This document shows positions 1 through 64,000 of a stretch of 64,000 nucleotides of DNA, piece after piece. Each line of letters opens with the position of its first letter. Position 1 is the stretch's first letter. Source of the DNA: an uncultured virus (IMG/VR IMGVR_UViG_3300025421_000001) (Duplodnaviria > Heunggongvirae > Uroviricota > Caudoviricetes); IMG/VR virus record IMGVR_UViG_3300025421_000001. One strand, given 5' to 3'. A program made the position numbers and the translations under genes. The notes below the pieces were generated by a model, which searched no databases, was not told the origin of the DNA, and worked only from the letters and a program-made list of their open reading frames with translations.

Positions 1-153
1 TTCTCAGGGCGCTACGGGCTCGCAGGGAGCCACCGGCTCACAAGGCCCGCAGGGTTTCCAAGGCAACCAGGGTCTAACCGGTTCTCAGGGCGCTACGGGT
101 TCGCAGGGAGCCACCGGCTCACAAGGCCCGCAGGGTTTCCAAGGCAACCAGGG
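1..153 (+). repeat. 81-bp-period tandem duplication in collagen-coding DNA
   Basis: 1-72 recurs at 82-153 with one mismatch. Confidence 0.85.
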
Positions 154-1246
154 TTTTCAGGGTAATCAAGGTTCAACCGGTTCAAAAGGCGACACCGGTT
201 CACAGGGTCCACAGGGTTTTCAGGGCAATCAAGGAAACCAGGGTTATCAAGGTCCACAAGGTTATCAATCCTCTGTTCAAGGACCACAGGGTAATCAGGG
301 TTATCAAGGAACACAAGGGACCCAGGGCACAACTGGTACTCAAGGAGCCACTGGTTCTCAAGGTCCACAAGGTTTTCAAGGTACTCAAGGAGCCACTGGT
401 TCTCAAGGTCCACAAGGCACAGCAGGAACAAATGGTTTGCAGGGACCACAGGGCTATCAAGGCGTTCCTGGAGCACCAACCGGAAGTGTTTTTGAATGGG
501 CTGGAGCACAAGCTGCAGTTCCTTCTGGATATCTTCTTTGTAACGGCGCATCAGTAAGCACAACAACATATGCAGCATTATTTGCTGTATTGGGTTACAC
601 ATGGGGAGGATCGGGTGCTTCATTTAACCTTCCCAATTTTGTTAACTATATGAGCATTGGTGCAGGTGGAACCTATTCCCTTGGTTCATCTGGTGGTTCT
701 GCAACAACAACAATTTCTGTTTCAAATATGCCTTCTCACAGTCACGGCGTAAGTGATCCAAATCACAGTCACACAGTAAGCATTACAGACCCTGGTCACA
801 CTCACGTAGTTTCAGTTAGCGAAACTGCTCACAGTCACACAGTTAACATAACCGATCCCGGTCACGGTCACACGGTTGCAATTTCAGACCCTGGCCATAC
901 TCATAGTTCTGGATCTTATGCTTTTATGGTATACAATACTGGTGGTGGTGGAAACTTTTATGGTACCGGAACCCCTAGTAACCACTTTGGTACTGCTAAC
1001 CCAACTCAATCTGCAACAACTGGAATAACTGCTTCAGCCAACTCATCGACTACGGGTATAACATCAAGCGGCACAGGGGCTACTTCTACCGGCATTACGG
1101 CCTCTGCAACGTCACACACAGCTGGAATTAGTTCAAGCGGTACGGGAAGTTCTGCAACAGGAGTAACCACAACATCAACCGGTTCTGGAACCGCAGTAAC
1201 GACAATATCCCCGTATGTTGCAATATACAAAATAATTAAAATATAG
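2..1246 (+). CDS. Collagen-like tail fibre with tail-collar domain (5' end outside window)
   Basis: Frame open from base 2 with G-X-Q/G-X-T triplets; collar motif PTGSVFEWAG..VPSGYLLCNG..YAALFAVLGYTWGG; repeated HSH/HTH motifs. Confidence 0.85.
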   Translation, partial: SQGATGSQGATGSQGPQGFQGNQGLTGSQGATGSQGATGSQGPQGFQGNQGFQGNQGSTGSKGDTGSQGPQGFQGNQGNQGYQGPQGYQSSVQGPQGNQGYQGTQGTQGTTGTQGATGSQGPQGFQGTQGATGSQGPQGTAGTNGLQGPQGYQGVPGAPTGSVFEWAGAQAAVPSGYLLCNGASVSTTTYAALFAVLGYTWGGSGASFNLPNFVNYMSIGAGGTYSLGSSGGSATTTISVSNMPSHSHGVSDPNHSHTVSITDPGHTHVVSVSETAHSHTVNITDPGHGHTVAISDPGHTHSSGSYAFMVYNTGGGGNFYGTGTPSNHFGTANPTQSATTGITASANSSTTGITSSGTGATSTGITASATSHTAGISSSGTGSSATGVTTTSTGSGTAVTTISPYVAIYKIIKI

Positions 1247-1326
1247 TTTAAACCCTTGCATTAGTATGGTACAATAATTATTGGACCGTTTAATTTGGGA
1301 TTTAACGCCCAAAAATAGGAATCCTT

Positions 1327-2028
1327 ATGGCACAGCCTGTAACTAATCTAACTGCACTTTGGGTGCAAAATGTTGGAATCCAATTATCTTGGACCGCCGC
1401 TTCAGACGTTACCACCTCTTCAACATATGAAATTTATGCGTTAAAAAATACGCCAATAGTCGACTTTCCTGTTAACTATCAATATGTAGAATTTTCACAA
1501 GTTCGTCCAGAGAGTTCACTTATAACCGGTAGCGGAACAAGAGTTTTACAACCACCTGCTACAACAGCAATTTTTCCATGGTCGTCAGTTTTGCAACTTG
1601 GCGTTGGTAGTAGTTTACCGCTTGCTGTAACAATTCAAATTGTCCATGCAGACGGCGAAGGAAATGAAAGTAACGGATTGACCGTAACTGCATATCCTTC
1701 AAAAACTATAAATAATACATTAGCTCCTCATTTTCCAAATACTATGAAATTTGATCCAAATTTTGGAAATGTAATTGTAAACGAACAAGATTCAAATGAC
1801 GAAGTAACAGCGAGCGTTGAAATGCTTTTAGGATCTGTTATTGGACAAAGATCAGCAGTTCCAGGTTATGGCCTTGACGACATGCCACTTAATCAAATAA
1901 ATGTTGCAAACATTCAAAAAGCTATTTCTAAGTGGGAAACAAGGGCAAAGACAACTGTAAGTCTTCAATACGATAACTACAACAACGCCACATTGAATGT
2001 AAAAATTCAAAACAATGGAAGGTCATAA
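1327..2028 (+). CDS. FN3-like N-terminus fused to gp25/GpW-like baseplate wedge domain
   Basis: C-terminal VEMLLGSVIGQRSAVPGYGL...IQKAISKWETR resembles gp25; lies before the baseplate J-like gene. Confidence 0.65.
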   Translation: MAQPVTNLTALWVQNVGIQLSWTAASDVTTSSTYEIYALKNTPIVDFPVNYQYVEFSQVRPESSLITGSGTRVLQPPATTAIFPWSSVLQLGVGSSLPLAVTIQIVHADGEGNESNGLTVTAYPSKTINNTLAPHFPNTMKFDPNFGNVIVNEQDSNDEVTASVEMLLGSVIGQRSAVPGYGLDDMPLNQINVANIQKAISKWETRAKTTVSLQYDNYNNATLNVKIQNNGRS

Positions 2029-4832
2029 TGACACAATTAAACGGTTACATTGACATACCGATCACAACCGACAGTAAAACGTTGGTTCAGACGGCTCTTG
2101 CCAATATTGCTACTCAACTTCCTGGGTGGGTTCCGCGTGAAGGAAATTTAGAAGTTCTTCTTTTAGAAGAATTTGGACAAATGGCAGCAGAAGTTGCTAC
2201 AGCCGCATCAACCGTACCTGCATCAATTTTTAAATATTTTGGTGGTCTTTTGGGCCTTACTCAACAAACTGGTATTGAAGCTCAAATCAGAACACTTTGG
2301 ACGCTTGTTGCCGCCCCTCCTGTTGGTGGATATTTTATTCCCTCAGGAACCGTAGCGGGATTTAATTATCAGGGCACAACATATAATTTTACAACGATGG
2401 CTGATGTAACAATTCCATCGTCAAGCGCACTTTCAACTGCAACGGGTGACGGAACAACATCCACCCTAACAACTTCAGCAAATCACAACTTTGTTGCCGG
2501 AACAATCGTTACGGTTTCTGGAGATACAACAAATAAATACAACGGCACCTACACAATAATCTCAACACCAACACCAACAACGTTTACAATTTCAAGCACT
2601 GTTTCTGGAACAACAAGTCTTAGTAGTGCAAAGGCATCGGTGCAATCAGCATTTATTGAAATGCAAGCTGTCGATGTTGGAGCTGCTTACAATATTTACA
2701 CAATTTCTGGTCTTAATCCTTTAACTACATACTTAAACCCTCTTGTAACGTCGCCATTTCTTGCAAGCATTATTGTTACAGCAACGGCATCAACAGATAC
2801 AAGTCTTGCAACAGGAACCGATGCAGAAACAGACTCTAATTACTTAAATAGATTAGTTAATGAACTTTCTCTTATTGCTCCACGTCCAATTACAACAAAT
2901 GACTATGCTCAACTTTCTCAAAATGTAGTTGGAATTTTCCGTGCTCTTGCTGTTGATGGATTTAATCCATACAGCAATATGTACACCGCGAATGATGCAA
3001 ACTTAGCAACCGCTGTTGCAAATAATTACACAGCAGTTGGAAATGGAACAACAACGCTTCCCACCGTATCCCTTACTGGCGGTGCTCTTGTCGTAACCGC
3101 CGCTTCTATTTCAGGAACAACTACAACTGCATCGGTTACCACATCATCAACGTCTATGACTGTAAATGCTGCAAATCTTGCAACAACAGTCAGTTCGGCA
3201 AATCCAGCAATTGTCTACATTGAAGATGACACAAATGGAGACGAAATTGTTATTGTTACTGCCGTAGGTGGATCAAGTAATAAAACTTGGACATTGCTTT
3301 CAGGGACTACGTTTAAATATTCACATGGTTCTGGCGTGACAGTAACGCCACTTCAGGGCGTTGCAACACCAAAGATTTCATCTCTTAACCCAAATACCGC
3401 CTACCTTCAATCGTCCGCAATTGTTCAATGTGAAACGGATACTACTGGCGTAGCAACACCATACGTTGTTTCTGCGGTTACATATTTTGATGGATCAATA
3501 AAAATCTTCTCATCTGGGTTGCCGCTTTCTGATTCTCTTTACGACTACACAAGTCTTCCAAAAACCGTTGTTGCAAACATTAGTTCTTATGAAGGTGGAT
3601 TTATCGCTCCAACAAATCCTTCAAGCACATACAACACCATTAAGTCGTACGCAACTTCTGTGCAAACATACATTGTTTGGATGAATGCAACATCAACAAA
3701 AACTCACAAAATTTTTAATGTTGCACTTAATCAAACTGGATTTGACTTTTCTACTAATGGATTAGAATCTAGTTCCCTTGTTACAAACGATTACAATTGG
3801 ATACCAGATTCTAATCTTGCGGCGTACGCTAGTTCTGGTGCCTCAAAAGCATCGTGGACAATTGATGCGGGAATATACCCACTTCCTGGATACGGAATTC
3901 AATTTCAAGGAACTGGATCTGCTTTGGGATCAGCGCTTAATGCCAAGTCTCAAATATTCAATATTCCAAACACAACAACAACGAACTTTACGGCGGTTGC
4001 AAACATTGACGCAACTTACACTGGTTCTACATACGGGGACATTGTTGTAAAAGTTATTAACGCAACAACTGGTGCAACAATAGCTTCTGCCTCCCCAACA
4101 TCAGCAACTTATCAAACGGTTGTAGTACCATTTACGATCTCCTCAGGAACATCTGCTGACATCTATTTAGACATTACATTTAATACTGGTTTAAACGTTC
4201 CATTGATTTCAAGTGTTATTGTTTCTGGAATGAGCATGCTTTATGGCACTCACTCATCAATTGAATTGAGTCAATCTGAATTAGAGCCAGGATATGCTTG
4301 GACACCGGGTGGACAATTTATAAGCAATGTTTTTAACAATGCACGCACTGTTGCAGTTGCGCCAGTTGATGGAAATGGTCTTGCCGTTACTTCAAGCGTT
4401 GCAGACTATTTACACGATTACCTTGGATCAAGACGTGAAATTAACTTTAATGTAGCCGTTATAAATCCAAATTATATTCCCATTAATGTTCAGTGGTCAG
4501 GAATTGCCCTTCAAGGATATGATCCTGTTGTTGTTCAAGCCGCAGGAACTGCAGCAATCTACGCTTTCATCAACCCATCAACGTGGGGCGGTGGAGGAAA
4601 CTCACCAGCGTTCTGGGACAGTACTCAAAATACGGTTAGAATTCTTGACATTGCCGGTGTGTTATCTCAAATTGCTGGAATATCAACCGTAACATCAATT
4701 GTTATGGGAACAGGAAATACTCTAACCTCTTCTGACATATTTCTTTCTGGAACAGCGCCACTTCCGGTCGCTAATTCTATTACTGGTTCGGTTATTTCTA
4801 ATGCTCTCAACTCAACAATTGGTGGCGTCTAA
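2028..4832 (+). CDS. Baseplate J-like protein with large beta-rich insertions
   Basis: GTDAETDSNYLNRL and RPITTNDYAQL motifs; N-terminal LPGWVPREGNLEVLLLE. Confidence 0.8.
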   Translation: MTQLNGYIDIPITTDSKTLVQTALANIATQLPGWVPREGNLEVLLLEEFGQMAAEVATAASTVPASIFKYFGGLLGLTQQTGIEAQIRTLWTLVAAPPVGGYFIPSGTVAGFNYQGTTYNFTTMADVTIPSSSALSTATGDGTTSTLTTSANHNFVAGTIVTVSGDTTNKYNGTYTIISTPTPTTFTISSTVSGTTSLSSAKASVQSAFIEMQAVDVGAAYNIYTISGLNPLTTYLNPLVTSPFLASIIVTATASTDTSLATGTDAETDSNYLNRLVNELSLIAPRPITTNDYAQLSQNVVGIFRALAVDGFNPYSNMYTANDANLATAVANNYTAVGNGTTTLPTVSLTGGALVVTAASISGTTTTASVTTSSTSMTVNAANLATTVSSANPAIVYIEDDTNGDEIVIVTAVGGSSNKTWTLLSGTTFKYSHGSGVTVTPLQGVATPKISSLNPNTAYLQSSAIVQCETDTTGVATPYVVSAVTYFDGSIKIFSSGLPLSDSLYDYTSLPKTVVANISSYEGGFIAPTNPSSTYNTIKSYATSVQTYIVWMNATSTKTHKIFNVALNQTGFDFSTNGLESSSLVTNDYNWIPDSNLAAYASSGASKASWTIDAGIYPLPGYGIQFQGTGSALGSALNAKSQIFNIPNTTTTNFTAVANIDATYTGSTYGDIVVKVINATTGATIASASPTSATYQTVVVPFTISSGTSADIYLDITFNTGLNVPLISSVIVSGMSMLYGTHSSIELSQSELEPGYAWTPGGQFISNVFNNARTVAVAPVDGNGLAVTSSVADYLHDYLGSRREINFNVAVINPNYIPINVQWSGIALQGYDPVVVQAAGTAAIYAFINPSTWGGGGNSPAFWDSTQNTVRILDIAGVLSQIAGISTVTSIVMGTGNTLTSSDIFLSGTAPLPVANSITGSVISNALNSTIGGV

Positions 4833-6022
4833 TGGCGTCGGAACTAGTATCATTACCCTCAAGTGTTCTTAATAACGTTTATACGTTTTATGCAAACACT
4901 AATTCTCACAATCAAAACATAACTGGAATATCGGATGTTTCTAGAATTGGCGTTGGAATGCTTATTTCTGGGAGCTGCATAAGCCCAGGAACAACTGTGG
5001 TTTCAGTTGGTCAAAACTCAATAATCATAAGTGAGTCGCCAACACAAACACTTACTGGCGTAAATTTGACTGTTGGTGATTCTTCATATTTTGTAGATTC
5101 AATATATAACGCATTACCACAATTTATTCAAGATGGTGACGCAACCCAAGCACCTATACAATATCCAATGTATAAATATCTTTGGGGCATGGGTTCGATT
5201 GTAGAAAATCAAATTAACTCTTTGGTACAAGATGGAGCAGGAAAATTTGGATTTTACGATTCAGCGTATGCGTATGCACCAGGTTGGTCACAGGCTTTAG
5301 ATATTGATCGTTGCCCAGAATTTGCTCTGCCATGGCTTGCACAATTTGTGGGCGTAACATCTGAGTCTTTTGTTGAATTAAATCTTGCTCAGAAAAAAGA
5401 TAAGATTATTAATCGTTCCGGATTTCAAAGGGGAACGGGAAAAACTATCGTAAGTGCTCTTGTTACAGAAATTAACTACAAAACTGCCTCTCTTAATGAA
5501 ACACCTATAACTGCTGGTCAGGTAGTTGTTATGGAACAAACAGCATTGGCTACAGTATCATTTTTAGGCAACACAGCAAGTGGAAGCACCATTACTGGTA
5601 TAGTCAGCACATCTGGCCTTGCTAACGGAATGTATGTTTATGGTCCAGGCATTCCTGGAAATACAACAATTACAAATGTTTCTTCTAGTTCCATTACATT
5701 AAGTCACAATGTTACGTTGACACAAAATGGTGTTTCTTTTAATGCCACAACAGGAAAAACATACGTGCCAGACCAGTATGCTATGGTTGTTCTTATGCCA
5801 ACTGTTTATTTTAATAACTATTCATATGTAACATTGGCATCTTCATTGACCGGCAACGGTTCTGTTACCTATTCAACACTTGACAGTGCAATTAATGCAC
5901 TTGGTTCTAGCGGTTATGAAAACCTTTTTTTAGACTCTGTTCCAAAGTCAAATTCTGCTTTTGCACCATTCATTTATAAATATCGCCCTGCCGGTGTGCA
6001 GGTTTACGTTGGGGGCTATTAA
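4832..6022 (+). CDS. Baseplate/tail protein, P2 gpI-like
   Basis: LDIDRCPEFALPWLAQFVG motif; C-terminal YRPAGV; follows the J-like gene. Confidence 0.7.
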   Translation: MASELVSLPSSVLNNVYTFYANTNSHNQNITGISDVSRIGVGMLISGSCISPGTTVVSVGQNSIIISESPTQTLTGVNLTVGDSSYFVDSIYNALPQFIQDGDATQAPIQYPMYKYLWGMGSIVENQINSLVQDGAGKFGFYDSAYAYAPGWSQALDIDRCPEFALPWLAQFVGVTSESFVELNLAQKKDKIINRSGFQRGTGKTIVSALVTEINYKTASLNETPITAGQVVVMEQTALATVSFLGNTASGSTITGIVSTSGLANGMYVYGPGIPGNTTITNVSSSSITLSHNVTLTQNGVSFNATTGKTYVPDQYAMVVLMPTVYFNNYSYVTLASSLTGNGSVTYSTLDSAINALGSSGYENLFLDSVPKSNSAFAPFIYKYRPAGVQVYVGGY

Positions 6023-7218
6023 TGCCAAATACTTCACGACTGGGTCTTCACTACCCAGCAGCAAATGATCAAGCCAATATTCCTACGGATATACAAACTC
6101 TTGCAGGAGAGCTTGATTCTATTGTAACGGCTTTTTATCAATCGTCTTCTCAGCCAACCGCTGAGCAAGGAGCGCTTTGGTGGAACACGTCTACACAAAT
6201 TTTAAATTATTCAGATGGAACAACTTGGTATGCAGTATCTGATGAAATTATTGTTTCAACAACTACACCATCAGTTATATCTGCTGGTCAATTTTGGTTC
6301 AATCCAAATACAAGTCTTTTTCAATACTACAACGGTTCAACGTATCAAAACGTAATTCCAGCAATTACGGTTAATGGTCAATACTTAACGTCAAGTTCAA
6401 CTGGCCCCGTATGGACAACACTTCCATCGTCATTTCCACCAAATGGTTCGGCTGGCGGAGACTTGACAGGAACTTATCCAAATCCAACACTTTCTTCTGT
6501 TGGAACGGCAAACACATATGGTTCCGCAACAGCAATCCCAGTTATAACAACCGACTCAAAGGGTCGTGTAACTTCTGTTACAACTGCAACACCAAATGAC
6601 ACATCCAAACTTCCACTTACGGGTGGAACAATGTCAAATAGTATTGCAATGGGATCTAACAAGATTACTGGACTCGCAAACGGAACAACATCTACAGACG
6701 CAGCAGCTTTTGGTCAAATCCCTACTGCTCTTTCTCAACTTTCTGGAACGCTTGCGGTTTCTTCTGGTGGTACGGGTGTAACTAGTTCTACAGGAACTGG
6801 ATCAAACGTTCTTTCAATCAACTCAGTATTAACTGGTCCTCTTGAAAATGTAAACATTATTAACTCAGGTGCAAGTGGAACAATTAACGTCTATGCAGCT
6901 ACATCTACTATTAATTTTTACAATGCTAATTCAACCGGTAATTTTGTAATTAACGTAGCTGGAAGTTCTGGAGTAACCCTAAACAACCTTATGGCCGTAG
7001 GTCAGTCAATTACTGTTTCTGTCTTTAACACAAATGGTTCAACGGCTTACTACATGACTGGTTTTACAGTTGATGGAAATGCTATTACGCCAAAGTGGCT
7101 TGGTGCCTCTTCGCCTGGCGCTGGTGATGCAAACTCAACCGACATTTACACCTTTGTTATTATCAAAACAGCAGCCAATACTTACACCGTACTTGGCTCA
7201 TTGTCACAATTCGCTTAG
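6022..7218 (+). CDS. Tail fibre protein
   Basis: Ser/Thr/Gly-rich; ITTDSKGRVT and KITGLANGT repeats; C-terminal domain paralogous to that of 17821..22182. Confidence 0.75.
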   Translation: MPNTSRLGLHYPAANDQANIPTDIQTLAGELDSIVTAFYQSSSQPTAEQGALWWNTSTQILNYSDGTTWYAVSDEIIVSTTTPSVISAGQFWFNPNTSLFQYYNGSTYQNVIPAITVNGQYLTSSSTGPVWTTLPSSFPPNGSAGGDLTGTYPNPTLSSVGTANTYGSATAIPVITTDSKGRVTSVTTATPNDTSKLPLTGGTMSNSIAMGSNKITGLANGTTSTDAAAFGQIPTALSQLSGTLAVSSGGTGVTSSTGTGSNVLSINSVLTGPLENVNIINSGASGTINVYAATSTINFYNANSTGNFVINVAGSSGVTLNNLMAVGQSITVSVFNTNGSTAYYMTGFTVDGNAITPKWLGASSPGAGDANSTDIYTFVIIKTAANTYTVLGSLSQFA

Positions 7219-7227
7219 GATGTAATT

Positions 7228-8238
7228 ATGCCAATTATTGGAACTTCATCGGGGGATAGCGCAAGAGGAGAAGGTTTTCTTTACTTACAAGTTCCTCAGG
7301 CACCAATTAACGTCAGTGCTACAGTAATTGACACACAACACGTAAGTGTTTCTTTTACACCAGCACCTTACGGACCAGCTGCACGTAGCTTTACTGTCAC
7401 ATCCTCTGTTGGTGGATGGACCGCAACAGGAACATCAAGCCCAATAACAGTATTTATTAATACGCTATCAAGTGGACAAAGCTACAGTTTTACCGTTACG
7501 GCAAAGAATAAAATTGGAAGCAGTATCTCTAGCAACTCTAGTAATTCTGTTGTTCCATACACATATGTTCCACCTCCACCTCCACCACCGCCATACGTTC
7601 CGCCATACGTTCCGCCATACGTTCCGCCATACGTTCCGCCATACGTTCCGCCATATGTTCCGCCATATGTAGCACCATATGCTCCACCACCTTATACAGG
7701 TGGTGGTGGTTGCTTCCTTGTTGGAACACCGGTTCTCATGGCCGATGGTTCATACAGAGGAATTGAAACGCTCAAAGTTGCCGATCAACTCATGACCGCC
7801 GTAATTCCTACATATCCAAATGGAGAAAATCAAAGACTTTGGTATCCTGCCAGCGTTTGGTCGTTGCCAGAATCAGAAATTGGTGGAACAACACTCGGTT
7901 TAACAACCGTTGTTGCAACAAGAAAAGTTCTTATGACAGGGCATTATGTCATAAATGATGACATACTTGTTACGGGAGAACACTTTTTCTTTATAAACAG
8001 ATCAGGTATTTGGCAATTTATGAATGTATGGAGCATTCTTGAAGGCGACATTATGCTTAATAATGAGCTTAAAGAAGTTCCAGTCAGAAGCATTACAACT
8101 GTGTCAGGAATTACAAACGTTATTCAATTAACCGTTGGTCCAAACGACCTATTCTTTGGAAGTAATATACTTACACACAATACTAAGGTAAATCCTGGTG
8201 AGCCACCTCCAGCTCCAACAACAACAGCAACTTTCTAA
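7228..8238 (+). CDS. FN3 + extensin-like (PPYV)n linker + Hint (intein-like) domain protein
   Basis: Hint at 7711-8181: CFLVGTPVLMADGS, TGEH (block B), ILTHN followed by Thr. Confidence 0.85.
   Translation: MPIIGTSSGDSARGEGFLYLQVPQAPINVSATVIDTQHVSVSFTPAPYGPAARSFTVTSSVGGWTATGTSSPITVFINTLSSGQSYSFTVTAKNKIGSSISSNSSNSVVPYTYVPPPPPPPPYVPPYVPPYVPPYVPPYVPPYVPPYVAPYAPPPYTGGGGCFLVGTPVLMADGSYRGIETLKVADQLMTAVIPTYPNGENQRLWYPASVWSLPESEIGGTTLGLTTVVATRKVLMTGHYVINDDILVTGEHFFFINRSGIWQFMNVWSILEGDIMLNNELKEVPVRSITTVSGITNVIQLTVGPNDLFFGSNILTHNTKVNPGEPPPAPTTTATF
7588..7671 (+). repeat. 12-bp tandem repeat CCGCCATAYGTT x7 (PPYV)
   Basis: Five exact and two variant copies read directly. Confidence 0.95.
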
Positions 8239-8287
8239 ATTTTATTTAATTTAAATTGGGTATAGACTTTAAAACCTAGGAGGAACC

Positions 8288-8884
8288 ATGAAAGAAATAG
8301 CGCCAGGAATAATTCTATGGGACAACGTATTTCCAGAAGCATTAAAGCTTGTAGAGGAAATTGAAAGTACTCATAAAAATAAACAAAAATGTTGGGAACC
8401 GTCGATGGTCTACAATAAAGATGACGAACCAATTATTGATTCGTACTCAAGAAATTGTGAAATTTTTGGTATTCCCGACACTCTTTATGATTTTGTTCCA
8501 GAAGAAGACCACCCAGAATATTTTAAATTTACAATTTCAAATAAATTTAAAGAAGCATTTAGACCGTGTTACGAAGATTACATTAGTAAGTTTCATGTGG
8601 AAAACAATAATCAATATGATAATTACAGTATTTTAAAATACGGTTCTGGTCAAAAATTTATTAAACATGTTGATGATGGAAAAAAATGCCCTAGAAGAGT
8701 TTCTCTTGTTTACTACATAAATGATAATTATGAAGGCGGAGAAATAGTCTTCCCCAACTGGTCATTGAGCCTAAAGCCTAAAGCTAATCAACTTCTTATG
8801 TTTCCTTCTAATTTTATGTATGCTCATGAAGTTAAACCGGTTACAAATGGAACAAGGTATTCGGTGGTGCAATGGCTCTACTAG
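8288..8884 (+). CDS. 2OG-Fe(II) oxygenase, prolyl-4-hydroxylase-like
   Basis: HVD...YINDNYEGGE...HEV...R motifs. Confidence 0.9.
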   Translation: MKEIAPGIILWDNVFPEALKLVEEIESTHKNKQKCWEPSMVYNKDDEPIIDSYSRNCEIFGIPDTLYDFVPEEDHPEYFKFTISNKFKEAFRPCYEDYISKFHVENNNQYDNYSILKYGSGQKFIKHVDDGKKCPRRVSLVYYINDNYEGGEIVFPNWSLSLKPKANQLLMFPSNFMYAHEVKPVTNGTRYSVVQWLY

Positions 8885-9453
8885 AACCAAAAATTGTAGA
8901 AAATGTTTTTGATCAAGATTTTTATAATAAACTTTTTGAAGAATTTAAATCAAGTGCAAAAAGTGGTTATTATGAAGAAGGTTTTGGTCGTTACACACTT
9001 GGTCCAAGTGAGGAATCTGCGTTTAAAGAAGCTTTTGATAAGGCAGTAGAAATAGCAAGGGCTGTTTTTAACAAATCAACGCTACTTCCTAGTTACGCAT
9101 TTTTTGCACATTACGAAAAAAAGGGCAATGCTCTACCCTCTCTTTTGCATCACAGAGATGACAATGCCTGTACCTATACTCTGGACATGTGCGTGTATCA
9201 AACAGAGCCGTGGGATCTATATGTTGAAAATTCATCATATACTCTTTACCCAAATCAAGCTCTTGCATACTATGGCAATGATCAGGAACACTGGCGCAAC
9301 GATATGCCCAATCCTGAAGAGCAACACGTTGCAATGATATTTTTTCACTTTGTTGAGCCAGATCATTGGTTTTATAAAAAAGGTCCTTCTTATATAGAGG
9401 TTATTCGCGGAAATGTTTCGGAGGAATCATGGACTATGAATCACCAAAAGTAA
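8872..9453 (+). CDS. 2OG-Fe(II)/DSBH oxygenase-like protein
   Basis: HRD...EHWR...FFH; paralogue of 23840..24391. Confidence 0.7.
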   Translation: MALLEPKIVENVFDQDFYNKLFEEFKSSAKSGYYEEGFGRYTLGPSEESAFKEAFDKAVEIARAVFNKSTLLPSYAFFAHYEKKGNALPSLLHHRDDNACTYTLDMCVYQTEPWDLYVENSSYTLYPNQALAYYGNDQEHWRNDMPNPEEQHVAMIFFHFVEPDHWFYKKGPSYIEVIRGNVSEESWTMNHQK

Positions 9454-10160
9454 GGATTATAAAAAACTTTATTAATCTTGAAGACTGTCAGTTTATAATT
9501 GATTATGCAAAAAATCTAAAATTATGGAATTCTGGAAACGTCAATTCTGAAAGTCACCCAAACGAAGAACATTTAAAAGTTTTTAGCAATCAATGGGATG
9601 GAAGAATTGTTGATCTAAACGCCATTGTAGCAAAAAAAGAACACGATTCTTTTATAAAAAAAGTTTGGGAAATAAAAGAAAAATCAAAGTTTCAGGTAGA
9701 AGATTTCTTTAAAAAAGAGAATGTTTTCTTAGAAACATGGGAAGTTGTTCGTTGGTTTTATCCATACGATCAAAAACCCCACATTGATTACATTGAACCA
9801 GATTTCAACAGGAACACTGACGTTCCGGATAATTTGGATATGTCTTATTTTACAAAAGACGCTGAAGAAATCTATAGAATATATAACACAAAAAAACATT
9901 ACACAAGCATGCTTTATCTAAATGACGATTTCGAAGGCGGGGAGCTTTATTTCCCCACCTATAACAATTTTACAATAAAACCTGAACCAGGAATGCTTGT
10001 TGTATTTAGCGGTGACATAACCATGCCACACGGTATTAATCAAATAACTAGTGGAACTAGATATGTTAATACTGCTTTTTGGTGTCGCCATCCAAAAACA
10101 GGTTATTACGTTACAGAAAATCTTCAAACGGAAACGCTTGAAAAATATTGGGAACATTAA
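9429..10160 (+). CDS. 2OG-Fe(II) oxygenase, prolyl-4-hydroxylase-like
   Basis: HID...YLNDDFEGGELYF...HGI...R. Confidence 0.9.
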   Translation: MDYESPKVRIIKNFINLEDCQFIIDYAKNLKLWNSGNVNSESHPNEEHLKVFSNQWDGRIVDLNAIVAKKEHDSFIKKVWEIKEKSKFQVEDFFKKENVFLETWEVVRWFYPYDQKPHIDYIEPDFNRNTDVPDNLDMSYFTKDAEEIYRIYNTKKHYTSMLYLNDDFEGGELYFPTYNNFTIKPEPGMLVVFSGDITMPHGINQITSGTRYVNTAFWCRHPKTGYYVTENLQTETLEKYWEH

Positions 10161-10174
10161 ACAGAAAGAAACTA

Positions 10175-10660
10175 ATGACAGACGTTAGAGATAATATTGT
10201 TGCATGGGCTAAGTGGGCAGCCGCTAACCACGCTAAATTTAATTACACAGAAGGCCCACTACGCATGAGTGGTATTGGCAAGCCTGGCGTACTGCCAGTT
10301 AACGCTGACTGCTCTGCATTTGTAACTCTCTGCTACAACTGGGCTGGCGCTGCTGACCCTAACGGTATGGGCTACAACCACACTGGCTACACAGGCACAC
10401 TGCTTGCTCACGGTCAAAAGATTGCACTCAAGGACGTACAGCCTGGCGACGTTATCGTGTACGGCCCAGGAACCGGTTGGCACACTGCACTTGTTGTAGG
10501 TGTTGACGGTAGCAAGAACCCATTGACCATCTCCCATGGACAGGCCGGGGATCCGAGTTATTGCCACGTATCACAAGACGGACGACTTCCACAAACCTAT
10601 TTACGTTTCAACACTGCTGCCATAAACGACAAGAGCATACACACACCTCCAAAGGCATAA
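10175..10660 (+). CDS. NlpC/P60 cell-wall peptidase (endolysin-like)
   Basis: DCSAFV catalytic Cys, PGDVIVY, HTALV; ATG at 10175 preferred over the upstream TTG. Confidence 0.8.
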   Translation: MTDVRDNIVAWAKWAAANHAKFNYTEGPLRMSGIGKPGVLPVNADCSAFVTLCYNWAGAADPNGMGYNHTGYTGTLLAHGQKIALKDVQPGDVIVYGPGTGWHTALVVGVDGSKNPLTISHGQAGDPSYCHVSQDGRLPQTYLRFNTAAINDKSIHTPPKA

Positions 10661-10664
10661 AGCC

Positions 10665-11042
10665 ATGATTGCTACATCTGTTTTAGATGGGACCAATTTT
10701 TGGTTCAACTACATTGCAGCAATCGGTTTTGCATCTGCAACAATTTGGGGTGCTGTCACTTTTATCCACAGACGCTGGATTCGGCAGGTTACCTCAATTG
10801 TCAGTAAAAAAATTGATGCTGATTTTACAAACAAAATCGCTGAAGAGGTAGAACATATTTATAAAGAAACAACCCACAACGGTGGTGGCAGCATGAAAGA
10901 CGCCATTCGCCGTCTGGAGTCAAATACTCGAGAGGGATTTGACAAGCTTGAAAAACAACAAGAACAACTGGAACGATACATTCAAAAATTGGACAAAGCG
11001 CTGGAAAGGCACTTTGGATATCACGAAGGAATAGATGACTGA
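10665..11042 (+). CDS. Membrane-anchored coiled-coil protein (holin/lysis accessory-like)
   Basis: One N-terminal TM segment; HNGGGSMKDAI motif; next to the peptidase. Confidence 0.55.
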   Translation: MIATSVLDGTNFWFNYIAAIGFASATIWGAVTFIHRRWIRQVTSIVSKKIDADFTNKIAEEVEHIYKETTHNGGGSMKDAIRRLESNTREGFDKLEKQQEQLERYIQKLDKALERHFGYHEGIDD

Positions 11043-11421
11043 AAAGCCTAAACGGCAAAGTCATTGGGAATTTCACCCACACGTAAGATCGGGTGACGAA
11101 AGAACATTAGGAGAACGAGCCGCTGACCACATGCGTCACGGTATGGGAAGTTGGCCCTTTGTCTTTGGATTTGTAGTTTTTATGACCGCTTGGATGTTTG
11201 TTAATTCAAACACCAATCACCCTTTTGATGCATATCCGTTTATTTTATTAAACCTTATGCTTTCAACCCTTGCAGGGTTGCAAGGAGCAATTCTATTAAT
11301 TGCCGCAAAGCGTGCTGACCGCATTTCGGCGGAATTGGCCAAGTATCACTTGGAAGTCAGCGAAGCAACAAAGCAAATGCTGGAGGAACACCGACAGATG
11401 CTCGAAAGGCTTGTTAAGTGA
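11035..11421 (+). CDS. DUF1003-like membrane protein
   Basis: GSWPFV...FDAYPFILLNLMLSTLA. Confidence 0.8.
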   Translation: MTEKPKRQSHWEFHPHVRSGDERTLGERAADHMRHGMGSWPFVFGFVVFMTAWMFVNSNTNHPFDAYPFILLNLMLSTLAGLQGAILLIAAKRADRISAELAKYHLEVSEATKQMLEEHRQMLERLVK

Positions 11422-11717
11422 AAATTTGGTTAGAGGTGCTGCTTTACTCTGGTATTGGATCAATCTGCATGATTGCTAGGGATATCCTTGCAACAATTCT
11501 TACAGATGCTATTGCCAATGGAAAACATAAACTTGCTGGAAATATGGATGGATTGAGCGATGTTGTCAATATTGTTCTTGCGTCTTTTTCTGGTGTTGAA
11601 TTAATTCACCTGGGCTGGCGTGGCTGGCTTGGAATTATTCCTATTGGAATTGTTGGAAAAATTACTACCGAACGTGCCACAAAATGGTCGAGCGAAAACA
11701 TCAAGGAGGAAAAGTAA
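11418..11717 (+). CDS. Small multi-TM membrane protein (holin candidate)
   Basis: Hydrophobic segments; start/stop overlaps with neighbours. Confidence 0.5.
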   Translation: MKIWLEVLLYSGIGSICMIARDILATILTDAIANGKHKLAGNMDGLSDVVNIVLASFSGVELIHLGWRGWLGIIPIGIVGKITTERATKWSSENIKEEK

Positions 11718-12451
11718 TGGCTGAACGCTTTGCTGGAAAAATGGGAAAACTGCCTGCCGAAAAAGTGGCAATGGGCACTCTGGAACACTATGTAAAAGGA
11801 CCCATTTATAACGTTCCACGTTCTTTTGATTATTCAAACAAAGTCAAAAACTACCCGATGGCCCTTAACGACACTTACGGTGACTGCACAATTGCGGGCA
11901 TTATTCACATGCTTCAACTTGCCTATGCGGAATTAGGGGAAGAATTTGTATATCCCGGAGACGAAGCTGTCAAGGAAACCTACTTTAAATTGTCTGGCGG
12001 TGCTGACAGCGGCCTCGTAGAAAGATCGGTTCTTAATACGTGGATGAAAGAGGGACTCTTTGGCACAAAGATTTCTGCCTATGCTCCCGTAAATATTAAG
12101 AATCAAAAAGAAATGGCAGCTGCCATATATCTTTTTGGATCTGTATATCTTGGTGTAGAAATGCCTTCAAATGCAGAAACGCAATTTGAGGCGCATCAAC
12201 CCTGGCACATTGTAAATTTTCCAGAACCACCCGTTGGCGGTCACTGCGTTATTGCCACTGGTTGTAATCGTTTTGGTATTGACATTATTACATGGGGCGC
12301 CACAGAATCAATGACGTGGAGCTGGTGGAATACATATGGATCAGAAGCATGGGTTGTTATTCCTGAGGTATTTACCGAACTTGATCACGGTCCTGTTTGG
12401 AACATTGATCTAAAGACACTACAAGAGGACTTGAAGAACCTTGATCACTAA
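11717..12451 (+). CDS. Papain-like cysteine peptidase
   Basis: GDCTIAG ... GGHCV ... ITWG. Confidence 0.65.
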   Translation: MAERFAGKMGKLPAEKVAMGTLEHYVKGPIYNVPRSFDYSNKVKNYPMALNDTYGDCTIAGIIHMLQLAYAELGEEFVYPGDEAVKETYFKLSGGADSGLVERSVLNTWMKEGLFGTKISAYAPVNIKNQKEMAAAIYLFGSVYLGVEMPSNAETQFEAHQPWHIVNFPEPPVGGHCVIATGCNRFGIDIITWGATESMTWSWWNTYGSEAWVVIPEVFTELDHGPVWNIDLKTLQEDLKNLDH

Positions 12452-12962
12452 TAATCAATTACCGCAACACGGCGACGCTGTTTTTGCGCACACAAACAAT
12501 GTATATGGATGGGTAATTCGTTTAGGTCAAGCAATCCGTTGGTGGAAATATCGTTCTTGGAATCACATGGCATATGTTGATTCCGTTGACAAGGATGGAA
12601 CCATTTGGGTAATTCAAATGGCGCGTCGTTGTGAACGAGTAAAACTTCAAGATGTTGCGCCAAAAGGACACGTTAAAATTATTTCATGTCCACCAGAAGT
12701 TAACCGTGAGATGGCAACAAATTATGCCCGCAAACAACTTAGCATTAAGTATGGTGTTCTTACAATTATCAGCATTGCTGTAAATCTTTTTATGCCCAAC
12801 CCACTTCGCCTTGACATCCGCAAGGAAGACACCCTGATCTGCTCAGCACTTGTTGCACGCGCATGGGAGCACGGTGGTTGGGACTGTCCAGTAGACCCTT
12901 TTCAAGTTACGCCTGCCGAGTTTGACAAATTGCTCGGTGGTGGCGGAACACAAGTGTATTAA
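12441..12962 (+). CDS. Permuted papain-like (YiiX/NlpC-P60) amidase
   Basis: GD near N-terminus, WNHMAY, late ICSALVARAW Cys. Confidence 0.7.
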   Translation: MITNNQLPQHGDAVFAHTNNVYGWVIRLGQAIRWWKYRSWNHMAYVDSVDKDGTIWVIQMARRCERVKLQDVAPKGHVKIISCPPEVNREMATNYARKQLSIKYGVLTIISIAVNLFMPNPLRLDIRKEDTLICSALVARAWEHGGWDCPVDPFQVTPAEFDKLLGGGGTQVY

Positions 12963-13405
12963 TGACAGAAAAGCACAATCAAAATGTCACTCATAGTTAT
13001 TCTGTTCATTATCCTGAGCATCCTGAGCGTACCAGCGATCCCCACTATAAGGATTTCAACGCTTTCAGGCGCAGAACGAAAGACACTGCTCAGTGCAGCG
13101 TTGGTCTGCACCATAATGATTTTAGTGAATGTTCTTTAGATCAACCACTAGAACTTCATCACACTCACATTGAATTTTCATTACAAAACGGTGTAGACTT
13201 AAAATGGCTTGAAGTTGATTATCCAGGCGTATCTAACCCAGACACTGTAGGTGCATGGGTTGAGAGTGCCGAAAATCTTACATGGCTTTGCCAATTTCAT
13301 CACAGGGGAGCTGGTGGCGTTCATGTAGCAGCGGCCTCAGATTATGAAGCTGAAAAATACGTACGGGGATTAATTTCTCGAAAAATTTCCGAAAATAAGG
13401 AATAA
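12962..13405 (+). CDS. HNH-like His/Cys-rich protein
   Basis: LELHH...[10 protein letters not shown]. Confidence 0.5.
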
Positions 13406-13410
13406 AAAAT

Positions 13411-15741
13411 ATGACATTTCCAAACATTTCAACGCCTAGATCGTACGGTGGTGCGGTACCCGGTGCCTACATAACAACTGATATACCAGCGTACTACGTT
13501 GAAAATCAAGCCATTGCCGTTTCTTCCCTTGCCGGTTGGTACGAGGTTGGTGATGATGGTCAGCAAACGACAAGCCCACTTGGAACTCGTGGACCATTTA
13601 TCATTGCCGTAAACTTAGGTCAAGCAAATGAAGAAAAGATTCTTTGTTCTTCGCTTGACATTGAAAATGCATTTATTACCGTTTGGTCAGATGGAACCAA
13701 TAATGGTCGTGGATATGACGGAACAATCATGTCTACTCACCACCGTCAAACTACGCAAAATAAAGTAAATGACACGTTTCACGTATTTGGTGCTGTTGAC
13801 TTTCTTCAACTTAATGAAGGAATTAACACAATTCTTAATGAAGGTGGAATTCAAGGACCACAAGGTGCGCAAGGCGCAACTGGAGCCGGAACACAAGGAC
13901 CACAGGGTTCACAGGGTGCAACGGGAACGGGAACTCAGGGTGCACAAGGTGCGCAGGGCTCACAGGGGTCACAAGGAGCAACGGGAACTGGCACACAAGG
14001 TCCTCAAGGTGCCACTGGAATTGGAATTCAAGGTCCACAAGGTACGCAAGGCGCAACCGGAACCGGGACTCAAGGTGCGCAAGGTTCGACCGGTGCACAA
14101 GGTGCAACTGGGTCTCAAGGAAATCGTGGTTTTCAGGGATTTCAAGGTAATCAAGGTACTCAAGGCACAACTGGTGCTCAGGGCGCAACGGGGTCTCAAG
14201 GAGCTGTCGGAACGCAAGGATCAACAGGGGTTCAGGGTTCTACAGGTGCACAGGGCAACCAAGGCTCACAAGGACAACGCGGTTACCAGGGTTATCAAGG
14301 TCAAGATGGCGCACGAGGTCAACAAGGATATCAGGGACAAGATGGACCACAAGGTTCCACTGGTGCACAAGGCCCACAAGGCAACAACGGTCAATCAGAC
14401 AAATACGCTACAAACAGTCCAACCGAATACACACTAGGTTCTGACTCAAATCACACATTTGTTCTTGACACTCCAAACTTAAGCTACACACCAGGTCAAA
14501 ACGTCGTCCTTGCTGGCGATGCAATGAACCTGATTCACGGAACAGTTGTTTATTACAATGCTGGTACAAACGAACTTAATGTAAATATTGATACTTACAT
14601 TGGTTCAGGTGCTCACGTAAACTGGTCCGTAAACCTTGACGGAGCTGTTGGTATTCAAGGCGCACAAGGCGCACAAGGCGATCAAGGTGCACAAGGTTAC
14701 CAGGGCGGAGAAGGACCACAAGGAAACGAAGGTCCTCAAGGACAAGATGGACTTCAGGGCCCTCAGGGCAATGACGGACTTCAGGGCTCTCAAGGTGATC
14801 AAGGTCTACAAGGCCCGCGCGGTTACCAAGGTTCTGCTGGTTCACAGGGAACTGCTGGTTCGCAAGGTGACTTTGGACCACAAGGTCCGCAAGGTTATCA
14901 AGGTCTTACCGGTGACCCAGGTATCTATGAATCAAACGATGGTGTACCACCAGTTGATGAAAATATTCTTTGGCTTGACGAAACAGTTGCTGGACTTGGT
15001 GCACAAGGTGCGCAAGGTGAGCCAGGGGCACAAGGACCACAAGGTGCTCGCGGTTATCAGGGTTCAACTGGAGCACAAGGTGCTAATGGAACAAATGGAA
15101 CTCAAGGCTCGCAAGGTACACAAGGCAATCAAGGCGCTCGTGGTTTTCAAGGTTCACAAGGTAACAATGGCGCACAAGGTGCTCAGGGTTCAAATGGTGC
15201 ACAAGGCCCTCAAGGTAATCAAGGTTCACAAGGAAACCAAGGTACGCAAGGCGCAACTGGAACTGGTACGCAAGGTGCTCAGGGTGCGCAAGGAAGCACT
15301 TATGGTTCGTCCGCTGGTCAAGTAATTAGCATGACCATTTGGAACGCTAGCGACATGGGATTTACTAGCAACTTTTCAACTAGTTCAACCAACTACGCAA
15401 CCATTGCATCAAAAACATACACGCCAAAATCAAACAGTTCGTACATTTTTATTGAAGCATACGCTGTTTATAACTACGGCGGTGGTTCTCAGGCTGACGA
15501 TTTCTATGTAAACCTCACTTGGAACGGCGCTGAAATTGGTTATACACATCAAATCTTTGTTGCTGCCTCAGGCGGAGGAACTAGAAGTGGTGTTTTGTTC
15601 CCAGTAGCAGGGCGTGTCACAAACGGAAGTACAACCGGATACACGCTTGCCGTTAATGGAAAACGTGGAACCGCAGATGACAACTTAGTAGTTCTTGCCG
15701 ACGGTGCTTTCTACGTCAAGATTACAGAAATTGCAAGGTAG
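13411..15741 (+). CDS. Collagen-like (G-X-Q)n fibre protein
   Basis: Long triplet runs separated by globular inserts. Confidence 0.85.
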
Positions 15742-15882
15742 TAAAACGTTGTAATAACAGCAAAACCCAGTTAAACACTGGAATTTTTGAGAATCCATGG
15801 TAAAATCTGGGCAGTTCTCATGTAGTAACCCAAGTAAAAAGGCTTGCCAAAGCTTTTAAAATCTATATATAAAGGAATTATA

Positions 15883-17721
15883 ATGGCACAATTAAAGTAT
15901 TGGAATGGATCCGCTTGGGTTACCGCAGTAGTCGGTGCTCAGGGTTTCCAAGGAGATCAAGGTTATCAAGGTAATCAAGGTACCCAAGGTGAAACTGGTA
16001 CGCAGGGTTCACAAGGAAACCAAGGTAGTCAAGGCTACCAAGGACCACAAGGTTCTAAGGGTGACCAGGGTAATCAAGGTAATCAAGGTGAAACTGGACC
16101 ACAAGGTTACCAAGGTTCACAAGGAAATGACGGACCTCAAGGTTTCCAAGGTGACCAAGGACCGCAAGGTTTTCAAGGTGACCAAGGTAATCAGGGCTTC
16201 CAAGGTGACCAAGGACCACAAGGTAACCAAGGTTACCAAGGTCTAGGATTCACCCCAAAAGGTCAATGGCTTGTAAACGTAACTTACTACGCTAACGATG
16301 TTGTTTCTTACCTAGGTTCTTCATACGTTGCTATCAACACAAACATAGCTGAAGAGCCAAACACCTACACTGGTGACTGGACACTCATTGCACAAATGGG
16401 TAACCAAGGCAACCAAGGTGACCAAGGTACGCAAGGAAACCAGGGAGACCAAGGACCTCAGGGATTCCAGGGTAATCAAGGTACACAAGGTGTACGTGGA
16501 TACCAAGGATACCAAGGTTCGCAGGGACAAGATGGTACGCAGGGTTTCCAAGGAAACCAAGGAAATCAAGGTTTCCAAGGTGACCAAGGGCCACAAGGAT
16601 TCCAAGGAGACCAGGGACCACAAGGCTTCCAGGGAGACCAGGGACCTCAGGGTTACCAGGGATACCAAGGACAATCTGACAAGTACGCTACAACAAGTTC
16701 AAGCGACTACACACTTGCTACTGGTTCTGGTGACATTACAGTTGCAGCAGGTCTTTCATACACACCTGGACAAGAAATTGTTATTGCCAACGACAGCACA
16801 CACTATGTAGTTGCTACCGTTGACTCATACGACCCAGAAGGCGGAGCACTTGCCTTTACAGTTGGCATCACATCAGGCGACATTGTTGGTTCTGGCGAAT
16901 TCACATCATGGACAGTCAACCTTAACGGTGCTGTTGGTGTTCAAGGTACGCAAGGATTCCAAGGAGACCAAGGCCCACAAGGATTCCAAGGTAACGATGG
17001 AGCTCAGGGCTTCCAAGGTGATCAGGGTCCACAAGGATTCCAAGGAAATGACGGTAACCAAGGTTTCCAGGGCGACCAGGGTCCTCAGGGATACCAAGGT
17101 CCACAAGGTGACCAAGGATTCCAAGGTAACGATGGTCCACAAGGATTCCAGGGAGACCAAGGAAACCAAGGGTTCCAGGGAGACCAAGGACCTCAGGGTT
17201 ACCAAGGTGACATGGGTTACCAAGGTTACCAAGGCCTAGGATTTAACTATCAAGGTGCATGGAATGAAACAACCGTTTACAACACTAACGATGTTGTTTC
17301 ATACAACGGTTCATCATACGTAGCACTTGCTAACAACGACGGAGAACAGCCAGATGTAACTGGATTCTGGAACCTTATTGCTTCTAAGGGTGACCAAGGA
17401 AACCAAGGAACTCAAGGAGACCAAGGACCTCAAGGTTACCAAGGAAATCAGGGCTACCAAGGTGACCGTGGATTCCAAGGATACCAAGGTTCACAGGGTA
17501 ACGACGGAACGCAAGGTTCACAGGGTAACATCGGTGACCCAGGTATCTACGAAGGTACAATGGCTCCGGCAGACCACAACATTCTGTGGCTTGACACCGC
17601 TGCAACTGCATCTCCACCAAACGCAACAGAGCTACAGGGATACCCAGTTAGTGCAACCGCCCCTACTGAAGGACAAGTTCTTGTCTTCAAGAGTGGTGTT
17701 TGGACTCCAACAACTCTGTAA
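15883..17721 (+). CDS. Collagen-like fibre with carbohydrate-binding-like W..Y..NDVVSY.GSSY repeats
   Basis: AAAGGA SD before ATG 15883; GFQ/GDQ/GPQ runs. Confidence 0.85.
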   Translation: MAQLKYWNGSAWVTAVVGAQGFQGDQGYQGNQGTQGETGTQGSQGNQGSQGYQGPQGSKGDQGNQGNQGETGPQGYQGSQGNDGPQGFQGDQGPQGFQGDQGNQGFQGDQGPQGNQGYQGLGFTPKGQWLVNVTYYANDVVSYLGSSYVAINTNIAEEPNTYTGDWTLIAQMGNQGNQGDQGTQGNQGDQGPQGFQGNQGTQGVRGYQGYQGSQGQDGTQGFQGNQGNQGFQGDQGPQGFQGDQGPQGFQGDQGPQGYQGYQGQSDKYATTSSSDYTLATGSGDITVAAGLSYTPGQEIVIANDSTHYVVATVDSYDPEGGALAFTVGITSGDIVGSGEFTSWTVNLNGAVGVQGTQGFQGDQGPQGFQGNDGAQGFQGDQGPQGFQGNDGNQGFQGDQGPQGYQGPQGDQGFQGNDGPQGFQGDQGNQGFQGDQGPQGYQGDMGYQGYQGLGFNYQGAWNETTVYNTNDVVSYNGSSYVALANNDGEQPDVTGFWNLIASKGDQGNQGTQGDQGPQGYQGNQGYQGDRGFQGYQGSQGNDGTQGSQGNIGDPGIYEGTMAPADHNILWLDTAATASPPNATELQGYPVSATAPTEGQVLVFKSGVWTPTTL

Positions 17722-17736
17722 TAACTAAACCTCTTC

Positions 17737-17769
17737 TGTGCCGCGGGTCTGTAATGGACCCGCGGCACA
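17737..17769 (+). terminator. GC-rich hairpin between fibre genes
   Basis: TGTGCCGCGGGTC / GACCCGCGGCACA inverted repeat; weak U-tail. Confidence 0.55.
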
Positions 17770-17820
17770 CAGGTTTGCAGTACAATTAATGTAATATTTC
17801 GCTACCAAATAAGGTAAATT

Positions 17821-20800
17821 ATGGCACAGTTAAAATATTGGAATGGATCAACTTGGGTTACAGCTGTTGTTGGCGCACAAGGCGCACAAGGCGCTCAAGG
17901 AAATCAAGGCCAAGGATTCAATTTTAGAGGAGCATGGAGTTCGAGTGCCACGTATGCTCCATATGATTCCGTTTACTACGTTCAAACCCTTAGCCCTGGC
18001 AATGAGGCCGGAAGTACATACCTTTGCCTAAATGCCGTAGGACCAACCTCAACTACGCCATTAGACGACACAGCAAATTGGACTGTAATGGCAGATGGTA
18101 TTGCTATTACTGGCCCTCAAGGACCACAAGGAAACCAGGGTTTTCAAGGATTCCAAGGAGCATCGCCATTTTATATTGGTGGATGGTTTAATTCTTATGC
18201 TTATCAAATTAATGAAATTGTTGAATATGAAGGATCTTCATATTTGGCTATTAAAGCAAACACCGGCGTAACACCGGGAACAGATAACACAACTTGGGGA
18301 ATCGTTGCCGCAAAAGGCGATACCGGAGCTCAAGGACCTCAAGGTGATCAGGGTTCTACAGGTGCACAGGGTAATCAAGGACTTGGTTTCTTTTACACCG
18401 GAACATGGTCATCTTCATTTGAGTACTACATCAACGACGTTACCGATTACAATGGTTCATCATACATAGCCATTACAAATAATATCAATGTTGAACCAGG
18501 AACAGATGGTTCTAAGTGGGGCATTCTTGCCTCAGAAGGCTCACAAGGCTATCAGGGCAATCAGGGATTTCAAGGCGATCAGGGGCCACAGGGTTATCAA
18601 GGAACTCGTGGTTACCAGGGATACCAAGGTCCTCAAGGATTCCAGGGCACACAAGGAAATCAAGGATTCCAGGGAAATCAAGGCAATCAGGGATTTCAAG
18701 GCAATCAGGGATACCAAGGAAATCAAGGTTTCCAAGGCAATCAAGGTACACAAGGTGTAACCGGTGAAAAGGGCACAACAGGAAATGTTGGTCCACAAGG
18801 ACCACAAGGTTACCAGGGTCCGCAAGGAACAACTGGATCACAGGGAACTCAAGGTAATCAGGGTTACCAAGGGTACCAAGGATTTGATGGCGCACAGGGC
18901 TCTACAGGGGCCACTGGTGCCCAAGGAAACCAAGGTTTCCAGGGAACGCAAGGTTACCAAGGAAACACTGGTAACACAGGTTCCCAAGGTTCTCAAGGAA
19001 ATACTGGAGCTCAAGGAACACAAGGTAGCCAAGGTTCCACAGGAGCGCAGGGTTCAACTGGAACACAAGGTTCCACAGGCTCACAAGGCTCAACTGGCGC
19101 ACAAGGTGCGCAGGGCTTTCAAGGCAATAGAGGATATCAAGGCTTTCAAGGTGACACTGGTTCACAAGGATCAACTGGCTCTCAGGGTTCTACCGGTGCG
19201 CAAGGTTCTCAAGGTTCTCAAGGTTCAACTGGTTCACAAGGTTCAACAGGTAGCCAAGGAGCACAAGGCTTTCAAGGCAACCAGGGTTACCAAGGCAACA
19301 CTGGATCAACAGGCTCACAAGGTAGCCAAGGTTCCACAGGAGCGCAAGGCTATCAGGGCAATCAGGGCACACAAGGTAATCAGGGTTTCCAAGGGACACA
19401 AGGCAATCAAGGGTATCAAGGAAATCAAGGGAATCAGGGCTACCAAGGAGCGCAAGGCTATCAAGGAGTTCAAGGTCAAAACTCTACTGCAAATGCTCAC
19501 GCATCTGTATATACTGCAACTGCAGCAGGTCTTCCAAACTCGCCAACATACACAAATGGTTCTGCCGACCAAGATAACGGAACAGGAATTGGTGCTTACT
19601 TACAAGCAACTACAAATGGCTATTTAGTTGTAGATAGTTACACTTATAACGGACCTCTTCCGTCAAACACTCGTGTACTTGTTAAAAATCAATCAAATGC
19701 AGTTCAAAATGGTATTTATACAATTACTAGCGCAGGCGGAACTTCTTCGCTATGGAAACTTACACGTGCAACAGACTACAACAATAGCGTTGCGGGTCAA
19801 ATTGAGCCCGGTGACTTTGTACTTGCTATTAACGGCACTGTCAATGCAGACAGTACATGGATTCAAGTATCACAAGGGTCAAATCCAGACGGCGTAATTA
19901 AAATTGGAACAGACTCAATTACATTTTCTATTACTTCAGGTGTTGGGCCGCAAGGATATCAAGGTGCACAAGGACCGCAAGGTTATCAAGGAGCACAAGG
20001 TTCAACCGGAGCCCAAGGCAATACTGGCGCGCAAGGCGCAACTGGAAGTCAAGGACCACAGGGTTATCAAGGGTCGACAGGAAGTCAAGGCTCGCAGGGT
20101 TATCAAGGTGTAACAGGAGCACAAGGTTCACAAGGCTCTACTGGTTCTACTGGTGCGCAAGGAAACCAAGGCTTCCAAGGACCGCAAGGTAATCAGGGAT
20201 TCCAAGGTGTTCAAGGTTCTACTGGTGCGCAAGGCTCGCAAGGAGCAACTGGTTCACAGGGATCACAAGGATACCAAGGCAATCAGGGTTATCAGGGTTA
20301 TCAGGGTAATCAAGCTGGAATTACTATTGGTACTCAATCAACGGGTGTTGCTGGATCTTCTGTAACTGTAACCAATTCAGGCACACAAGGTGCCGCAATT
20401 CTTAACTTTAGCATTCCTCAGGGTTACCAGGGTTACCAAGGTAATCAAGGATTTCAGGGTTCTACTGGCTCTCAAGGAGCAACCGGTTCTCAGGGTCCAC
20501 AAGGATACCAAGGATTCCAAGGAAATCAAGGTACTACTGGTTCACAGGGTGCGACTGGTTCGCAAGGACCACAGGGTTATCAAGGTAACCAGGGTTATCA
20601 AGGTGCCGCTGGTCCACAAAACTACATTCAGGGTGCACAGGTTGGTAACAACCCAGCATCATCTGGACAAGCAATTATCTACAACGGTTCACAATGGGGT
20701 ATTCAATCACTATCTGGTGACGCCACACTTGCTGGCTCTGGTGCAATAACACTTTCATCTGTTGGCACACAAGGAACTCAGGGTAGTGCTACTGCTGTTC

Positions 20801-22182
20801 CGATCATTACAACCGATGCCAAGGGTCGTGTCACTTCCATTACCACCTCGGCACCATTGGACAGCACAAAGCTTCCAACATCTGGTGGAACGCTTTCAGG
20901 TAGCCTTTCAGGTACAACCGCCGCATTTACAACCGCACCTTCCAACACTGTTTCCGCAAATGTTGGTACGGTTCAAGTTGGGGCAACACTTGGATATTCC
21001 GACGTTAACATTCTGCAATCAACCGCGGAAAGCATTAACAACTACACCCAAGTAATTATTCAGAACACCAGCGCCGGTTCACAGGCTAGTGCCAACTTCA
21101 ACATTTCTAATGACCAAGGTAGTTCAACAACTAACTTTGGTGAAATTGGTATTAACAGTTCTGGTTTCCAAGGTTCAGGTGCATTTAACACCCCCGGAAC
21201 GGTTTATCTTGCATCGGCAACTACTGACCTTGCAATTGGTACATACGGTTCAAAGCCAATTCACTTTGTTGTAAACAACTCAACAACTGATGCAATGACT
21301 ATTAGTGCTGCTGGTAACACAACAATTAACGGCACATTGGCTATGAACAGTCAAAAGATTACTGGTCTTGCTAATGGTACTGCTTCTACAGATGCAGCCG
21401 CATTTGGACAAATTCCAACTGGAGCCACTTCTGGAACACAGGGTATTGTTCAACTTACCGGTGATCTTGGTGGATCTTCTACTTCGCCAACCGTAACTAG
21501 CGTCGCTCACATTACAGCCGGTACGCTAGCGGTTGCCAACGGTGGAACCGGTGTAACCACTTCAACTGGTTCTGGAAACAACGTACTATCAAACTCACCA
21601 ACACTTGTCACACCTGCTCTTGGAACACCAACTGCCATTGTTCTTACAAGCGCAACTGGTTTGCCATTAACAACTGGTGTTACAGGAACACTTCCCGTAG
21701 GAAACGGTGGAACTGGTGTAACAACCTCTACCGGTTCTGGAAGCAATGTTCTATCAACGGGTGCCACACTTACCGCTCCTATTGAAACTGTTTATATAAT
21801 TAGCTCAGCAGCAACGGGAACTCTTACACAGTACCTTGTAACTAATGGAAGTTCAATTGTCTACACTGTTGCGGCAACCGCAAACTTTGTATTTAACTTT
21901 GCTTCTACTTCAGTACAGACATTAAATACATTGCTTTCCGTAGGACAGTCAATAACAGCATCTGTTATTGTTCTACAAGGCGGTACACCATACTACTGCA
22001 CAGGTATTCAAATTGATGGATCTGCTCAAACAAACTGGAACGGTTCATCTGGTAACGTTTATTGGCAAAATGGAACAGCGCCAACATCGGGTAACGCTAA
22101 TGGCTATGACTCGTATGTATTTACAATTATTAAGACAGCTGCAAGCACTTACACTGTGCTAGCATCTCAAAACGGATACTAA
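17821..22182 (+). CDS. Giant collagen-like tail fibre (1453 aa)
   Basis: G-X-Q/T runs; three W..Y..ND..Y.GSSY-type repeats; RVLVKNQ..QNGIY; C-terminal domain shared with 6022..7218. Confidence 0.88.
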   Translation: MAQLKYWNGSTWVTAVVGAQGAQGAQGNQGQGFNFRGAWSSSATYAPYDSVYYVQTLSPGNEAGSTYLCLNAVGPTSTTPLDDTANWTVMADGIAITGPQGPQGNQGFQGFQGASPFYIGGWFNSYAYQINEIVEYEGSSYLAIKANTGVTPGTDNTTWGIVAAKGDTGAQGPQGDQGSTGAQGNQGLGFFYTGTWSSSFEYYINDVTDYNGSSYIAITNNINVEPGTDGSKWGILASEGSQGYQGNQGFQGDQGPQGYQGTRGYQGYQGPQGFQGTQGNQGFQGNQGNQGFQGNQGYQGNQGFQGNQGTQGVTGEKGTTGNVGPQGPQGYQGPQGTTGSQGTQGNQGYQGYQGFDGAQGSTGATGAQGNQGFQGTQGYQGNTGNTGSQGSQGNTGAQGTQGSQGSTGAQGSTGTQGSTGSQGSTGAQGAQGFQGNRGYQGFQGDTGSQGSTGSQGSTGAQGSQGSQGSTGSQGSTGSQGAQGFQGNQGYQGNTGSTGSQGSQGSTGAQGYQGNQGTQGNQGFQGTQGNQGYQGNQGNQGYQGAQGYQGVQGQNSTANAHASVYTATAAGLPNSPTYTNGSADQDNGTGIGAYLQATTNGYLVVDSYTYNGPLPSNTRVLVKNQSNAVQNGIYTITSAGGTSSLWKLTRATDYNNSVAGQIEPGDFVLAINGTVNADSTWIQVSQGSNPDGVIKIGTDSITFSITSGVGPQGYQGAQGPQGYQGAQGSTGAQGNTGAQGATGSQGPQGYQGSTGSQGSQGYQGVTGAQGSQGSTGSTGAQGNQGFQGPQGNQGFQGVQGSTGAQGSQGATGSQGSQGYQGNQGYQGYQGNQAGITIGTQSTGVAGSSVTVTNSGTQGAAILNFSIPQGYQGYQGNQGFQGSTGSQGATGSQGPQGYQGFQGNQGTTGSQGATGSQGPQGYQGNQGYQGAAGPQNYIQGAQVGNNPASSGQAIIYNGSQWGIQSLSGDATLAGSGAITLSSVGTQGTQGSATAVPIITTDAKGRVTSITTSAPLDSTKLPTSGGTLSGSLSGTTAAFTTAPSNTVSANVGTVQVGATLGYSDVNILQSTAESINNYTQVIIQNTSAGSQASANFNISNDQGSSTTNFGEIGINSSGFQGSGAFNTPGTVYLASATTDLAIGTYGSKPIHFVVNNSTTDAMTISAAGNTTINGTLAMNSQKITGLANGTASTDAAAFGQIPTGATSGTQGIVQLTGDLGGSSTSPTVTSVAHITAGTLAVANGGTGVTTSTGSGNNVLSNSPTLVTPALGTPTAIVLTSATGLPLTTGVTGTLPVGNGGTGVTTSTGSGSNVLSTGATLTAPIETVYIISSAATGTLTQYLVTNGSSIVYTVAATANFVFNFASTSVQTLNTLLSVGQSITASVIVLQGGTPYYCTGIQIDGSAQTNWNGSSGNVYWQNGTAPTSGNANGYDSYVFTIIKTAASTYTVLASQNGY

Positions 22183-22204
22183 ATAGGATTAGGAGGAACG
22201 CGAT

Positions 22205-23236
22205 ATGCCAATTAGAGATTCAGCTGGTGGGTTGTCTGCTGGTGGAGAAGGCGCTGATCGCCTATCAAAACCTACTGCCCCAACAAGCGTAACCCAAACA
22301 GTACTAAGCACAACACAGGTCTCCGTTGGTTGGACACACCCAGCCGGTGAACAACGTATTACAAGTTATAACATTCAAGTTTATAACATTAATACAGCTT
22401 CTGTTGTGGCCACTTTTACAGGTGTTACAACAAATCCTTACACGGTAAATTATTCATTCTTAGGTAACTATACATATGAATATGCCGTTCAGGCCGTAAA
22501 CGATTCAGGCGTTAGTCCTTACAGTGGATATAGTTCGACTGACGTACCAAATTACATTCCGCCACCATACACCCCACCTCCACCACCGCCAGTGCCGCCA
22601 TACGTTCCGCCATACGTTCCGCCATACGTTCCGCCATATGTTCCGCCGCCGGTTCCGCCGCCGGTTCCGCCGCCAGTGCCACCACCAGTTCCACCACCAG
22701 TTCCACCACCGGCACCGCCGCCAGTTTGTTTTGTTGTTGGAACACCGGTTCTCATGGCCGATGGTTCATACAGGAAAATTGAAGAACTTGTTGCTGGAGA
22801 TTTGTTAATGACCGCCCATGTTCCTACTTTCCCTAATGGAGAGGCTTCGAATAAGTGGTACCCGGCAGATGTTTGGTCGTTGCCAGAATCAGAAAATACT
22901 GGTTTTGTCAGCGAAATAACTGCTGTTAAAAATAACGAAATAACAACAATGACTGGCTACTACAAATTCAATGACAGAATTTCTGTAACAGGAGATCACT
23001 TTCACCTTATTAAACGAGATGGTTCGTGGCAGTTTGCCCGCTCTTGGTCAATTAAGGTAGGGGATTCATTCCTTACAGAAAGCCTTGAAGAAGAAGTTAT
23101 TGAAAAAGTTGAACTTATCAATGAAGAAGTTAAGGTTTCTGTTCTTTCAGTGGGAACAGAAGAATATCCAAATAACTTGTTTTTTGGATCTGGAATCTTA
23201 ACTCACAACTTCAAAGTAAAGCTTTCAACTTTTTAA
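22205..23236 (+). CDS. FN3 + extensin-like poly-Pro linker + Hint domain protein (paralogue 2)
   Basis: Hint at 22727-23209: CFVVGTPVLMADGS, TGDH, ILTHN followed by Phe. Confidence 0.85.
   Translation: MPIRDSAGGLSAGGEGADRLSKPTAPTSVTQTVLSTTQVSVGWTHPAGEQRITSYNIQVYNINTASVVATFTGVTTNPYTVNYSFLGNYTYEYAVQAVNDSGVSPYSGYSSTDVPNYIPPPYTPPPPPPVPPYVPPYVPPYVPPYVPPPVPPPVPPPVPPPVPPPVPPPAPPPVCFVVGTPVLMADGSYRKIEELVAGDLLMTAHVPTFPNGEASNKWYPADVWSLPESENTGFVSEITAVKNNEITTMTGYYKFNDRISVTGDHFHLIKRDGSWQFARSWSIKVGDSFLTESLEEEVIEKVELINEEVKVSVLSVGTEEYPNNLFFGSGILTHNFKVKLSTF
22595..22726 (+). repeat. 12-bp repeats encoding (PPYV)4 then (PPPV)n
   Basis: Read directly. Confidence 0.9.
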
Positions 23237-23252
23237 AAAAAATACAACTGGT

Positions 23253-23303
23253 AAGCCACAGGTAATAAAAACTCACAGAGATGAGTTTTTGCCTGTGGCT
23301 TTA
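23253..23303 (+). terminator. Long hairpin after the Hint gene
   Basis: AAGCCACAGG..AAAAACTCA / TGAGTTTTT..CCTGTGGCTT. Confidence 0.55.
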
Positions 23304-23322
23304 ACCATCTTGGAGGACAAAA

Positions 23323-23847
23323 ATGATTAACCAAGAAACACTTATAGAATGGATTTATTCAGATAACCCTAAACCCCTTGTGGTTAAGGGCATTTTCCCA
23401 AATGCACCCGATTGGGATTCCCTGGCAAAACACAGAGAAGCATCATTGAAATCACCAATGATTGAAAAGAAAGACAAAAACCTTTACCTTGTTTATTTAA
23501 ACACAGACACTAAAGACTTTTTTGAAATAATCCCTGGATCAGAACTCGTTTATAACGAGTTAAAAAAACTTTTTAACTGTCGAATTGAAGGTCCTTCAAT
23601 AATTTTATGTGATTCCAAAGATGGTCTTACGGGCTTTCCTAAACATAAAGATCCAGAAATAACTATTCACTGGTGCATGTATGGTTCTGCAAAGTGGACT
23701 TTTTGGGATAAAAACGATAAAACATGTGAGGTTATGGTTGAAAAAGGCGATCTTATATTTGTGCCCATTGACACTGATCACGAGGTTGAAACACTAAGCG
23801 ATAAGCGTGCGGGCGCCTTATTTGGAGCAATGTATATTCGTGAATAA
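23323..23847 (+). CDS. Cupin/JmjC-like oxygenase
   Basis: HKD...GSAKW...GDLIFVP..HEV. Confidence 0.7.
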   Translation: MINQETLIEWIYSDNPKPLVVKGIFPNAPDWDSLAKHREASLKSPMIEKKDKNLYLVYLNTDTKDFFEIIPGSELVYNELKKLFNCRIEGPSIILCDSKDGLTGFPKHKDPEITIHWCMYGSAKWTFWDKNDKTCEVMVEKGDLIFVPIDTDHEVETLSDKRAGALFGAMYIRE

Positions 23848-24391
23848 TAGACCTGATCCTATAGTTCTAAAAGATTTTATTCACCCTAATCTTTATGGCA
23901 CTCTTCGCGATTTTTTAAAAGCAGATGCAAAAACTTTTGAGTATCACGAAGCGGCCGGAAGATATCGCACAAAGTCGGGGCCAAGAAACATTGTTGAGGA
24001 ATTTCTAAACCTACACATATTCATGGCAAGATCAATTTTTAAAAGCGAAACACTTCTCCCCACCTATGGCGCTTTTCTACATTACGAATCTAAAGATGGT
24101 ATTAATCCCAACCTTCCACCGCACAGAGATGACAATGCCTGTACCTATAACATTGGGATTTGTCTTTATCAGACCGAACCATGGGATTTGTACATTGAGG
24201 GTGTTAAATACACCTTAGAACCAAACGATGCTGTTGCTTTCTATGGTGAAGATCAAGAGCACTGGCGACCAGCACCACCTAGCGAAGATGGTCACTGGGG
24301 CATGGTTTGGTTTCACTATGCTGAACCAGATCACTGGTATTTTACCAAAGGCTCAGATTACATAAATGTTTTAAGAGGACAAATTGTCTGA
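23840..24391 (+). CDS. 2OG-Fe(II)/DSBH oxygenase-like protein
   Basis: HRDDNACTY..YQTEPWDLY..QEHWR, shared with 8872..9453; GTG start inferred. Confidence 0.7.
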   Translation: MNNRPDPIVLKDFIHPNLYGTLRDFLKADAKTFEYHEAAGRYRTKSGPRNIVEEFLNLHIFMARSIFKSETLLPTYGAFLHYESKDGINPNLPPHRDDNACTYNIGICLYQTEPWDLYIEGVKYTLEPNDAVAFYGEDQEHWRPAPPSEDGHWGMVWFHYAEPDHWYFTKGSDYINVLRGQIV

Positions 24392-25070
24392 AGCACCAAT
24401 AAATAAAGAAGCTTACGAAAAAGGTTATCTTACTTTTCGTGGTTTAGATTTCCTCATAGGTCCCGGTGCCTACGCAGAAATAGGTGATTTTAATTACTTT
24501 TTAGATGAGGCTAAAAAAACCTTAGACAAGTCGCCAGTCATCCTCGATCTTTGTTGCGGAACTGGAATGATTGGCATTGCTTTGGCAAATGAAATACCCA
24601 ACGCTACGGTTTACGGTGTGGAAAAATATCCAGAACCTTTTGTATGGACAATAAGAAATTCTAAAAATTTTGAAAAACAATTGTCTAAAATTGGATCAAA
24701 ATTTATCCCCGTATTTACTAGCGCAATTAACTCCGTAGATATATTAAGAGAATTAGAGGGTAAGGTAAACCTTGTCATATCTTCTTGCCCAACTGGCGCA
24801 GAAGAAGAGTCTTCAGATTTATCATTTATTCCCTGGATCAAAGAAACAATGATTGCGCCTGAGGGCGGTCTGGGAGTTTTAAAAGAACTAGAAAGTGCAT
24901 CTTTGTTCTTTCTTAAAGAAGACGGCGCTATCTTTACAACTGTAGGAGAAAGAAGCTATGATGAAGTATCAAGGCTTTTTGATCTTTCTATTTGGAATCC
25001 AATAAACTTTGATCCTGACCAATGGATGTCTACAAGTAAATGTTTGAAGAATACTCACAACCCCCTTTAA
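24384..25070 (+). CDS. HemK/PrmC-like SAM methyltransferase
   Basis: LDLCCGTG motif I, GGL..., FLKEDG; NPPY position replaced by SCPT. Confidence 0.7.
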   Translation: MSEAPINKEAYEKGYLTFRGLDFLIGPGAYAEIGDFNYFLDEAKKTLDKSPVILDLCCGTGMIGIALANEIPNATVYGVEKYPEPFVWTIRNSKNFEKQLSKIGSKFIPVFTSAINSVDILRELEGKVNLVISSCPTGAEEESSDLSFIPWIKETMIAPEGGLGVLKELESASLFFLKEDGAIFTTVGERSYDEVSRLFDLSIWNPINFDPDQWMSTSKCLKNTHNPL

Positions 25071-25720
25071 ATGCAAAAGCATATGAAGATGGGTTTTATC
25101 ATTTTCGTGGCATAGAGATATCTTGTGGTTCAGGTGCTTTTGTTGAAGTAGGTGACTTAGACTATTTCTTTAATAAAATTAAATATAATATATCCCCCGG
25201 CGATAAAAAAATTATTTTCGATATAGGTTCCGGTACCGGAATGTTAGGTATCCCAATGGCACTAGAAGTGCCAAAATCGACTATATATGGACTTGAACCT
25301 AATCGTAAAGCATTTTATTGGACAGCATATAACTCGTATGTATATGAAAAAGAAATTGCAAAAAAAGAATCAATCTTTCACCCGATAGAGCTCAGCGCCT
25401 CCGAGGCCGTGCGCGACATGTCAGATCTAAAGGGAACCGCTGACGTGGTTATGTCAAGTTGCGCGTGGGTACCGCTGCCAAAGTCTCTAGACTTCAGCAA
25501 CATGCCATACGGCGTAGACGCCGTTTATGCGGGCGAAGATGGCCTGGACATGATACGAGAAGTCGTATCGGCTGCAAATTTCTTCCTAAAACCTGGCGGT
25601 ATGTTATTTATGACAACGCCAGTAATAATGTTTGACAGAGTAAAGCCTTTGTTGTCGGAACTAGAATGGTCTGAAATCACACAGGATTCAGATGACTTTT
25701 TGTATACTAAAAAAATTTAG
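25040..25720 (+). CDS. HemK/PrmC-like SAM methyltransferase (paralogue)
   Basis: DIGSGTG, AGEDGLDMIREVV...LKPGG; NPPY position replaced by SCAW. Confidence 0.75.
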   Translation: MFEEYSQPPLNAKAYEDGFYHFRGIEISCGSGAFVEVGDLDYFFNKIKYNISPGDKKIIFDIGSGTGMLGIPMALEVPKSTIYGLEPNRKAFYWTAYNSYVYEKEIAKKESIFHPIELSASEAVRDMSDLKGTADVVMSSCAWVPLPKSLDFSNMPYGVDAVYAGEDGLDMIREVVSAANFFLKPGGMLFMTTPVIMFDRVKPLLSELEWSEITQDSDDFLYTKKI

Positions 25721-25744
25721 TTACATTATACTTTGTGCATCCCC

Positions 25745-25773
25745 TTGACTTATAAGCAGAAATAATGTATCCT
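25745..25773 (+). promoter_or_regulatory. Sigma70-type promoter
   Basis: TTGACT-17 nt-TATCCT, then GGAGG SD. Confidence 0.6.
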
Positions 25774-25792
25774 TAATTTGGAGGTTTTTCAC

Positions 25793-26368
25793 ATGATATC
25801 AATAAACCATAATTTTTTAAGCCCGACAGAAGTAACAACTCTTTTAAATTTTGCCATTAATGATGCTCCAAAAGACTGGAACATAAATGAGGATTACTAC
25901 TTTTGGAAAAACAGAACCCTTGAAGCTGAGGTAATTAAAAGCCTGGGGCCACAATACGAAAACATTGTCAACATACTTGTTAATGCACGCAAGAGAATCA
26001 AGCAACATATTGTAGATATTCGTGGCCTAACGGTGCCTCTTTACGCAGACACTCTACAGATTGTGCGCTGGCCAGAAGGCTACGAGCAGCCTCCGCACGC
26101 AGACGCAGAAACAAATGACGGTGGACCGCACCCGTACTCTTGGCGATACTCTGCCTCCATCTGCTATCTAAACGACAATTTTGATGGTGGAGAGATTTAC
26201 TTCCCACAACATGATCTTTCCATAAAACCTTCACCTGGAACAATGGTTACATTTCCTGGAACTGCTGAGTACCTTCATGGTGTGCGTGGCGTAAAGAATG
26301 GAGTGCGTTACACAACTGCATCATTCTTTACCACGGACCCGACAAAAGCAGACATTTGGCCAATATGA
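25793..26368 (+). CDS. 2OG-Fe(II) oxygenase, prolyl-4-hydroxylase-like
   Basis: HAD...YLNDNFDGGEIYF...HGV...RY. Confidence 0.9.
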   Translation: MISINHNFLSPTEVTTLLNFAINDAPKDWNINEDYYFWKNRTLEAEVIKSLGPQYENIVNILVNARKRIKQHIVDIRGLTVPLYADTLQIVRWPEGYEQPPHADAETNDGGPHPYSWRYSASICYLNDNFDGGEIYFPQHDLSIKPSPGTMVTFPGTAEYLHGVRGVKNGVRYTTASFFTTDPTKADIWPI

Positions 26369-27126
26369 GCAGTATTCCCATCAATAAACCTGGAGCAGAG
26401 ATTCCAGAAAAAACTTTGGTTGTCTTACCACAGCCAGGCAGAAGCAAAGAAACAATAGCCAAACTTCTCGATCCACTCAACGGTCAAAAGACTCGTGACT
26501 GGTGGCACTCACACTTCTACTACTGCCTCCCCCTTGCTATTGGTAATCAATACGGATTTGTCATTAGAGCTGCTTACGACTTCTCGCTTTACTGGAACGG
26601 TGGTTTAAGAAACGAAGATTTGAAAGTAGAGTGCAACCTTCCTCAATATGAACTTCAAAATTATGAAGCACACTTTGGAAGCGGCATCGTTACAGTTCAA
26701 AACCTATGGGTTATGAGAACCCCACCGGGCGTAAACATAATGACCATGCAACCGCCAAATTTCCTAAAACCAGGTATCATGCACCTCTCAGCTGTCGTTG
26801 AGACAGATAACCTGCGCAGAGACTTCACCTTTAACATGAAGGTAACAGAGCCAAATAGATGGATTCACTTTAAAGCAGGTGAGCCTGTAGGTGCTTTTGT
26901 TTGCATACCAAGGCATTTTATTGATGAGTTCAAGGTAGCCTTTGCCGACGAACTATTTAATGAAGAACAAATCCAATGGGAACAAGACGTTCAGATCGAA
27001 TTCTCCAGACAACGCAGTCGTGAGGATAAGGACAAACCGCATGAGGCAGGTCGTCGATACTTTAGAGGTGAGGATGCTTGGGGTAATGAGTTCCCAGATC
27101 ACCAGATAATCGTTAAGAGGAAATAA
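26356..27126 (+). CDS. DUF6065-like protein
   Basis: YCLPLAIGNQYGF, VETD; family recognised by motif only; true start may be slightly downstream. Confidence 0.65.
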   Translation: MANMSSIPINKPGAEIPEKTLVVLPQPGRSKETIAKLLDPLNGQKTRDWWHSHFYYCLPLAIGNQYGFVIRAAYDFSLYWNGGLRNEDLKVECNLPQYELQNYEAHFGSGIVTVQNLWVMRTPPGVNIMTMQPPNFLKPGIMHLSAVVETDNLRRDFTFNMKVTEPNRWIHFKAGEPVGAFVCIPRHFIDEFKVAFADELFNEEQIQWEQDVQIEFSRQRSREDKDKPHEAGRRYFRGEDAWGNEFPDHQIIVKRK

Positions 27127-27911
27127 TGGAAAAACCCTACATCAATACCGAAGGTAACTACATTCCAGAAAAAGTTCTTTTGGTCAGAGTACCAGAAGAA
27201 TACAATACCCCTGAAAGAAAAGAACAGTTTCTTGAAATTCTAAAACCTATGGCTGGTTGGAAAAAAAGAGATTGGTTTGAAAGTGCAATGTACAAATGTC
27301 TTCCGCTAACAATTGGAAATCAATACGGTTTTCAAATTGTAGCTGAATACGATTTTTCAGTTATTTGGAATGGCGGGTTACATTCAAACGACACCATTGT
27401 TGACGTTGGCCCAGACTTTGATCCAGAAAAATACCTTCAAAATGTAAAGGCTTGGTTTGGTTGGGGCGTAGTTACCATTGAAATGGAATGGAACTTAAGA
27501 GCCGCACCCGGCGTAAACCTTATGACCATACAAACGCCTAATTACTTTAAAAGTGGAATTCATCACACAACTGGCGTCATTGAGCTTGACAACCTCGAAA
27601 GAAATTTTATCTTTAACTTTAAAATAACTGAGCCAAACAGACTTATTGAATTTAAAAAAGGCGAGCCAATTGCAGCTTTTATTCTCTTACCAAGACATTA
27701 TGTTGATGAATTTGAGATTGTCTTTGCAGACGAGCTTTTTACAAAAGAACAACTTGAAATGGAAGCTGAATTAGGCGCTAAATGGCATCAAATGCGCAAT
27801 GACGAGAGCATAAAGAGCCGTTTTGGTCGCTATTTCCGTGGAGAATTGGTAAAGGGTGGTGATTACTTTGATCATCAGGCAACCGTTAAACCATATAAAA
27901 GAAAAAAATGA
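27126..27911 (+). CDS. DUF6065-like protein (paralogue)
   Basis: KCLPLTIGNQYGF. Confidence 0.65.
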   Translation: MEKPYINTEGNYIPEKVLLVRVPEEYNTPERKEQFLEILKPMAGWKKRDWFESAMYKCLPLTIGNQYGFQIVAEYDFSVIWNGGLHSNDTIVDVGPDFDPEKYLQNVKAWFGWGVVTIEMEWNLRAAPGVNLMTIQTPNYFKSGIHHTTGVIELDNLERNFIFNFKITEPNRLIEFKKGEPIAAFILLPRHYVDEFEIVFADELFTKEQLEMEAELGAKWHQMRNDESIKSRFGRYFRGELVKGGDYFDHQATVKPYKRKK

Positions 27912-28651
27912 ACGATAAAGTAACCCTATATTACGACTCAAATCCAGAGTACGAAGGGAATCTTATAGAGTCTGCTTCTCAGATAATCCCAGATTGGTAC
28001 AAACAAGTACCTAGAATTTTTTCTGATAAAGATGGTTCTGAAATACCATCCGTTAAGCACTGCCTTCCTTTTATTGAGGCACTGTCAATTGGCTATCTTA
28101 TCCTTACGCCTGAGGATTATAAAGTAGAAAAGAGATTTTCTCAAGGTATTTTTATTGAATCAGAAAACGAAACGCTGGGAACAAGAAACACAAATGATAT
28201 TGGCAATATGCCTATTCCCGCTGGGTATAACAGAATTCAACACACATGGCAACACAGGCTCGCCATAGACATTCCAGAAGGATATAGCGTTCTGTTTACA
28301 AACCCACTAAATCGCTTTGACACGCCTTTTATGACCTTTTCGGCGGTTGTTGACGGTCCCTACAAAATGCCCCCAGGCGGTATTGCATTTTGTATTAGGG
28401 ACGATTTTGAAGGGGTTATACCGGCAGGAACACCCTATGCACAAGCCATACCGTTTAAAAGAGATGATTTTAATATGGTTAAAAAAGAAGGTCTTGTACA
28501 GGAAGCACGCGGAATTCTTGAAACCATATTTCAAAAGGCAAAAAATTACACTGAAGAGTGGACTGGTTTAAAAAATAATTATCGCATTAATAGTTGGCAC
28601 AAAAAATCTTACAAGTTAGACAAAGGAAAAAACGATGAGCTCGTTCTCTAA
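27908..28651 (+). CDS. DUF6065-related protein
   Basis: KHCLPFIEALSIGY...PLNRF...GVIPAGTPYAQ.IP. Confidence 0.55.
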   Translation: MNDKVTLYYDSNPEYEGNLIESASQIIPDWYKQVPRIFSDKDGSEIPSVKHCLPFIEALSIGYLILTPEDYKVEKRFSQGIFIESENETLGTRNTNDIGNMPIPAGYNRIQHTWQHRLAIDIPEGYSVLFTNPLNRFDTPFMTFSAVVDGPYKMPPGGIAFCIRDDFEGVIPAGTPYAQAIPFKRDDFNMVKKEGLVQEARGILETIFQKAKNYTEEWTGLKNNYRINSWHKKSYKLDKGKNDELVL

Positions 28652-28814
28652 TAGTTTTCAAAACATCCCAAATTATGGCGGTACCGACATCCGTTATTTT
28701 ACCCCTCAACCTGGCGAAGTAAACGTTGGTGCTCAGTGCGCAAAACTTGTTGCAATGGATCTAGGCAACATGGAAGATGTTCTTAACTACCTAGGCATTA
28801 ATCCAGAAGAATAG
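28635..28814 (+). CDS. 59-aa small protein (not in ORF track)
   Basis: AAAGGA SD; MSSFSNSFQNIPNYGGTDIRYF...; fills the gap between two paralogues. Confidence 0.6.
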   Translation: MSSFSNSFQNIPNYGGTDIRYFTPQPGEVNVGAQCAKLVAMDLGNMEDVLNYLGINPEE

Positions 28815-28815
28815 A

Positions 28816-29526
28816 ATGAGCGATCCAATCAGGTTTTTTTATGAGAGCCTTCCCGGTTCTGAGGAAAGCCTAGTATCATCAGCACGATCCGTGCCTCAAT
28901 GGTTTAAAGAAATACCAAGAGTATTTAAAAACAATGACGGGGAAAACGTTCCAACGGCAAAACATTGCTTTCCCTTCATAGAAGCTTTTACAACGGGATA
29001 CCTTCTTTTAACCCCTGAAGACTATGTGGTTAGTCGAGTGGAAGACGGCAAAGCAACTATATCCTCAGAAACTACAATCATCCCAGAAAGAAACCCCAAA
29101 ACTATTGGAGATATGCCATCTCCAAGCGGTTACAGGAAAGAAAGTTTTTCATGGCCCTACAGTTTTGGTATAGATATACCTACTGATTGCAGCATTATAT
29201 TTACACAACCTTTTAATCGATTTGAGTTACCCTTTATTACTATTACCGGCATAATTGATGGTCCTTACGTTTTTAGTCCAGGTTATTTAGGTTTTTATAT
29301 TAGAGAAGATTTTGAGGGAGTTATACCAATGGGAACTCCTTATGCACAAGTTATCCCAATAAAAAAACAAGACTTTACAATGGAGAGTAAAACGGGTATC
29401 CTTGATAATCAGTTAACAGAATTCATTGATCCATTTCAAGATGATTCAAAATATAGTGATATCCTTATGAGCAATAAGGATTATTACCGCAGAAAAGTTT
29501 GGCAAAAGAAAAAATACAATATATAG
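28816..29526 (+). CDS. DUF6065-related protein (paralogue of 27908)
   Basis: KHCFPFIEAFTTGY...GVIPMGTPYAQVIP. Confidence 0.55.
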   Translation: MSDPIRFFYESLPGSEESLVSSARSVPQWFKEIPRVFKNNDGENVPTAKHCFPFIEAFTTGYLLLTPEDYVVSRVEDGKATISSETTIIPERNPKTIGDMPSPSGYRKESFSWPYSFGIDIPTDCSIIFTQPFNRFELPFITITGIIDGPYVFSPGYLGFYIREDFEGVIPMGTPYAQVIPIKKQDFTMESKTGILDNQLTEFIDPFQDDSKYSDILMSNKDYYRRKVWQKKKYNI

Positions 29527-29535
29527 GAATATACT

Positions 29536-29907
29536 ATGCAACCATTTATAGCAAATACATACGTCCAGGGAACAACAATCCAGTTCTTTACCTCAACGCC
29601 ATTTACAGCGCAAGACGGAACTACCATAATTGATCCAGACCAAGTTTACTTTGGCTTTTCCATCAATGGCGGTGCCCCTCAGACCTGGAATTACACCTTT
29701 GGTGTAGGCGACCCTACAGAGACGATTGTCCGCCTTGGGCTTGGAACTTACTGTGCCAGCATTGACACGGACCAGTACGGTGACGGCGTTTGGGTCTACT
29801 CATTCCTGGGTGAACCAGATAATGCTGTAAACCACGATCAGACAAAGACCAAGGTTCGCGCTAATGGCGAGCTTGTGGTCCTAAAATCAGACTTTCCACT
29901 GGGGTAA
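29536..29907 (+). CDS. Hypothetical beta-rich protein (possible virion component)
   Basis: ORF with SD; Ig-like composition. Confidence 0.5.
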   Translation: MQPFIANTYVQGTTIQFFTSTPFTAQDGTTIIDPDQVYFGFSINGGAPQTWNYTFGVGDPTETIVRLGLGTYCASIDTDQYGDGVWVYSFLGEPDNAVNHDQTKTKVRANGELVVLKSDFPLG

Positions 29908-29928
29908 TTACATGCTACAATAAGTAGC

Positions 29929-31170
29929 ATGATATCTATCTTTACACCTAGTCACAATCCACAGTACCTAGACCAAGCTTACGACGGCCTGCTTCGACAA
30001 ACCGTAACGGATTGGGAATGGGTTGTACTTCTTAACGGCAAGGCTGAATGGTCAACAGGCGTTGATGACGAGCGAGTAAAAATTTGCTACGCCAAGCCGC
30101 AACTTGGTGGCAAGGTAGGAGCACTTAAGCGATACGCTGTAGAGCTTTGCACTGGCGATATCCTGCTTGAACTTGATCACGATGACATTCTTATGCCAAC
30201 TGCGTTAGAAGAGCTGCAAGAAGCGTTTGACAAAAATCCAAATGTTTCTTTTGTCTACTCAGACTTTGCACAAATTAATGCAGACGGTACGCCTAACTTC
30301 CAGAAGTTTAATCCAGACTTTGGTTGGGAATATCACGAAGAAGACGGTTATAACGTTTGCCATGGGTTAGAAGCAAGCCCACACAACGTATCTTTTATCT
30401 GGTACGCACCAAATCACCTTCGAGCCTTCACCCGTGAGGCATACAACAAAACAGAAGGTTACAACGAAAACATGAAGGTCCTTGACGACCAGGACATTAT
30501 CCACAAGCTATTTCTTGTTGGTGATTTTGTTCACATCAAGAAGAACCTCTATCTACAACGCGTACATCCAGAAAACACACAATCACAATCAGACATTAAC
30601 CCATTTATTCAAACAGAGACTGTCCGCATGAACGGGCACTCTATTCAACCTGCCCTTCTTGCGTGGTCAAAGCGCAAGGGGCTTCTTGCCCTCGATCTAG
30701 GTGCTGCTCACAACCCAGCACCGGGATACCTCACAATTGACATGCACTCTCCAGCTGATTACATTGGAGATATTTTTGAGGTTCTTGAAACCTTTGAGGA
30801 TAACAGTGTTGGTGTTATTCGTGCTGTTGACTTCCTAGAGCACATCCCGGACAAAATTCGTCTATGGAACGAGATGTATCGCGTACTTGCTCACGGTGGT
30901 ATGGTTTTAAGCCTTACGCCAAGCACAGATGGTCGTGGTGCATATCAAGATCCTACGCACAACAGCTTCTATAACCAGAACTCATTCTGGTATTTTGCCG
31001 ACGAAAACTACCGTAAGTATGTGCCCGAGCTAAAGATGGATTTCCAGATTAGCTTTCTAAGTACCTATTTCCCCAGCGAATGGCACAAAAACAATGACAT
31101 TCCTTATGTAAACGCAAATCTAATTGCGATTAAAGACGGCAATCGTCAAGGCGGACGACGACACGTTTAA
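29929..31170 (+). CDS. GT2 glycosyltransferase fused to a SAM methyltransferase
   Basis: ISIFTPSHN, ELDHDD (DxD); C-terminal LDLGA..DFLEH..YQDPTH. Confidence 0.85.
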   Translation: MISIFTPSHNPQYLDQAYDGLLRQTVTDWEWVVLLNGKAEWSTGVDDERVKICYAKPQLGGKVGALKRYAVELCTGDILLELDHDDILMPTALEELQEAFDKNPNVSFVYSDFAQINADGTPNFQKFNPDFGWEYHEEDGYNVCHGLEASPHNVSFIWYAPNHLRAFTREAYNKTEGYNENMKVLDDQDIIHKLFLVGDFVHIKKNLYLQRVHPENTQSQSDINPFIQTETVRMNGHSIQPALLAWSKRKGLLALDLGAAHNPAPGYLTIDMHSPADYIGDIFEVLETFEDNSVGVIRAVDFLEHIPDKIRLWNEMYRVLAHGGMVLSLTPSTDGRGAYQDPTHNSFYNQNSFWYFADENYRKYVPELKMDFQISFLSTYFPSEWHKNNDIPYVNANLIAIKDGNRQGGRRHV

Positions 31171-31237
31171 AGACTTGAAATAGTAATTACAATGGTGTAA
31201 TATGTATTTGGAGGAACTTTAGAAAGGATGTACTGTT

Positions 31238-31477
31238 GTGGCTAAGCCAGAACTTGATATGTCGGAATTCTTTGATAAAGGCAAAAAGGAATGCATTGCG
31301 GCTCGCCTCATTGCAAAACTGCCTCAAATAGATCAAGACAAGATTGCCCTTGCCCTAGAAGATGTACAGAACATTGACGGTATGTCAATCGTTAGATACA
31401 TGCAAAGGCGAGGAGTTGACGCAAAACACCCAGCTTTAATTCGTCACCGTAAAAAAGAGTGCATCTGTGGCAAGTAA
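31238..31477 (+). CDS. Hypothetical protein
   Basis: ORF with SD; C-terminal RHRKKECIC; upstream TTGAAA-17-TAATAT promoter. Confidence 0.6.
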   Translation: MAKPELDMSEFFDKGKKECIAARLIAKLPQIDQDKIALALEDVQNIDGMSIVRYMQRRGVDAKHPALIRHRKKECICGK

Positions 31478-32462
31478 AAACAAAATAGACCTTAGCGAAT
31501 TCTATAATGACCGAAAAGGTGTTATGGAAGTTGATGGGGAAGACCTTACGGAACTCTGTAAGGCAGTAATGAAAAAGAAGCCAGCAAAGTCAGTCGGACC
31601 TCAGGGCGAGATGGTAATGATGGTTCTTTTAAGTGACTGGCAAGCCGGTAAAAGCGAAGGTGGCGGTAGCGATGCTATTGCTGACCGTATCGTTACCTTT
31701 CAAGACCGACTTATGCAACGTCTTAAAGACCTTAAAAAGATAGGCCGTGAAGTTAACACGGTATACCTAATGGGTCTCGGTGACCTCGTTGAGCAGTGCT
31801 CGGGCTTTTACGAAATGCAAGCTTTCAGCGTTGACCTTGACCGTCGAGAGCAGATGCGACTAGCTCGTCGTCTTGTTCTGCGACAGGTTGACCTATTGGT
31901 TGATGAAGGATACCGAGTTGTATTCGGCGCTGTACCAGGTAACCACGGTGAGAACCGCAATGCCATGGGTAAGGCTTATACAACTTGGACAGACAATGAC
32001 GACCTTGCAATCTTTGATGGTGTTGAAGAAGTTATCTCACACAATCCAGAGCGCTACGCAAACGTCACTACAACCGAAAACAAATTTGATGAAACGCTTA
32101 CACTTACCATTGATGTAGCTGGTGTTATGTGTGGTTTTGCTCACGGACACACTTTCCGCAATGGACAGGGTAAGAACTGTGTTAAGACCAACGGTAGCAT
32201 TGGAAAGATTGAAGGTTGGTGGCAGGGACAAGCAATGGGCATGCTGCCTATTGGACAAGCAAAGATTCTTTTCTGCGGTCACTTGCACCACTTTGTGTCC
32301 TCATCAGCAACAGGGCGACAGGTATTTATGTCTCCGGCAGCTGACGGTGGATCAGGTTGGTTTACTGAAACATCAGGTAAAAGTTGCCCACCAGGCATGC
32401 TTACAATGCTTATTGGTACGCAGTGTGGACCATTTGGTTGGTCTGACCTAGCCATTTTGTAA
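31467..32462 (+). CDS. Metallophosphoesterase / Mre11-like nuclease
   Basis: SDWQ, GD, GNHG, HGH and GHLH motifs. Confidence 0.8.
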   Translation: MASKNKIDLSEFYNDRKGVMEVDGEDLTELCKAVMKKKPAKSVGPQGEMVMMVLLSDWQAGKSEGGGSDAIADRIVTFQDRLMQRLKDLKKIGREVNTVYLMGLGDLVEQCSGFYEMQAFSVDLDRREQMRLARRLVLRQVDLLVDEGYRVVFGAVPGNHGENRNAMGKAYTTWTDNDDLAIFDGVEEVISHNPERYANVTTTENKFDETLTLTIDVAGVMCGFAHGHTFRNGQGKNCVKTNGSIGKIEGWWQGQAMGMLPIGQAKILFCGHLHHFVSSSATGRQVFMSPAADGGSGWFTETSGKSCPPGMLTMLIGTQCGPFGWSDLAIL

Positions 32463-32698
32463 TGACACCAAAGAAGTTTAGGTTGCCCGAAGGGGCAACA
32501 CCTATCAATGAAATGATGGAACGCTATCCAGACTGGGTGTGGCTACCATGCCCAGTCTGTGATGAGCTTGCACACTTTATGGAAGACCGCTACGGAATGC
32601 ACGCTTGGTGCTTTGAATCACCTACGGGTAAAAGAATGATTCCAAAATTGCGTAGGATTGAAAAGGGAACAACAAAGATGTCCCTATTCGAAGAGTAG
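32462..32698 (+). CDS. Small Zn-finger-like protein
   Basis: CPVC...HAWC. Confidence 0.5.
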   Translation: MTPKKFRLPEGATPINEMMERYPDWVWLPCPVCDELAHFMEDRYGMHAWCFESPTGKRMIPKLRRIEKGTTKMSLFEE

Positions 32699-33067
32699 AT
32701 CTTCCCAGGCGTCTTCAACGCTTACGTCGTATTTAAACCACAATCTGCGTTGGTCTGCACTTGATCCGCCCCACACACCATGTTCTATTCGGTTATCAAC
32801 CGCATATTCGTGACATTCTTTTTGCACTGGGCACGTAAAACAAATGTCTATAGCTTCACGCATTAAAGATGATTGACCTTGACCAGGGAAAAAGGTATCC
32901 ATCTTTTCATTTGTGCAAGCAGAGTATTCATAAAACTCTGGTCTTGATCTTTGTAGGGCTATCAGAAAATCTAGTAATTCAAATTCGTTATAAGACAAAT
33001 AGTCCGACACTCTAATCCTTAGGGTTAAAGCCCCCAGCGACATGAAGATGAGAATTAGATAACGCAA
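32684..33067 (-). CDS. whiB: WhiB-family transcription factor (true start may be downstream)
   Basis: AC...FFP...ICFTCPVQKEC...HGVWGG. Confidence 0.9.
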   Translation of the reverse strand: MRYLILIFMSLGALTLRIRVSDYLSYNEFELLDFLIALQRSRPEFYEYSACTNEKMDTFFPGQGQSSLMREAIDICFTCPVQKECHEYAVDNRIEHGVWGGSSADQRRLWFKYDVSVEDAWEDLLFE

Positions 33068-33160
33068 AAGGGCGCTTCGTATCCTTGCAACTCCACCCGC
33101 AGGTGCATGTTGATATGAATTTTCCCTTTACTATTTCAATCTGTACGTAATGTCTAATCA

Positions 33161-33553
33161 CTATTCTTCCCACGACCACTTAATAAATCCTCTTTGTTGT
33201 GCAATCTTTGGATATAATCCTATCATGGTGTGGCAGTAGCGACAGACCGTTTTGTAATTACTTGGATCATCGCCAACAATCTTTCCACCAACAGATCGAG
33301 CTTTTACTTCGTGCACATCAACGGCTACTTCAAAACATTCTTCGTCCCAGTAAATTTGACAAACTGGAAAATTCTTTAACATTTCTTCTACAAAGGGTCT
33401 ACGTTCTTCGTAAATCTTTTTCATTCTATCCGACCTGGGCTTCAGCTTTGTACGAGCTGTAAGCCCATTCTTTGCTTTTAAGGCTGATCTAACGACTAAA
33501 GGGGCTCGCGATACGAGCCCCTTTTTAGTCTGCAATGGTTTGCGTCTTTTCAC
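33161..33553 (-). CDS. HNH endonuclease-like protein
   Basis: CQ..C..DVHE..RS.GG..N..VCRYCH. Confidence 0.7.
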   Translation of the reverse strand: MKRRKPLQTKKGLVSRAPLVVRSALKAKNGLTARTKLKPRSDRMKKIYEERRPFVEEMLKNFPVCQIYWDEECFEVAVDVHEVKARSVGGKIVGDDPSNYKTVCRYCHTMIGLYPKIAQQRGFIKWSWEE

Positions 33554-33708
33554 AGGTAATAATGTACCAGTTGTTCTTCCAGAAGTGCAATCTGGCGATG
33601 TGCTTCCGACAGTTGACTGTGCATCCGTTCGTTCTCTGCGGTTAGTTCCCTAACACGAATAAGAAGTTCTTCGGTGTAGTGAGTCAAAGCGTCATCGTAC
33701 GTAGACAT
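33550..33708 (-). CDS. 52-aa coiled-coil protein (not in ORF track)
   Basis: MSTYDDALTHYTEELL...; overlaps both neighbours' start/stop. Confidence 0.55.
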   Translation of the reverse strand: MSTYDDALTHYTEELLIRVRELTAENERMHSQLSEAHRQIALLEEQLVHYYL

Positions 33709-34076
33709 TATGCTCCTATCTCTCTGTATGAGGCAAGCAGGCTTCTAAAGCCCTCAAGTTGTGCTCGGACTGTAAGCAACGCTTGACGACAAGCATCGTG
33801 CTTTGCTTCCATTGCTGTAAGAGAACGTAGTTCTGCTTTTGTTGCCACCCGAGCGTAATCATCAGCCATGTCAACGGTCAGTTTCCTGCCTTCAACATCA
33901 GCATGCAGCCGCTCTTCAATTCTTGCCTGAGCATAAGCGGTCTTATACCGCTCTTCTGCCTCAGCTTTATCATCACAAATACGTGTGAAGTCTTGCGTCA
34001 GCCTCTCCATAGTGGAGATGGCCGAACGCATGGCTTCTTCAATCTTTGCGTGACTGAGTGGAGCAGAGTTGTTCAT
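33708..34076 (-). CDS. Coiled-coil hypothetical protein
   Basis: ORF within the SSB operon. Confidence 0.65.
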   Translation of the reverse strand: MNNSAPLSHAKIEEAMRSAISTMERLTQDFTRICDDKAEAEERYKTAYAQARIEERLHADVEGRKLTVDMADDYARVATKAELRSLTAMEAKHDACRQALLTVRAQLEGFRSLLASYREIGA

Positions 34077-34471
34077 TAGAAGTTGTCAAAACCCTTTGAT
34101 GAACCTGAACCGCTCATTGCTGATTCCTTCTTTTCGTTACGGGTAATCTTTGCAGTTGCCCAACGAAGATCGGCAGCAACGGTGTCAGCAACGATTTCTC
34201 CTGCTGTACCCTTAGTTCCGTCCTTGCGCTCAAAGTCTTTAAGTGAAAGACGACCAACGATAACTACGCGTGAACCCTTTACAAGACTCTCAGCAATGTT
34301 TGTTGCTACTGAGTCAAAGGCTACAACGTCATAGAAAGATGTTGATTCTGTTCCTGACTTGTCTTTGTATGTGTCAGCAACACCGAAACGAATATAAGCC
34401 AAACCGTCATTAGAAAAACTGAGCTCTGGATCTCGAGTGATGTTACCGATAATTGTAATTGATGTTGACAT
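34076..34471 (-). CDS. ssb: Single-stranded DNA-binding protein
   Basis: IIGNITRDPEL, KGSRVVIVGRL; actinobacterial-type DLRWATAKITR. Confidence 0.92.
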   Translation of the reverse strand: MSTSITIIGNITRDPELSFSNDGLAYIRFGVADTYKDKSGTESTSFYDVVAFDSVATNIAESLVKGSRVVIVGRLSLKDFERKDGTKGTAGEIVADTVAADLRWATAKITRNEKKESAMSGSGSSKGFDNF

Positions 34472-34473
34472 TT

Positions 34474-35136
34474 TTATGCTCCTTGTAGTTCTTTCAGTTT
34501 CTCAATAACAATCTTTGCTTCGTCCATGGTCAAACTCTCCAATGAAGCAACTTTGTTACCAGTTAACTCTTCAATTTTATCAAACATTTGTAAATCATTC
34601 CATTCTAGGCTCTTGTGTGTAATTGCCCAAATGGCCCTAACCTGACTTTCAGTTGCTGACTTTCCACTGCCACCCGATGATCGAGGTGCAGATGCAGCCG
34701 AAGCAACCTTCTGGCTAAGACTTTGTTGAGTTGCATTTGATGCTGGCGTACTTGCTGCAACGCCGTCATCATCAGAGTCTGCAACGAGCCCAAGGCAGGC
34801 CATATAGGCATAGCGACGAGCATACGTCGTAGCCGAACCCTGCGACATTGGATCATCTTTGACCATGTGCAACTTCATAGAGTAGGCCATGTACTGACCA
34901 GACGTGTGTAGTAAATGTGTAATCAATGCATCATTACCATTTTCATCGTATGTAATGAATTGACTAACAGCCAATCCATACTTTGCAAGAACTGGTCCAG
35001 CAGTAGCCACAACATCCGGCAATGCTGCATACGTGCTCTTAAAGAACGGATTAACCGAACCCTTAGGCACGGCAGAAAACTCCGCTTGTGCAGCTACCAA
35101 TGCTGTAACCAATTCGTTAATTGATTCGCTTTGCAT
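34474..35136 (-). CDS. erf: ERF-family ssDNA-annealing protein
   Basis: NPFFKSTYA, QGSATTYARRY, DDDG. Confidence 0.9.
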   Translation of the reverse strand: MQSESINELVTALVAAQAEFSAVPKGSVNPFFKSTYAALPDVVATAGPVLAKYGLAVSQFITYDENGNDALITHLLHTSGQYMAYSMKLHMVKDDPMSQGSATTYARRYAYMACLGLVADSDDDGVAASTPASNATQQSLSQKVASAASAPRSSGGSGKSATESQVRAIWAITHKSLEWNDLQMFDKIEELTGNKVASLESLTMDEAKIVIEKLKELQGA

Positions 35137-35165
35137 AATTATTCCTTTTCTTTGTTTGTTTTGTT

Positions 35166-35194
35166 AGTTTAACGCTTTTAATGTTGCTTGTCAA
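35166..35194 (-). promoter_or_regulatory. Sigma70-type promoter for erf-ssb
   Basis: TTGACA-17 nt-TAAACT on the minus strand. Confidence 0.65.
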
Positions 35195-35197
35195 GAA

Positions 35198-36223
35198 CTA
35201 ATTCTTGATTTCTCTAAGAACCCTAGATCCAGGTCTAAGGCTGGTAAATTGGGCATAAATTTCCGGCATCTGATTCTGAAGCTTTTTAGAATCAAACGTC
35301 TCGGAATCTTTATTGGCCCTGTATGAGAACAATGGTTGACCATCTACGGTGGCGTATTCTGCATCACCGACCAACTCAAGGATTTGCGCACGAAGTCGCT
35401 TTCTTTCCTTTTCTGCCGCCTCAGAATTTTCTTTTGCAAGAGTAAATTCAGCCCAAAGTTCTCTCAGTTCTGATCCACCTTCGTAAACCTTGCCGTCTTT
35501 GTGACGAGGATACATCTTTGATTGTGCGGATTCTGTTGCATCGCTTCCGTCCGTCGCCGGTGGGCTAAGCGTCACAACAGCATCCCAAAACATTGATTCG
35601 GCAGCAACAAGGTTTTCAGCAATGTTTTCGTCCCAATGCATGTTTCTTACTTGAATTCCTTGTCCGCCAATTAACGCACAGAATGTGATCGACTTCACCC
35701 CGGTTACAACGCCGTAGTGATACCCCTGAAGCATGTAGCTCTGAGGAACCTGATTATTTGCCCATGCGCCAGGATTACCCGGGCTAGCAATACCGGCAGT
35801 CTTAACTTCAAGAATACGCTCAATGCCCACTGGTGGCACATCTGATCTCCAATCGGTTACAACACCGGCTGGGAATTGCTCGGAAGGTTTAACAATAAGA
35901 AAGTCAAGGTTGGCAAACATAAAGTTTTTATCTGGATCAGTTGACCAAATAATTACAGGCCATTCAACAACGGCACAATTGTAATCCTTTGCATATTTAT
36001 CAGCAATAGGTCTTTCCAAAATATGACCCCATTCAGTTGCTTCATTGCCTTCAAACGTGCGCTCTACAATGCCAGCCTTTTCTGACCAAAGTGCGTAAGG
36101 AGAGTTGTATTTGTTTACGCCACAGATTGTTCCCGCATCAGAACCACCGATACCGTTCTTACGAAGTTCAAGCCACTCCGACTCTGTTTTATCCCAGACT
36201 GGAACAATCTTTACATTATCCAT
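35198..36223 (-). CDS. YqaJ-like recombination exonuclease
   Basis: WLELRKNGIGGSD, ANLD, LEVKT. Confidence 0.9.
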   Translation of the reverse strand: MDNVKIVPVWDKTESEWLELRKNGIGGSDAGTICGVNKYNSPYALWSEKAGIVERTFEGNEATEWGHILERPIADKYAKDYNCAVVEWPVIIWSTDPDKNFMFANLDFLIVKPSEQFPAGVVTDWRSDVPPVGIERILEVKTAGIASPGNPGAWANNQVPQSYMLQGYHYGVVTGVKSITFCALIGGQGIQVRNMHWDENIAENLVAAESMFWDAVVTLSPPATDGSDATESAQSKMYPRHKDGKVYEGGSELRELWAEFTLAKENSEAAEKERKRLRAQILELVGDAEYATVDGQPLFSYRANKDSETFDSKKLQNQMPEIYAQFTSLRPGSRVLREIKN

Positions 36224-36441
36224 TACTTTGCCCTTAGTGTTCTGGCAACGCCGTCAAGATATTCAATTTTATTTTGTTCACGAAGCGAACGACACTCGGC
36301 GTGAATTGTACCCAACGATAGACCGGTGAGTTCGACAAGATCACGAAAACTCGGGGAGTATTTGTTTTGCTTGGTCCAACCTTTAATGGCTTTAACAATG
36401 TCCATTTGATTTGCTTTTTGTTTATCAATTTTCTTCGGCAT
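36223..36441 (-). CDS. LexA N-terminal-like wHTH DNA-binding protein
   Basis: [18 protein letters not shown]...L....I....ARTL; no peptidase domain. Confidence 0.75.
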
Positions 36442-37459
36442 CTTCAATCTCCATTTCAAAATCAACTTCATTCACTTTGCTCATTACCTCTTGATAGATA
36501 GATTCGTAAAGTTCTTTCTTCTCTTTCAAGTTTACACAAGCCTTGTCACGTCCTTGGCCAATGTGCTCGCCTTGATAGGTAAGCCATGCTCCGGACTTCT
36601 TGACAACACCAAAGTCAATTGCACAGTCAAGCAGTGCGCCTTCTTTTGGGACGCCTATGCCATACACAAGATCAAACTCTGCCTGTCGGTATGGTGTAGC
36701 AAGTTTGTTCTTAACCACCTTTACTCGGGTGCGGTTAGCAGTTGCGTCGTCACCCTTCTTGATGGTTTGAATGCGTCGAATGTCTAGTCGCACAGATGAA
36801 TAGTAACCAAGTGCACGACCACCGGGGGTGAACTCGGTCGGTCCAAACATCTTGCCAATGGATTCACGAAGCTGGTTGATAAAGATAACCAAAGTGTTGC
36901 TGTCAAATGCCGGTCCGGTCAACTTTCGTAGTGCCTGACCCATCAAACGAGCCTGCAATCCTACGTTAGCCTGACCCATTTCACCCTCTAGTTCTGCCCT
37001 AGGAGTTAATGCCGCTACAGAATCCACAACAATAATGGCAATTTTGCCTGTTTCTGCCAATTTAATCGTAATTTCCAGCCCCTGTTCAGCCGTTGATGGC
37101 TGGGTCAAAAGCAGTTCATCAAGGTTGACTCCTAGTGCCTGTGCATAATTGGGATCCAGGGCGTGCTCAGCGTCCACGTAGGCGCACTGTAAGCCCCTTT
37201 TTTGGGCTTCTGCGATGGCGTGCATAGCCAGGGTACTCTTACCCGAAGAAGGGGGTCCAAAAAACTCTACAATGCGTCCTCTGGGCAGACCACCAGTGCC
37301 CAAAGCTAGGTCTAGAGGTAGAATTCCTGTAGAAATTACCTCTACTGGCTCTACTTCGGCGCTGTTTAACCGTACAATTGTGCCCGGTCCAAAGTTTTTA
37401 TTGATCTCATCTATGACGCTTTCCAGCGTGTTTTCAGTGGTTTTTGCCTGTTTGGCCAT
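36425..37459 (-). CDS. recA: RecA recombinase
   Basis: [36 protein letters not shown]. Confidence 0.97.
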
Positions 37460-37484
37460 ACTGTCCTTTCATGGATTCAAAATC

Positions 37485-37553
37485 ACTATACACGAACCTT
37501 TGTTCACCGTCAAGCACTTACAACTTGACAGATGAACATTTGTGCTGTAGGCT
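37485..37553. promoter_or_regulatory. Divergent promoters (recA leftward, helicase rightward) with SOS-box-like site
   Basis: Minus TTGACG-17-TATAGT (37513-37485); plus TTGACA-17-TAGGCT (37525-37553); CGAAC-CTTT-GTTCA at 37493-37506. Confidence 0.7.
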
Positions 37554-37560
37554 TCGGCCT

Positions 37561-39606
37561 ATGAAAACATACTATGCCCAAAAAAATTATGCAGTAATAA
37601 GGGATGGTTCTATCGTTGTTTACTCTCGATATAGTCAGGCTTTCGTTGAAGATTGCCGTCGAATTGAAGGACGCAAGTGGGATGCAAGCGAGAAAGCAAA
37701 TGTATTTCCCATGTCCTCGGCGATACTTGTTCGAGCTTTAGCCGATAAATGGAATATTGATCTACCAAAGGAGTTAAGGGAAATGCAGGATACGCTTCAA
37801 GAAGATTTACTCAGTGATTTTACAAATATAAATGTTTCTGGTGGTGAAATAGTTATTAATTTTGTTTATGACCCAAGGGTTATTAATTCAATTAGGAACA
37901 TAATTCCCGACGTTAAGTGGGACGCAAAAAGCAGGACGTGGCGTGTTCCTAGGGAGCACGCAGATAAAGTTGCTGTTCTTGCGTCCAGGTTTGGCTTTAC
38001 TGTTTCCAGCGAAATAGATGATGAAATTCAAGATCACATTAACAAATTGGAGGCAATGGTCAGGGCTTCAGAAGCTCTTGAGGGAAGTATTGATGTTCCA
38101 AATATTGCAATAGAACTTCTTCCATATCAACAGGCTGGCGTTTCTTACATGACAAAAGCAAGAAAGGTAATACTTGCAGATCAACCGGGACTTGGTAAAA
38201 CAGCACAAGCACTTGCTGCCGTTGCAACAGAGAGTCGTTATCCAATGGTTGTTGTCTGTCCAAACACTCTTAAGTTGAACTGGCAACGTGAGACAAAAAA
38301 GTTCTTTCCAGGTCTCTCTGTTTCAGTCCTTTATGGGACAAAGAGTGAAGAAATATCAAAATCTGATGTGGTAATTGTTAATTACGACATTCTTTACGAG
38401 CGAACACCAGATTTATTCAAGCACGGATTCAGATCATTGGTCGTTGATGAAGCACATGCAATTAAGAACGGTGAAAAGAAGAATCTTTGCCCTACATGTG
38501 ATAACTCTGTTCGATCAAACGCAAGACGATGCGCCTCATGCAACGAACACTTTGATAAGCCTATTGAAAAGTGGACAGTAAAGCGCACGGATGCTGTAAT
38601 GAAACTTGCTAAATCCCTTAATCATAACGACTTTGTTTTTTTGCTTACTGGAACACCAATAACCAATAGGCCAGAAGAACTTATACCTCAACTTGAGGCT
38701 ATCGGTAGGATTGATGATTTTGGTGGCATTTGGGGTTTTAAAAGTCGTTACGCCCCCAAGAAGAACACCGCAACAAACACAGACGAGTTAAACCGAAAAC
38801 TTCGTTCGTTATGCTTTGTTCGTCGCATGAAGGCAGACGTTTACGGTGATCTTCCACCGCTTCGCAATGCCGTACAGCACCTTGCAATTAATCCAAAGGC
38901 GATTGCAGAATACAAGGTTGTTGAGGCTGACGTTGTTGAGTATTTTGCCACCCGAGCAATGGCTATTGCAGAGGAAGAAGGTAGCGATGGATCGAAAGCG
39001 TATTGGGAAAAGCGTCTTCGATTGGAAAGAAATCAGGGTCTTATAAAAATTACAGCACTTCGCGACGCCGTATCAAAACTCAAATACGACAACATAATCG
39101 CATGGTTAGATAATTTTATTGAATCAAACGACACCGAAAAAGTTATTGTATTTGCGGAGCACATTGAACTTGTAGAAAGGCTTTATGAACGATACAAGGA
39201 CATTGCCGTAAAGGTTCGTGGCGGTGTTTCTACTGATGACCGCATGGCCTCAGTTGATTCATTTCAAAACGATCCAAATTGCAGAATGTTTATTGGTAAC
39301 ATGCAGGCAACGTCAGAGGGTTTAACACTTACCGCTGCGTCTGATGTAGTCTTTTGCGAACTAGGATGGACACCGGCTATTCACGAACAATGCGTTAGTC
39401 GTTGCTACGGTCGCACAAACGACATGCACGGTGCGACAGCTTGGTATTTGCTTGCGCCAGACACTATTGACGAGTATGTTTATAATCTGCTTGAAAAGAA
39501 AAAGCGCGTTGTTGACGCTGTTACAAACGGCGAAGAAGGCGTTCAAAACACGAGCATTGTTGGCGATCTTGCTGTATATTTGGCGGAGAAAGGAATGGGC
39601 GAATAA
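37561..39606 (+). CDS. SNF2/SMARCAL1-like helicase
   Basis: LADQPGLGKT, VDEAH, LTGTP, EGLTLT; HARP-like N-terminal repeats. Confidence 0.9.
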   Translation: MKTYYAQKNYAVIRDGSIVVYSRYSQAFVEDCRRIEGRKWDASEKANVFPMSSAILVRALADKWNIDLPKELREMQDTLQEDLLSDFTNINVSGGEIVINFVYDPRVINSIRNIIPDVKWDAKSRTWRVPREHADKVAVLASRFGFTVSSEIDDEIQDHINKLEAMVRASEALEGSIDVPNIAIELLPYQQAGVSYMTKARKVILADQPGLGKTAQALAAVATESRYPMVVVCPNTLKLNWQRETKKFFPGLSVSVLYGTKSEEISKSDVVIVNYDILYERTPDLFKHGFRSLVVDEAHAIKNGEKKNLCPTCDNSVRSNARRCASCNEHFDKPIEKWTVKRTDAVMKLAKSLNHNDFVFLLTGTPITNRPEELIPQLEAIGRIDDFGGIWGFKSRYAPKKNTATNTDELNRKLRSLCFVRRMKADVYGDLPPLRNAVQHLAINPKAIAEYKVVEADVVEYFATRAMAIAEEEGSDGSKAYWEKRLRLERNQGLIKITALRDAVSKLKYDNIIAWLDNFIESNDTEKVIVFAEHIELVERLYERYKDIAVKVRGGVSTDDRMASVDSFQNDPNCRMFIGNMQATSEGLTLTAASDVVFCELGWTPAIHEQCVSRCYGRTNDMHGATAWYLLAPDTIDEYVYNLLEKKKRVVDAVTNGEEGVQNTSIVGDLAVYLAEKGMGE

Positions 39607-40565
39607 TGAAAACAAAGGAATACTCGCTTGACGGCAAAGACATACTTGCTGAGCTTGAGATTGACGGAGAAACTTTCTATGGAATTCTTACTAATGAAAA
39701 GTCAGTCTCCATACCTATTTGGATTTTTACGCACAAAGACTTATCAGATAGATCGATCCGTATTTGGGGATACCTAAAGGGTGCGCTCAATGGATCTTTC
39801 GGAATCAAAGGAACATCGCACAAAGCACTTGCCGATCTTCTTAACATATGCGACAAGACGGTACGTCGAGCCATCTATGAACTTCGTGATGTTGGCGCCA
39901 TAACAATTCAACCACGTCACAGGAACGGTAAACAGGTAAAAAGTGCTTACTATCTTTGGCCCGCAGAAGCTCCAGGTAGGGTGGACACAGATGTCCAAGC
40001 TGGACTCAAAAGACCAGGGGTATTATATAATAATGATATAGATATTAATATATCTAAGGAACAGATCAAAACTCGCAAGAAGCGTGAGGTCGTTACCTAC
40101 CCAGATGAGTTTGCAAAAATTTGGGATATCTATCCAAGAAAAATCGGTAAAGGAAAAGCGTTTGTTGCCTTCAATGAAACCTTGAGCACTGGAAAAGTTT
40201 CTTTTGATGATTTATTAAAAGCAACAATCAACTATGCAGAGGACAGGCGAGGAAAGTCAGACACCTACACACTTCATGCTTCAACATTTTTTGGAAGTTC
40301 AAAGAAGTGGGAAGCGTACTTGTCTGGTTCTGCTCCCGACGTTGCTAAATTTGTTATGACAGCAGAGCAAAAAATATCTGCAAAGATTTACGACGATTAC
40401 GATTCTGCAATTGCGTGGACAGATCCAAAAACAAATGAAGTTCTTCTTGACAACCCACTCAAACACGGGTACAGTCGTCCCATAAACAATTTAGGACAAT
40501 CAGTAGACCAAAACGGAATGCCTTATGCGCTAGACTCTGCATCAGGCGAACGAAAAAATATTTAA
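39606..40565 (+). CDS. HTH replication initiator-like protein
   Basis: HTH (HKALADLLNICDKTVRRAI); FAKIWDIYPRK motif; precedes the helicase. Confidence 0.7.
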   Translation: MKTKEYSLDGKDILAELEIDGETFYGILTNEKSVSIPIWIFTHKDLSDRSIRIWGYLKGALNGSFGIKGTSHKALADLLNICDKTVRRAIYELRDVGAITIQPRHRNGKQVKSAYYLWPAEAPGRVDTDVQAGLKRPGVLYNNDIDINISKEQIKTRKKREVVTYPDEFAKIWDIYPRKIGKGKAFVAFNETLSTGKVSFDDLLKATINYAEDRRGKSDTYTLHASTFFGSSKKWEAYLSGSAPDVAKFVMTAEQKISAKIYDDYDSAIAWTDPKTNEVLLDNPLKHGYSRPINNLGQSVDQNGMPYALDSASGERKNI

Positions 40566-40574
40566 AGGGACGTA

Positions 40575-41786
40575 ATGTCAAACTCAATACCGCACGATCT
40601 TGCGGCAGAAGCATCCTTGCTAGGTGCAATGCTTTTATCACCATCAGCAGCTTTAGTTGGAGTTGAAAGTTGTAGCGTAGAAGATTTTTATTCGCCTCCA
40701 AATGCGGAAATTTTTGGTGCAATTCAAAGGCTTGTTGAGCGTGGTCAATCGGTAGATGCAATTACTGTTTCAGCCGAGATGAACAGGCCGGATTCGGTTA
40801 GCACACTTATTGGCTTTACTCTTGAGGTTCCAAGCGCAAACAATGCCGCTGATTATGCAAAAATTATAGTTACGCACAGTGCCTCAAGAAGGCTAATGCG
40901 TCACTTCGGCGAAGGAATCCAATTGGCGCAAGGTGGCGCAGACCCCTACGTTCTTGCAGAGGGAACAGAAAAGTTTGTTACAACTATTGGCACAATAAAA
41001 AACACAGAGCCTGAATCTTTAACTATTCAAGAACTGTCAATGCGTGCGGAAGAACTTGCGCCAGTTGTTATTCCAGGAATGATGCATCAAGATTACCGAA
41101 CCATTGTTGTTGCCGAAGAAGGTGCCGGTAAATCTTTGATGCTACGAACAATAGCAATGTCTGCATCGCAAGGATTTCATCCATTCAGCCATCAGCCCAT
41201 ACCTCCTATTCGAGCACTTGTTGTTGACCTTGAAAACCCTGCTCAAGCTATTCTTCAAACGGCAGAGCCATTCGATCGTCATCTTCAAATGAGAAACCCA
41301 AGTGGTTATGACTCAGAACGTTTTCGTGTCTGGAGACAACCCGGTGGAATTGAAATTCGTCGACTTTCTGACAGGGCAGAGCTGCAAAGAGAAATCGCTT
41401 TTCATAAGCCCGATCTTGTTTGCATTGGTCCTATCTACAAAATGTATCGTCGCAATGCAAATGAATCGTATGAAGACTCTGCTGATGAAGCCATGGGGGT
41501 TCTTGACGACCTGCGAACTAAGTATGGTTTTGCGCTTATCATGGAGCATCATGCTGCAAAGGGAAAGCAAGGTGAAAAAAGAGACCTATCCCCTATGGGT
41601 TCACAACGATGGATGGCTTGGCCTGAAATTGGTATTTCTCTTTACAAAGATACAACTGACCCCACAGTTCTTAACGTAAAACGTTATAGAGGTGACCGTT
41701 TGGCCGGGGTAAGTTGGCCAGATAAGATAGTAAGAGATAAAGCATGGCTCCTAGATGGAGTCTGGACACCGGCAAAGGATCTTTAA
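40575..41786 (+). CDS. DnaB-like replicative helicase
   Basis: PHDLAAEASLLGAML N-terminal domain; Walker A EEGAGKS. Confidence 0.85.
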   Translation: MSNSIPHDLAAEASLLGAMLLSPSAALVGVESCSVEDFYSPPNAEIFGAIQRLVERGQSVDAITVSAEMNRPDSVSTLIGFTLEVPSANNAADYAKIIVTHSASRRLMRHFGEGIQLAQGGADPYVLAEGTEKFVTTIGTIKNTEPESLTIQELSMRAEELAPVVIPGMMHQDYRTIVVAEEGAGKSLMLRTIAMSASQGFHPFSHQPIPPIRALVVDLENPAQAILQTAEPFDRHLQMRNPSGYDSERFRVWRQPGGIEIRRLSDRAELQREIAFHKPDLVCIGPIYKMYRRNANESYEDSADEAMGVLDDLRTKYGFALIMEHHAAKGKQGEKRDLSPMGSQRWMAWPEIGISLYKDTTDPTVLNVKRYRGDRLAGVSWPDKIVRDKAWLLDGVWTPAKDL

Positions 41787-42295
41787 TGACTTGCGTAGTT
41801 GGATATACAACAGACAAGCACTGCTACATGGCCTATGACGCTGCCGCCAGTGATGGAGAAGCAACAATAGCTTCAATAACACCAAAGGCAATAGCTCACG
41901 CTGGCAATGGACTCATTGGTTCTGCCGGTTCTTGGAGATCAATCAACATGATTTCTACGCTGAAATCAAGAAAATGTAGTCCTCAAACAGTCGTAACAAT
42001 GCTAAAGGGAATGAAAGGAGAAGACGAAGCCGTCAAGGAAACTGACGTTCTTTGTGCATGGCCAAATAGACCTTTGGTTATTGTACAAAGCGATCTAGCA
42101 GTTATAGAACTTGAATCACCGTATTACGCAATTGGTTCAGGTGCAGCTTATGCACTTGGCTACTTGGAGGCATGCGAAACAATTGGTCCCGAACAACTAA
42201 TTGCAGCAGTGGAATGCGCTACAAAGTACGACATGTTTGTATCAAAACCTGTCAAACTTTTAAAGTGTTCCATTAAAAAAACAACTAGCAATTAG
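41786..42295 (+). CDS. Ntn-hydrolase (HslV/proteasome beta-like) peptidase
   Basis: N-terminal M-T-C-V-V-G; YAIGSGAAYALG. Confidence 0.75.
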   Translation: MTCVVGYTTDKHCYMAYDAAASDGEATIASITPKAIAHAGNGLIGSAGSWRSINMISTLKSRKCSPQTVVTMLKGMKGEDEAVKETDVLCAWPNRPLVIVQSDLAVIELESPYYAIGSGAAYALGYLEACETIGPEQLIAAVECATKYDMFVSKPVKLLKCSIKKTTSN

Positions 42296-42306
42296 AAAGG
42301 TATTTA

Positions 42307-42741
42307 GTGAGTAGTGAAAAATGGCGTGAGCATTCCGCATGTTCCGGCACAAAGGTAGATTTTTTCTCGGGATTTGTTACAGAGGAGATGAAAAATCTTT
42401 GCAAGGGTTGCCCCGTGCAGGATGAATGTTTAAAATACGCAATAGAAACAGAATCCTATGGATATTGGGCGGGAACAACAGAACAAGAACGTTTTCTTAT
42501 TCGAAGAGATCTTGGCGTTTTTGAGCCAGGGTACAATCCAAGCCTTAACAAGCAGATGAGACGCGCGATGCCCAAGGCAAAACATGTTTTAAAAGAAATA
42601 GAACATGGAACCGAAAAAGGATATCAATTACACATTAGGCGTAAGTGGCGATTTGTTGATGAAAACAATCAAGTTTGTGAATGTCGCAAGGCGCATACAG
42701 AATTTATTAAAAAATATAGAGAATCGAGAGCAAAGACATGA
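42307..42741 (+). CDS. whiB: WhiB-family protein with C-terminal extension
   Basis: WREHSAC..FF..CKGCPVQDEC..GYWAG; HGT..GY...CEC tail. Confidence 0.8.
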   Translation: MSSEKWREHSACSGTKVDFFSGFVTEEMKNLCKGCPVQDECLKYAIETESYGYWAGTTEQERFLIRRDLGVFEPGYNPSLNKQMRRAMPKAKHVLKEIEHGTEKGYQLHIRRKWRFVDENNQVCECRKAHTEFIKKYRESRAKT

Positions 42742-42874
42742 TGTTCTTTAATAGAAGAAAAAAGAAAGCAAGCATGAAAAGACACCCAAGTCAATTGGGT
42801 AGGCCGCTTGAAATGACAAAGATTAATAATTCAACTTTTTGGGTTGATATTAAAAAAATTAGAAAGGACGGAGA

Positions 42875-43582
42875 ATGACAGACGAAGAACTATGGGAAAG
42901 TCATTACCCTGACATAAAGATACCCGGTAGCGCAGAACCACTTGAGGGCAAGTGTGGTGCAAAGGTAACTTCTAAAGAAGCCAGAGAAATTGGTATTACT
43001 CGCTACTGCACGAAAAAAGCGGGCATGGGCACAGATCATCTAGGAGAAGGAACTTGCAAGTGGCATCTTGGCGCAACAATGCGACACACAAGGGGAGCTG
43101 TGCAAAGAAAGATGCAAAAGGAATTAGTTGCTCTTTCTGACAGGCTTGAACAACCTGAACCAATTGGTCCACCAGAAGTTGAGGCGTGGATTCTTGCTTC
43201 AAAGATGAAACAGTGGACTTTAATCCTTGAAGAAAAGATGAACGAACTTAACGGTATCTTGGAAGTAACCGACAAAGCGGGCGTCGAACATGTACGAGCT
43301 TTGATTGAGGTTATGGAACGTGCATGGGAGAGGTATCAGGGTGCTCTTGAGTTTATGATGAAATACGATCTTCGCAAACGTGTTATCGAACTTGAAGAAC
43401 ATCAGGCAAACCTTGTTGGTGCCGCTTTCATGGCAATTATCCTTAGTCAGGATTTAAAACTTAGCGAGTCACAAATTGAGATGGCTCGCAACATGTTTGC
43501 AAAGAAATTAAGTGAGATGGGGGGCGATCTTGAGCCGACTTGGATTCATAACATTATTGATGTTGATGTTCTTGATGATTAA
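42875..43582 (+). CDS. Hypothetical protein, possible terminase small subunit
   Basis: CGAK..C..AG.GT.H.G.G.CKWH.G Zn motif followed by a helical region. Confidence 0.4.
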   Translation: MTDEELWESHYPDIKIPGSAEPLEGKCGAKVTSKEAREIGITRYCTKKAGMGTDHLGEGTCKWHLGATMRHTRGAVQRKMQKELVALSDRLEQPEPIGPPEVEAWILASKMKQWTLILEEKMNELNGILEVTDKAGVEHVRALIEVMERAWERYQGALEFMMKYDLRKRVIELEEHQANLVGAAFMAIILSQDLKLSESQIEMARNMFAKKLSEMGGDLEPTWIHNIIDVDVLDD

Positions 43583-43599
43583 TATACATCAAAGGCGTT

Positions 43600-43647
43600 A
43601 AAAAACCCCCGGTTAAGGTTAATATCCTTAAGCCGGGGGTTTTTATT
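43600..43647. terminator. Bidirectional intrinsic terminator
   Basis: AAAAAACCCCCGGTTAAGG / CCTTAAGCCGGGGGTTTTT between convergent genes. Confidence 0.85.
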
Positions 43648-43653
43648 TAATCG

Positions 43654-43956
43654 TTAGTTGACGTATTCTCTCTTTTCACCAACGTAACGAACAAAAACAT
43701 TGTATGTTCCATTTTCATTAACTTGACTCATTGCTTGATAGGCAAGTGCTTTTCTGTCAACATTGGTTAATGTGGTAAGTCCAACAAGAGTTCTCAAAGC
43801 TTGGCCCGAATCCCCGCCTGTTTTTGAATTTTCTTTCCACAAAAACCATTCGCCTGGATTTGACTTAAGTAAATTTCTGCGTGCAATTGTCTTTGGACGG
43901 CCTCGCTCCGGTCGTGGATTTGCTTTAATCAATCCTGTTATTTCTGAATTATTCAT
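43654..43956 (-). CDS. Hypothetical protein
   Basis: ATG at 43956 with upstream AAGGA. Confidence 0.6.
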   Translation of the reverse strand: MNNSEITGLIKANPRPERGRPKTIARRNLLKSNPGEWFLWKENSKTGGDSGQALRTLVGLTTLTNVDRKALAYQAMSQVNENGTYNVFVRYVGEKREYVN

Positions 43957-44086
43957 TCGTTTCCTTTTCTTTTTTTTCAAAATTAGTTATTTTGCTTTTG
44001 TTACTTGGACATACATGGGCAACCTCAATAGTTGCATCAGTGCTTTTAACAACTTTTTTGCATTTAGGACAAACCCATTTAGTCAT
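43949..44086 (-). CDS. 45-aa Zn-ribbon protein (not in ORF track)
   Basis: MTKWVCPKCKK...HVCP. Confidence 0.55.
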   Translation of the reverse strand: MTKWVCPKCKKVVKSTDATIEVAHVCPSNKSKITNFEKKEKETNE

Positions 44087-44090
44087 ATAT

Positions 44091-44543
44091 TTACTCTACC
44101 TCATCAATGGGTGTGCTGTCAATTAATTTTATAGCATCAAGCATAATAAGTTCTTCTAGATCCCATTCATTAAAATCATCAGTATCTTCTATGTCAATGG
44201 TTACTTCTGCCGCAATAATAAACTTTTTTACCTTGCGAGTTTTAAAGTCATTAACACATTCCTCAACGGATTCGCTTGACCAACGCATTGTTGCAAACGC
44301 TGGCGCTACTTTTCCGCAATAAAGTCTAGCCTCGTATTCACGCTTTGTATCATCATCAAATGACAAAGCATGCTCTACCGCCAACTTTGGGGGAAGACTT
44401 CCAAACGGTTCCAGCCACATATCGTAAGCTTCCTCCGCCGTTGTAGTCTCCCCCCAAAGGACGGCAATTTCAGTATAACGAGTACCGATCTTTTCGTAAA
44501 GAACTATTGACCATTCCCTTTCCTCAGTCAAATAATTGTCCAT
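44091..44543 (-). CDS. Acidic hypothetical protein
   Basis: ATG overlaps the stop of the upstream gene. Confidence 0.6.
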   Translation of the reverse strand: MDNYLTEEREWSIVLYEKIGTRYTEIAVLWGETTTAEEAYDMWLEPFGSLPPKLAVEHALSFDDDTKREYEARLYCGKVAPAFATMRWSSESVEECVNDFKTRKVKKFIIAAEVTIDIEDTDDFNEWDLEELIMLDAIKLIDSTPIDEVE

Positions 44544-45058
44544 TACCAGCCGCTTCCACAACCATATTGATCGGGTACATACGAGCCAAATCCAGAAGCA
44601 ACCTGAATTTTTTTGGCAATGTATACCTGTTGTTCTGGGCTTGCGGACCACTCTGGCCCAAAAAGCCTAAATCCACCGTATTCATACCAATTATTAAGCA
44701 AAATGCCCAATCCCCCTTGGTATAAGTTTCCCTTTGTGTGCCAATTGCCACCAGTCTCGCAAATGTTCACCTTTGACCACTTCTGCATATCAAGAACTGA
44801 TACAAGTGGTGGCGCGTCATGCGCCTTTTTATGCGACGTTGGTAAAGCTGGATCAACCTGGACCTTAACCCAAGATGTAGCCATTTGTGTGCCATCAGCA
44901 CTAACAACCAACGTGCGCTTCATATTAATTACTGGCTTTGTTACAAGGGTACTAGCCCCATTTTTTATACTTCCTAATGCTTTGGTCGCCATTCCTATGG
45001 TTTCCAATAATACAAATACTACGGTTACTACGATCAAAACTGCGATAATTCTACGCAT
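44543..45058 (-). CDS. Resuscitation-promoting-factor-like lytic transglycosylase with signal/TM segment
   Basis: WSKVNICETGGNW..YQGGLG..W..YGG..ASPEQQVYIA. Confidence 0.85.
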   Translation of the reverse strand: MRRIIAVLIVVTVVFVLLETIGMATKALGSIKNGASTLVTKPVINMKRTLVVSADGTQMATSWVKVQVDPALPTSHKKAHDAPPLVSVLDMQKWSKVNICETGGNWHTKGNLYQGGLGILLNNWYEYGGFRLFGPEWSASPEQQVYIAKKIQVASGFGSYVPDQYGCGSGW

Positions 45059-45148
45059 TCTTCTCCAATGTTTGGCTTATATTACGTAAAGCTGAGGTGT
45101 TGATTCACAGTATCCAGTCTCCTTTCGACTTCATTTCTAACATACCCC

Positions 45149-45200
45149 ATTATACCATGTCAAGTACCTCTGGCAAGGGTTCTTTGTGACAGAAATCACA
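45149..45200 (-). promoter_or_regulatory. Promoter of the Rpf-like gene plus CRP/GlxR-type site
   Basis: TTGCCA-16-TATAAT with TG extension; TGTGA-CAGAAA-TCACA at 45185-45200. Confidence 0.65.
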
Positions 45201-45295
45201 AGACCCCCCGGGCTAGCATATCCGGAGGGTCTTGCAACGTGAGTAAGGCAGCACCTGAAATGCAGGAAAGGGATAAGCCACAGTCAGGTCCGCCG
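45195..45295 (-). ncRNA. Candidate ~100-nt small RNA (hairpin with CU-rich loop plus terminator hairpin)
   Basis: TGn-TAGTAT at 45309-45301; two stems whose G-U pairs work only on the minus strand; no ORF. Confidence 0.55.
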
Positions 45296-45368
45296 TGTAC
45301 ATACTAGCACTGTAATTACACAAATGTAATTCCCTTGACAATTACAAAAAACGTGGTAAAATGAACAT

Positions 45369-45773
45369 ATGATTACAGAAAACCTAGAAACCCTTGAAAT
45401 TGCAGACTATTTATACAGTCTTCCAGAAACCATTGGTATCAACCTTGCCGATCAAAAAGAAATTTTAGAAAAAAATATTGATTTTACGATCTTAAAGCTT
45501 GCGGAACCAGTGGCAAAAGAGGTTACGGTAAAGTTTATTGATGACAAAGAAGGTCATGAATATAGGATATTTTCTTTTGATTTTGATCGTGAAACAAAAG
45601 CAGATTTAATATTTTATCGTTTTTCTGAAACAAATGAACTTTTTACAATGGACGCCAAGCGCACTCAAGATTGGCTGATTGAAACTGGCGAATCTTATGT
45701 GCCGGTAGACCTATTTAATAAACCAAATGGGCTTAGAGATCGCATTAAAATTAACAAGATTAAACTTATTTAA
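45369..45773 (+). CDS. Hypothetical protein (probably leaderless)
   Basis: TTGACA-16-TAAAAT ends 6 nt before the ATG. Confidence 0.65.
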   Translation: MITENLETLEIADYLYSLPETIGINLADQKEILEKNIDFTILKLAEPVAKEVTVKFIDDKEGHEYRIFSFDFDRETKADLIFYRFSETNELFTMDAKRTQDWLIETGESYVPVDLFNKPNGLRDRIKINKIKLI

Positions 45774-45782
45774 GGATATATT

Positions 45783-48254
45783 ATGACATTAGTATTAGTA
45801 TTTTTATTCCCAGCAATGTTTTTTACCATGGTAGGCGTTTTTGCTTACAAGTGGAACAAGGCCGTTAAAGCTGGAATTTTTCAAAAAGGTACGCTTAGGC
45901 ACGTTATGACAAAGTCATTAAAAACAGACGAGCCAAGCGGTAAAAATAAGCCATGACAGAGCGAACCTTGCAACAGATTCAGTACTTTTGCGAAGTTATG
46001 AGCAATGAGTCTGACATTGATCAACTCACCGAAACTGAGTTGGCATGGTACAAGGGTTATACACAGGCAATGAAGCACGTTCTTCTCTGGATCAATAACC
46101 CGGATGTTGTAATGGTTCCTAAAAGCGCATACGAGAAAGTGTCGGAACAATGAAAACGTTATTAGAAACAACTATTTTTACTTTTATTTGTTTTATCATA
46201 GTTTTTATCGCAATGGTGAACAACTAATGGACAACAAATTTAAGCTTGGAGACGAAGTAACCTTGATTAGACACGTAGGTAAGATTGTGGGTTTCAGTGG
46301 TCGAGGCTGGCCCATTGTTGAATGGCCTGAAATTGACGAAGTTCTTGTTGAGGATCCAGAAAAAATAACAAAAGTGAACGCAAATGACTAATTGCAAACA
46401 TTGTGGATTAAATATTGTTAAATACACACGCGATGGTACCGATTGGGAAAACATTGGTGATGATGATCAATGGGTTCACCTATCGCCTCACGGTCCGCAC
46501 AAAGCTGAGCCAGAATGGATGGATGAAAAATGAACATAGTAATTAATTGGATTGCACACATTGCTTTAGTTGGCGTTATAGCATTTTTTTTATTTGTGCT
46601 TGCCGGTATTTTTGGGGCGTGGAAATAATGGGTGCTCAAACTAATTTGTTGTGCGTGTGGATTGTAATTATTTACCTATTATGGAAGACTTGGTAATCAA
46701 TGTTCTATATTACTTTTGGATTGACTTGGGCTATTGGTGTTGTTACAGGTGCAATTGCAATGCTTATTTGGGACATGTTGTTTAACTAATGTGGTCCTGG
46801 GTTCTTGCAGCCGTTGGTTCCCTCGGTTTATTTTTTGTCGGGGGAAAGAAGATTTGGGGATGGGGAATACTCATCCTCAACGAATGCCTGTGGGTGGCCT
46901 ATGCGCTATCAAGTAAGCAGTATGGCTTTATTGCGTACAGCATTATGTACGTTGCAATGTATATTAGAGCAATATTGAATTGGGGAAAAGATGAATAACG
47001 AATCAAACGAAATAAACGAAATGGATCACATAGAGACAATTACCAGTTTTTGGGCAATTGATGATACGTTATCTCGTATCAGAGCTATTGTTAAAGAGAT
47101 TGGGGATATGTTCGATGCCTCAAGGAACGACCATGGATAGGGGTAACTGCCGCAAATGCTTCACGCCTATCTTTTACGTTGGTGAAGCTAAATGGATTCA
47201 CATGAATTATCTTGAAGAAAAAGCAGATCACGAAGCAACACCGGTTATGGAGGGATTATGAATTTTAAATTTTGGCGCATAGGCAAACTTACAGTATCTT
47301 GGAATGAACATAACTCTCAACAGAGCAAACAAGACGAAATGATGATTAAATCATCAGGCAAGGGCCGTCAGTGCGAATGTATTGGCTGTAACAAAGTTGG
47401 AAAAAGCCGATGAAAAAATGGTGTGAATGCAATAAGCGTTGTATGGTTAGGAATCCACGCAAAGAAGTGGTTCACGGCAAAGCAACAACATACGAAAGTC
47501 GTCATAATTGTAGGTGTGATCAATGCGTTTATGCACACAGGGTTGCGGAAATAGAACGAGAGTTTAGAGCCTATGAAAAAATTATGGCGTTGTTGTGAGC
47601 TTTAGGGATCGTGAAGAACTCGCCGAACAACTCAGGTCAGGTGTAGACAGAAGTTCCTGCGTACACATAGTTGCTCATTGTTCTGATGGGTCATTAGTAC
47701 CTAATTACCTTATTGAACTTGTTATGCAGACAAAAGAGTACGCAAGGTTTAGCTTCTGCCCTCGTTGTGGCGAAAAACTAGAATGGATGGATTGATTGTG
47801 AATCAAGAAGAATCTTTAACAGAATTAACCCGCATACAAGAGGAATTAAAAATGTATGAATGCCTACACATTGAAAAGTATTACAACCTTGACGGTGAAG
47901 AATTAGAGCGTCGTTGGAATCGTATCTTCTGCCCTGATTGTGGTGTACGATTAGAAGCACCTGGCCCGACCAGACCATTTAAGTTAAAGGATTATCAACG
48001 ATGACCGTAGCCGAGAATGTATTCTTACTTTGCTCATTTGTAGCATTTGCCATTTGGGTATTTTGGAACGGCAAGCTGTGAGCATACCTCCACGTAGATA
48101 CCCGCGCAAGATGAAGAAGCATTGGGCTAAAACAAGAGTTGAATTCACTGCCGGAGATTGGGAAGATCTTAAAAGAATTGCCAGGGCAAAGGGATTGCGC
48201 CCTACACGCTACATACACTATGCTTTATTGGAGACAATAGAAAAGGGGCTTTAA
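45783..48254 (+). other. Array of small, closely coupled ORFs (membrane peptides, Zn-ribbon proteins, PnuC-like 46789..46998, RHH-like 48030..48254)
   Basis: Short + strand ORFs with overlapping stops/starts; CxxC motifs and TM segments. Confidence 0.55.
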
Positions 48255-48255
48255 G

Positions 48256-48681
48256 ATGCAAACATTCCTACCCTACGCAGACTTTGACCAAAGTGCCAAA
48301 GTTCTTGATCGCCAGCGTTTAGGCAAACAACGTGTAGAAAACTTACAGATTATTAAAGCACTCCTACAACCTGACTACGGCTGGCAAAATCACCCAGCAG
48401 TAAAGATGTGGCAAGGTCACATCATCTCACTGCTTAGTTATCAAACTGCGATTTGTCAAGAGTGGGTCGGCCGCGGCTACAAAGACACCTGCTTAGAAAA
48501 GTCTTTTGCACTAATTGACAATTACGACGGAGAATTCCGCATGGTCAGTCCATATTGGATTGGCGACGAAGCTTTCCACAGATCACATCAAAGCAATTTA
48601 TTGCGCAAATTACCCGAATATTATGGTAGTATCTTTACCGAAGTACCAGACAACCTAGATTATATTTGGCCGGTGGCATAA
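48256..48681 (+). CDS. Pyrimidine-dimer DNA glycosylase-like protein (MSMEG_6728 family)
   Basis: MQTFLPY..LDRQRLGKQRVE..HPAVKMW..SHQSNL.RK. Confidence 0.85.
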   Translation: MQTFLPYADFDQSAKVLDRQRLGKQRVENLQIIKALLQPDYGWQNHPAVKMWQGHIISLLSYQTAICQEWVGRGYKDTCLEKSFALIDNYDGEFRMVSPYWIGDEAFHRSHQSNLLRKLPEYYGSIFTEVPDNLDYIWPVA

Positions 48682-48792
48682 TGAGAAAAAAGAAGATAAA
48701 CGAACTAATTGACGAACTAGAAGAAGAGTTATATCTTAACTACAAGAAACTTAATCTAGCAATTGTAGACGCACGACGACAGGCTCACGTAT

Positions 48793-49401
48793 TTGATGTA
48801 CTTCGTGAAAGAATTAACAAGCGTGGACGTTCCTAGTTCTATACACATAATCAAAAACCTTATTAGTGATGAGGAATGCGATTACTTTTACAACAAAAAA
48901 CTTTTAAAGTTTAAAAACAGGGAAACCTCTAAATGGGGTGATGCCGATCAGGTATTAATTACCGAAAACGACGAGGAAGACCTAAGTTTTATAGACAAGG
49001 TTAATAGTTCTTTCATGGCAGCAGTCAAAGAGTATTACGGGTATTCAAAAGAACTATGCGTATTTGAAAGCAATTTTTACATATGGAGAGAAAACGTTGC
49101 CATCCGTCCACATATGGACAATTGGGACCCAAATCATGACTCTCAATGGAATCTATTCTCAAGCGTCTTTTACTTAAATGACGACTTTGAAGGTGGTCAG
49201 ATATACTTTCCAAACCTTAAATTCACATATAAACCCGAGAAGGGTAGTTTAATTATGTTCCCAGACGATGAAAGAATCGGTAATAATCTACTCAGAGAGC
49301 GTCACCTTCACGGCGTGCACGGGGCTAAATCTGGTGTTAGAATGACAGTAGCAACATGGTTGCAGGATAAGGAAATGGAATTAAAATGGGCAAAAAACTA
49401 G
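48793..49401 (+). CDS. 2OG-Fe(II) oxygenase (start uncertain)
   Basis: HMD...YLNDDFEGGQIYF...HGV...R. Confidence 0.85.
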   Translation: MMYFVKELTSVDVPSSIHIIKNLISDEECDYFYNKKLLKFKNRETSKWGDADQVLITENDEEDLSFIDKVNSSFMAAVKEYYGYSKELCVFESNFYIWRENVAIRPHMDNWDPNHDSQWNLFSSVFYLNDDFEGGQIYFPNLKFTYKPEKGSLIMFPDDERIGNNLLRERHLHGVHGAKSGVRMTVATWLQDKEMELKWAKN

Positions 49402-49546
49402 ACACAGCGTACGAACGAATCAAGAATCAGGCAGAGCATCACATTAAGCTCGCCCAGACTAGAGGATCTGACTACGACAAAGGCTTTTCACAGGCATTCT
49501 ACGAGGCACTTATTATTGTTGCCGATCTGAGAGGAAAACTAGACTA

Positions 49547-49843
49547 ATGGCATTTAACGCAACAGAAGACCGAGTAATTCTTAAGCTTGACGAATCAGGC
49601 GAGGAAGTTCAAGCCAGCGGCTTTATTGTGCCACGTCGCAGTCCACCAGACGAGGGTGAGATTGTTGCGGCAGGGCCGGGAAGATACGCTGAAAATGGGA
49701 CAGTAATCCCTATGGAAGTATCAGTAGGCCAGATGGTTAAGTTTGACAAGAACATGGCCTACGGTATTGAGATTGAGGGTGAGAATTACGTGGTTATCCC
49801 TCAGGCAGGAATCCTCGGAGTTATTGGAGAAGGCTCATGGTAG
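49547..49843 (+). CDS. groES: Co-chaperonin GroES
   Basis: EDRVIL, SGFIVP, GEIVAAGPGR, VSVGQ.V, ILGVI. Confidence 0.9.
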   Translation: MAFNATEDRVILKLDESGEEVQASGFIVPRRSPPDEGEIVAAGPGRYAENGTVIPMEVSVGQMVKFDKNMAYGIEIEGENYVVIPQAGILGVIGEGSW

Positions 49844-50097
49844 AAAAAAAAGAGGGGGAAAGCCCACTCAAAATAAGTAGGCCAAAGATTGAACCCACTA
49901 CCCAAGAGGACATACGAGAACTAGCACTAGACATCATCAAAGACCTGATCCTTGAGACCAGTCCAAGCCAATGGGATAAATATCCAGATGCCACTACATT
50001 TGGTGAGTTCTTCGTTAAGCGTATACAGGCAAAGTGCAAAGCTTTCGACAAAGATCACAAAACAAACAAGATAAAAGTACCTAATATACCTTATTGA
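49837..50097 (+). CDS. Hypothetical protein
   Basis: Overlaps the end of groES. Confidence 0.55.
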   Translation: MVEKKEGESPLKISRPKIEPTTQEDIRELALDIIKDLILETSPSQWDKYPDATTFGEFFVKRIQAKCKAFDKDHKTNKIKVPNIPY

Positions 50098-50514
50098 GCT
50101 GATCCTTCCTGATCAGGGATTATATAAAAGTACCTTCTGAAGCATGTACTTGGCTTTTTGCGTTAAGGGAAGGTACTTTAAACCCCTATAAACACCCACT
50201 CCAAAAAAGGCGGGGGGAAACGACTCACAGATGATCAGGGGCTCCAATTACCACATGTACATGATACGCTCATACAACCACGCCCCCCTCATATTTGGTA
50301 TCTAACTAGAACCCCATAACAATTTTTATTTTCCAAAAGCTAGTTCTTATCGTATGGCACAGTATCAATGCAATACGAATAGATATATCAATAGGGATAG
50401 GAATATAGGATGGGGGGTAATGCTTTTGCGCCAATAAAAGCTGCTTCACGCGCGTATAGGGTACTTTATTATACGAAAACCCCCTATATATGTACTAATA
50501 GATCAATAAGGTAC

Positions 50515-50543
50515 TTGACAACGGTGCAATTCCTTGATATATT
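50515..50543 (+). promoter_or_regulatory. Sigma70-type promoter facing a non-coding repeat array
   Basis: TTGACA-17 nt-TATATT. Confidence 0.6.
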
Positions 50544-50771
50544 GTACTATTATGGGATAAATCTATACTTAAAATATAAAAATGTGACAGAATTTTTGTA
50601 CCAGGATTTGAGCATATTCTCTAAATATAAATTCTTGTCGCAGGATTTTTTGTACCAGCATTGGTACGTGTAGGGATAATACCTTGTATATGCCTATTGC
50701 CCTAAATATAAATTCTTGTCAGAAGTTTTTGTACCACCTTCCGGCCCCCTGGAGATTAGCTGATCCCTCAG

Positions 50772-51185
50772 CTACCCCAGATCCTCAAGGGTTACCGGTC
50801 GGTAATTAATTTCTTCCAAGGCTGAGTCGAGCTCATCTAATAATAGATCTGTTCTTTCAGCTAGATGCTCCCGAATTCCAGCTTCGTCCCATCTTTCAAG
50901 CATTTCTTCCGCCTCCTCGTCCGTTTGGACGGGATCAGCGTATACATGTACATTACCCGTGAGTAATACTGTATTCATTAGATCTATATTGATGAACCAT
51001 CCGGTGTCTGAGTCCCATGTGACTACAAAGTGATGTTCTTCCCTCATTTAGTATTCAGGCTCAGCATAGGTTGGTGCGCATTCGCGGGACATTACTCCGT
51101 CCAGGTTGTGGTACCACAGCTTAACCCCATCAGCATCAAGTGCGCTAATTTGATCGCCGCAATTACGGCATTCTACTACTGGCAT
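50772..51185 (-). CDS. Two small ORFs (51048..51185 Zn-finger-like; 50772..51047 acidic)
   Basis: 50772..51047 (HHFVVTWDSDTGWFI) is paralogous to 51742..51951 (HYFVVAWDEKQGWFI). Confidence 0.6.
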
Positions 51186-51412
51186 ATTAGGTTCTCCTAT
51201 CCCCTATATTATTACATTACTATATTTGTTTATGATCTGTCAAATCGTTAAATATGATTTCTTGTCAAAAATTTTTGTGCCACCTCCGCGGGCTCCTTAG
51301 ATCAAAAATGATTAGTTACCGCTCAGTAACCAATAAAAGCTTGTGTTAAGCTGAAATCCCCAGATCTTCTAAAGCCTGGATTCTGGCTGCATTCTAGTTA
51401 CTGGTCAGTAAC

Positions 51413-52425
51413 CTAAACAGGGTACAAAACCTCCATAAGCTCACGAGCATCCTCCAGGGCAGCGTATATGTATTCATATTCAGCTTCATCAAAAAGATCC
51501 TGATGAATGCTCGACTCTATGTTCTGAATCATAGAGTGAACGTTGCAGAGCCGTTTGGCTAGCTCATTCATTCGGTCACCTCCTCTACGTGAGCCTCAGC
51601 CCATTTTAAGGCGTCGTATAGATCAACCCCTCCATTTAAAGCCATTTGATGGGCGGCATCGATTGCCTCATCCTCGTCCGCGGCGTTTACGGTAAATCTA
51701 ATGCTATTGAGATCTAATAAAACCTCGTAAGTGTTTTTCATTTATTCTCCTTTGTTTATTTTTTCGAATGCTTTACTTAAATCAGAATACAATGATGCGT
51801 CTCGAAGACACAAATCCTCTGGGACGTTTGTAAATTGACAGGCGTCTTCATCATAGAAAAGACCATCCCTCATGACATTCTCAGCCATGTCTTGATCTAT
51901 AAACCATCCTTGCTTTTCATCCCATGCAACTACAAAATAGTGTTGACTCATTATTTGCCCCTTACTATGGCACCACAATTAATGCATTGAACCACATCAT
52001 TTTGACCTAATTCAACCTCGTAATAGTTCTCCAAATCCAAACAACAGTCTTTGCAAACTATACGCCTGGTTTCCCAATCTGAATAAACAATCATTTATCT
52101 AACCCCTTCCAGTCGTCCCCAATGTAACGAATGTAAAACTCTGTTGGGTCGTTATCTAACAACTCCAACTGCGCCTCTGTCATTTCACTATCATCAAAAA
52201 TAACAAGGTCGTATTCTTCTGCGGAACCATAGTTACCGTCATAGCCAACATAAAGTTTGCTCATTGCTGAACCTCATCTATCTTTGTTTCGTGTCCATCA
52301 AGATCTATTTCCCAATCAGCCCAAAGTGATTCAGCGTATTCCTCAGCGGTTTTGCCGCTGGGAATGTCGCTGTCATCAAAAAAGGCATAAAACGTTGCTG
52401 TGTATTCAACCTCATACTTTTTCAT
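51413..52425 (-). CDS. Six coupled small ORFs, mostly acidic (52261..52425, 52091..52264, 51951..52094, 51742..51951, 51568..51741, 51413..51571)
   Basis: Manual translation; ATGA/TAATG overlaps or abutting ends throughout. Confidence 0.65.
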
Positions 52426-53054
52426 ACTGAAGCCTTTTCTCGTGGGCAGTCATCAAATAAGTATTCTTCTTCATAACCTTCAGAACAACGACAAGAATCA
52501 GCATCACCACGTTCTACGTAATCAGCGTGTGATTCTGGGATGTCGTATTCAGTAGTGGTTATTTCTCCGTTGGAATCAAGTTCAACTTCTCCACCCCAAC
52601 CTTGTTCCTCACGATACGTCCAACACATTTCCAAATTATTGGTTCTGCAAATCTCAACCAGTTTGTTCATGATTGGTTGTGGCGGTGACCAAGGCGTGTC
52701 AAAGTCAATAGAAAGAGTGGCAATACCGTTTTCAACCTCAAACCATTTATTGGTTTCGCTGGCATCCCATTTGCAACCCCAGTTATTAACGTTCCAGTTG
52801 TACCAGTTGTTCTCAGACTTCATGCCTTCTGAATCACAAGTGCTGTAATACTCATCACGTATTTCTTCTGGGATTGGAATCACATTCTGAAATGAAATAC
52901 ATTCAGGCGTGTATTCCTTAAATGTAAGTGGTTCTACTTGTTTGTAGCCATCCATAACTGGAACTTGGATTGGCTTGCGCAACTGCTCACGCAAGGCAAT
53001 TACTGCATTCTCGTTGCCAGTAATACTTATTGTGTTAGATACCCAATTCGGCAT
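52422..53054 (-). CDS. DUF1281/YubB ferredoxin-like protein
   Basis: MPNWVSN..WYNWNVNNWGCKWD..FDTPWSPP; upstream TTGACA-17-TAGTGT promoter. Confidence 0.75.
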   Translation of the reverse strand: MPNWVSNTISITGNENAVIALREQLRKPIQVPVMDGYKQVEPLTFKEYTPECISFQNVIPIPEEIRDEYYSTCDSEGMKSENNWYNWNVNNWGCKWDASETNKWFEVENGIATLSIDFDTPWSPPQPIMNKLVEICRTNNLEMCWTYREEQGWGGEVELDSNGEITTTEYDIPESHADYVERGDADSCRCSEGYEEEYLFDDCPREKASV

Positions 53055-53520
53055 TATTGCTCCTTTTATTAGTTAGTTAATTCCTTCTCCCAGAACACTA
53101 ACAGATTCACAAATGTTTGTCAAATACTTAAATACATTTTTTTGTCAAAAGTTTTTGTACCAGTTGGTTGAGGATCTGAGAAAGATCTAAAAAAACATTT
53201 AACCCGAAAGCTCGCAGCAAGGATTCTTTTAGGAAAACCCTCGATTCTTGTTACTCACCAGTAACTTATTCCTATCTGCATAGGAGAAAATTACTCTTTA
53301 GTAACTAAACTTTTAGATCTTTACAATTCAAGCTGAATTATCAGCTAGCTTAAGCAGCTAAGAGCTAATTTTCTATAGATCGACCCTTTTCAGGCGATCT
53401 TGTTTCAGGGTGATCTGTGAAACATTTTAAAAATATTCAACATTGTTATTAATTATTGTGATAATGTTGTTACATCAGCAAGTAACAATGCTTGTTGATA
53501 ATAAATAGAAGGAATTTATT

Positions 53521-54264
53521 ATGGAAGGCATTAGCCCAGTAGTACCAGCAGTATCCCTGCCGAAGTGTTGGCAAGACTTTAACGATGTAATCAATGCAGG
53601 TGTTGACCGAGTTATCTTGTTTGGCGCTCCCGGCACTGGTAAGACTTACGGTGGACTCACACTTGGTGTTGGCGATGGCGGTTCGTTTCGTCTTATCTGC
53701 ACCGAGGACATGACCACTGCACAAGTATCAGGTGCGTTCATGCCCGACGCTGACGGTTTCAAGTTCATGGAAGGTTCAGCACTTCGTGCGTGGAAGGGTA
53801 ACGGACAAGTAGGTGGTCGTTTGGTCGTTGACGAAGTTGACAAGGCAAGTGGTGACGTGTTTGGTGAGTTGCTTAACTTTCTCGACAGCACTGACAGTTC
53901 ATCGTTCGCTCACCCCGAGACCAACGAAGTTTTCACACCGTTGTCAGGTTTCAGTGCAGTTATGACTTCGAACATCGAACACCCTGACGATTTGCCAATG
54001 GCGTTGCGTGACCGTTTCCCAGTTGCAATTGAGATTAACGCTCCGCACCCGAACGCATTGTTGTCACTGCCAGTTGAGTTGCGACCTATTGCAAGTGCAA
54101 TTATTAGCGCCGAACCCGGTCGTCGTGTTTCGTTGCGTGCGTTCTATTCTTACAACACGTTGCTTAAGTCGGGAATGACAATGGAACGTGCAAGTGTAAT
54201 GGCGTTTGGTGCGCAGAAGTCAGAAGCAATTATCGACGCTATTCGTGTTGGGTCGTTGTCATAA
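53521..54264 (+). CDS. MoxR/CbbQ-like AAA+ ATPase
   Basis: GAPGTGKT, VVDEVD, ALRDRF. Confidence 0.88.
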   Translation: MEGISPVVPAVSLPKCWQDFNDVINAGVDRVILFGAPGTGKTYGGLTLGVGDGGSFRLICTEDMTTAQVSGAFMPDADGFKFMEGSALRAWKGNGQVGGRLVVDEVDKASGDVFGELLNFLDSTDSSSFAHPETNEVFTPLSGFSAVMTSNIEHPDDLPMALRDRFPVAIEINAPHPNALLSLPVELRPIASAIISAEPGRRVSLRAFYSYNTLLKSGMTMERASVMAFGAQKSEAIIDAIRVGSLS

Positions 54265-55676
54265 TGACGACCCAGCACGCACAGAAGCGTCGGGAGCAAG
54301 TTGTTACTTTTCCCGAAGTCATTACTTCGTATCGTAACGATGGCACAGAAGTAACACGTTGGAAAGTTGACGAAGGGTCAACAAGTCGTGGTGACGCTTA
54401 CACGAATTTTAAAGACAACGTGTTGCGCATTCCACTTATCAACGATGACGTTGCACGAGTAGTACGTGCGCACGAAGCGGTTCACGTTCGTGTCTCACCT
54501 AACAACATGGAAATGTTTGCGAAGTTCTGCGAACGGTTTGGTTTTAGTGACCGAGTTGTTAAGACTGCCGAGGAACATCGTGTCAACACTATTGTTGGCC
54601 GACTTGGTTACGACCTTAATTTTTTACGTGACGGTAGTGAGAAGGAATCGGGCAAGCGTGGTGCGAAGGAAGCACAGAAGTCGGTGCAAGCGTATAACGA
54701 ACTAATGGCGTTTGGTGCTGGCCTTGTTGGCACTAAAGCGTTTCGTGACTACATCGTTGGCGTTCGATCTGTTGACAAGGACATGGCGTTAAAACTTCGT
54801 GAGATGGAACTTGCAATTCTAAAGATTACTAAGCGTACGCACATTCAGAATCTTGGTAACACTGAATTGAGTAACTTCGATGACATCACACTTGGTCGTG
54901 GTTTCCTGCGTTACACAAGGCAGATAGCAGAAGTCATTAACGATTATCAAAAGTACGAAGGTAACGAAAATGAATTTGAATCAGTTAAGGGTTCGTCAGG
55001 TGTTGACTACAAGGTTGGTGGTAGCGATGGTTTCGCACCGTTGCGACTCGACCACACTTTGCTATGCGACCAACAAGTAAAAGGTCACCTAGCACGTCGC
55101 AAGCGTTCAGCGTCAACTGGCAAGCGTGTCTTGTATCCATCACGTTTGCTCACTGACCCACACAAGCGAATCTTTAGTCAGAAGCCACGTAACAATGGTG
55201 GCGTTGTTGTTATTGACTGCTCGGGTTCAATGAGTTTAACAACTGCCGACGTAGACAAGTTCTTGGAACTTGCTCCCGGCGCATTGGTCATCGCTTACTC
55301 GCATTCAAGCAAGCACCCTAATCGACCTAACGCTTGGGTTATCGCTAATCGTGGCAAGCGTGCAAGTGACATTACACGTTGCACGCAGAACATGGGTAAC
55401 GGTGTAGATGGCCCGGCATTAGAGTTTGCTATCAGCAAGCGACGTGGTAGCGAACCTCTAATTTGGATTTGCGACGGTCAAGTTACAAGTGCGAATGACA
55501 ATGGTAATGACGAATTAGCGCAAGCGTGCGCCAAGATGGTCATTAAGCACAGCATTATTGTTGCTCCGACTGTTGAATTAGGAATCAAGGCGCTGGCACT
55601 TGGCAAGTCGGCACGCTCCGACGTTCGTGGTTGGGTTGGTAAGTACGTACCTAAGTCGAAGGGTGGGAAAGGATAA
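54264..55676 (+). CDS. VWA-domain partner protein with HExxH motif
   Basis: HEAVH; MIDAS DCSGSM; ICDG. Confidence 0.82.
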   Translation: MTTQHAQKRREQVVTFPEVITSYRNDGTEVTRWKVDEGSTSRGDAYTNFKDNVLRIPLINDDVARVVRAHEAVHVRVSPNNMEMFAKFCERFGFSDRVVKTAEEHRVNTIVGRLGYDLNFLRDGSEKESGKRGAKEAQKSVQAYNELMAFGAGLVGTKAFRDYIVGVRSVDKDMALKLREMELAILKITKRTHIQNLGNTELSNFDDITLGRGFLRYTRQIAEVINDYQKYEGNENEFESVKGSSGVDYKVGGSDGFAPLRLDHTLLCDQQVKGHLARRKRSASTGKRVLYPSRLLTDPHKRIFSQKPRNNGGVVVIDCSGSMSLTTADVDKFLELAPGALVIAYSHSSKHPNRPNAWVIANRGKRASDITRCTQNMGNGVDGPALEFAISKRRGSEPLIWICDGQVTSANDNGNDELAQACAKMVIKHSIIVAPTVELGIKALALGKSARSDVRGWVGKYVPKSKGGKG

Positions 55677-55719
55677 TTACCTACAAGTTCAGACGATTAA
55701 AAATGCTATCCTTCGCATT

Positions 55720-55753
55720 GCCCCCGGGTTCGCCCGGGGGTTCGTCGTTTCTT
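55720..55753 (+). terminator. Intrinsic terminator
   Basis: CCCCCGGG-TTCG-CCCGGGGG followed by a T-rich tract. Confidence 0.8.
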
Positions 55754-55921
55754 AAATACATTTTCTTGTCGAAAATTTTTAACACTAATCAAAGCTAAAT
55801 ATATTTTCTTGTCAAAAATTTTACGCCAGTTTGGCAGAATCCTTCAGGGGATACATATATATCGATCGACCCTTGTTGAAAATTAAGCTTGCTGAAGATC
55901 CTAGCTATTCAGCAGCGGAGA

Positions 55922-55960
55922 TAAAAAGATAACCCCGAGCAGTTACGCTCGGGGCTATCC
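55922..55960 (-). terminator. Intrinsic terminator
   Basis: CCCCGAGC / GCTCGGGG stem; A-tract on the + strand left side. Confidence 0.7.
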
Positions 55961-55969
55961 TGGTAATTT

Positions 55970-56555
55970 TTACAGATCGTAAAATAGGTGACCTGCTCCA
56001 TTCCCTTCAGGGTCAGAACTAGGAATTATGTAAGACATGTCATCAAAGAAAATAGCCATAGGAATAGTTCCATGGTGTCCCGTTTCATTCCATCCCATGC
56101 CTTCGATCTCATCCGCTCCTAATGGTCTTACCTGAATAATGGTCTTACCGACTAAAGATCCATACTCTTTATCTATGTAATCTTTGTAATCTGTTTTCAT
56201 TATTACCCCCTTACGCTCTAACACGTAAGAAGGCAATAATGAAACGCTCGAAATCCCATTCCATGTCTAAGTCATCAACTCTAACTGACTTGGTGTCATG
56301 GTTGACATAAACATTACGCCATGAATCAAAACTAATTGAAGTAGAGATACCAAAACCAGTTTCGGACATCACGTTATCTTGTATCATCTCGCTAAAGACA
56401 ATGCGGTTTAGGTAAGGCTCATCATCCCATCTACCACGCCCACGCTCTAAAGCGCTTGCTACTGTTTGCGGTAATTCGCTTGCTCCCCAGTGAGAATAGA
56501 AACAAATGTCCGAACCGCCCTGCTTTTGCATTACTACAGTTCCACGGTCTCCCAT
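55970..56555 (-). CDS. Two hypothetical proteins (56211..56555; 55970..~56200)
   Basis: GGAAAGG SD; MGDRG..YSHWG N-terminus. Confidence 0.65.
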
Positions 56556-56631
56556 AAAACCCCTTTCCGTAATAGCACTTTGCCATTACATAATTATTAT
56601 ACCAAATAATTTATACTTGCGCATGTATCTA

Positions 56632-56672
56632 AAAAGCAAAATCCCCCCACCCTAAAAAGGTGAGGGGATAAA
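56632..56672 (-). terminator. Intrinsic terminator
   Basis: ATCCCC.CACC / GGTGAGGGGAT stem. Confidence 0.7.
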
Positions 56673-56681
56673 AGCTCTAGA

Positions 56682-57256
56682 TCACTTTGGCACTTTATAG
56701 TTAAATACTCCATTCTTTAACGCCTCAAAACCATGCTGTGCCATAGCCATAGCGTGATTACACGCCTTAGCGCCATACTGCTTTATACACTCCATGCCGC
56801 CAATAGCAAAATTATGCACTGCTTGTGCATAGGTTAGTTTGCATGAATAGTAAAGTCCTGAATGATGACAAATGTGTTCTGTTATTGTTTTCATTATTCC
56901 CCCAACTTAATTAGGTAACTTTGCTTGGTGTAATTCGTAAGTGTTTGCACTTGATTGTCATCAAGTCCAACAGTGTTTCCCTCGCTGTCCGTAAGCATGC
57001 TTGTAAAAACAACATTCCCCGAAATGTAATCTTTAACATCATACTCATTCATGAATAATGAGGTCGCTGTAGGATTCTGATCGAAACCCATGTATCTGTA
57101 TTCCTCATTTACCCACATAGTTACATTTAGCGAAGGTAGGTCAATGGCTTCAATAAGACCCTCAACTGTTTCGCTCAATAGTTTGTATGCGTTCGACTTG
57201 TCGAACTCAATGAGTGTTTTAATTCCATCAGTATTCATTGTTATTGCTTGCATCAC
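56682..57256 (-). CDS. DUF3846-like protein (56894..57256) and a 70-aa protein (56682..56894)
   Basis: VEGLIE..MWVNEE..N.TA..I.GNVVF. Confidence 0.65.
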
Positions 57257-57326
57257 TGCCTTTCCGTAATCGCTCTTTGCGGTTACGTAATAAAATTAAC
57301 ATAAACAATTAAACAAGTCAAGCACC

Positions 57327-57429
57327 AAAAGAAAACCCCTAGCCGAAGTAGCTAGGGGTTTCCAGGGGGATCTTTGTTAGGTATTGGAAAGGCGGGCGGG
57401 CGCACCTATTTACATAGGCACACCCACCC
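57327..57429 (-). ncRNA. Candidate structured 3'-UTR/small RNA: 16-bp GNRA hairpin, anti-SD linker, terminator
   Basis: GGGUGGGUGUGCCUAU-GUAA-AUAGGUGCGCCCGCCC, then GCCUUUCC, then AAACCCCUAGC/GCUAGGGGUUUUCUUUU. Confidence 0.5.
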
Positions 57430-57442
57430 TAGCGCACATTAC

Positions 57443-59991
57443 CTAGCGCCTATGTGTCACTGCCAAGTATCCAACATAGATACCGACAATGCCAACGAAC
57501 AACGAGGGGAGAATACTATCTACCCACTGTACGACAATACTACAATTATTAAAGGGTATGCGTTCTTGTGTCCAAAAGAACATTAAAGCGTATGAAATCA
57601 TTCCTACCGACCAGACAAAATAACGCTCGGCAAATGTTCCTTTTCGGTTTCTCCTAGTCATCAGCCAGCCACCTCGTAATCGTCACAAGCCCGAGCAACC
57701 GCATCACTAAGTTCCTCGCATAATGCGCTTAGTTCGTAGGGGCTCAAGTTTGCAACCATAGCCTCGGTCAGTTCAGCAAACCAAACGACCTCGGTGCCAT
57801 CAGCACCAAATGTTTTTACTTCACTCATAATGCTCCTTTTCTTGTAATTTTTAATACTTACAAATTGTATCACTTAAAAAACTTAAAATACATTTTCTTG
57901 TCAAAATTTTTTATACCAGCGCTTCAGCGCTATCCCCTCCGTCAGTGATCCGCACTGCCTCGCACTGCCTCGCAGATCGACCCCGGCAGCGAGATCCCGC
58001 CAAAGCTAGAGCGAGGGGGAGTGCCCCCCTCGCTCCTACCTTGTGCCTTTTCTTTTCTTAAATGCTCATAGCCTCTAACATTTCCCGAGCCTCTACCTCT
58101 TGTGCCTCTTTCTCCGAGACCGCCAGCGAGGCGAGGAAGTTACGGTATTCATTGAATGAATCAAAAGTAATCATGAGACCAGCGATTACGATAACGTAGT
58201 TCTTATCTCCCTCGTCATTTACAAAACTTGAATAGAAAGAATGGATCTTGCTGGTCTTGTCATGTTCCCAATAGCCATAATCCCTCTTATCTAATTCAAT
58301 GCTTACTGTGTTTGCTTGCATTGGTAATGCCTTTCCTTTAGTGGTTATTTACTACCCTTTATTCTTATCACAGTTTCTACGTCTTATAGTGTTATTTATT
58401 GCATTTATTTTATTACAATTATGTAACAAAAAAACTACCCTCTAAAATCGTTTTTTAGAGACTTAAAAAGTAATCTAATAGGAAAGTATTGGCTCCGCTG
58501 CAGGGTGTCGAAAATCGTGATCTAGGCTGATCTAAGCTGAAAATGAAACAAGGGGGGCATTTAGCCCCCCCCTCATTCATTTTTTTAACTGTTTAAGCAT
58601 TCATTAAGGCGTTTAGTTCATTTATTGCGTTAGCGGATTGTAGGATTCTTTCGTAAGCCTCTCTCTTAGTACGGTAGCCCATTCCACCCGAGCCCCTGAA
58701 ACCTGGCAAATCATGTAGCCATTCTCTTTTAGGCGTTTCAATAAATCTAACAAAGTAAAAATTATTACCATAAGGGGCGGTTACACAAGCCCCCTCTAAC
58801 TGTTCACCTTTCATTCCTGCATTCTTGCAAGCGTTAAGGTAAAAAGTAATAGCCTGCCCTAATCTTTCGTTAGTAATTCGATCTTGTGCCATTAGTAGCC
58901 TAGCCATTCCATGAAAGGGCCCCAAGTAAAAACCTCTCCCCCCTCATTGTATGGCTCAGATAGTAAGACCCCGAAATCCTCGGCGGAAGCATAAACACCC
59001 CCTACGCCTAAGCCATGCTCTACACATAACCGCTTAACCTCTGCAAGCGTTAAAGTCTCGTCATAATCTCTACTTAAAATTGTTTCGCTGTAATTCTTTC
59101 CCATTAGAACTTGCCCCCTCTCATAATAAAGTATTGAGCCCATGAGCCTATGCTACCCCCGATTAAAAAAAATGCTAATTCTCTCATTAGTAACCTGCCT
59201 CATTTATTTTAATCTCCGCAAACTTCTCAAGTAATTCTACTATGGTTTCACGTGGCAAATTGTCGCAAACGTAATCCGCAAACTCGTTTGACTCCGCCAA
59301 GTTCTCTAGCCAGTCGCTGTAATCTTGTTTCATTAGTAATGCCTTTCCTTTATTTTATGACCACCCCAAAGATAAAAAATCTAGCCAATTTTTTTAAGCC
59401 AGCATTTTTAGCTTGTTAGTGATCTTTAGTAGGGTGACTTGTGTCACCCCCGAGAAACCGCCCCCCTCGGGGCGAATCCTCGGGCGTGCGCCCCCCCCCG
59501 AGAGAGGGGGGGGCATTATCCGCCCTACTTGGTCAAATCTAGGGTAGTCCACCTTTCTACGCCGTCTACATCTAGGCAGATACTAAAGAGGTTAGGCATT
59601 ACACGCCCTGCCTTGTTATAGCGTCTATCTATGCGCTGAACTATGCCAGTCACCTTAGAATCCTGACTAGTAAAAGGCTTCCCTACCTGAACAGTGAGAC
59701 CGTCACGCTGAATGCGGTTAAAGGTCATTACGCTACGCCCTGCTGTGGTGGTGTATTTAGGCATGATTAGTTACCACCCTTGCGAGACTTAGCCCATAGT
59801 GAATCGGTAAATGGTTGAATGCTTGCATTTAATTCTTTCTCATCTGTGCAGGTGTCACAGTAAGTAAAGACGCCATCTTCTAAATCCCAACATTCACCGC
59901 CACAAGGTGGCGTTAATGCCTTACCTGCCATCTGCCAGAATCTGGCTACATCTTGTCGCTTGTTGTTTTCGCTGTATTCATAGTGTTTCAT
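57443..59991 (-). CDS. Series of small leftward ORFs (57443..57661, 57661..~57828, 58058..58321, 58593..~58892, 58892..~59104, 59187..59333, 59525..59764, 59767..59991)
   Basis: Several have AAGGAAAGG or GGAG SDs; GC hairpins separate the units at about 58010, 58550 and 59490. Confidence 0.6.
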
Positions 59992-60158
59992 GGTACTACC
60001 TTTCCTTTATTTTTAAGGGTTTTAGTGCCCTTATGTAAATAATCATAACATGGTTTTAGGGTCATAGTGTTTGTTTTAGTGTTTTCTTATGTTTTTTTAT
60101 TGTTACAATTTCTAAGGGGTTTCGTAACATAGCTTGTTACTAATTCCATAGGACAATT

Positions 60159-60220
60159 CCCCCCCCTGACACCTGACCCCCTGACCCCCTGCCCCCTGAC
60201 CCCCTGCCCCCCTGCCCCCT
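60159..60220 (+). repeat. C-rich tandem repeat (CCCCCTG[A])n
   Basis: About 8 imperfect units; G5 runs on the minus strand. Confidence 0.9.
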
Positions 60221-60404
60221 CGGGTGATCTTGGAAAATGACCCCCCCCTAACCCCTTGACCACCCCCACCAGCCACCCAACACCCAAACAGCGAAACATC
60301 GGCCGGGTGCACACATACGCAAATTTTGATCTCTTATATGAGAACATATGTTCACCACCGTCGTAAGACTGGAAATTAGGTACCATATTTGATACTGTAT
60401 AAAC

Positions 60405-60758
60405 ATGAGCGAATTAAAAGAAGAACTACAAAAATTGGCGGGGGAGCGATCTCGTAATCTTCGCGGAGCTTTGAATCGTTACTTTCAGACCGATTCAACC
60501 GACACTCCGCTACACGTCATTGAAATCGAAGGCAACAAGACTACTCTAGAAGGCTACGTAATAGGTCTAGAATTCGATTCTGGGGACTTTCTATCATGGT
60601 TAGGGGTAGAGGCTATACTGCACGTAGAAAAGGTCGTAACAAAATCAAACGAAACGTTTGCGAGCGTAGAAATTATCACACCACATTCAAAAGCCCTACA
60701 TGCACGACCAGGTAACGTAATTGTGAAAGTTACATCAGACAGGTTTGGCATAATCTAA
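60405..60758 (+). CDS. Hypothetical protein (probably leaderless)
   Basis: TGn-TACTGT 6 nt before the ATG; abuts the next gene. Confidence 0.6.
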   Translation: MSELKEELQKLAGERSRNLRGALNRYFQTDSTDTPLHVIEIEGNKTTLEGYVIGLEFDSGDFLSWLGVEAILHVEKVVTKSNETFASVEIITPHSKALHARPGNVIVKVTSDRFGII

Positions 60759-61450
60759 TGAAAGATAATGAGACAATAGCAATTGGCTGGATTACGTCGG
60801 GGACTATTTATAACGAATTTGCCATGAGCGTCATGGACATTATTTGGAATCGCAAAAACGTCGTTACAGACTATATAAATTGCACTGGATCATACATTGG
60901 TGTAAATCGACAACGATTGACTAAAAATTTTTTGGAGGACACGACTGCTGACTGGTTACTGATGCTTGATACGGACGTGATCATTCGTATTAAGGATTTT
61001 GACACGTTGGTAGAAGCTGCTGATGCAGAAAAATATCCAGTTTTGTCAGGAATGTATTTTTTTCATTTTCCTGATGAGACTCCATCGTTTAAGGTAAATG
61101 CACAGACAGAGCGTGGTTGGCTTGGTTCATATCCTGAAAACAGCATTGTAGAAAATTTGGAAAGTGTCGGAGCGGGATACGTTCTTATTCACCGCAGTGT
61201 CTTTGAGAAGATAAAAGCTGATAATCCAGACGTATGGGCACCATGGTTCTCAGATGGATTACTCGCTAATGGCATAGAAGTGAGCGAAGACAACTACTTC
61301 TGTGAACAGTGTAAGAAATCAGGTATTCCAATTGCCCTACACACAGGTGCTACGTCTAGACATATAGGAAAAATGGCTATTACTCAAGAGCATTTTTTAC
61401 GTCAACAAAAGCCTGCAATAGATCCTAAGAATGTATTGCGCTACTTGTAA
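60758..61450 (+). CDS. GT-A fold glycosyltransferase-like protein
   Basis: WLLMLDTD (DxD), GAGYVLIHRSVF, SEDNYFC. Confidence 0.8.
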   Translation: MKDNETIAIGWITSGTIYNEFAMSVMDIIWNRKNVVTDYINCTGSYIGVNRQRLTKNFLEDTTADWLLMLDTDVIIRIKDFDTLVEAADAEKYPVLSGMYFFHFPDETPSFKVNAQTERGWLGSYPENSIVENLESVGAGYVLIHRSVFEKIKADNPDVWAPWFSDGLLANGIEVSEDNYFCEQCKKSGIPIALHTGATSRHIGKMAITQEHFLRQQKPAIDPKNVLRYL

Positions 61451-61753
61451 TTAGTCATTCATTTTTACGTTGTATTTTGGCTTGAACTGTTTTATAGCAA
61501 GTTTTTCTAAAATAAACGGATCTTTGTAATATTTATGAACGCGGACGAAACGAATACTTGTTATCTCGTCCCACCAAGGAGACTTTATTCTGTGCTCTCT
61601 TTGCCTACGAATAAAGTTCCTACTGTAGCCTATGTAGATAACCTCATTTCCAGACATATGGAAATAGATAATGTTTCCTGTTTCTGGCCAGTCACCACAA
61701 GCTGGATCAATCTTGTTCGTTATTACTGAATAATCAAACAATCCTTTAAACAT
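61451..61753 (-). CDS. GIY-YIG nuclease
   Basis: IIYF..VIYIGYS..R..EH..E..I..KPKYN. Confidence 0.8.
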   Translation of the reverse strand: MFKGLFDYSVITNKIDPACGDWPETGNIIYFHMSGNEVIYIGYSRNFIRRQREHRIKSPWWDEITSIRFVRVHKYYKDPFILEKLAIKQFKPKYNVKMND

Positions 61754-61769
61754 GTGCTATAGTGTAACA

Positions 61770-61842
61770 CAGTGCTATGTGTACTGCATAGAAGGGTCCG
61801 ATTAAGGACGACCTCATCCTTCTGTGCGGTATAGGTAGCACC
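61770..61842 (+). ncRNA. Candidate long-hairpin RNA
   Basis: 24-bp stem with five G-U pairs on the + strand; TGn-TATAGT at 61755-61763. Confidence 0.45.
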
Positions 61843-62016
61843 CATGCATGTAAAAGCACCGGTAGCTACCTACTTATTTATCAATCGTGTTGTAAACCTC
61901 TATAACGCGGTCATTACATAGAGATAAGAATAAAGTTGGGGGGTACCCCCGCAGAAAAATTTTTTTGACGCTGACGCTTTGTTAATTTATTTTAAAAATA
62001 AAAGGCGGTCGTTAAT

Positions 62017-63228
62017 TTATTTTAAATTTGCAATTCCATCTATAATCCATTGAACTACAGGAACCGCAACAGCATTACCCATTTGTTTGTAACGTTGACT
62101 GTCAGATTGACTTGCTGTCCATTGATCCGGAAAACCTTGTAAACGCTCCGCCTCGACCGGCGTAAGCCTGCGAACGGTGTTATCAATTCTAATGCCATAT
62201 TGAATGCCAGAACTTTCGCTTGACTGAGTGGCAGTAACGGTTGGATAGTGTTCTTTTTCCCAACCACCGTATGTAGATCCGTTTGTTGCAGTAAAACTCA
62301 TTACTTCAGCAACCATTGGCATATTATTTCCACCAGTACCCATACGAGCTGCAAGTGTGTTAATGGTGTTGCCCTGAATGCGAATATCTGGACCATGATT
62401 TGCGTAGAAAATAATGCTTTCGTCTGAAGGCGGTTCTACAACAACTGTTACAGATCTAGAGTCGCCTTGATCAAACTGATTAAGTGTTGGATTTGTTTCT
62501 TCCGCACGCCAAACTTCTGGAGGCAAGTTTCCTTCAGCGTCCCTTGCGCCAGAACGAATTACTTTTACAAAAGTTTCTCGCTCCGAAGAATCTGTGCTCG
62601 TAATGCTCGATCCAATTTCTCTGGCAATTTCTTCTCTCGACGTTCCGCTCTGCGAAGAATTCCCTCGCACGCTCGAGCGCTCAAATAATACTTTGGCGCA
62701 ACTGGCGGCGTCTCCAAAACGTTTCGCAACGATGAAGACTCTCCGCCTCCGCTGGGGTACTCCAAACTCTTTTGCATCCAACACGCGCCAGGCACAGCCA
62801 TACCCGAGTTCGGCCAACGTTCCGATAACTGCTCCCATGTCTGCTCCTCGTTGACTGGTAAGTAAACCAGGGACGTTTTCGAGGATGACCCACTCTGTTT
62901 GCGTTTCTTCGATGATTCTTGCAAACTGGTAGAAGAGGCTACTTCTTTTTCCACTAAAGCCAAGACGCCTTCCAGCCACGGATAAATCCTGGCAAGGGAA
63001 TCCTCCAGTGATGATTCCTCCGTCTGAAACAAAGCCTGCTGATCTGAGTTGTTCACCTGTTACCTCCGTAACGTCGTTAAATAATGTTGTTTTAGGAAAA
63101 TGTTTTTCAAGAACTGCTCGAGCGTTTTTGTCAATTTCTACTGAAGCAATAACTTTAAAACCACTTCGTTCGAGTGCTAGATCAAAACCACCGACTCCCG
63201 CAAAAAGAGAAACGGCTGTATTCATCAA
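62017..63228 (-). CDS. C5-cytosine DNA methyltransferase
   Basis: LFAGVGG, GGFPCQ, ENV, QRRRR, RRLTP.E.ERLQGF, GNAV. Confidence 0.95.
   Translation of the reverse strand: MMNTAVSLFAGVGGFDLALERSGFKVIASVEIDKNARAVLEKHFPKTTLFNDVTEVTGEQLRSAGFVSDGGIITGGFPCQDLSVAGRRLGFSGKRSSLFYQFARIIEETQTEWVILENVPGLLTSQRGADMGAVIGTLAELGYGCAWRVLDAKEFGVPQRRRRVFIVAKRFGDAASCAKVLFERSSVRGNSSQSGTSREEIAREIGSSITSTDSSERETFVKVIRSGARDAEGNLPPEVWRAEETNPTLNQFDQGDSRSVTVVVEPPSDESIIFYANHGPDIRIQGNTINTLAARMGTGGNNMPMVAEVMSFTATNGSTYGGWEKEHYPTVTATQSSESSGIQYGIRIDNTVRRLTPVEAERLQGFPDQWTASQSDSQRYKQMGNAVAVPVVQWIIDGIANLK
62565..63056 (-). CDS. Nested alternative-frame ORF resembling the beta polypeptide of M.EcoHK31I-type methyltransferases
   Basis: 163-aa same-strand ORF with W..SGM and KYYLSARACEGILRRA motifs. 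Confidence 0.6.
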   Translation of the reverse strand: MNNSDQQALFQTEESSLEDSLARIYPWLEGVLALVEKEVASSTSLQESSKKRKQSGSSSKTSLVYLPVNEEQTWEQLSERWPNSGMAVPGACWMQKSLEYPSGGGESSSLRNVLETPPVAPKYYLSARACEGILRRAERREKKLPEKLDRALRAQILRSEKLL

Positions 63229-63476
63229 TCTTCTTCCAATTCTGAATATTGTTCTTCAAAAACAGCTGCTAAATCTTCAGCTCTTTCAACTGCATCATCA
63301 AATTCTGGAATGAGGTCAATGATTGCCCCAGCCCCTTCGTCGGTTTCTACAGCAAGAATAAAACCCTCGGGGCTTCCAAAAATACGAATAAAACTATGAG
63401 TACCATCTTCCATAGGTAGTTCTTTTTCGTAAAGAACCTCGGCTTCAAGCTTCTCACTTAATGATTCTTCTGACAT
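63225..63476 (-). CDS. Acidic hypothetical protein
   Basis: Start/stop overlaps on both sides. Confidence 0.6.
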   Translation of the reverse strand: MSEESLSEKLEAEVLYEKELPMEDGTHSFIRIFGSPEGFILAVETDEGAGAIIDLIPEFDDAVERAEDLAAVFEEQYSELEED

Positions 63477-64000
63477 TATTTACCTGCCTTTTTTTCTATA
63501 AAGTAATTTCCTAATACTAGCACATCTATGTCGCTTCTAATAAACGAAAGAATAGCATCTTGTGGAGTGTGGACAATTGGCTCATCCGCAAGATTAAAAG
63601 AAGTATTCATAACAACGGGAACGCCAGTTTTTTCATAAAAAGAACTAATAAGTGCGTGATAGAGAGGGTTTGTTTCTTTGTTTACAAATTGTGGCCTAGC
63701 AGATCCGTCAACGTGAACACAAGCAGGAATTATTGATTGAGCCTCTTCTTTTACTTGAAAAGCCCCAACCATAAAATCAGCCAAAGGAGAATCAACAACA
63801 TCAAAAAAATCAGCAACGTGTTCTTTTAAAATGCTTGGTGCTAAAGGACGCCAAATTTCTCTACCTTTAACTTCATTCATTCGATGCCAGTTTTCTACAT
63901 TCCTTGGGTCCATTAAAAGACTTCGTGCCCCAAGGGCTCGAGCACCAATTTCAGCACGGCCATTGTACCAACCAACAATTTTTTGATCTACTAAGCATTG
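63476..64000 (-). CDS. Carbamoyltransferase (NodU/CmcH family), C-terminal part
   Basis: GARALGARS, KGRE.WRP.AP, HVDGSAR.Q, NTSFN..EPIV; frame runs off the window edge. Confidence 0.9.
   Translation of the reverse strand, partial: QCLVDQKIVGWYNGRAEIGARALGARSLLMDPRNVENWHRMNEVKGREIWRPLAPSILKEHVADFFDVVDSPLADFMVGAFQVKEEAQSIIPACVHVDGSARPQFVNKETNPLYHALISSFYEKTGVPVVMNTSFNLADEPIVHTPQDAILSFIRSDIDVLVLGNYFIEKKAGK

What the first reader, a model, noticed from the sequence alone, without database searches (positions are those of the whole stretch)
6022..29526. Duplicated fibre / FN3-polyPro-Hint / oxygenase module: candidate virion-protein maturation system
Seen: the same gene order occurs twice (6022-10160 and 17821-29526). 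Each copy starts with a fibre sharing one C-terminal domain (..F.IIKTAA.TYTVL.S). Directly after comes an FN3 + Pro-rich + Hint protein, then 2OG-Fe(II) oxygenases, including a clear paralogue pair (8872 and 23840, HRDDNACTY). Copy 2 adds a cupin, two PrmC-like methyltransferases and four DUF6065-like proteins, and a GT2-methyltransferase fusion lies just downstream. Inference: a self-processing fibre-tip protein plus enzymes that hydroxylate, methylate or glycosylate it. This would be a phage version of extensin/collagen maturation. I do not know it as a characterised system, but I could not check the literature.
Basis: partly seen in the sequence, partly recalled or inferred. Interest (0 to 1): 0.9.

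Follow-up and report, generated by a model that had tools for sequence, protein, structure and literature searches.

The report
Phage proline-repeat Hint proteins with hydroxylases
An uncultured phage, probably of actinobacteria, encodes two tail-region proteins that carry a stiff proline/tyrosine repeat capped by a self-cleaving domain, each followed by prolyl-hydroxylase-like enzymes, and this pairing recurs in many related phage fragments, so the repeat is a testable candidate target for these unexplained phage enzymes.

Summary
Three gene pairs are true paralogues: the fibre C-terminal domain (E 6e-26), FN3-(PPYV)n-Hint (E 2e-55) and a 2OG-oxygenase-fold protein (E 1e-60). The enzymes, however, are not duplicated. 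Three relatives with one Hint gene carry one contiguous cassette. The window splits that cassette between its two Hint genes.

The three PF13640 oxygenases keep HxD...H...R, and prolyl hydroxylases dominate their solved matches. The Hint domain has Cys1, TxxH and a terminal HN, but no conserved +1 nucleophile. That fits BIL-type cleavage, not splicing.

Linkage is conserved. In 12 of 13 distinct loci of this Hint subfamily, a P4H-like or GT60 gene lies within four ORFs downstream. Of 54 clusters of the '8872' family, 46 have a P4H-like gene directly upstream. Of the 43 clusters with enough upstream DNA, 38 have a Pro-rich ORF upstream.

The collagen fibres are poor targets, with Pro at Y in 5 of 458 triplets. 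DUF6065 has a dUTPase-like fold, not a cupin fold. 'PrmC-like' is unsupported.

No chemistry is shown, so substrate assignment rests on inference. The scan noted this system earlier in eight findings on other genomes. Seven literature searches found no paper on it.

The parts
6022..7218 (+). Fibre-like protein A (398 aa). It has no collagen repeats. It shares three segments, including the C-terminal domain, with fibre B.
   Evidence: BLASTP E 6e-26, 6e-18 and 2e-11. phrog_5906 E 6e-24.
7228..8238 (+). FN3-(PPYV)n-GGGG-Hint protein A (336 aa). Hint starts at Cys162 and ends in THN, followed by an 18-aa tail.
   Evidence: Pfam fn3 and Hom_end_hint. Alignment shows C1, TGEH and THN. 25 Pro in the 60 aa before the Cys. 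12-bp tandem repeat.
8288..8884 (+). P4H-like 2OG-Fe(II) oxygenase 'a' (198 aa)
   Evidence: PF13640 at 69.2 bits. Best PDB matches are PHD2/EGLN1 and B. anthracis P4H. HVD...H...R is present. Orthologues are L003_2714, L005_11100 and L083_9591.
8872..9453 (+). 2OG-oxygenase-fold protein of the phrog_2954-like family, type II (193 aa)
   Evidence: phrog_2954 E 7e-16. Family alignment shows invariant H..D...H. Orthologues are L003_3313, L005_11696 and L083_10256.
9429..10160 (+). P4H-like 2OG-Fe(II) oxygenase 'b' (243 aa)
   Evidence: PF13640 at 36.8 bits. PDB matches are P3H1 and B. anthracis P4H. HID...H...R is present.
17821..22182 (+). Collagen-like fibre B (1453 aa) with the C-terminal domain shared with fibre A
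   Evidence: Pfam Collagen E 3.6e-79. 182 GXY triplets, with Gln at Y in 138 and Pro at Y in 0.
22205..23236 (+). FN3-(PPYV/PPPV)n-Hint protein B (343 aa). Hint starts at Cys175 and ends in THN, followed by an 8-aa tail.
   Evidence: Pfam fn3 E 2.3e-7 and Hom_end_hint E 2.2e-4. Alignment. 39 Pro in the 60 aa before the Cys.
23323..23847 (+). Small cupin, probably a JmjC-type oxygenase (174 aa)
   Evidence: Pfam ARD and Cupin_2. Its orthologues in L005, L119 and L132 hit JmjC_2 at E 1e-8 to 9e-10. HKD...H is present.
23807..24391 (+). 2OG-oxygenase-fold protein of the phrog_2954-like family, type I (194 aa; the true start may be the ATG near 23840)
   Evidence: AF2 model pLDDT 91.9. Foldseek best matches are P. 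putida P4H and PHD2, TM 0.55-0.62.
24384..25720 (+). Two paralogous class-I SAM methyltransferases (228 and 226 aa) of unknown specificity
   Evidence: Weak Pfam MTS and other hits below cut-off. The two are 38% identical, E 3e-49. HemK matches only at E 0.07. No NPPY motif. Absent from L003, L005 and L083.
25778..26368 (+). P4H-like 2OG-Fe(II) oxygenase 'c' (196 aa)
   Evidence: PF13640 at 39.4 bits. PDB matches are P3H1 at 4e-8 and P4H. HAD...H...R is present.
26356..27911 (+). Two DUF6065 proteins (256 and 261 aa) with a dUTPase-like fold
   Evidence: PF19541 at 149 and 126 bits. AF2 pLDDT 89.7. VIA-align Z 10.6 to dUTPase.
27908..29526 (+). Two phrog_7084 proteins (247 and 236 aa), distant kin of DUF6065
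   Evidence: phrog_7084 E 3e-28 and 8e-27. The same family follows the GT60 or P4H genes in L008, L087, L088 and L009.
29929..31170 (+). GT2 glycosyltransferase fused to a methyltransferase (413 aa)
   Evidence: Pfam Glycos_transf_2 E 8e-11 and Methyltransf_11 E 5e-6.

Best explanation
The region is the tail/baseplate late operon of a phage. Its two WhiB genes suggest an actinobacterial host. The operon encodes two paralogous accessory proteins. Each is built as an FN3 domain, then a 40-60-residue Pro/Tyr/Val repeat (PPYV, PPPV), then a C-terminal Hint domain.

Inferred mechanism:
1. While the precursor is being made, the co-transcribed P4H-like 2OG-Fe(II) oxygenases hydroxylate prolines of the repeat. 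There are three of them. The two phrog_2954-like oxygenase-fold proteins and the small JmjC-like cupin may assist. In this lineage two methyltransferases and a GT2-MTase fusion may add further groups.
2. The Hint domain makes an N-to-S acyl shift at the X-Cys junction. The thioester is resolved by hydrolysis or by transfer, which frees the FN3-stalk. Cyclisation of the terminal Asn drops the 8-18-residue tail.
3. The mature, modified stalk protein joins the tail-fibre apparatus.

Shown by sequence: the domain architecture, the catalytic residues, the paralogy, the operon packing and the conserved linkage.
Inferred: that the repeat is the substrate, that the Hint domain cleaves, and that the product sits in the virion.

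The two 'modules' are one ancestral enzyme cassette divided between two substrate genes.
For: Hint domain:
- Cys1, T-G-D/E-H and T-H-N are invariant across 3 sequences.
- The A7 profile matches a solved Hint domain (6y75, E 6e-10) and a bacterial intein-like domain (2lwy, E 1.3e-6).
- 2374 library representatives match at E<=1e-3.
- In 107 of the best 150, HN lies within the last 45 residues. The tail has a median of 5 aa and the +1 residue is mostly K, A, I, V, L or F.

Oxygenases:
- PF13640 scores above cut-off three times.
- Solved sequence matches are mostly prolyl 3/4-hydroxylases and PHDs, with a few weaker PKHD-type hydroxylase (PiuC, Sbal_3634) rows.
- HxD...H...R is intact.
- The 23807 family has a 2OG-oxygenase fold nearest to P4H and PHD2.

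Linkage by comparative genomics:
- I counted 13 distinct Hint-subfamily loci with at least 3 kb downstream: window A and B, L003, L005, L083, L008, L086, L087, L088, L009, L085, L089 and L010.
- In 12 of them a P4H-like or PF11397/GT60 gene lies within four ORFs after the Hint gene. L010, which has no repeat linker, has none.
- Pro count in the 60 aa before the Hint Cys tracks the number of oxygenase-type genes. Spearman rho is 0.82 for n=14, not corrected for phylogeny.

Reverse search with the 23807 family:
- 556 relatives were found in IMG/VR, and the best 80 loci were examined.
- They form 54 clusters at 90% identity. In 46 of 54 a P4H-like gene lies directly upstream.
- 43 clusters have at least 2.5 kb upstream. 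In 38 of them a Pro-rich ORF (12 or more Pro in 30 aa) lies within five ORFs upstream. In 0 of 43 does one lie downstream.
- The background is 9 Pro-rich ORFs among 781 in unrelated phage loci.

Other support:
- Those cassettes also hold GT60, O-FucT-like, sugar-nucleotide epimerase/dehydratase, UDP-glucose dehydrogenase, carbamoyltransferase and JmjC genes.
- GT60 Gnt1 glycosylates the hydroxyproline made by a P4H on Skp1 (PMC6939170, passage read).
- The genes overlap on one strand inside the structural operon.
Against: - No chemical evidence of any modification or cleavage exists.
- The loci are related phages, so shared synteny inflates the counts. The correlation is not phylogenetically corrected.
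- L015, with a PT-rich linker of 18 Pro in 60, has no P4H-like gene within 9 ORFs.
- Five of 43 clusters have no Pro-rich ORF upstream. Three of these (L132 second copy, L161, L166) still have a P4H-like gene.
- A fourth P4H-like gene (48793-49401) lies far from any repeat gene, among non-structural genes.
- The 23807-family fold also matches AlkB and small-molecule oxygenases at similar TM.
- DUF6065 and phrog_7084, the most constant partners, have a nucleotide-enzyme fold that this model does not explain.
- Pfam Hint and fn3 hits are below the curated cut-offs in copy A.
Confidence: 0.55

Rival explanations
1. Hot-spot neighbours only. The oxygenases, methyltransferases and sugar enzymes are auxiliary 'moron' genes that collect at the variable end of the fibre module. 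They act on host targets or small molecules: host proteins such as EF-Tu or ribosomal proteins, cell-wall glycans or metabolites. The Pro-rich linkers would simply be common in fibres of these phages.
For: - PHROGs files these families under 'moron, auxiliary metabolic gene'.
- The nearest fold match, P. putida P4H, is solved in complex with EF-Tu (4iw3).
- One P4H-like gene (48793-49401) sits away from the structural genes.
- The loci are related, so synteny alone could give high co-occurrence.
- L015 has a PT-rich linker and no oxygenase.
Against: - The pairing holds although the repeat type, the protein length (194-1352 aa) and the flanking domains change completely.
- Enzyme type follows linker type. 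Pro-dense linkers go with 3 P4H-like genes. Tyr-rich, Pro-poor linkers go with GT60 and no P4H-like gene. A locus with no repeat has none.
- When the cassette is split in this window, each half keeps a Hint-repeat gene directly upstream.
- The Pro-rich ORF lies upstream in 38 of 43 clusters and downstream in 0 of 43.
Confidence: 0.2
2. The enzymes tailor the collagen-like fibres rather than the Hint proteins. Candidate reactions are hydroxylation of X-position Pro, Asn or Lys, or methylation of the abundant Gln.
For: - Four collagen-like fibre genes lie in the same operon.
- Collagen genes lie upstream of the cassette in L005 and L083 and in many 23807-family loci (COL labels).
- Gln fills the Y position in 341 of 458 triplets. 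The methyltransferases align weakly with HemK, a Gln methyltransferase, at E 0.07.
Against: - Pro at Y, the collagen P4H site, occurs in only 5 of 458 triplets. Lys at Y occurs in 3 of 458.
- L008, L086, L087, L088, L009 and L085 keep Hint plus enzymes with no collagen gene among the ORFs examined.
- The methyltransferases lack NPPY and are absent from L003, L005 and L083.
Confidence: 0.12
3. The oxygenases act on nucleic acids, as AlkB-type repair or TET/JBP-type base modification. DUF6065 would then handle nucleotides.
For: - PHROG labels include 'DNA endonuclease' families for the same proteins.
- AlkB appears among the fold matches of the 23807 family.
- DUF6065 has a dUTPase / dCTP-deaminase-like fold.
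Against: - Solved sequence matches of the three PF13640 proteins are prolyl hydroxylases and a few PKHD-type hydroxylases, with no AlkB or TET.
- The genes lie in the structural operon, not the replication module.
- The cassettes carry protein O-glycosyltransferase-type genes (GT60, O-FucT-like).
Confidence: 0.05
4. RiPP-like product. The repeat would be a precursor that the Hint domain releases as a free, modified peptide or polymer, not as a virion part.
For: The layout is a short-period repeat, a self-cleaving cap and a battery of tailoring enzymes.
Against: - The repeat stays fused to an FN3, PASTA or Ig-type domain after N-terminal Hint cleavage.
- No protease or exporter gene was found among the cassette ORFs that Pfam scanned.
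- The position is inside fibre and baseplate genes.
Confidence: 0.05

Closest known systems
Chlorovirus PBCV-1 prolyl 4-hydroxylase (vCPH, PDB 5c5t) with that virus's own Pro-rich repeat proteins
   Same: A virus encodes both a small monomer-type P4H and proteins with short-period Pro-rich repeats. 5c5t appears among the fold matches of the 23807 family and among the weak sequence matches of 8288.
   Different: This is a phage, not a eukaryotic virus. It carries a battery of three P4H-like genes plus three other oxygenase-fold genes placed directly after the repeat gene. The repeat is capped by a Hint domain. That PBCV-1 P4H hydroxylates such repeats in vitro (Eriksson et al. 1999) is recalled, not read here. 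The structure paper (PMC4613865) was not held.
Skp1 hydroxyproline glycosylation pathway (PhyA P4H then Gnt1, CAZy GT60) of Dictyostelium and Toxoplasma
   Same: A cytoplasmic P4H is followed by a GT60 enzyme that puts GlcNAc on the new Hyp (PMC6939170, passage read). Relatives of this locus carry PF11397 'GlcNAc' glycosyltransferases directly after the Hint-repeat gene or after the P4H / 23807-family pair.
   Different: The window itself has no PF11397 gene, only a GT2-MTase fusion. The candidate target is a repeat, not a single Pro. That PF11397 equals the GT60/Gnt1 family is recalled, not shown by a call.
Bacterial intein-like (BIL) and pretoxin Hint domains; Hedgehog Hog domain
   Same: A Hint fold with Cys1, TxxH and a terminal HN, used for cleavage rather than splicing. 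The A7 profile hits 2lwy (BIL) and 6y75. The junction is Gly-Cys-Phe, as in Hedgehog (recalled).
   Different: The domain sits at the very C-terminus with only a 5-18-aa tail, so it releases the upstream part. No toxin domain or sterol-recognition region follows. It carries a subfamily-specific insert, PTYPNGE...WYPxSVWS.
Virion O-glycosylation in mycobacteriophages
   Same: Actinobacterial phages that encode glycosyltransferases thought to modify their own structural proteins. Only search listings were seen, for example PMC11256854.
   Different: That system involves capsid and tail-tube glycosylation by GTs alone. No prolyl hydroxylases, repeat stalks or Hint domains appear in the listings I saw. 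The primary paper was not read.
Plant extensin / HRGP maturation
   Same: A Pro/Tyr-rich polyproline-II repeat is paired with P4H and, in relatives, with glycosyltransferases.
   Different: There is no Ser-Pro4 motif. The process would be cytoplasmic, with no secretory pathway. Tyr cross-linking is untested. The resemblance is by analogy only (recalled).

Membership tests
Hint / intein superfamily (BIL-type) | N-terminal Cys/Ser nucleophile and block-B TxxH | tested here: met
   C162/C175 and TGEH/TGDH are invariant in the window A, window B and L003 proteins.
Hint / intein superfamily (BIL-type) | C-terminal His-Asn | tested here: met
   THN in all three sequences. HN lies within the last 45 aa in 107 of 150 best representatives.
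Hint / intein superfamily (BIL-type) | Significant profile match to a solved Hint or BIL domain | tested here: met
   A7 against PDB: 6y75 at E 6e-10 and 2lwy at E 1.3e-6. The Pfam Hom_end_hint hits (21.7-21.8 bits) are below the 32.1 cut-off.
Splicing intein | +1 Cys/Ser/Thr nucleophile and a C-extein to be ligated | tested here: not met
   The +1 residue is T (copy A), F (copy B) and I (L003). Among 107 representatives it is K 21, A 15, I 14, V 11, L 9, F 8, S 4, T 1 and C 0.
Prolyl 4-hydroxylase-type 2OG-Fe(II) oxygenase (PF13640) | Pfam score above the gathering cut-off | tested here: met
   69.2, 36.8 and 39.4 bits against 27 for 8288, 9429 and 25778.
Prolyl 4-hydroxylase-type 2OG-Fe(II) oxygenase (PF13640) | HxD...H iron triad and a 2OG-binding Arg | tested here: met
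   HVD, HID and HAD, each with a distal H and GTRY/GVRY, read from the translations.
Prolyl 4-hydroxylase-type 2OG-Fe(II) oxygenase (PF13640) | Hydroxylates peptidyl proline | not testable with these tools
   Only indirect evidence: the solved sequence matches are mostly prolyl hydroxylases, plus a few PKHD-type hydroxylases.
Collagen P4H substrate | Pro in the Y position of Gly-X-Y | tested here: not met
   5 of 458 triplets in the four collagen-like fibres. Gln fills 341 of 458.
PrmC/HemK protein-Gln methyltransferase | NPPY catalytic motif and a family-level match | tested here: not met
   No NPPY. 'SSC' stands at the corresponding place. Pfam MTS scores 22.5 and 22.0 bits against 23. HemK chains match at E 0.07.
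DUF6065 (PF19541) | Pfam score above cut-off | tested here: met
   149.2 and 125.9 bits against 26.6 for 26356 and 27126. The proteins at 27908 and 28816 have no Pfam hit and match only phrog_7084. A5 against A6 by hhalign gives E 0.042.
dUTPase / dCTP-deaminase fold | Shared fold | tested here: met
   VIA-align Z 10.6 (1dun, 119 aa aligned, rmsd 3.7). 12 chains score Z>=8, mostly dUTPases. Foldseek E 9e-5.
dUTPase / dCTP-deaminase fold | dUTPase catalytic motifs and activity | not tested
   Sequence identity is 7-18%. The motifs were not examined.
Hyp-O-glycosylation pathway (P4H + GT60) | GT60 (PF11397) glycosyltransferase next to the P4H or the substrate gene | tested here: inconclusive
   Present in L008, L086, L087, L088, L114 and L135. 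Absent from the 34 window ORFs scanned.

The most novel reading that the evidence does not exclude
The Hint domain is more than a removable cap. Its thioester would be used to graft the C-terminus of the hydroxylated (and, in relatives, glycosylated) polyproline stalk covalently onto another molecule. The acceptor could be a virion protein or a host cell-wall component. This would be a phage counterpart of Hedgehog-type C-terminal ligation. The DUF6065/phrog_7084 proteins, with their dUTPase fold, would be a new class of partner in that chemistry, for example by handling a uridine-nucleotide-linked group.
Probability: 0.1. Interest if true: 0.9.

Novelty: new variant of a known kind. Interest (0 to 1): 0.66.

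Why it matters
2OG-Fe(II) 'prolyl hydroxylase' genes are among the commonest unexplained auxiliary genes of aquatic phages. Here, and in the related contigs examined, they sit directly after a gene whose product carries a Pro-containing repeat. The kind and number of enzymes follow the kind of repeat. This gives the enzymes a concrete, cheaply testable candidate substrate.

If confirmed, it would be, as far as my seven searches show, the first reported prolyl hydroxylation of a phage structural protein. In relatives that would extend to Hyp-linked glycosylation. It would also assign a role to a widespread family of C-terminal Hint domains: 503 library representatives at E<=1e-10. It could further explain how these phages vary or protect their adhesion stalks.

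Tried and rejected
- Megablast of the whole region against 50,697 phage records found no match. A tblastn of Hint B found only an intein-type hit in Phage NCTB.
- The window's own assembly is not held. The nearest record, G001, has no Hint match.
- A word-index protein search with the Hint part of protein B found nothing at E<=1e-3. The exhaustive profile search did find matches.
- The idea that DUF6065 is another cupin or oxygenase was rejected on fold.
- The idea that the two modules are duplicate enzyme sets was rejected on orthology.
- The idea that the collagen fibres are the P4H substrate was rejected on composition.
- Single-sequence PDB searches for 23807 and 26356 gave nothing useful. 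The L005 cupin gave only E 0.19-0.68 to JmjC ribosomal oxygenases.
- The genome-contig scan found only 27-34% relatives, in Flavobacterium and other MAGs. It gave no host clue.
- The wider metagenome Hint relatives (26-34% identity) mostly lack the enzymes.
- PHROGs gave no family for the ~255-aa and ~310-346-aa cassette proteins of the 23807-family loci.
- Seven literature searches found no paper describing the system.

Full report
**What is in the window.** All genes from 1327 to 32698 lie on the + strand. They are tightly packed and often overlap: 8872 starts before 8884 ends, 9429 before 9453, 26356 before 26368, and 27908 before 27911.

- Pfam and PHROGs identify a tail/baseplate operon. 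It contains a collagen + tail-collar fibre (2-1246) and a gp25-like baseplate wedge protein (1327-2028). Three further collagen-like fibres follow at 13411-15741, 15844-17721 (with CBM5/12) and 17821-22182. A CHAP/NlpC peptidase lies at 10148-10660.
- The second half of the window holds replication and recombination genes and two WhiB-like regulators. WhiB points to an actinobacterial host. That is my inference from what is known of WhiB, not a tool result.
- G+C is about 0.42.
- No phage record resembles the region at the DNA level.
- A metagenome contig of 87,784 bp carries both Hint genes, one at 100% identity, so it is probably the same phage (L173 and L178).

**Check of the observation.** The three claimed paralogue pairs are real.

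| Pair | Identity | E-value |
|---|---|---|
| Fibre C-terminus, 6022-7218 vs 17821-22182 | 50% over 168 aa | 6e-26 |
| Hint proteins, 7228-8238 vs 22205-23236 | 54% over 164 aa | 2e-55 |
| 8872-9453 vs 23807-24391 | 45% over 178 aa | 1e-60 |

- The fibres share two more segments.
- Both Hint proteins read FN3, then a Pro/Tyr/Val repeat, then Cys-Phe...Thr-His-Asn and a short tail.
- The repeats are coded by 12-bp tandem DNA repeats.
- Pfam confirms three PF13640 oxygenases, a cupin, two DUF6065 proteins and a GT2-methyltransferase fusion.

**The main correction: the enzymes are split, not duplicated.**

- Three diverged relatives with a single Hint gene (L003, L005, L083; Hint 47-52% identical) carry one contiguous cassette. 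Its order is cupin, 23807-type, P4H-a, 8872-type, P4H-b, phrog_7084, P4H-c, DUF6065, DUF6065. L005 lacks the first 23807-type gene.
- Bit scores assign each window gene to one position in that cassette. Window 8288 is P4H-a (204-223 bits to its orthologues, against 42-63 to the others). Window 9429 is P4H-b (249-291). Window 25778 is P4H-c (152-191). Window 8872 matches the second 2OG-fold gene (242-263). Window 23807 matches the first (184-200).
- So module A holds the middle of the cassette and module B holds both ends. Module B also has two lineage-specific methyltransferases and an extra phrog_7084 gene.
- Only the fibre C-terminal domain and the Hint gene are duplicated.

**The Hint domain.**

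- Cys1, T-G-(D/E)-H and T-H-N are invariant.
- The +1 residue is T, F or I.
- A profile of the domain finds 2374 library representatives at E<=1e-3, 503 at E<=1e-10 and 16 at E<=1e-30.
- In 107 of the best 150, HN lies within the last 45 residues. The tail has a median of 5 residues. The +1 residue is mostly K, A, I, V, L or F, with S 4, T 1 and C 0.
- The closest solved sequences are a Hint domain (6y75, E 6e-10) and a bacterial intein-like domain (2lwy, E 1.3e-6).
- This fits N-terminal, and probably C-terminal, cleavage rather than splicing.
- A subfamily with the insert PTYPNGE...WYPxSVWS includes the window's proteins.
- In that subfamily a short-period low-complexity linker and a Gly run usually precede the Hint domain. 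Linker types include PPYV, YYAAP, VSPVG, IIATPV, PPPYNNTYNN and PPSF.

**The enzymes.**

- The three PF13640 proteins keep HxD...H...R.
- Their solved sequence matches are mostly prolyl hydroxylases: PHD2/EGLN1, B. anthracis P4H, P3H1, algal P4H and PBCV-1 P4H. A few weaker rows are PKHD-type hydroxylases (PiuC, Sbal_3634).
- The 23807/8872 family has no Pfam hit. Its model is confident (pLDDT 91.9) and shows a 2OG-oxygenase fold. The nearest matches are P. putida P4H and PHD2, but AlkB and small-molecule oxygenases score similarly (TM 0.55-0.62). H-x-D and two distal His are invariant in 30 sequences.
- The cupin's orthologues hit JmjC_2.
- DUF6065 is not an oxygenase. Its model (pLDDT 89.7) has a dUTPase / dCTP-deaminase-like fold. 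Foldseek gives E 9e-5. VIA-align gives Z 10.6, and 12 chains reach Z>=8, mostly dUTPases.
- The two methyltransferases are paralogues (38% identity) with only sub-threshold Pfam hits. They have no NPPY motif, and HemK matches at E 0.07.

**Which protein is the target?** The collagen-like fibres are poor candidates. Of 458 Gly-X-Y triplets, 341 have Gln at Y and 5 have Pro at Y. The Hint proteins carry 25 and 39 Pro in the 60 residues before the Hint Cys.

**Conserved linkage, forward direction.** I counted 13 distinct Hint-subfamily loci with at least 3 kb downstream: window A and B, L003, L005, L083, L008, L086, L087, L088, L009, L085, L089 and L010. In 12 of them a P4H-like or PF11397 'GlcNAc' glycosyltransferase gene lies within four ORFs after the Hint gene.

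| Linker type | Loci | Genes that follow |
|---|---|---|
| Pro-dense, 33-45 Pro in 60 | L003, L005, L083, L176 | three P4H-like, one or two 23807-type, one cupin |
| Tyr-rich, 8-10 Pro in 60 | L008, L086, L087, L179 | PF11397 + phrog_7084, no P4H-like gene |
| VSPVG-type, 14 Pro in 60 | L088 | PF11397 + phrog_7084, no P4H-like gene |
| 9-15 Pro in 60 | L085, L089, L009 | two P4H-like genes |
| No repeat | L010 | none of these |

- Spearman rho between Pro count and the number of oxygenase-type genes is 0.82 for n=14.
- L084 and L179 were left out because they have fewer than 4 downstream ORFs. L009 and L152 were left out because my pattern did not find the Hint start.
- The loci are related, so this is descriptive only.
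- L015 is an exception. It belongs to a different Hint subfamily and has a PT-rich linker with 18 Pro in 60, yet no such genes within 9 ORFs.
- A phrog_7084 protein follows the enzymes in L008, L087, L088 and L009 and, by my local HMM, in L179, L181 and L182.

**Conserved linkage, reverse direction.**

- The 23807 family has 556 relatives in IMG/VR. I examined the best 80 loci.
- They hold 84 family genes in 54 clusters at 90% identity.
- In 46 of 54 clusters a P4H-like gene lies directly upstream.
- 43 clusters have at least 2.5 kb upstream. In 38 of them an ORF with 12 or more Pro in some 30-residue window lies within five ORFs upstream. In 0 of 43 does one lie downstream.
- Such ORFs make up 9 of 781 in unrelated phage loci and 61 of 922 in these loci.
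- The five misses are L132 (second copy), L136, L159, L161 and L166. L136 and L159 also lack the P4H-like gene.
- The Pro-rich proteins are very diverse. Repeat types include (PT)n, (APTPV)n and (PPV)n. Lengths range from 194 to 1352 aa. Most end in Cys-rich modules rather than Hint.
- Their cassettes also hold DUF6171, PF11397, O-FucT-like, JmjC and methyltransferase genes. NAD-dependent epimerase/dehydratase, UDP-glucose dehydrogenase and carbamoyltransferase genes occur as well.
- GT60 Gnt1 adds GlcNAc to the hydroxyproline that a P4H makes on Skp1 (PMC6939170, passage read). That PF11397 is this family is recalled.

**Limits.**

- No modification or cleavage is shown.
- Synteny among related phages inflates every count.
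- The wider Hint family (26-34% identical), found in marine contigs and Flavobacterium genomes, mostly lacks the enzymes.
- A fourth P4H-like gene (48793-49401) lies outside the structural operon.
- The dUTPase-like partners are unexplained.

**Prior knowledge.**

- Seven searches found no paper on Pro-repeat/Hint proteins with hydroxylases in phages, and none that mentions DUF6065.
- The scan's own earlier notes describe the same kind of system in eight findings on other genomes. These are AI notes, not independent evidence. I reached the same reading before seeing them, and I re-tested the linkage and the dose trend on my own loci.
- New here: the split cassette with two substrate genes, the dUTPase-like fold of DUF6065, and the Gln-rich, Pro-poor make-up of the collagen fibres.

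**Verdict.** The system is best filed as a new variant of virus-encoded prolyl hydroxylation of the virus's own Pro-rich repeats, combined here with a BIL-type Hint cap. My confidence that the repeat is the enzymes' substrate is about 0.55.

Noticed in passing
window 26356-29526; L008:5474-6238, L087:9550-10275, L088:3438-4163, L009:5417-6127: DUF6065 proteins have a dUTPase / dCTP-deaminase-like fold (Z 10.6), modelled for the protein at 26356. The related phrog_7084 proteins are the most constant partner of the Hint-repeat genes, whether the neighbouring enzyme is a P4H or a GT60. Their role is unexplained. DUF6065 itself is a large family, with at least 1103 clusters.
   Followed up: partly
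window 2-1246, 13411-15741, 15844-17721, 17821-22182: The four collagen-like fibres use Gly-X-Gln triplets. Gln is at Y in 341 of 458 triplets and Pro at Y in 5. One fibre (15844-17721) also carries a CBM5/12 carbohydrate-binding module.
   Followed up: partly
window 24384-25720: Two paralogous methyltransferases align end to end, though not significantly (E 0.07), with HemK, a Gln-N5 methyltransferase. They lack NPPY. Given the Gln-rich collagen repeats, Gln methylation is an untested thought. The genes are absent from L003, L005 and L083.
   Followed up: partly
window 48793-49401: A fourth P4H-like 2OG oxygenase (HMD...H...R) lies among non-structural genes, far from any Pro-repeat gene.
   Followed up: no
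window 60758-61450 and 63476-63913 (- strand): A glycosyltransferase and a Nol-like carbamoyltransferase fragment lie at the window's end. Carbamoyltransferase and sugar-nucleotide enzymes sit inside the P4H cassettes of related phages (L101).
   Followed up: no
L096, L101, L120, L153, L162 and others: Most Pro-repeat fibre proteins next to the P4H / 23807-family pair end in a small Cys-rich module, not in a Hint domain. An example ending is ...CCPSGFGGS.DCWSGGAGTAC. Several begin with a conserved VSPL(E/Q)RFPSGIG motif.
   Followed up: no
L099, L101, L110, L119 (ORF directly before the P4H gene); L010, L086, L087: A small DUF6171 protein of about 80 aa is conserved between the repeat gene and the P4H gene in many loci. 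It was not detected among the 34 window ORFs scanned.
   Followed up: no
L212, L215, L216, L221, L224, L226-L228, L231, L235, L237, L250: In marine contigs with distant Hint relatives, a P4H-like protein of about 450 aa lies a few ORFs downstream of the Hint region. Where a Hint ORF was called (for example L212, L227, L231) it carries Thr/Ser/Trp-rich repeats.
   Followed up: no
window 41744-42295; 32684-33067 (-) and 42307-42741: An HslV-family peptidase and two WhiB-like regulators lie in the replication half of the window.
   Followed up: no
L009:2426-3178 and L085:8501-9253: In two Hint loci the gene directly after the Hint protein is an APS-kinase-like P-loop protein followed by DUF2061. 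This hints at sulfation or phosphorylation chemistry in those variants.
   Followed up: no

Follow-up and report, generated by a model that had tools for sequence, protein, structure and literature searches.

Members of the 6C family of small RNAs contain two or more hairpins, the loops of which carry runs of about six C's, and the RsaE/RoxS-type sRNAs of Firmicutes use unpaired C-rich motifs to mask Shine-Dalgarno (SD) sequences. Among phage RNAs, c4 is encoded ahead of the operon under its control, on that operon's own strand. According to one report, the C-rich loops of the actinobacterial 6C sRNA pair with G-rich mRNA without the help of chaperones (PMC6486639). A 2025 review of phage small RNAs describes the c4 antisense RNA of P1/P7, whose loops pair with complementary sites around a translationally coupled gene; a term search of the review gave no occurrence of "actinobacteri", "mycobacteri" or "Gram-positive" (PMC12197685). 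Almost all descriptions of regulatory RNAs in phages concern Gram-negative hosts, and no actinophage small RNA was found in the literature that we searched.

Here we describe an element in a 64-kb stretch of viral DNA (the whole of which is called the window below) that an earlier note, made from the letters alone, had flagged as a candidate small RNA gene with an anti-SD loop. The analysis confirms that the element is real, structured, conserved, non-coding and strand-specific. Its loop resembles those of 6C sRNA in being exposed and rich in C, and we consider below what such a loop may pair with.

Results

Genomic Setting

We read the source of the window, from its gene content and its relatives, as an uncultured phage of Actinomycetota. 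In addition to WhiB it encodes RecA, a RecE-like exonuclease, an SNF2 helicase, a DnaB-like helicase and an Rpf-type transglycosylase-like protein; its G+C content is ~34-49%, and more distant relatives of the Rpf-like protein occur in the genomes of Acidimicrobiia and Actinomycetes. The nearest record is a 30.6-kb viral contig with 100% identity across the region, and a search of phage records with positions 44900-45500 of the window returned 0 matches. No tRNA or tmRNA was found in the 64-kb window, nor did any Rfam family match it at the gathering threshold.

The element belongs to a leftward cassette (43654-45310), made up of the RNA, the Rpf-like gene and the genes for an acidic 150-aa protein and a 108-aa protein, which sits inverted between rightward genes. 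Family searches of the neighbouring 134-aa, 150-aa and 108-aa proteins yielded no informative family, and none of the neighbours matched an RNA-binding family. The features of the region are collected in Table 1.

Table 1. Positions in the window of the RNA gene, its surroundings and its candidate target
Feature	Position	Strand	Description
5' hairpin, 16 pairs, one bulged G, internal loop	45245..45294	-	GGCGG-ACCUGA-C-UGUGG CUUAUCCCUUUC CUGCA-UU-UCAGGU-G-CUGCC
Apical loop CUUAUCCCUUUC plus CU, C/U-rich, putative seed	45264..45277	-	unpaired in the minimum-energy and consensus folds
Single-stranded linker UUACUCAC(G), 8-9 nt (UUACUCACG)	45237..45244	-	identical in 6/6 variants
GC-rich terminator-like hairpin AAGACCCUCCGG/CCGGGGGGUCUU with U-rich tail UCUUGUGAUUUCU	45195..45236	-	15-17 pairs
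Extended -10 box TGcTAGTAT of the small RNA	45301..45309	-	TG 45309-45308, TAGTAT 45306-45301
Perfect palindrome TGTAATTACA	45311..45320	.	between the two back-to-back promoters, in the spacer of the RNA promoter
Divergent promoter TTGACA-16-TGgTAAAAT	45335..45369	+	from a consensus scan; ATG of the 134-aa gene 7 nt after the -10
TGTGA-N6-TCACA palindrome (CRP/GlxR-type consensus)	45185..45200	.	overlaps the terminator tail, upstream of the second promoter
Second promoter TTGCCA-16-TGgTATAAT for the Rpf-like operon, strong	45149..45176	-	11/12 match, with TG
Leader of the Rpf-like gene, near-invariant	45059..45142	-	holds an SD and an upstream ORF
Strong SD GAAAGGAG in the Rpf-like leader	45126-45119	-	
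8-codon upstream ORF MNQHLSFT	GTG 45108 to TAA 45082	-	in the Rpf-like leader
Divergent intergenic region, 310 bp	45059-45368		contains the RNA gene
Rpf-like transglycosylase gene, 171 aa	44543..45058	-	hydrophobic N-terminus; Pfam PF06737, E 4.5e-12
150-aa gene	44543-44091	-	second gene of the Rpf-like operon; ATG overlaps the Rpf stop codon (TAATG)
Candidate target AGGAAAGGGA, 10 nt	44515..44524	-	codons 6-9 (GAG GAA AGG GAA) of the 150-aa gene
WhiB gene	42307-42741		in the window

Structure and Covariation of the Element

The RNA gene runs on the minus strand from 45294 to ~45195 and consists of a hairpin, a linker and a terminator-like hairpin that follow an extended -10 element. All of the pieces named in the earlier note (extended -10, hairpin, loop and second hairpin) are present as it described them. 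The arms of the 5' hairpin, GGCGGACCUGA...UCAGGUGCUGCC, enclose the C/U-rich apical loop of 12-14 nt, of which the segment UCCCUUUCCU is cheap to open (0.89 kcal/mol). The minus strand folds with an energy of -47.6 kcal/mol, as compared with -30.8 +/- 3.6 for shuffled sequences (z -4.68; 0 of 200 as good), and the plus strand with -35.7 (z -2.16; 4 of 200 as good). Folding of the read-through transcript leaves the 5' hairpin unchanged. In the window the terminator-like hairpin has a 10-nt loop and a poor U-tract, with 4 T's in the 8 bases after the stem, and a better one is present in the related locus L008.

Relatives were sought with the Rpf-like protein, with two probes (a 17-mer and a 19-mer) taken from the hairpin's 3' half, with the leader and in species genomes. 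The 20 loci that carry the element reduce to six distinct RNAs (the window, L005=L007, L006, L008=L018, L017 and L106), and the six-row alignment of this small and closely related sample was scored with a hand-written structure. A further match to the 19-mer (L021) and five loci that fit only the pattern of the stems (L134, L135, L137, L142 and L143) were set aside as chance, being GC-rich coding sequence with no C/U loop.

Standard pairs make up 96.9% of the 196 pair cells of the alignment, as against 48-55% after a shift of the 3' partners by 1-3 columns. Changes on both sides are seen at five pairs, two of them in the 5' hairpin and three in the terminator stem. Neither the 7 cells changed on both sides nor the covariation score of 0.214 was reached by any of 500 shuffles, and the covariation in related phages that the earlier note had named as a check is thus present; independent changes are few because the six variants come from one narrow clade. 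Within the 5' hairpin, 97.9% of cells are paired, the G-U at pair 4-47 is invariant, and G-U/A-U switches occur at three further pairs; the inner stem, which is U-A/G-C/U-G/G-U/G-C in the window, becomes G-C/A-U/U-A/A-U/G-C in L017. Since many of these G-U pairs would read as A-C on the opposite strand, they fix the element to the minus strand, as had been argued from the window by itself. The outer stem (11 pairs) and the linker show no letter changes among these phages, whose overall identity is only 75-91%, and the terminator stem has a loop that varies freely in length and sequence.

The apical loop is C/U-rich in all six variants, with the form CCC(C)UUU(U)CCU. Its variants read UUUAUCCCCUUUUC and UUUAUACCCCUUUC, the loop sequence being CCCUUUCC or CCCCUUUUCC, in which 3-4 C's are mixed with U's. 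A small protein encoded by the 42-aa ORF 45213-45341 was ruled out by frame-breaking indels of 2 nt in the loop and 1 nt beside it; because these indels are not multiples of three, the RNA element is non-coding.

Promoters, Palindromes and the Rpf-like Leader

The extended -10 sequence TG-N-TA(G/A)TAT is kept in all seven aligned loci, in which N (C/A/G) and the surrounding letters vary, and it always stands 6 nt upstream of GGCGG, across a spacer of differing letters. TAGTAT matches the consensus at 4 of 6 positions, and the -35 is weak by inspection; a simple consensus scan listed neither the RNA promoter, which is sub-threshold, nor the RNA terminator. In the region of the rightward promoter the letters ATCATATGTTCATTTTA are invariant among relatives, and the message of the 134-aa gene, which heads a rightward array of small genes, is probably leaderless. 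Two operator-like palindromes, GTAATT..AATTAC and TGTAATTACA, lie between the rightward promoter and the RNA promoter. The second of these has its sole exact copy within the window here and is conserved across all variants; its presumed function would be that of an operator.

The TGTGA-N6-TCACA palindrome follows the CRP/GlxR-type consensus given in a published study (PMC13720381) and is the single exact match to it in the window. In all variants its half-sites are kept and its centre is variable, and its distance to the -35 of the second promoter differs by 8-29 nt among them. Since that study also states that rpfA of M. tuberculosis is directly activated by CRP (PMC13720381), the phage cassette may, by analogy, copy the host control of rpf through this CRP-type site. 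Both hexamers of the second promoter are invariant in all variants. The leader of the Rpf-like gene is almost letter-identical between relatives only 75-91% identical overall, and in L017 both substitutions within the upstream ORF are synonymous; Rfam searches at E<=10 over 45000-45420 placed no riboswitch family on it. Pairing in cis between the loop and the SD of the upstream ORF was considered and rejected, as the hybrid reaches -8.6 to -10.7 kcal/mol and does not appear in the fold of the read-through transcript.

Distribution and Known Families

A covariance model of the element (R1) scores the element itself at 106 bits in the window, where the next match (22 bits) is the terminator read backwards. 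The model found 0 matches in 74 loci surrounding Rpf-like genes with 26-63% identity, which lie in other contexts, 0 in the complete 88-kb relative G159 and 0 in 151 sampled and 3 chosen Actinomycetota genomes, a sample that held no positive-control genome; among 18 genome loci it gave one match, L106. Because R1 found none elsewhere, the RNA is confined to one narrow clade, and there it always heads the same leftward cassette, all six variants adjoining, and lying upstream of, the same Rpf-like cell-wall hydrolase cassette. G159 shares a 44%-identical early protein (gene 56211-56555) with the window but has neither the Rpf-like gene nor the RNA, and the lack of the cassette in this complete distant relative suggests that it is an acquired module.

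Rfam, another check that had been proposed, matched no family. At E<=10 over 45000-45420 there were only four far sub-threshold matches (lncRNA fragments, a flavivirus frameshift hairpin on the terminator and a His leader). The 6C family (RF01066) stays below its gathering threshold in the window and is absent from the E<=10 list for 45000-45420, and the Rfam C4 model (P1/P7 c4) gave no match at gathering or at E<=10.

Complementarity to Shine-Dalgarno Sites

The earlier note had proposed that the RNA acts in trans to silence SD-led messages, its loop being complementary to the SD of several leftward genes. The sites that it cited do exist: GGAAAGG is found on the minus strand at 56562, 57259, 58330, 59342 and 59999, in each case 5-8 nt before an ATG, and recA has GAAAGGA 5 nt before its ATG. 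These five sites are not independent, because they are copies of two duplicated upstream modules, D3 (3 copies) and D4 (2 copies), and GGAAAGG is not enriched in the window (10 occurrences against 8.45 +/- 2.69 expected). Using a crude gene list of 113 starts and the 14-nt loop, we found that 16 of the 113 ribosome-binding regions bind the loop at -10 kcal/mol or better. Composition-matched shuffled loops give 11.8 +/- 3.7, and 32 of 200 of them reach 16.

Over the 113 starts, binding to the loop correlates with binding to a generic 16S-tail motif (r = 0.72). Compared with the other 90 genes, the 23 leftward genes of 50-60.4 kb are the better binders of the loop (p = 0.0035) and, still more clearly, of the 16S motif (p = 0.0005); a loop-specific preference over the 16S motif was not found between the same two groups (p = 0.59), the SDs of the leftward early genes being stronger towards both partners. 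Window-wide, 25 of 30 shuffled loops match or beat the best site of the real loop (-16.8), and 154 scanned segments bind at -12 or better, against 152 +/- 52 for shuffled loops. The SD complementarity is what any C/U-rich loop would show and by itself is no evidence of a target. What stands of the proposal is a conserved, structured, non-coding and strand-specific unit with a loop that is C/U-rich in six variants; the targeting of SD sites drew no support from enrichment, from binding relative to shuffled loops or from loop-specific preference. Nor does the linker behave as a second seed: allowing up to 2 mismatches, it has 12 matches where 10.3 are expected, and the gene itself provides the sole exact match.

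The contigs of the relatives cover 29.7-48.2 kb of the window, and the relative found via gene 56211-56555 lacks the RNA. If the loop targets the SDs at 56-60 kb, GGAAAGG would be expected to read GGAAAAGG in relatives with the loop CCCCUUUUCC.

Several further features were observed in the part of the window that holds these SD sites. The two copies of the 33-nt D4 module (56556-56600 and 57254-57295, minus strand) each consist of a promoter-proximal 5'-UTR hairpin followed by the SD GGAAAGG and a start codon; the hairpins, GUAAUGGC..GCUAUUAC and GUAACCGC..GCGAUUAC, show compensating differences, and the first copy stands behind a TGgTATAAT box. The intergenic stretch after gene 57443-57661 (57325-57445, minus strand) forms a very stable fold (z -6.56), with a 16-pair hairpin, single-stranded GCCUUUCC and CCCCC, and a canonical terminator with a U-run. 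There the 8 nt of GCCUUUCC are exactly complementary to GGAAAGGC, the SD of the gene that follows (ATG 57253); a promoter-like site of this gene's own lies between the two. Three copies of a 28-nt repeat, AAATACATTTTCTTGTCGAAAATTTTTA (D2), occur at 55754-55824 and 57886-57913; read leftward they contain TTGACA or TCGACA and are possibly early promoters or operators of the leftward small-gene cluster. A run of 8-nt repeats, CCCCCTGA/CCCCCTGC (D1), occupies 60162-60221 inside the leftward ORF 60087-60386.

A Candidate Target in the Second Operon Gene

Outside the RNA gene the sole exact 9-mer complement of the loop is found at 44524-44516. This site is not an SD; its frame is that of ORF 44091-44651, read from the ATG that overlaps the Rpf stop (TAATG), and a 3-nt indel in the region of the site among relatives keeps that frame. 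The loop alone forms a hybrid of -16.8 kcal/mol with the site, as compared with -10.9 for the runner-up in the mRNA of the operon, and the site costs 0.10 kcal/mol to open, as compared with 1.0-5.6 for the SD sites tested. In that operon 12 of 400 shuffled loops do as well (p ~0.03), the region having been chosen after the match was seen. In each of the contigs of four relatives, GGAAARGG is confined to two places, the RNA gene and the candidate site.

The perfect 10-nt match is kept in 4 of 5 variants (the window, L005/L007, L006 and L017) and has one mismatch in the fifth (L008/L018), where a central C-A leaves -12.1. In L005/L007, L006 and L017 the loop CCCCUUUUCCU and the site AGGAAAAGGG form 10 perfect pairs. 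The window differs from these three in its loop, which is 2 nt shorter, as well as in its site, which has two substitutions. The apparent compensation is weak, because the window loop on the ancestral site loses only 1.2 kcal/mol (-15.6 vs -16.8). The site lies at +20 to +29, beyond the region in which pairing is known to interfere directly with initiation. We regard it as a lead, not a finding.

Discussion

The sequence evidence leads us to judge the chances about even that the element is an independently transcribed small non-coding RNA acting by loop pairing. Transcription would start at G45294, 7 nt after the extended -10 and back-to-back with the rightward leaderless early promoter, and would end near 45195-45186, at the GC-rich hairpin with its U-rich tail, to give an independent RNA of ~95-105 nt. 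In this RNA a stable 5' hairpin would hold the C/U-rich loop open and would be followed by the invariant linker and the terminator stem. The loop would serve, in the manner of 6C sRNA, as the seed for chaperone-free pairing with accessible purine-rich mRNA stretches of the GGAAAGG type, lowering translation or stability. Within the phage, the likeliest target would be AGGAAAGGGA, which lies 20-29 nt into the gene whose translation is coupled to that of the Rpf-like gene; further candidates would be host mRNAs and strong SD sites, for example the one that precedes the start at 56555. We infer that the RNA is its own unit because a separate promoter, with an 11/12 match, follows the hairpins.

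As the main alternative, the hairpins could form the first part of a long leader of the Rpf operon and act in cis as a 5' stabiliser, as an insulator or attenuator ahead of the second promoter, or as a c4-like element that is released from its own operon and acts on it, which we consider unlikely. All six variants have the hairpins ahead of the Rpf-like cassette, in its orientation, as a leader would be, yet a near-consensus extended -10 promoter stands between them and the gene, and their distance to this second promoter varies 8-29 nt among variants. The weak U-tract permits read-through, but the fold of the read-through transcript shows no pairing of the loop with the leader, and the free variation of the terminator stem beside a fixed first hairpin, with no anti-terminator alternative seen on inspection, does not favour attenuation. 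A leader would also be consistent with the joint absence of RNA and cassette from G159, with the absence of the RNA at the 74 distant Rpf-like loci and with the location of the only outstanding complement in the same operon.

It is less probable still that the RNA is made but does not pair with mRNA, and that it instead binds, or acts as a decoy for, the ribosome or a protein of the host or the phage. The invariance of the outer stem and linker at such overall divergence would suit this explanation but may reflect the shallow sample. No target stands out statistically, as would be expected of a decoy; however, the variation in loop length keeps the 10-nt match in 4 of 5 variants, and the analysis points to no protein partner, the neighbours being without a match to an RNA-binding family.

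A role at the level of DNA, or no expression at all, with the stretch providing operators, a CRP-type site or a barrier terminator between promoters, is very unlikely: the three conserved palindromes (GTAATT..AATTAC, TGTAATTACA and TGTGA-N6-TCACA) and the sub-consensus promoter would fit, but the palindromes fall outside hairpin 1, the strand-specific G-U pairs and G-U/A-U switches would be meaningless in DNA, and both helices carry compensatory changes.

There is a similarly small chance that the RNA mimics the anti-SD tail of 16S rRNA and sorts messages by their type of start, damping SD-led host and leftward early phage mRNAs while leaderless messages escape. Such sorting would be in keeping with the transcription of the RNA back-to-back with a leaderless early gene that has no SD to mask. 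If it is true, the second exposed GCCUUUCC (57393-57386), which lies in a structured mRNA tail and is the exact complement of the SD of the next gene, would make this a repeated principle of phage control.

The loop-pairing small RNA that we favour would offer a compact case in which RNA control by phages of uncultured actinobacteria can be tested. The locus also teaches that the "anti-Shine-Dalgarno" complementarity of a C/U-rich loop does not, taken by itself, identify targets.

In its comparison with known systems, the RNA differs from the RsaE/RoxS-type sRNAs in phylum, in architecture, in its phage location and in giving no Rfam match. It has more in common with the 6C sRNA (RF01066, M. 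tuberculosis B11/6C), with which it shares an actinobacterial setting, an exposed C-rich loop, a small size and an order of hairpins followed by a terminator. Unlike 6C, it has one seed hairpin in place of several, its loop mixes 3-4 C's with U's and has no runs of six C's, and it is phage-borne and was not found in the 151 sampled Actinomycetota genomes. With c4 it shares its place in a phage, ahead of an operon that is read in the same direction, and its loop may, like those of c4, pair with a site in that operon. Here, in contrast to c4, there is one loop and one 10-nt site, which is inside a coding region and not at a ribosome-binding site, and the RNA has its own predicted promoter and terminator, whereas c4 is processed from the operon transcript. 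The RNA would thus be a new member of two known kinds, the small RNAs that base-pair through a C-rich loop and the small RNAs of phages.
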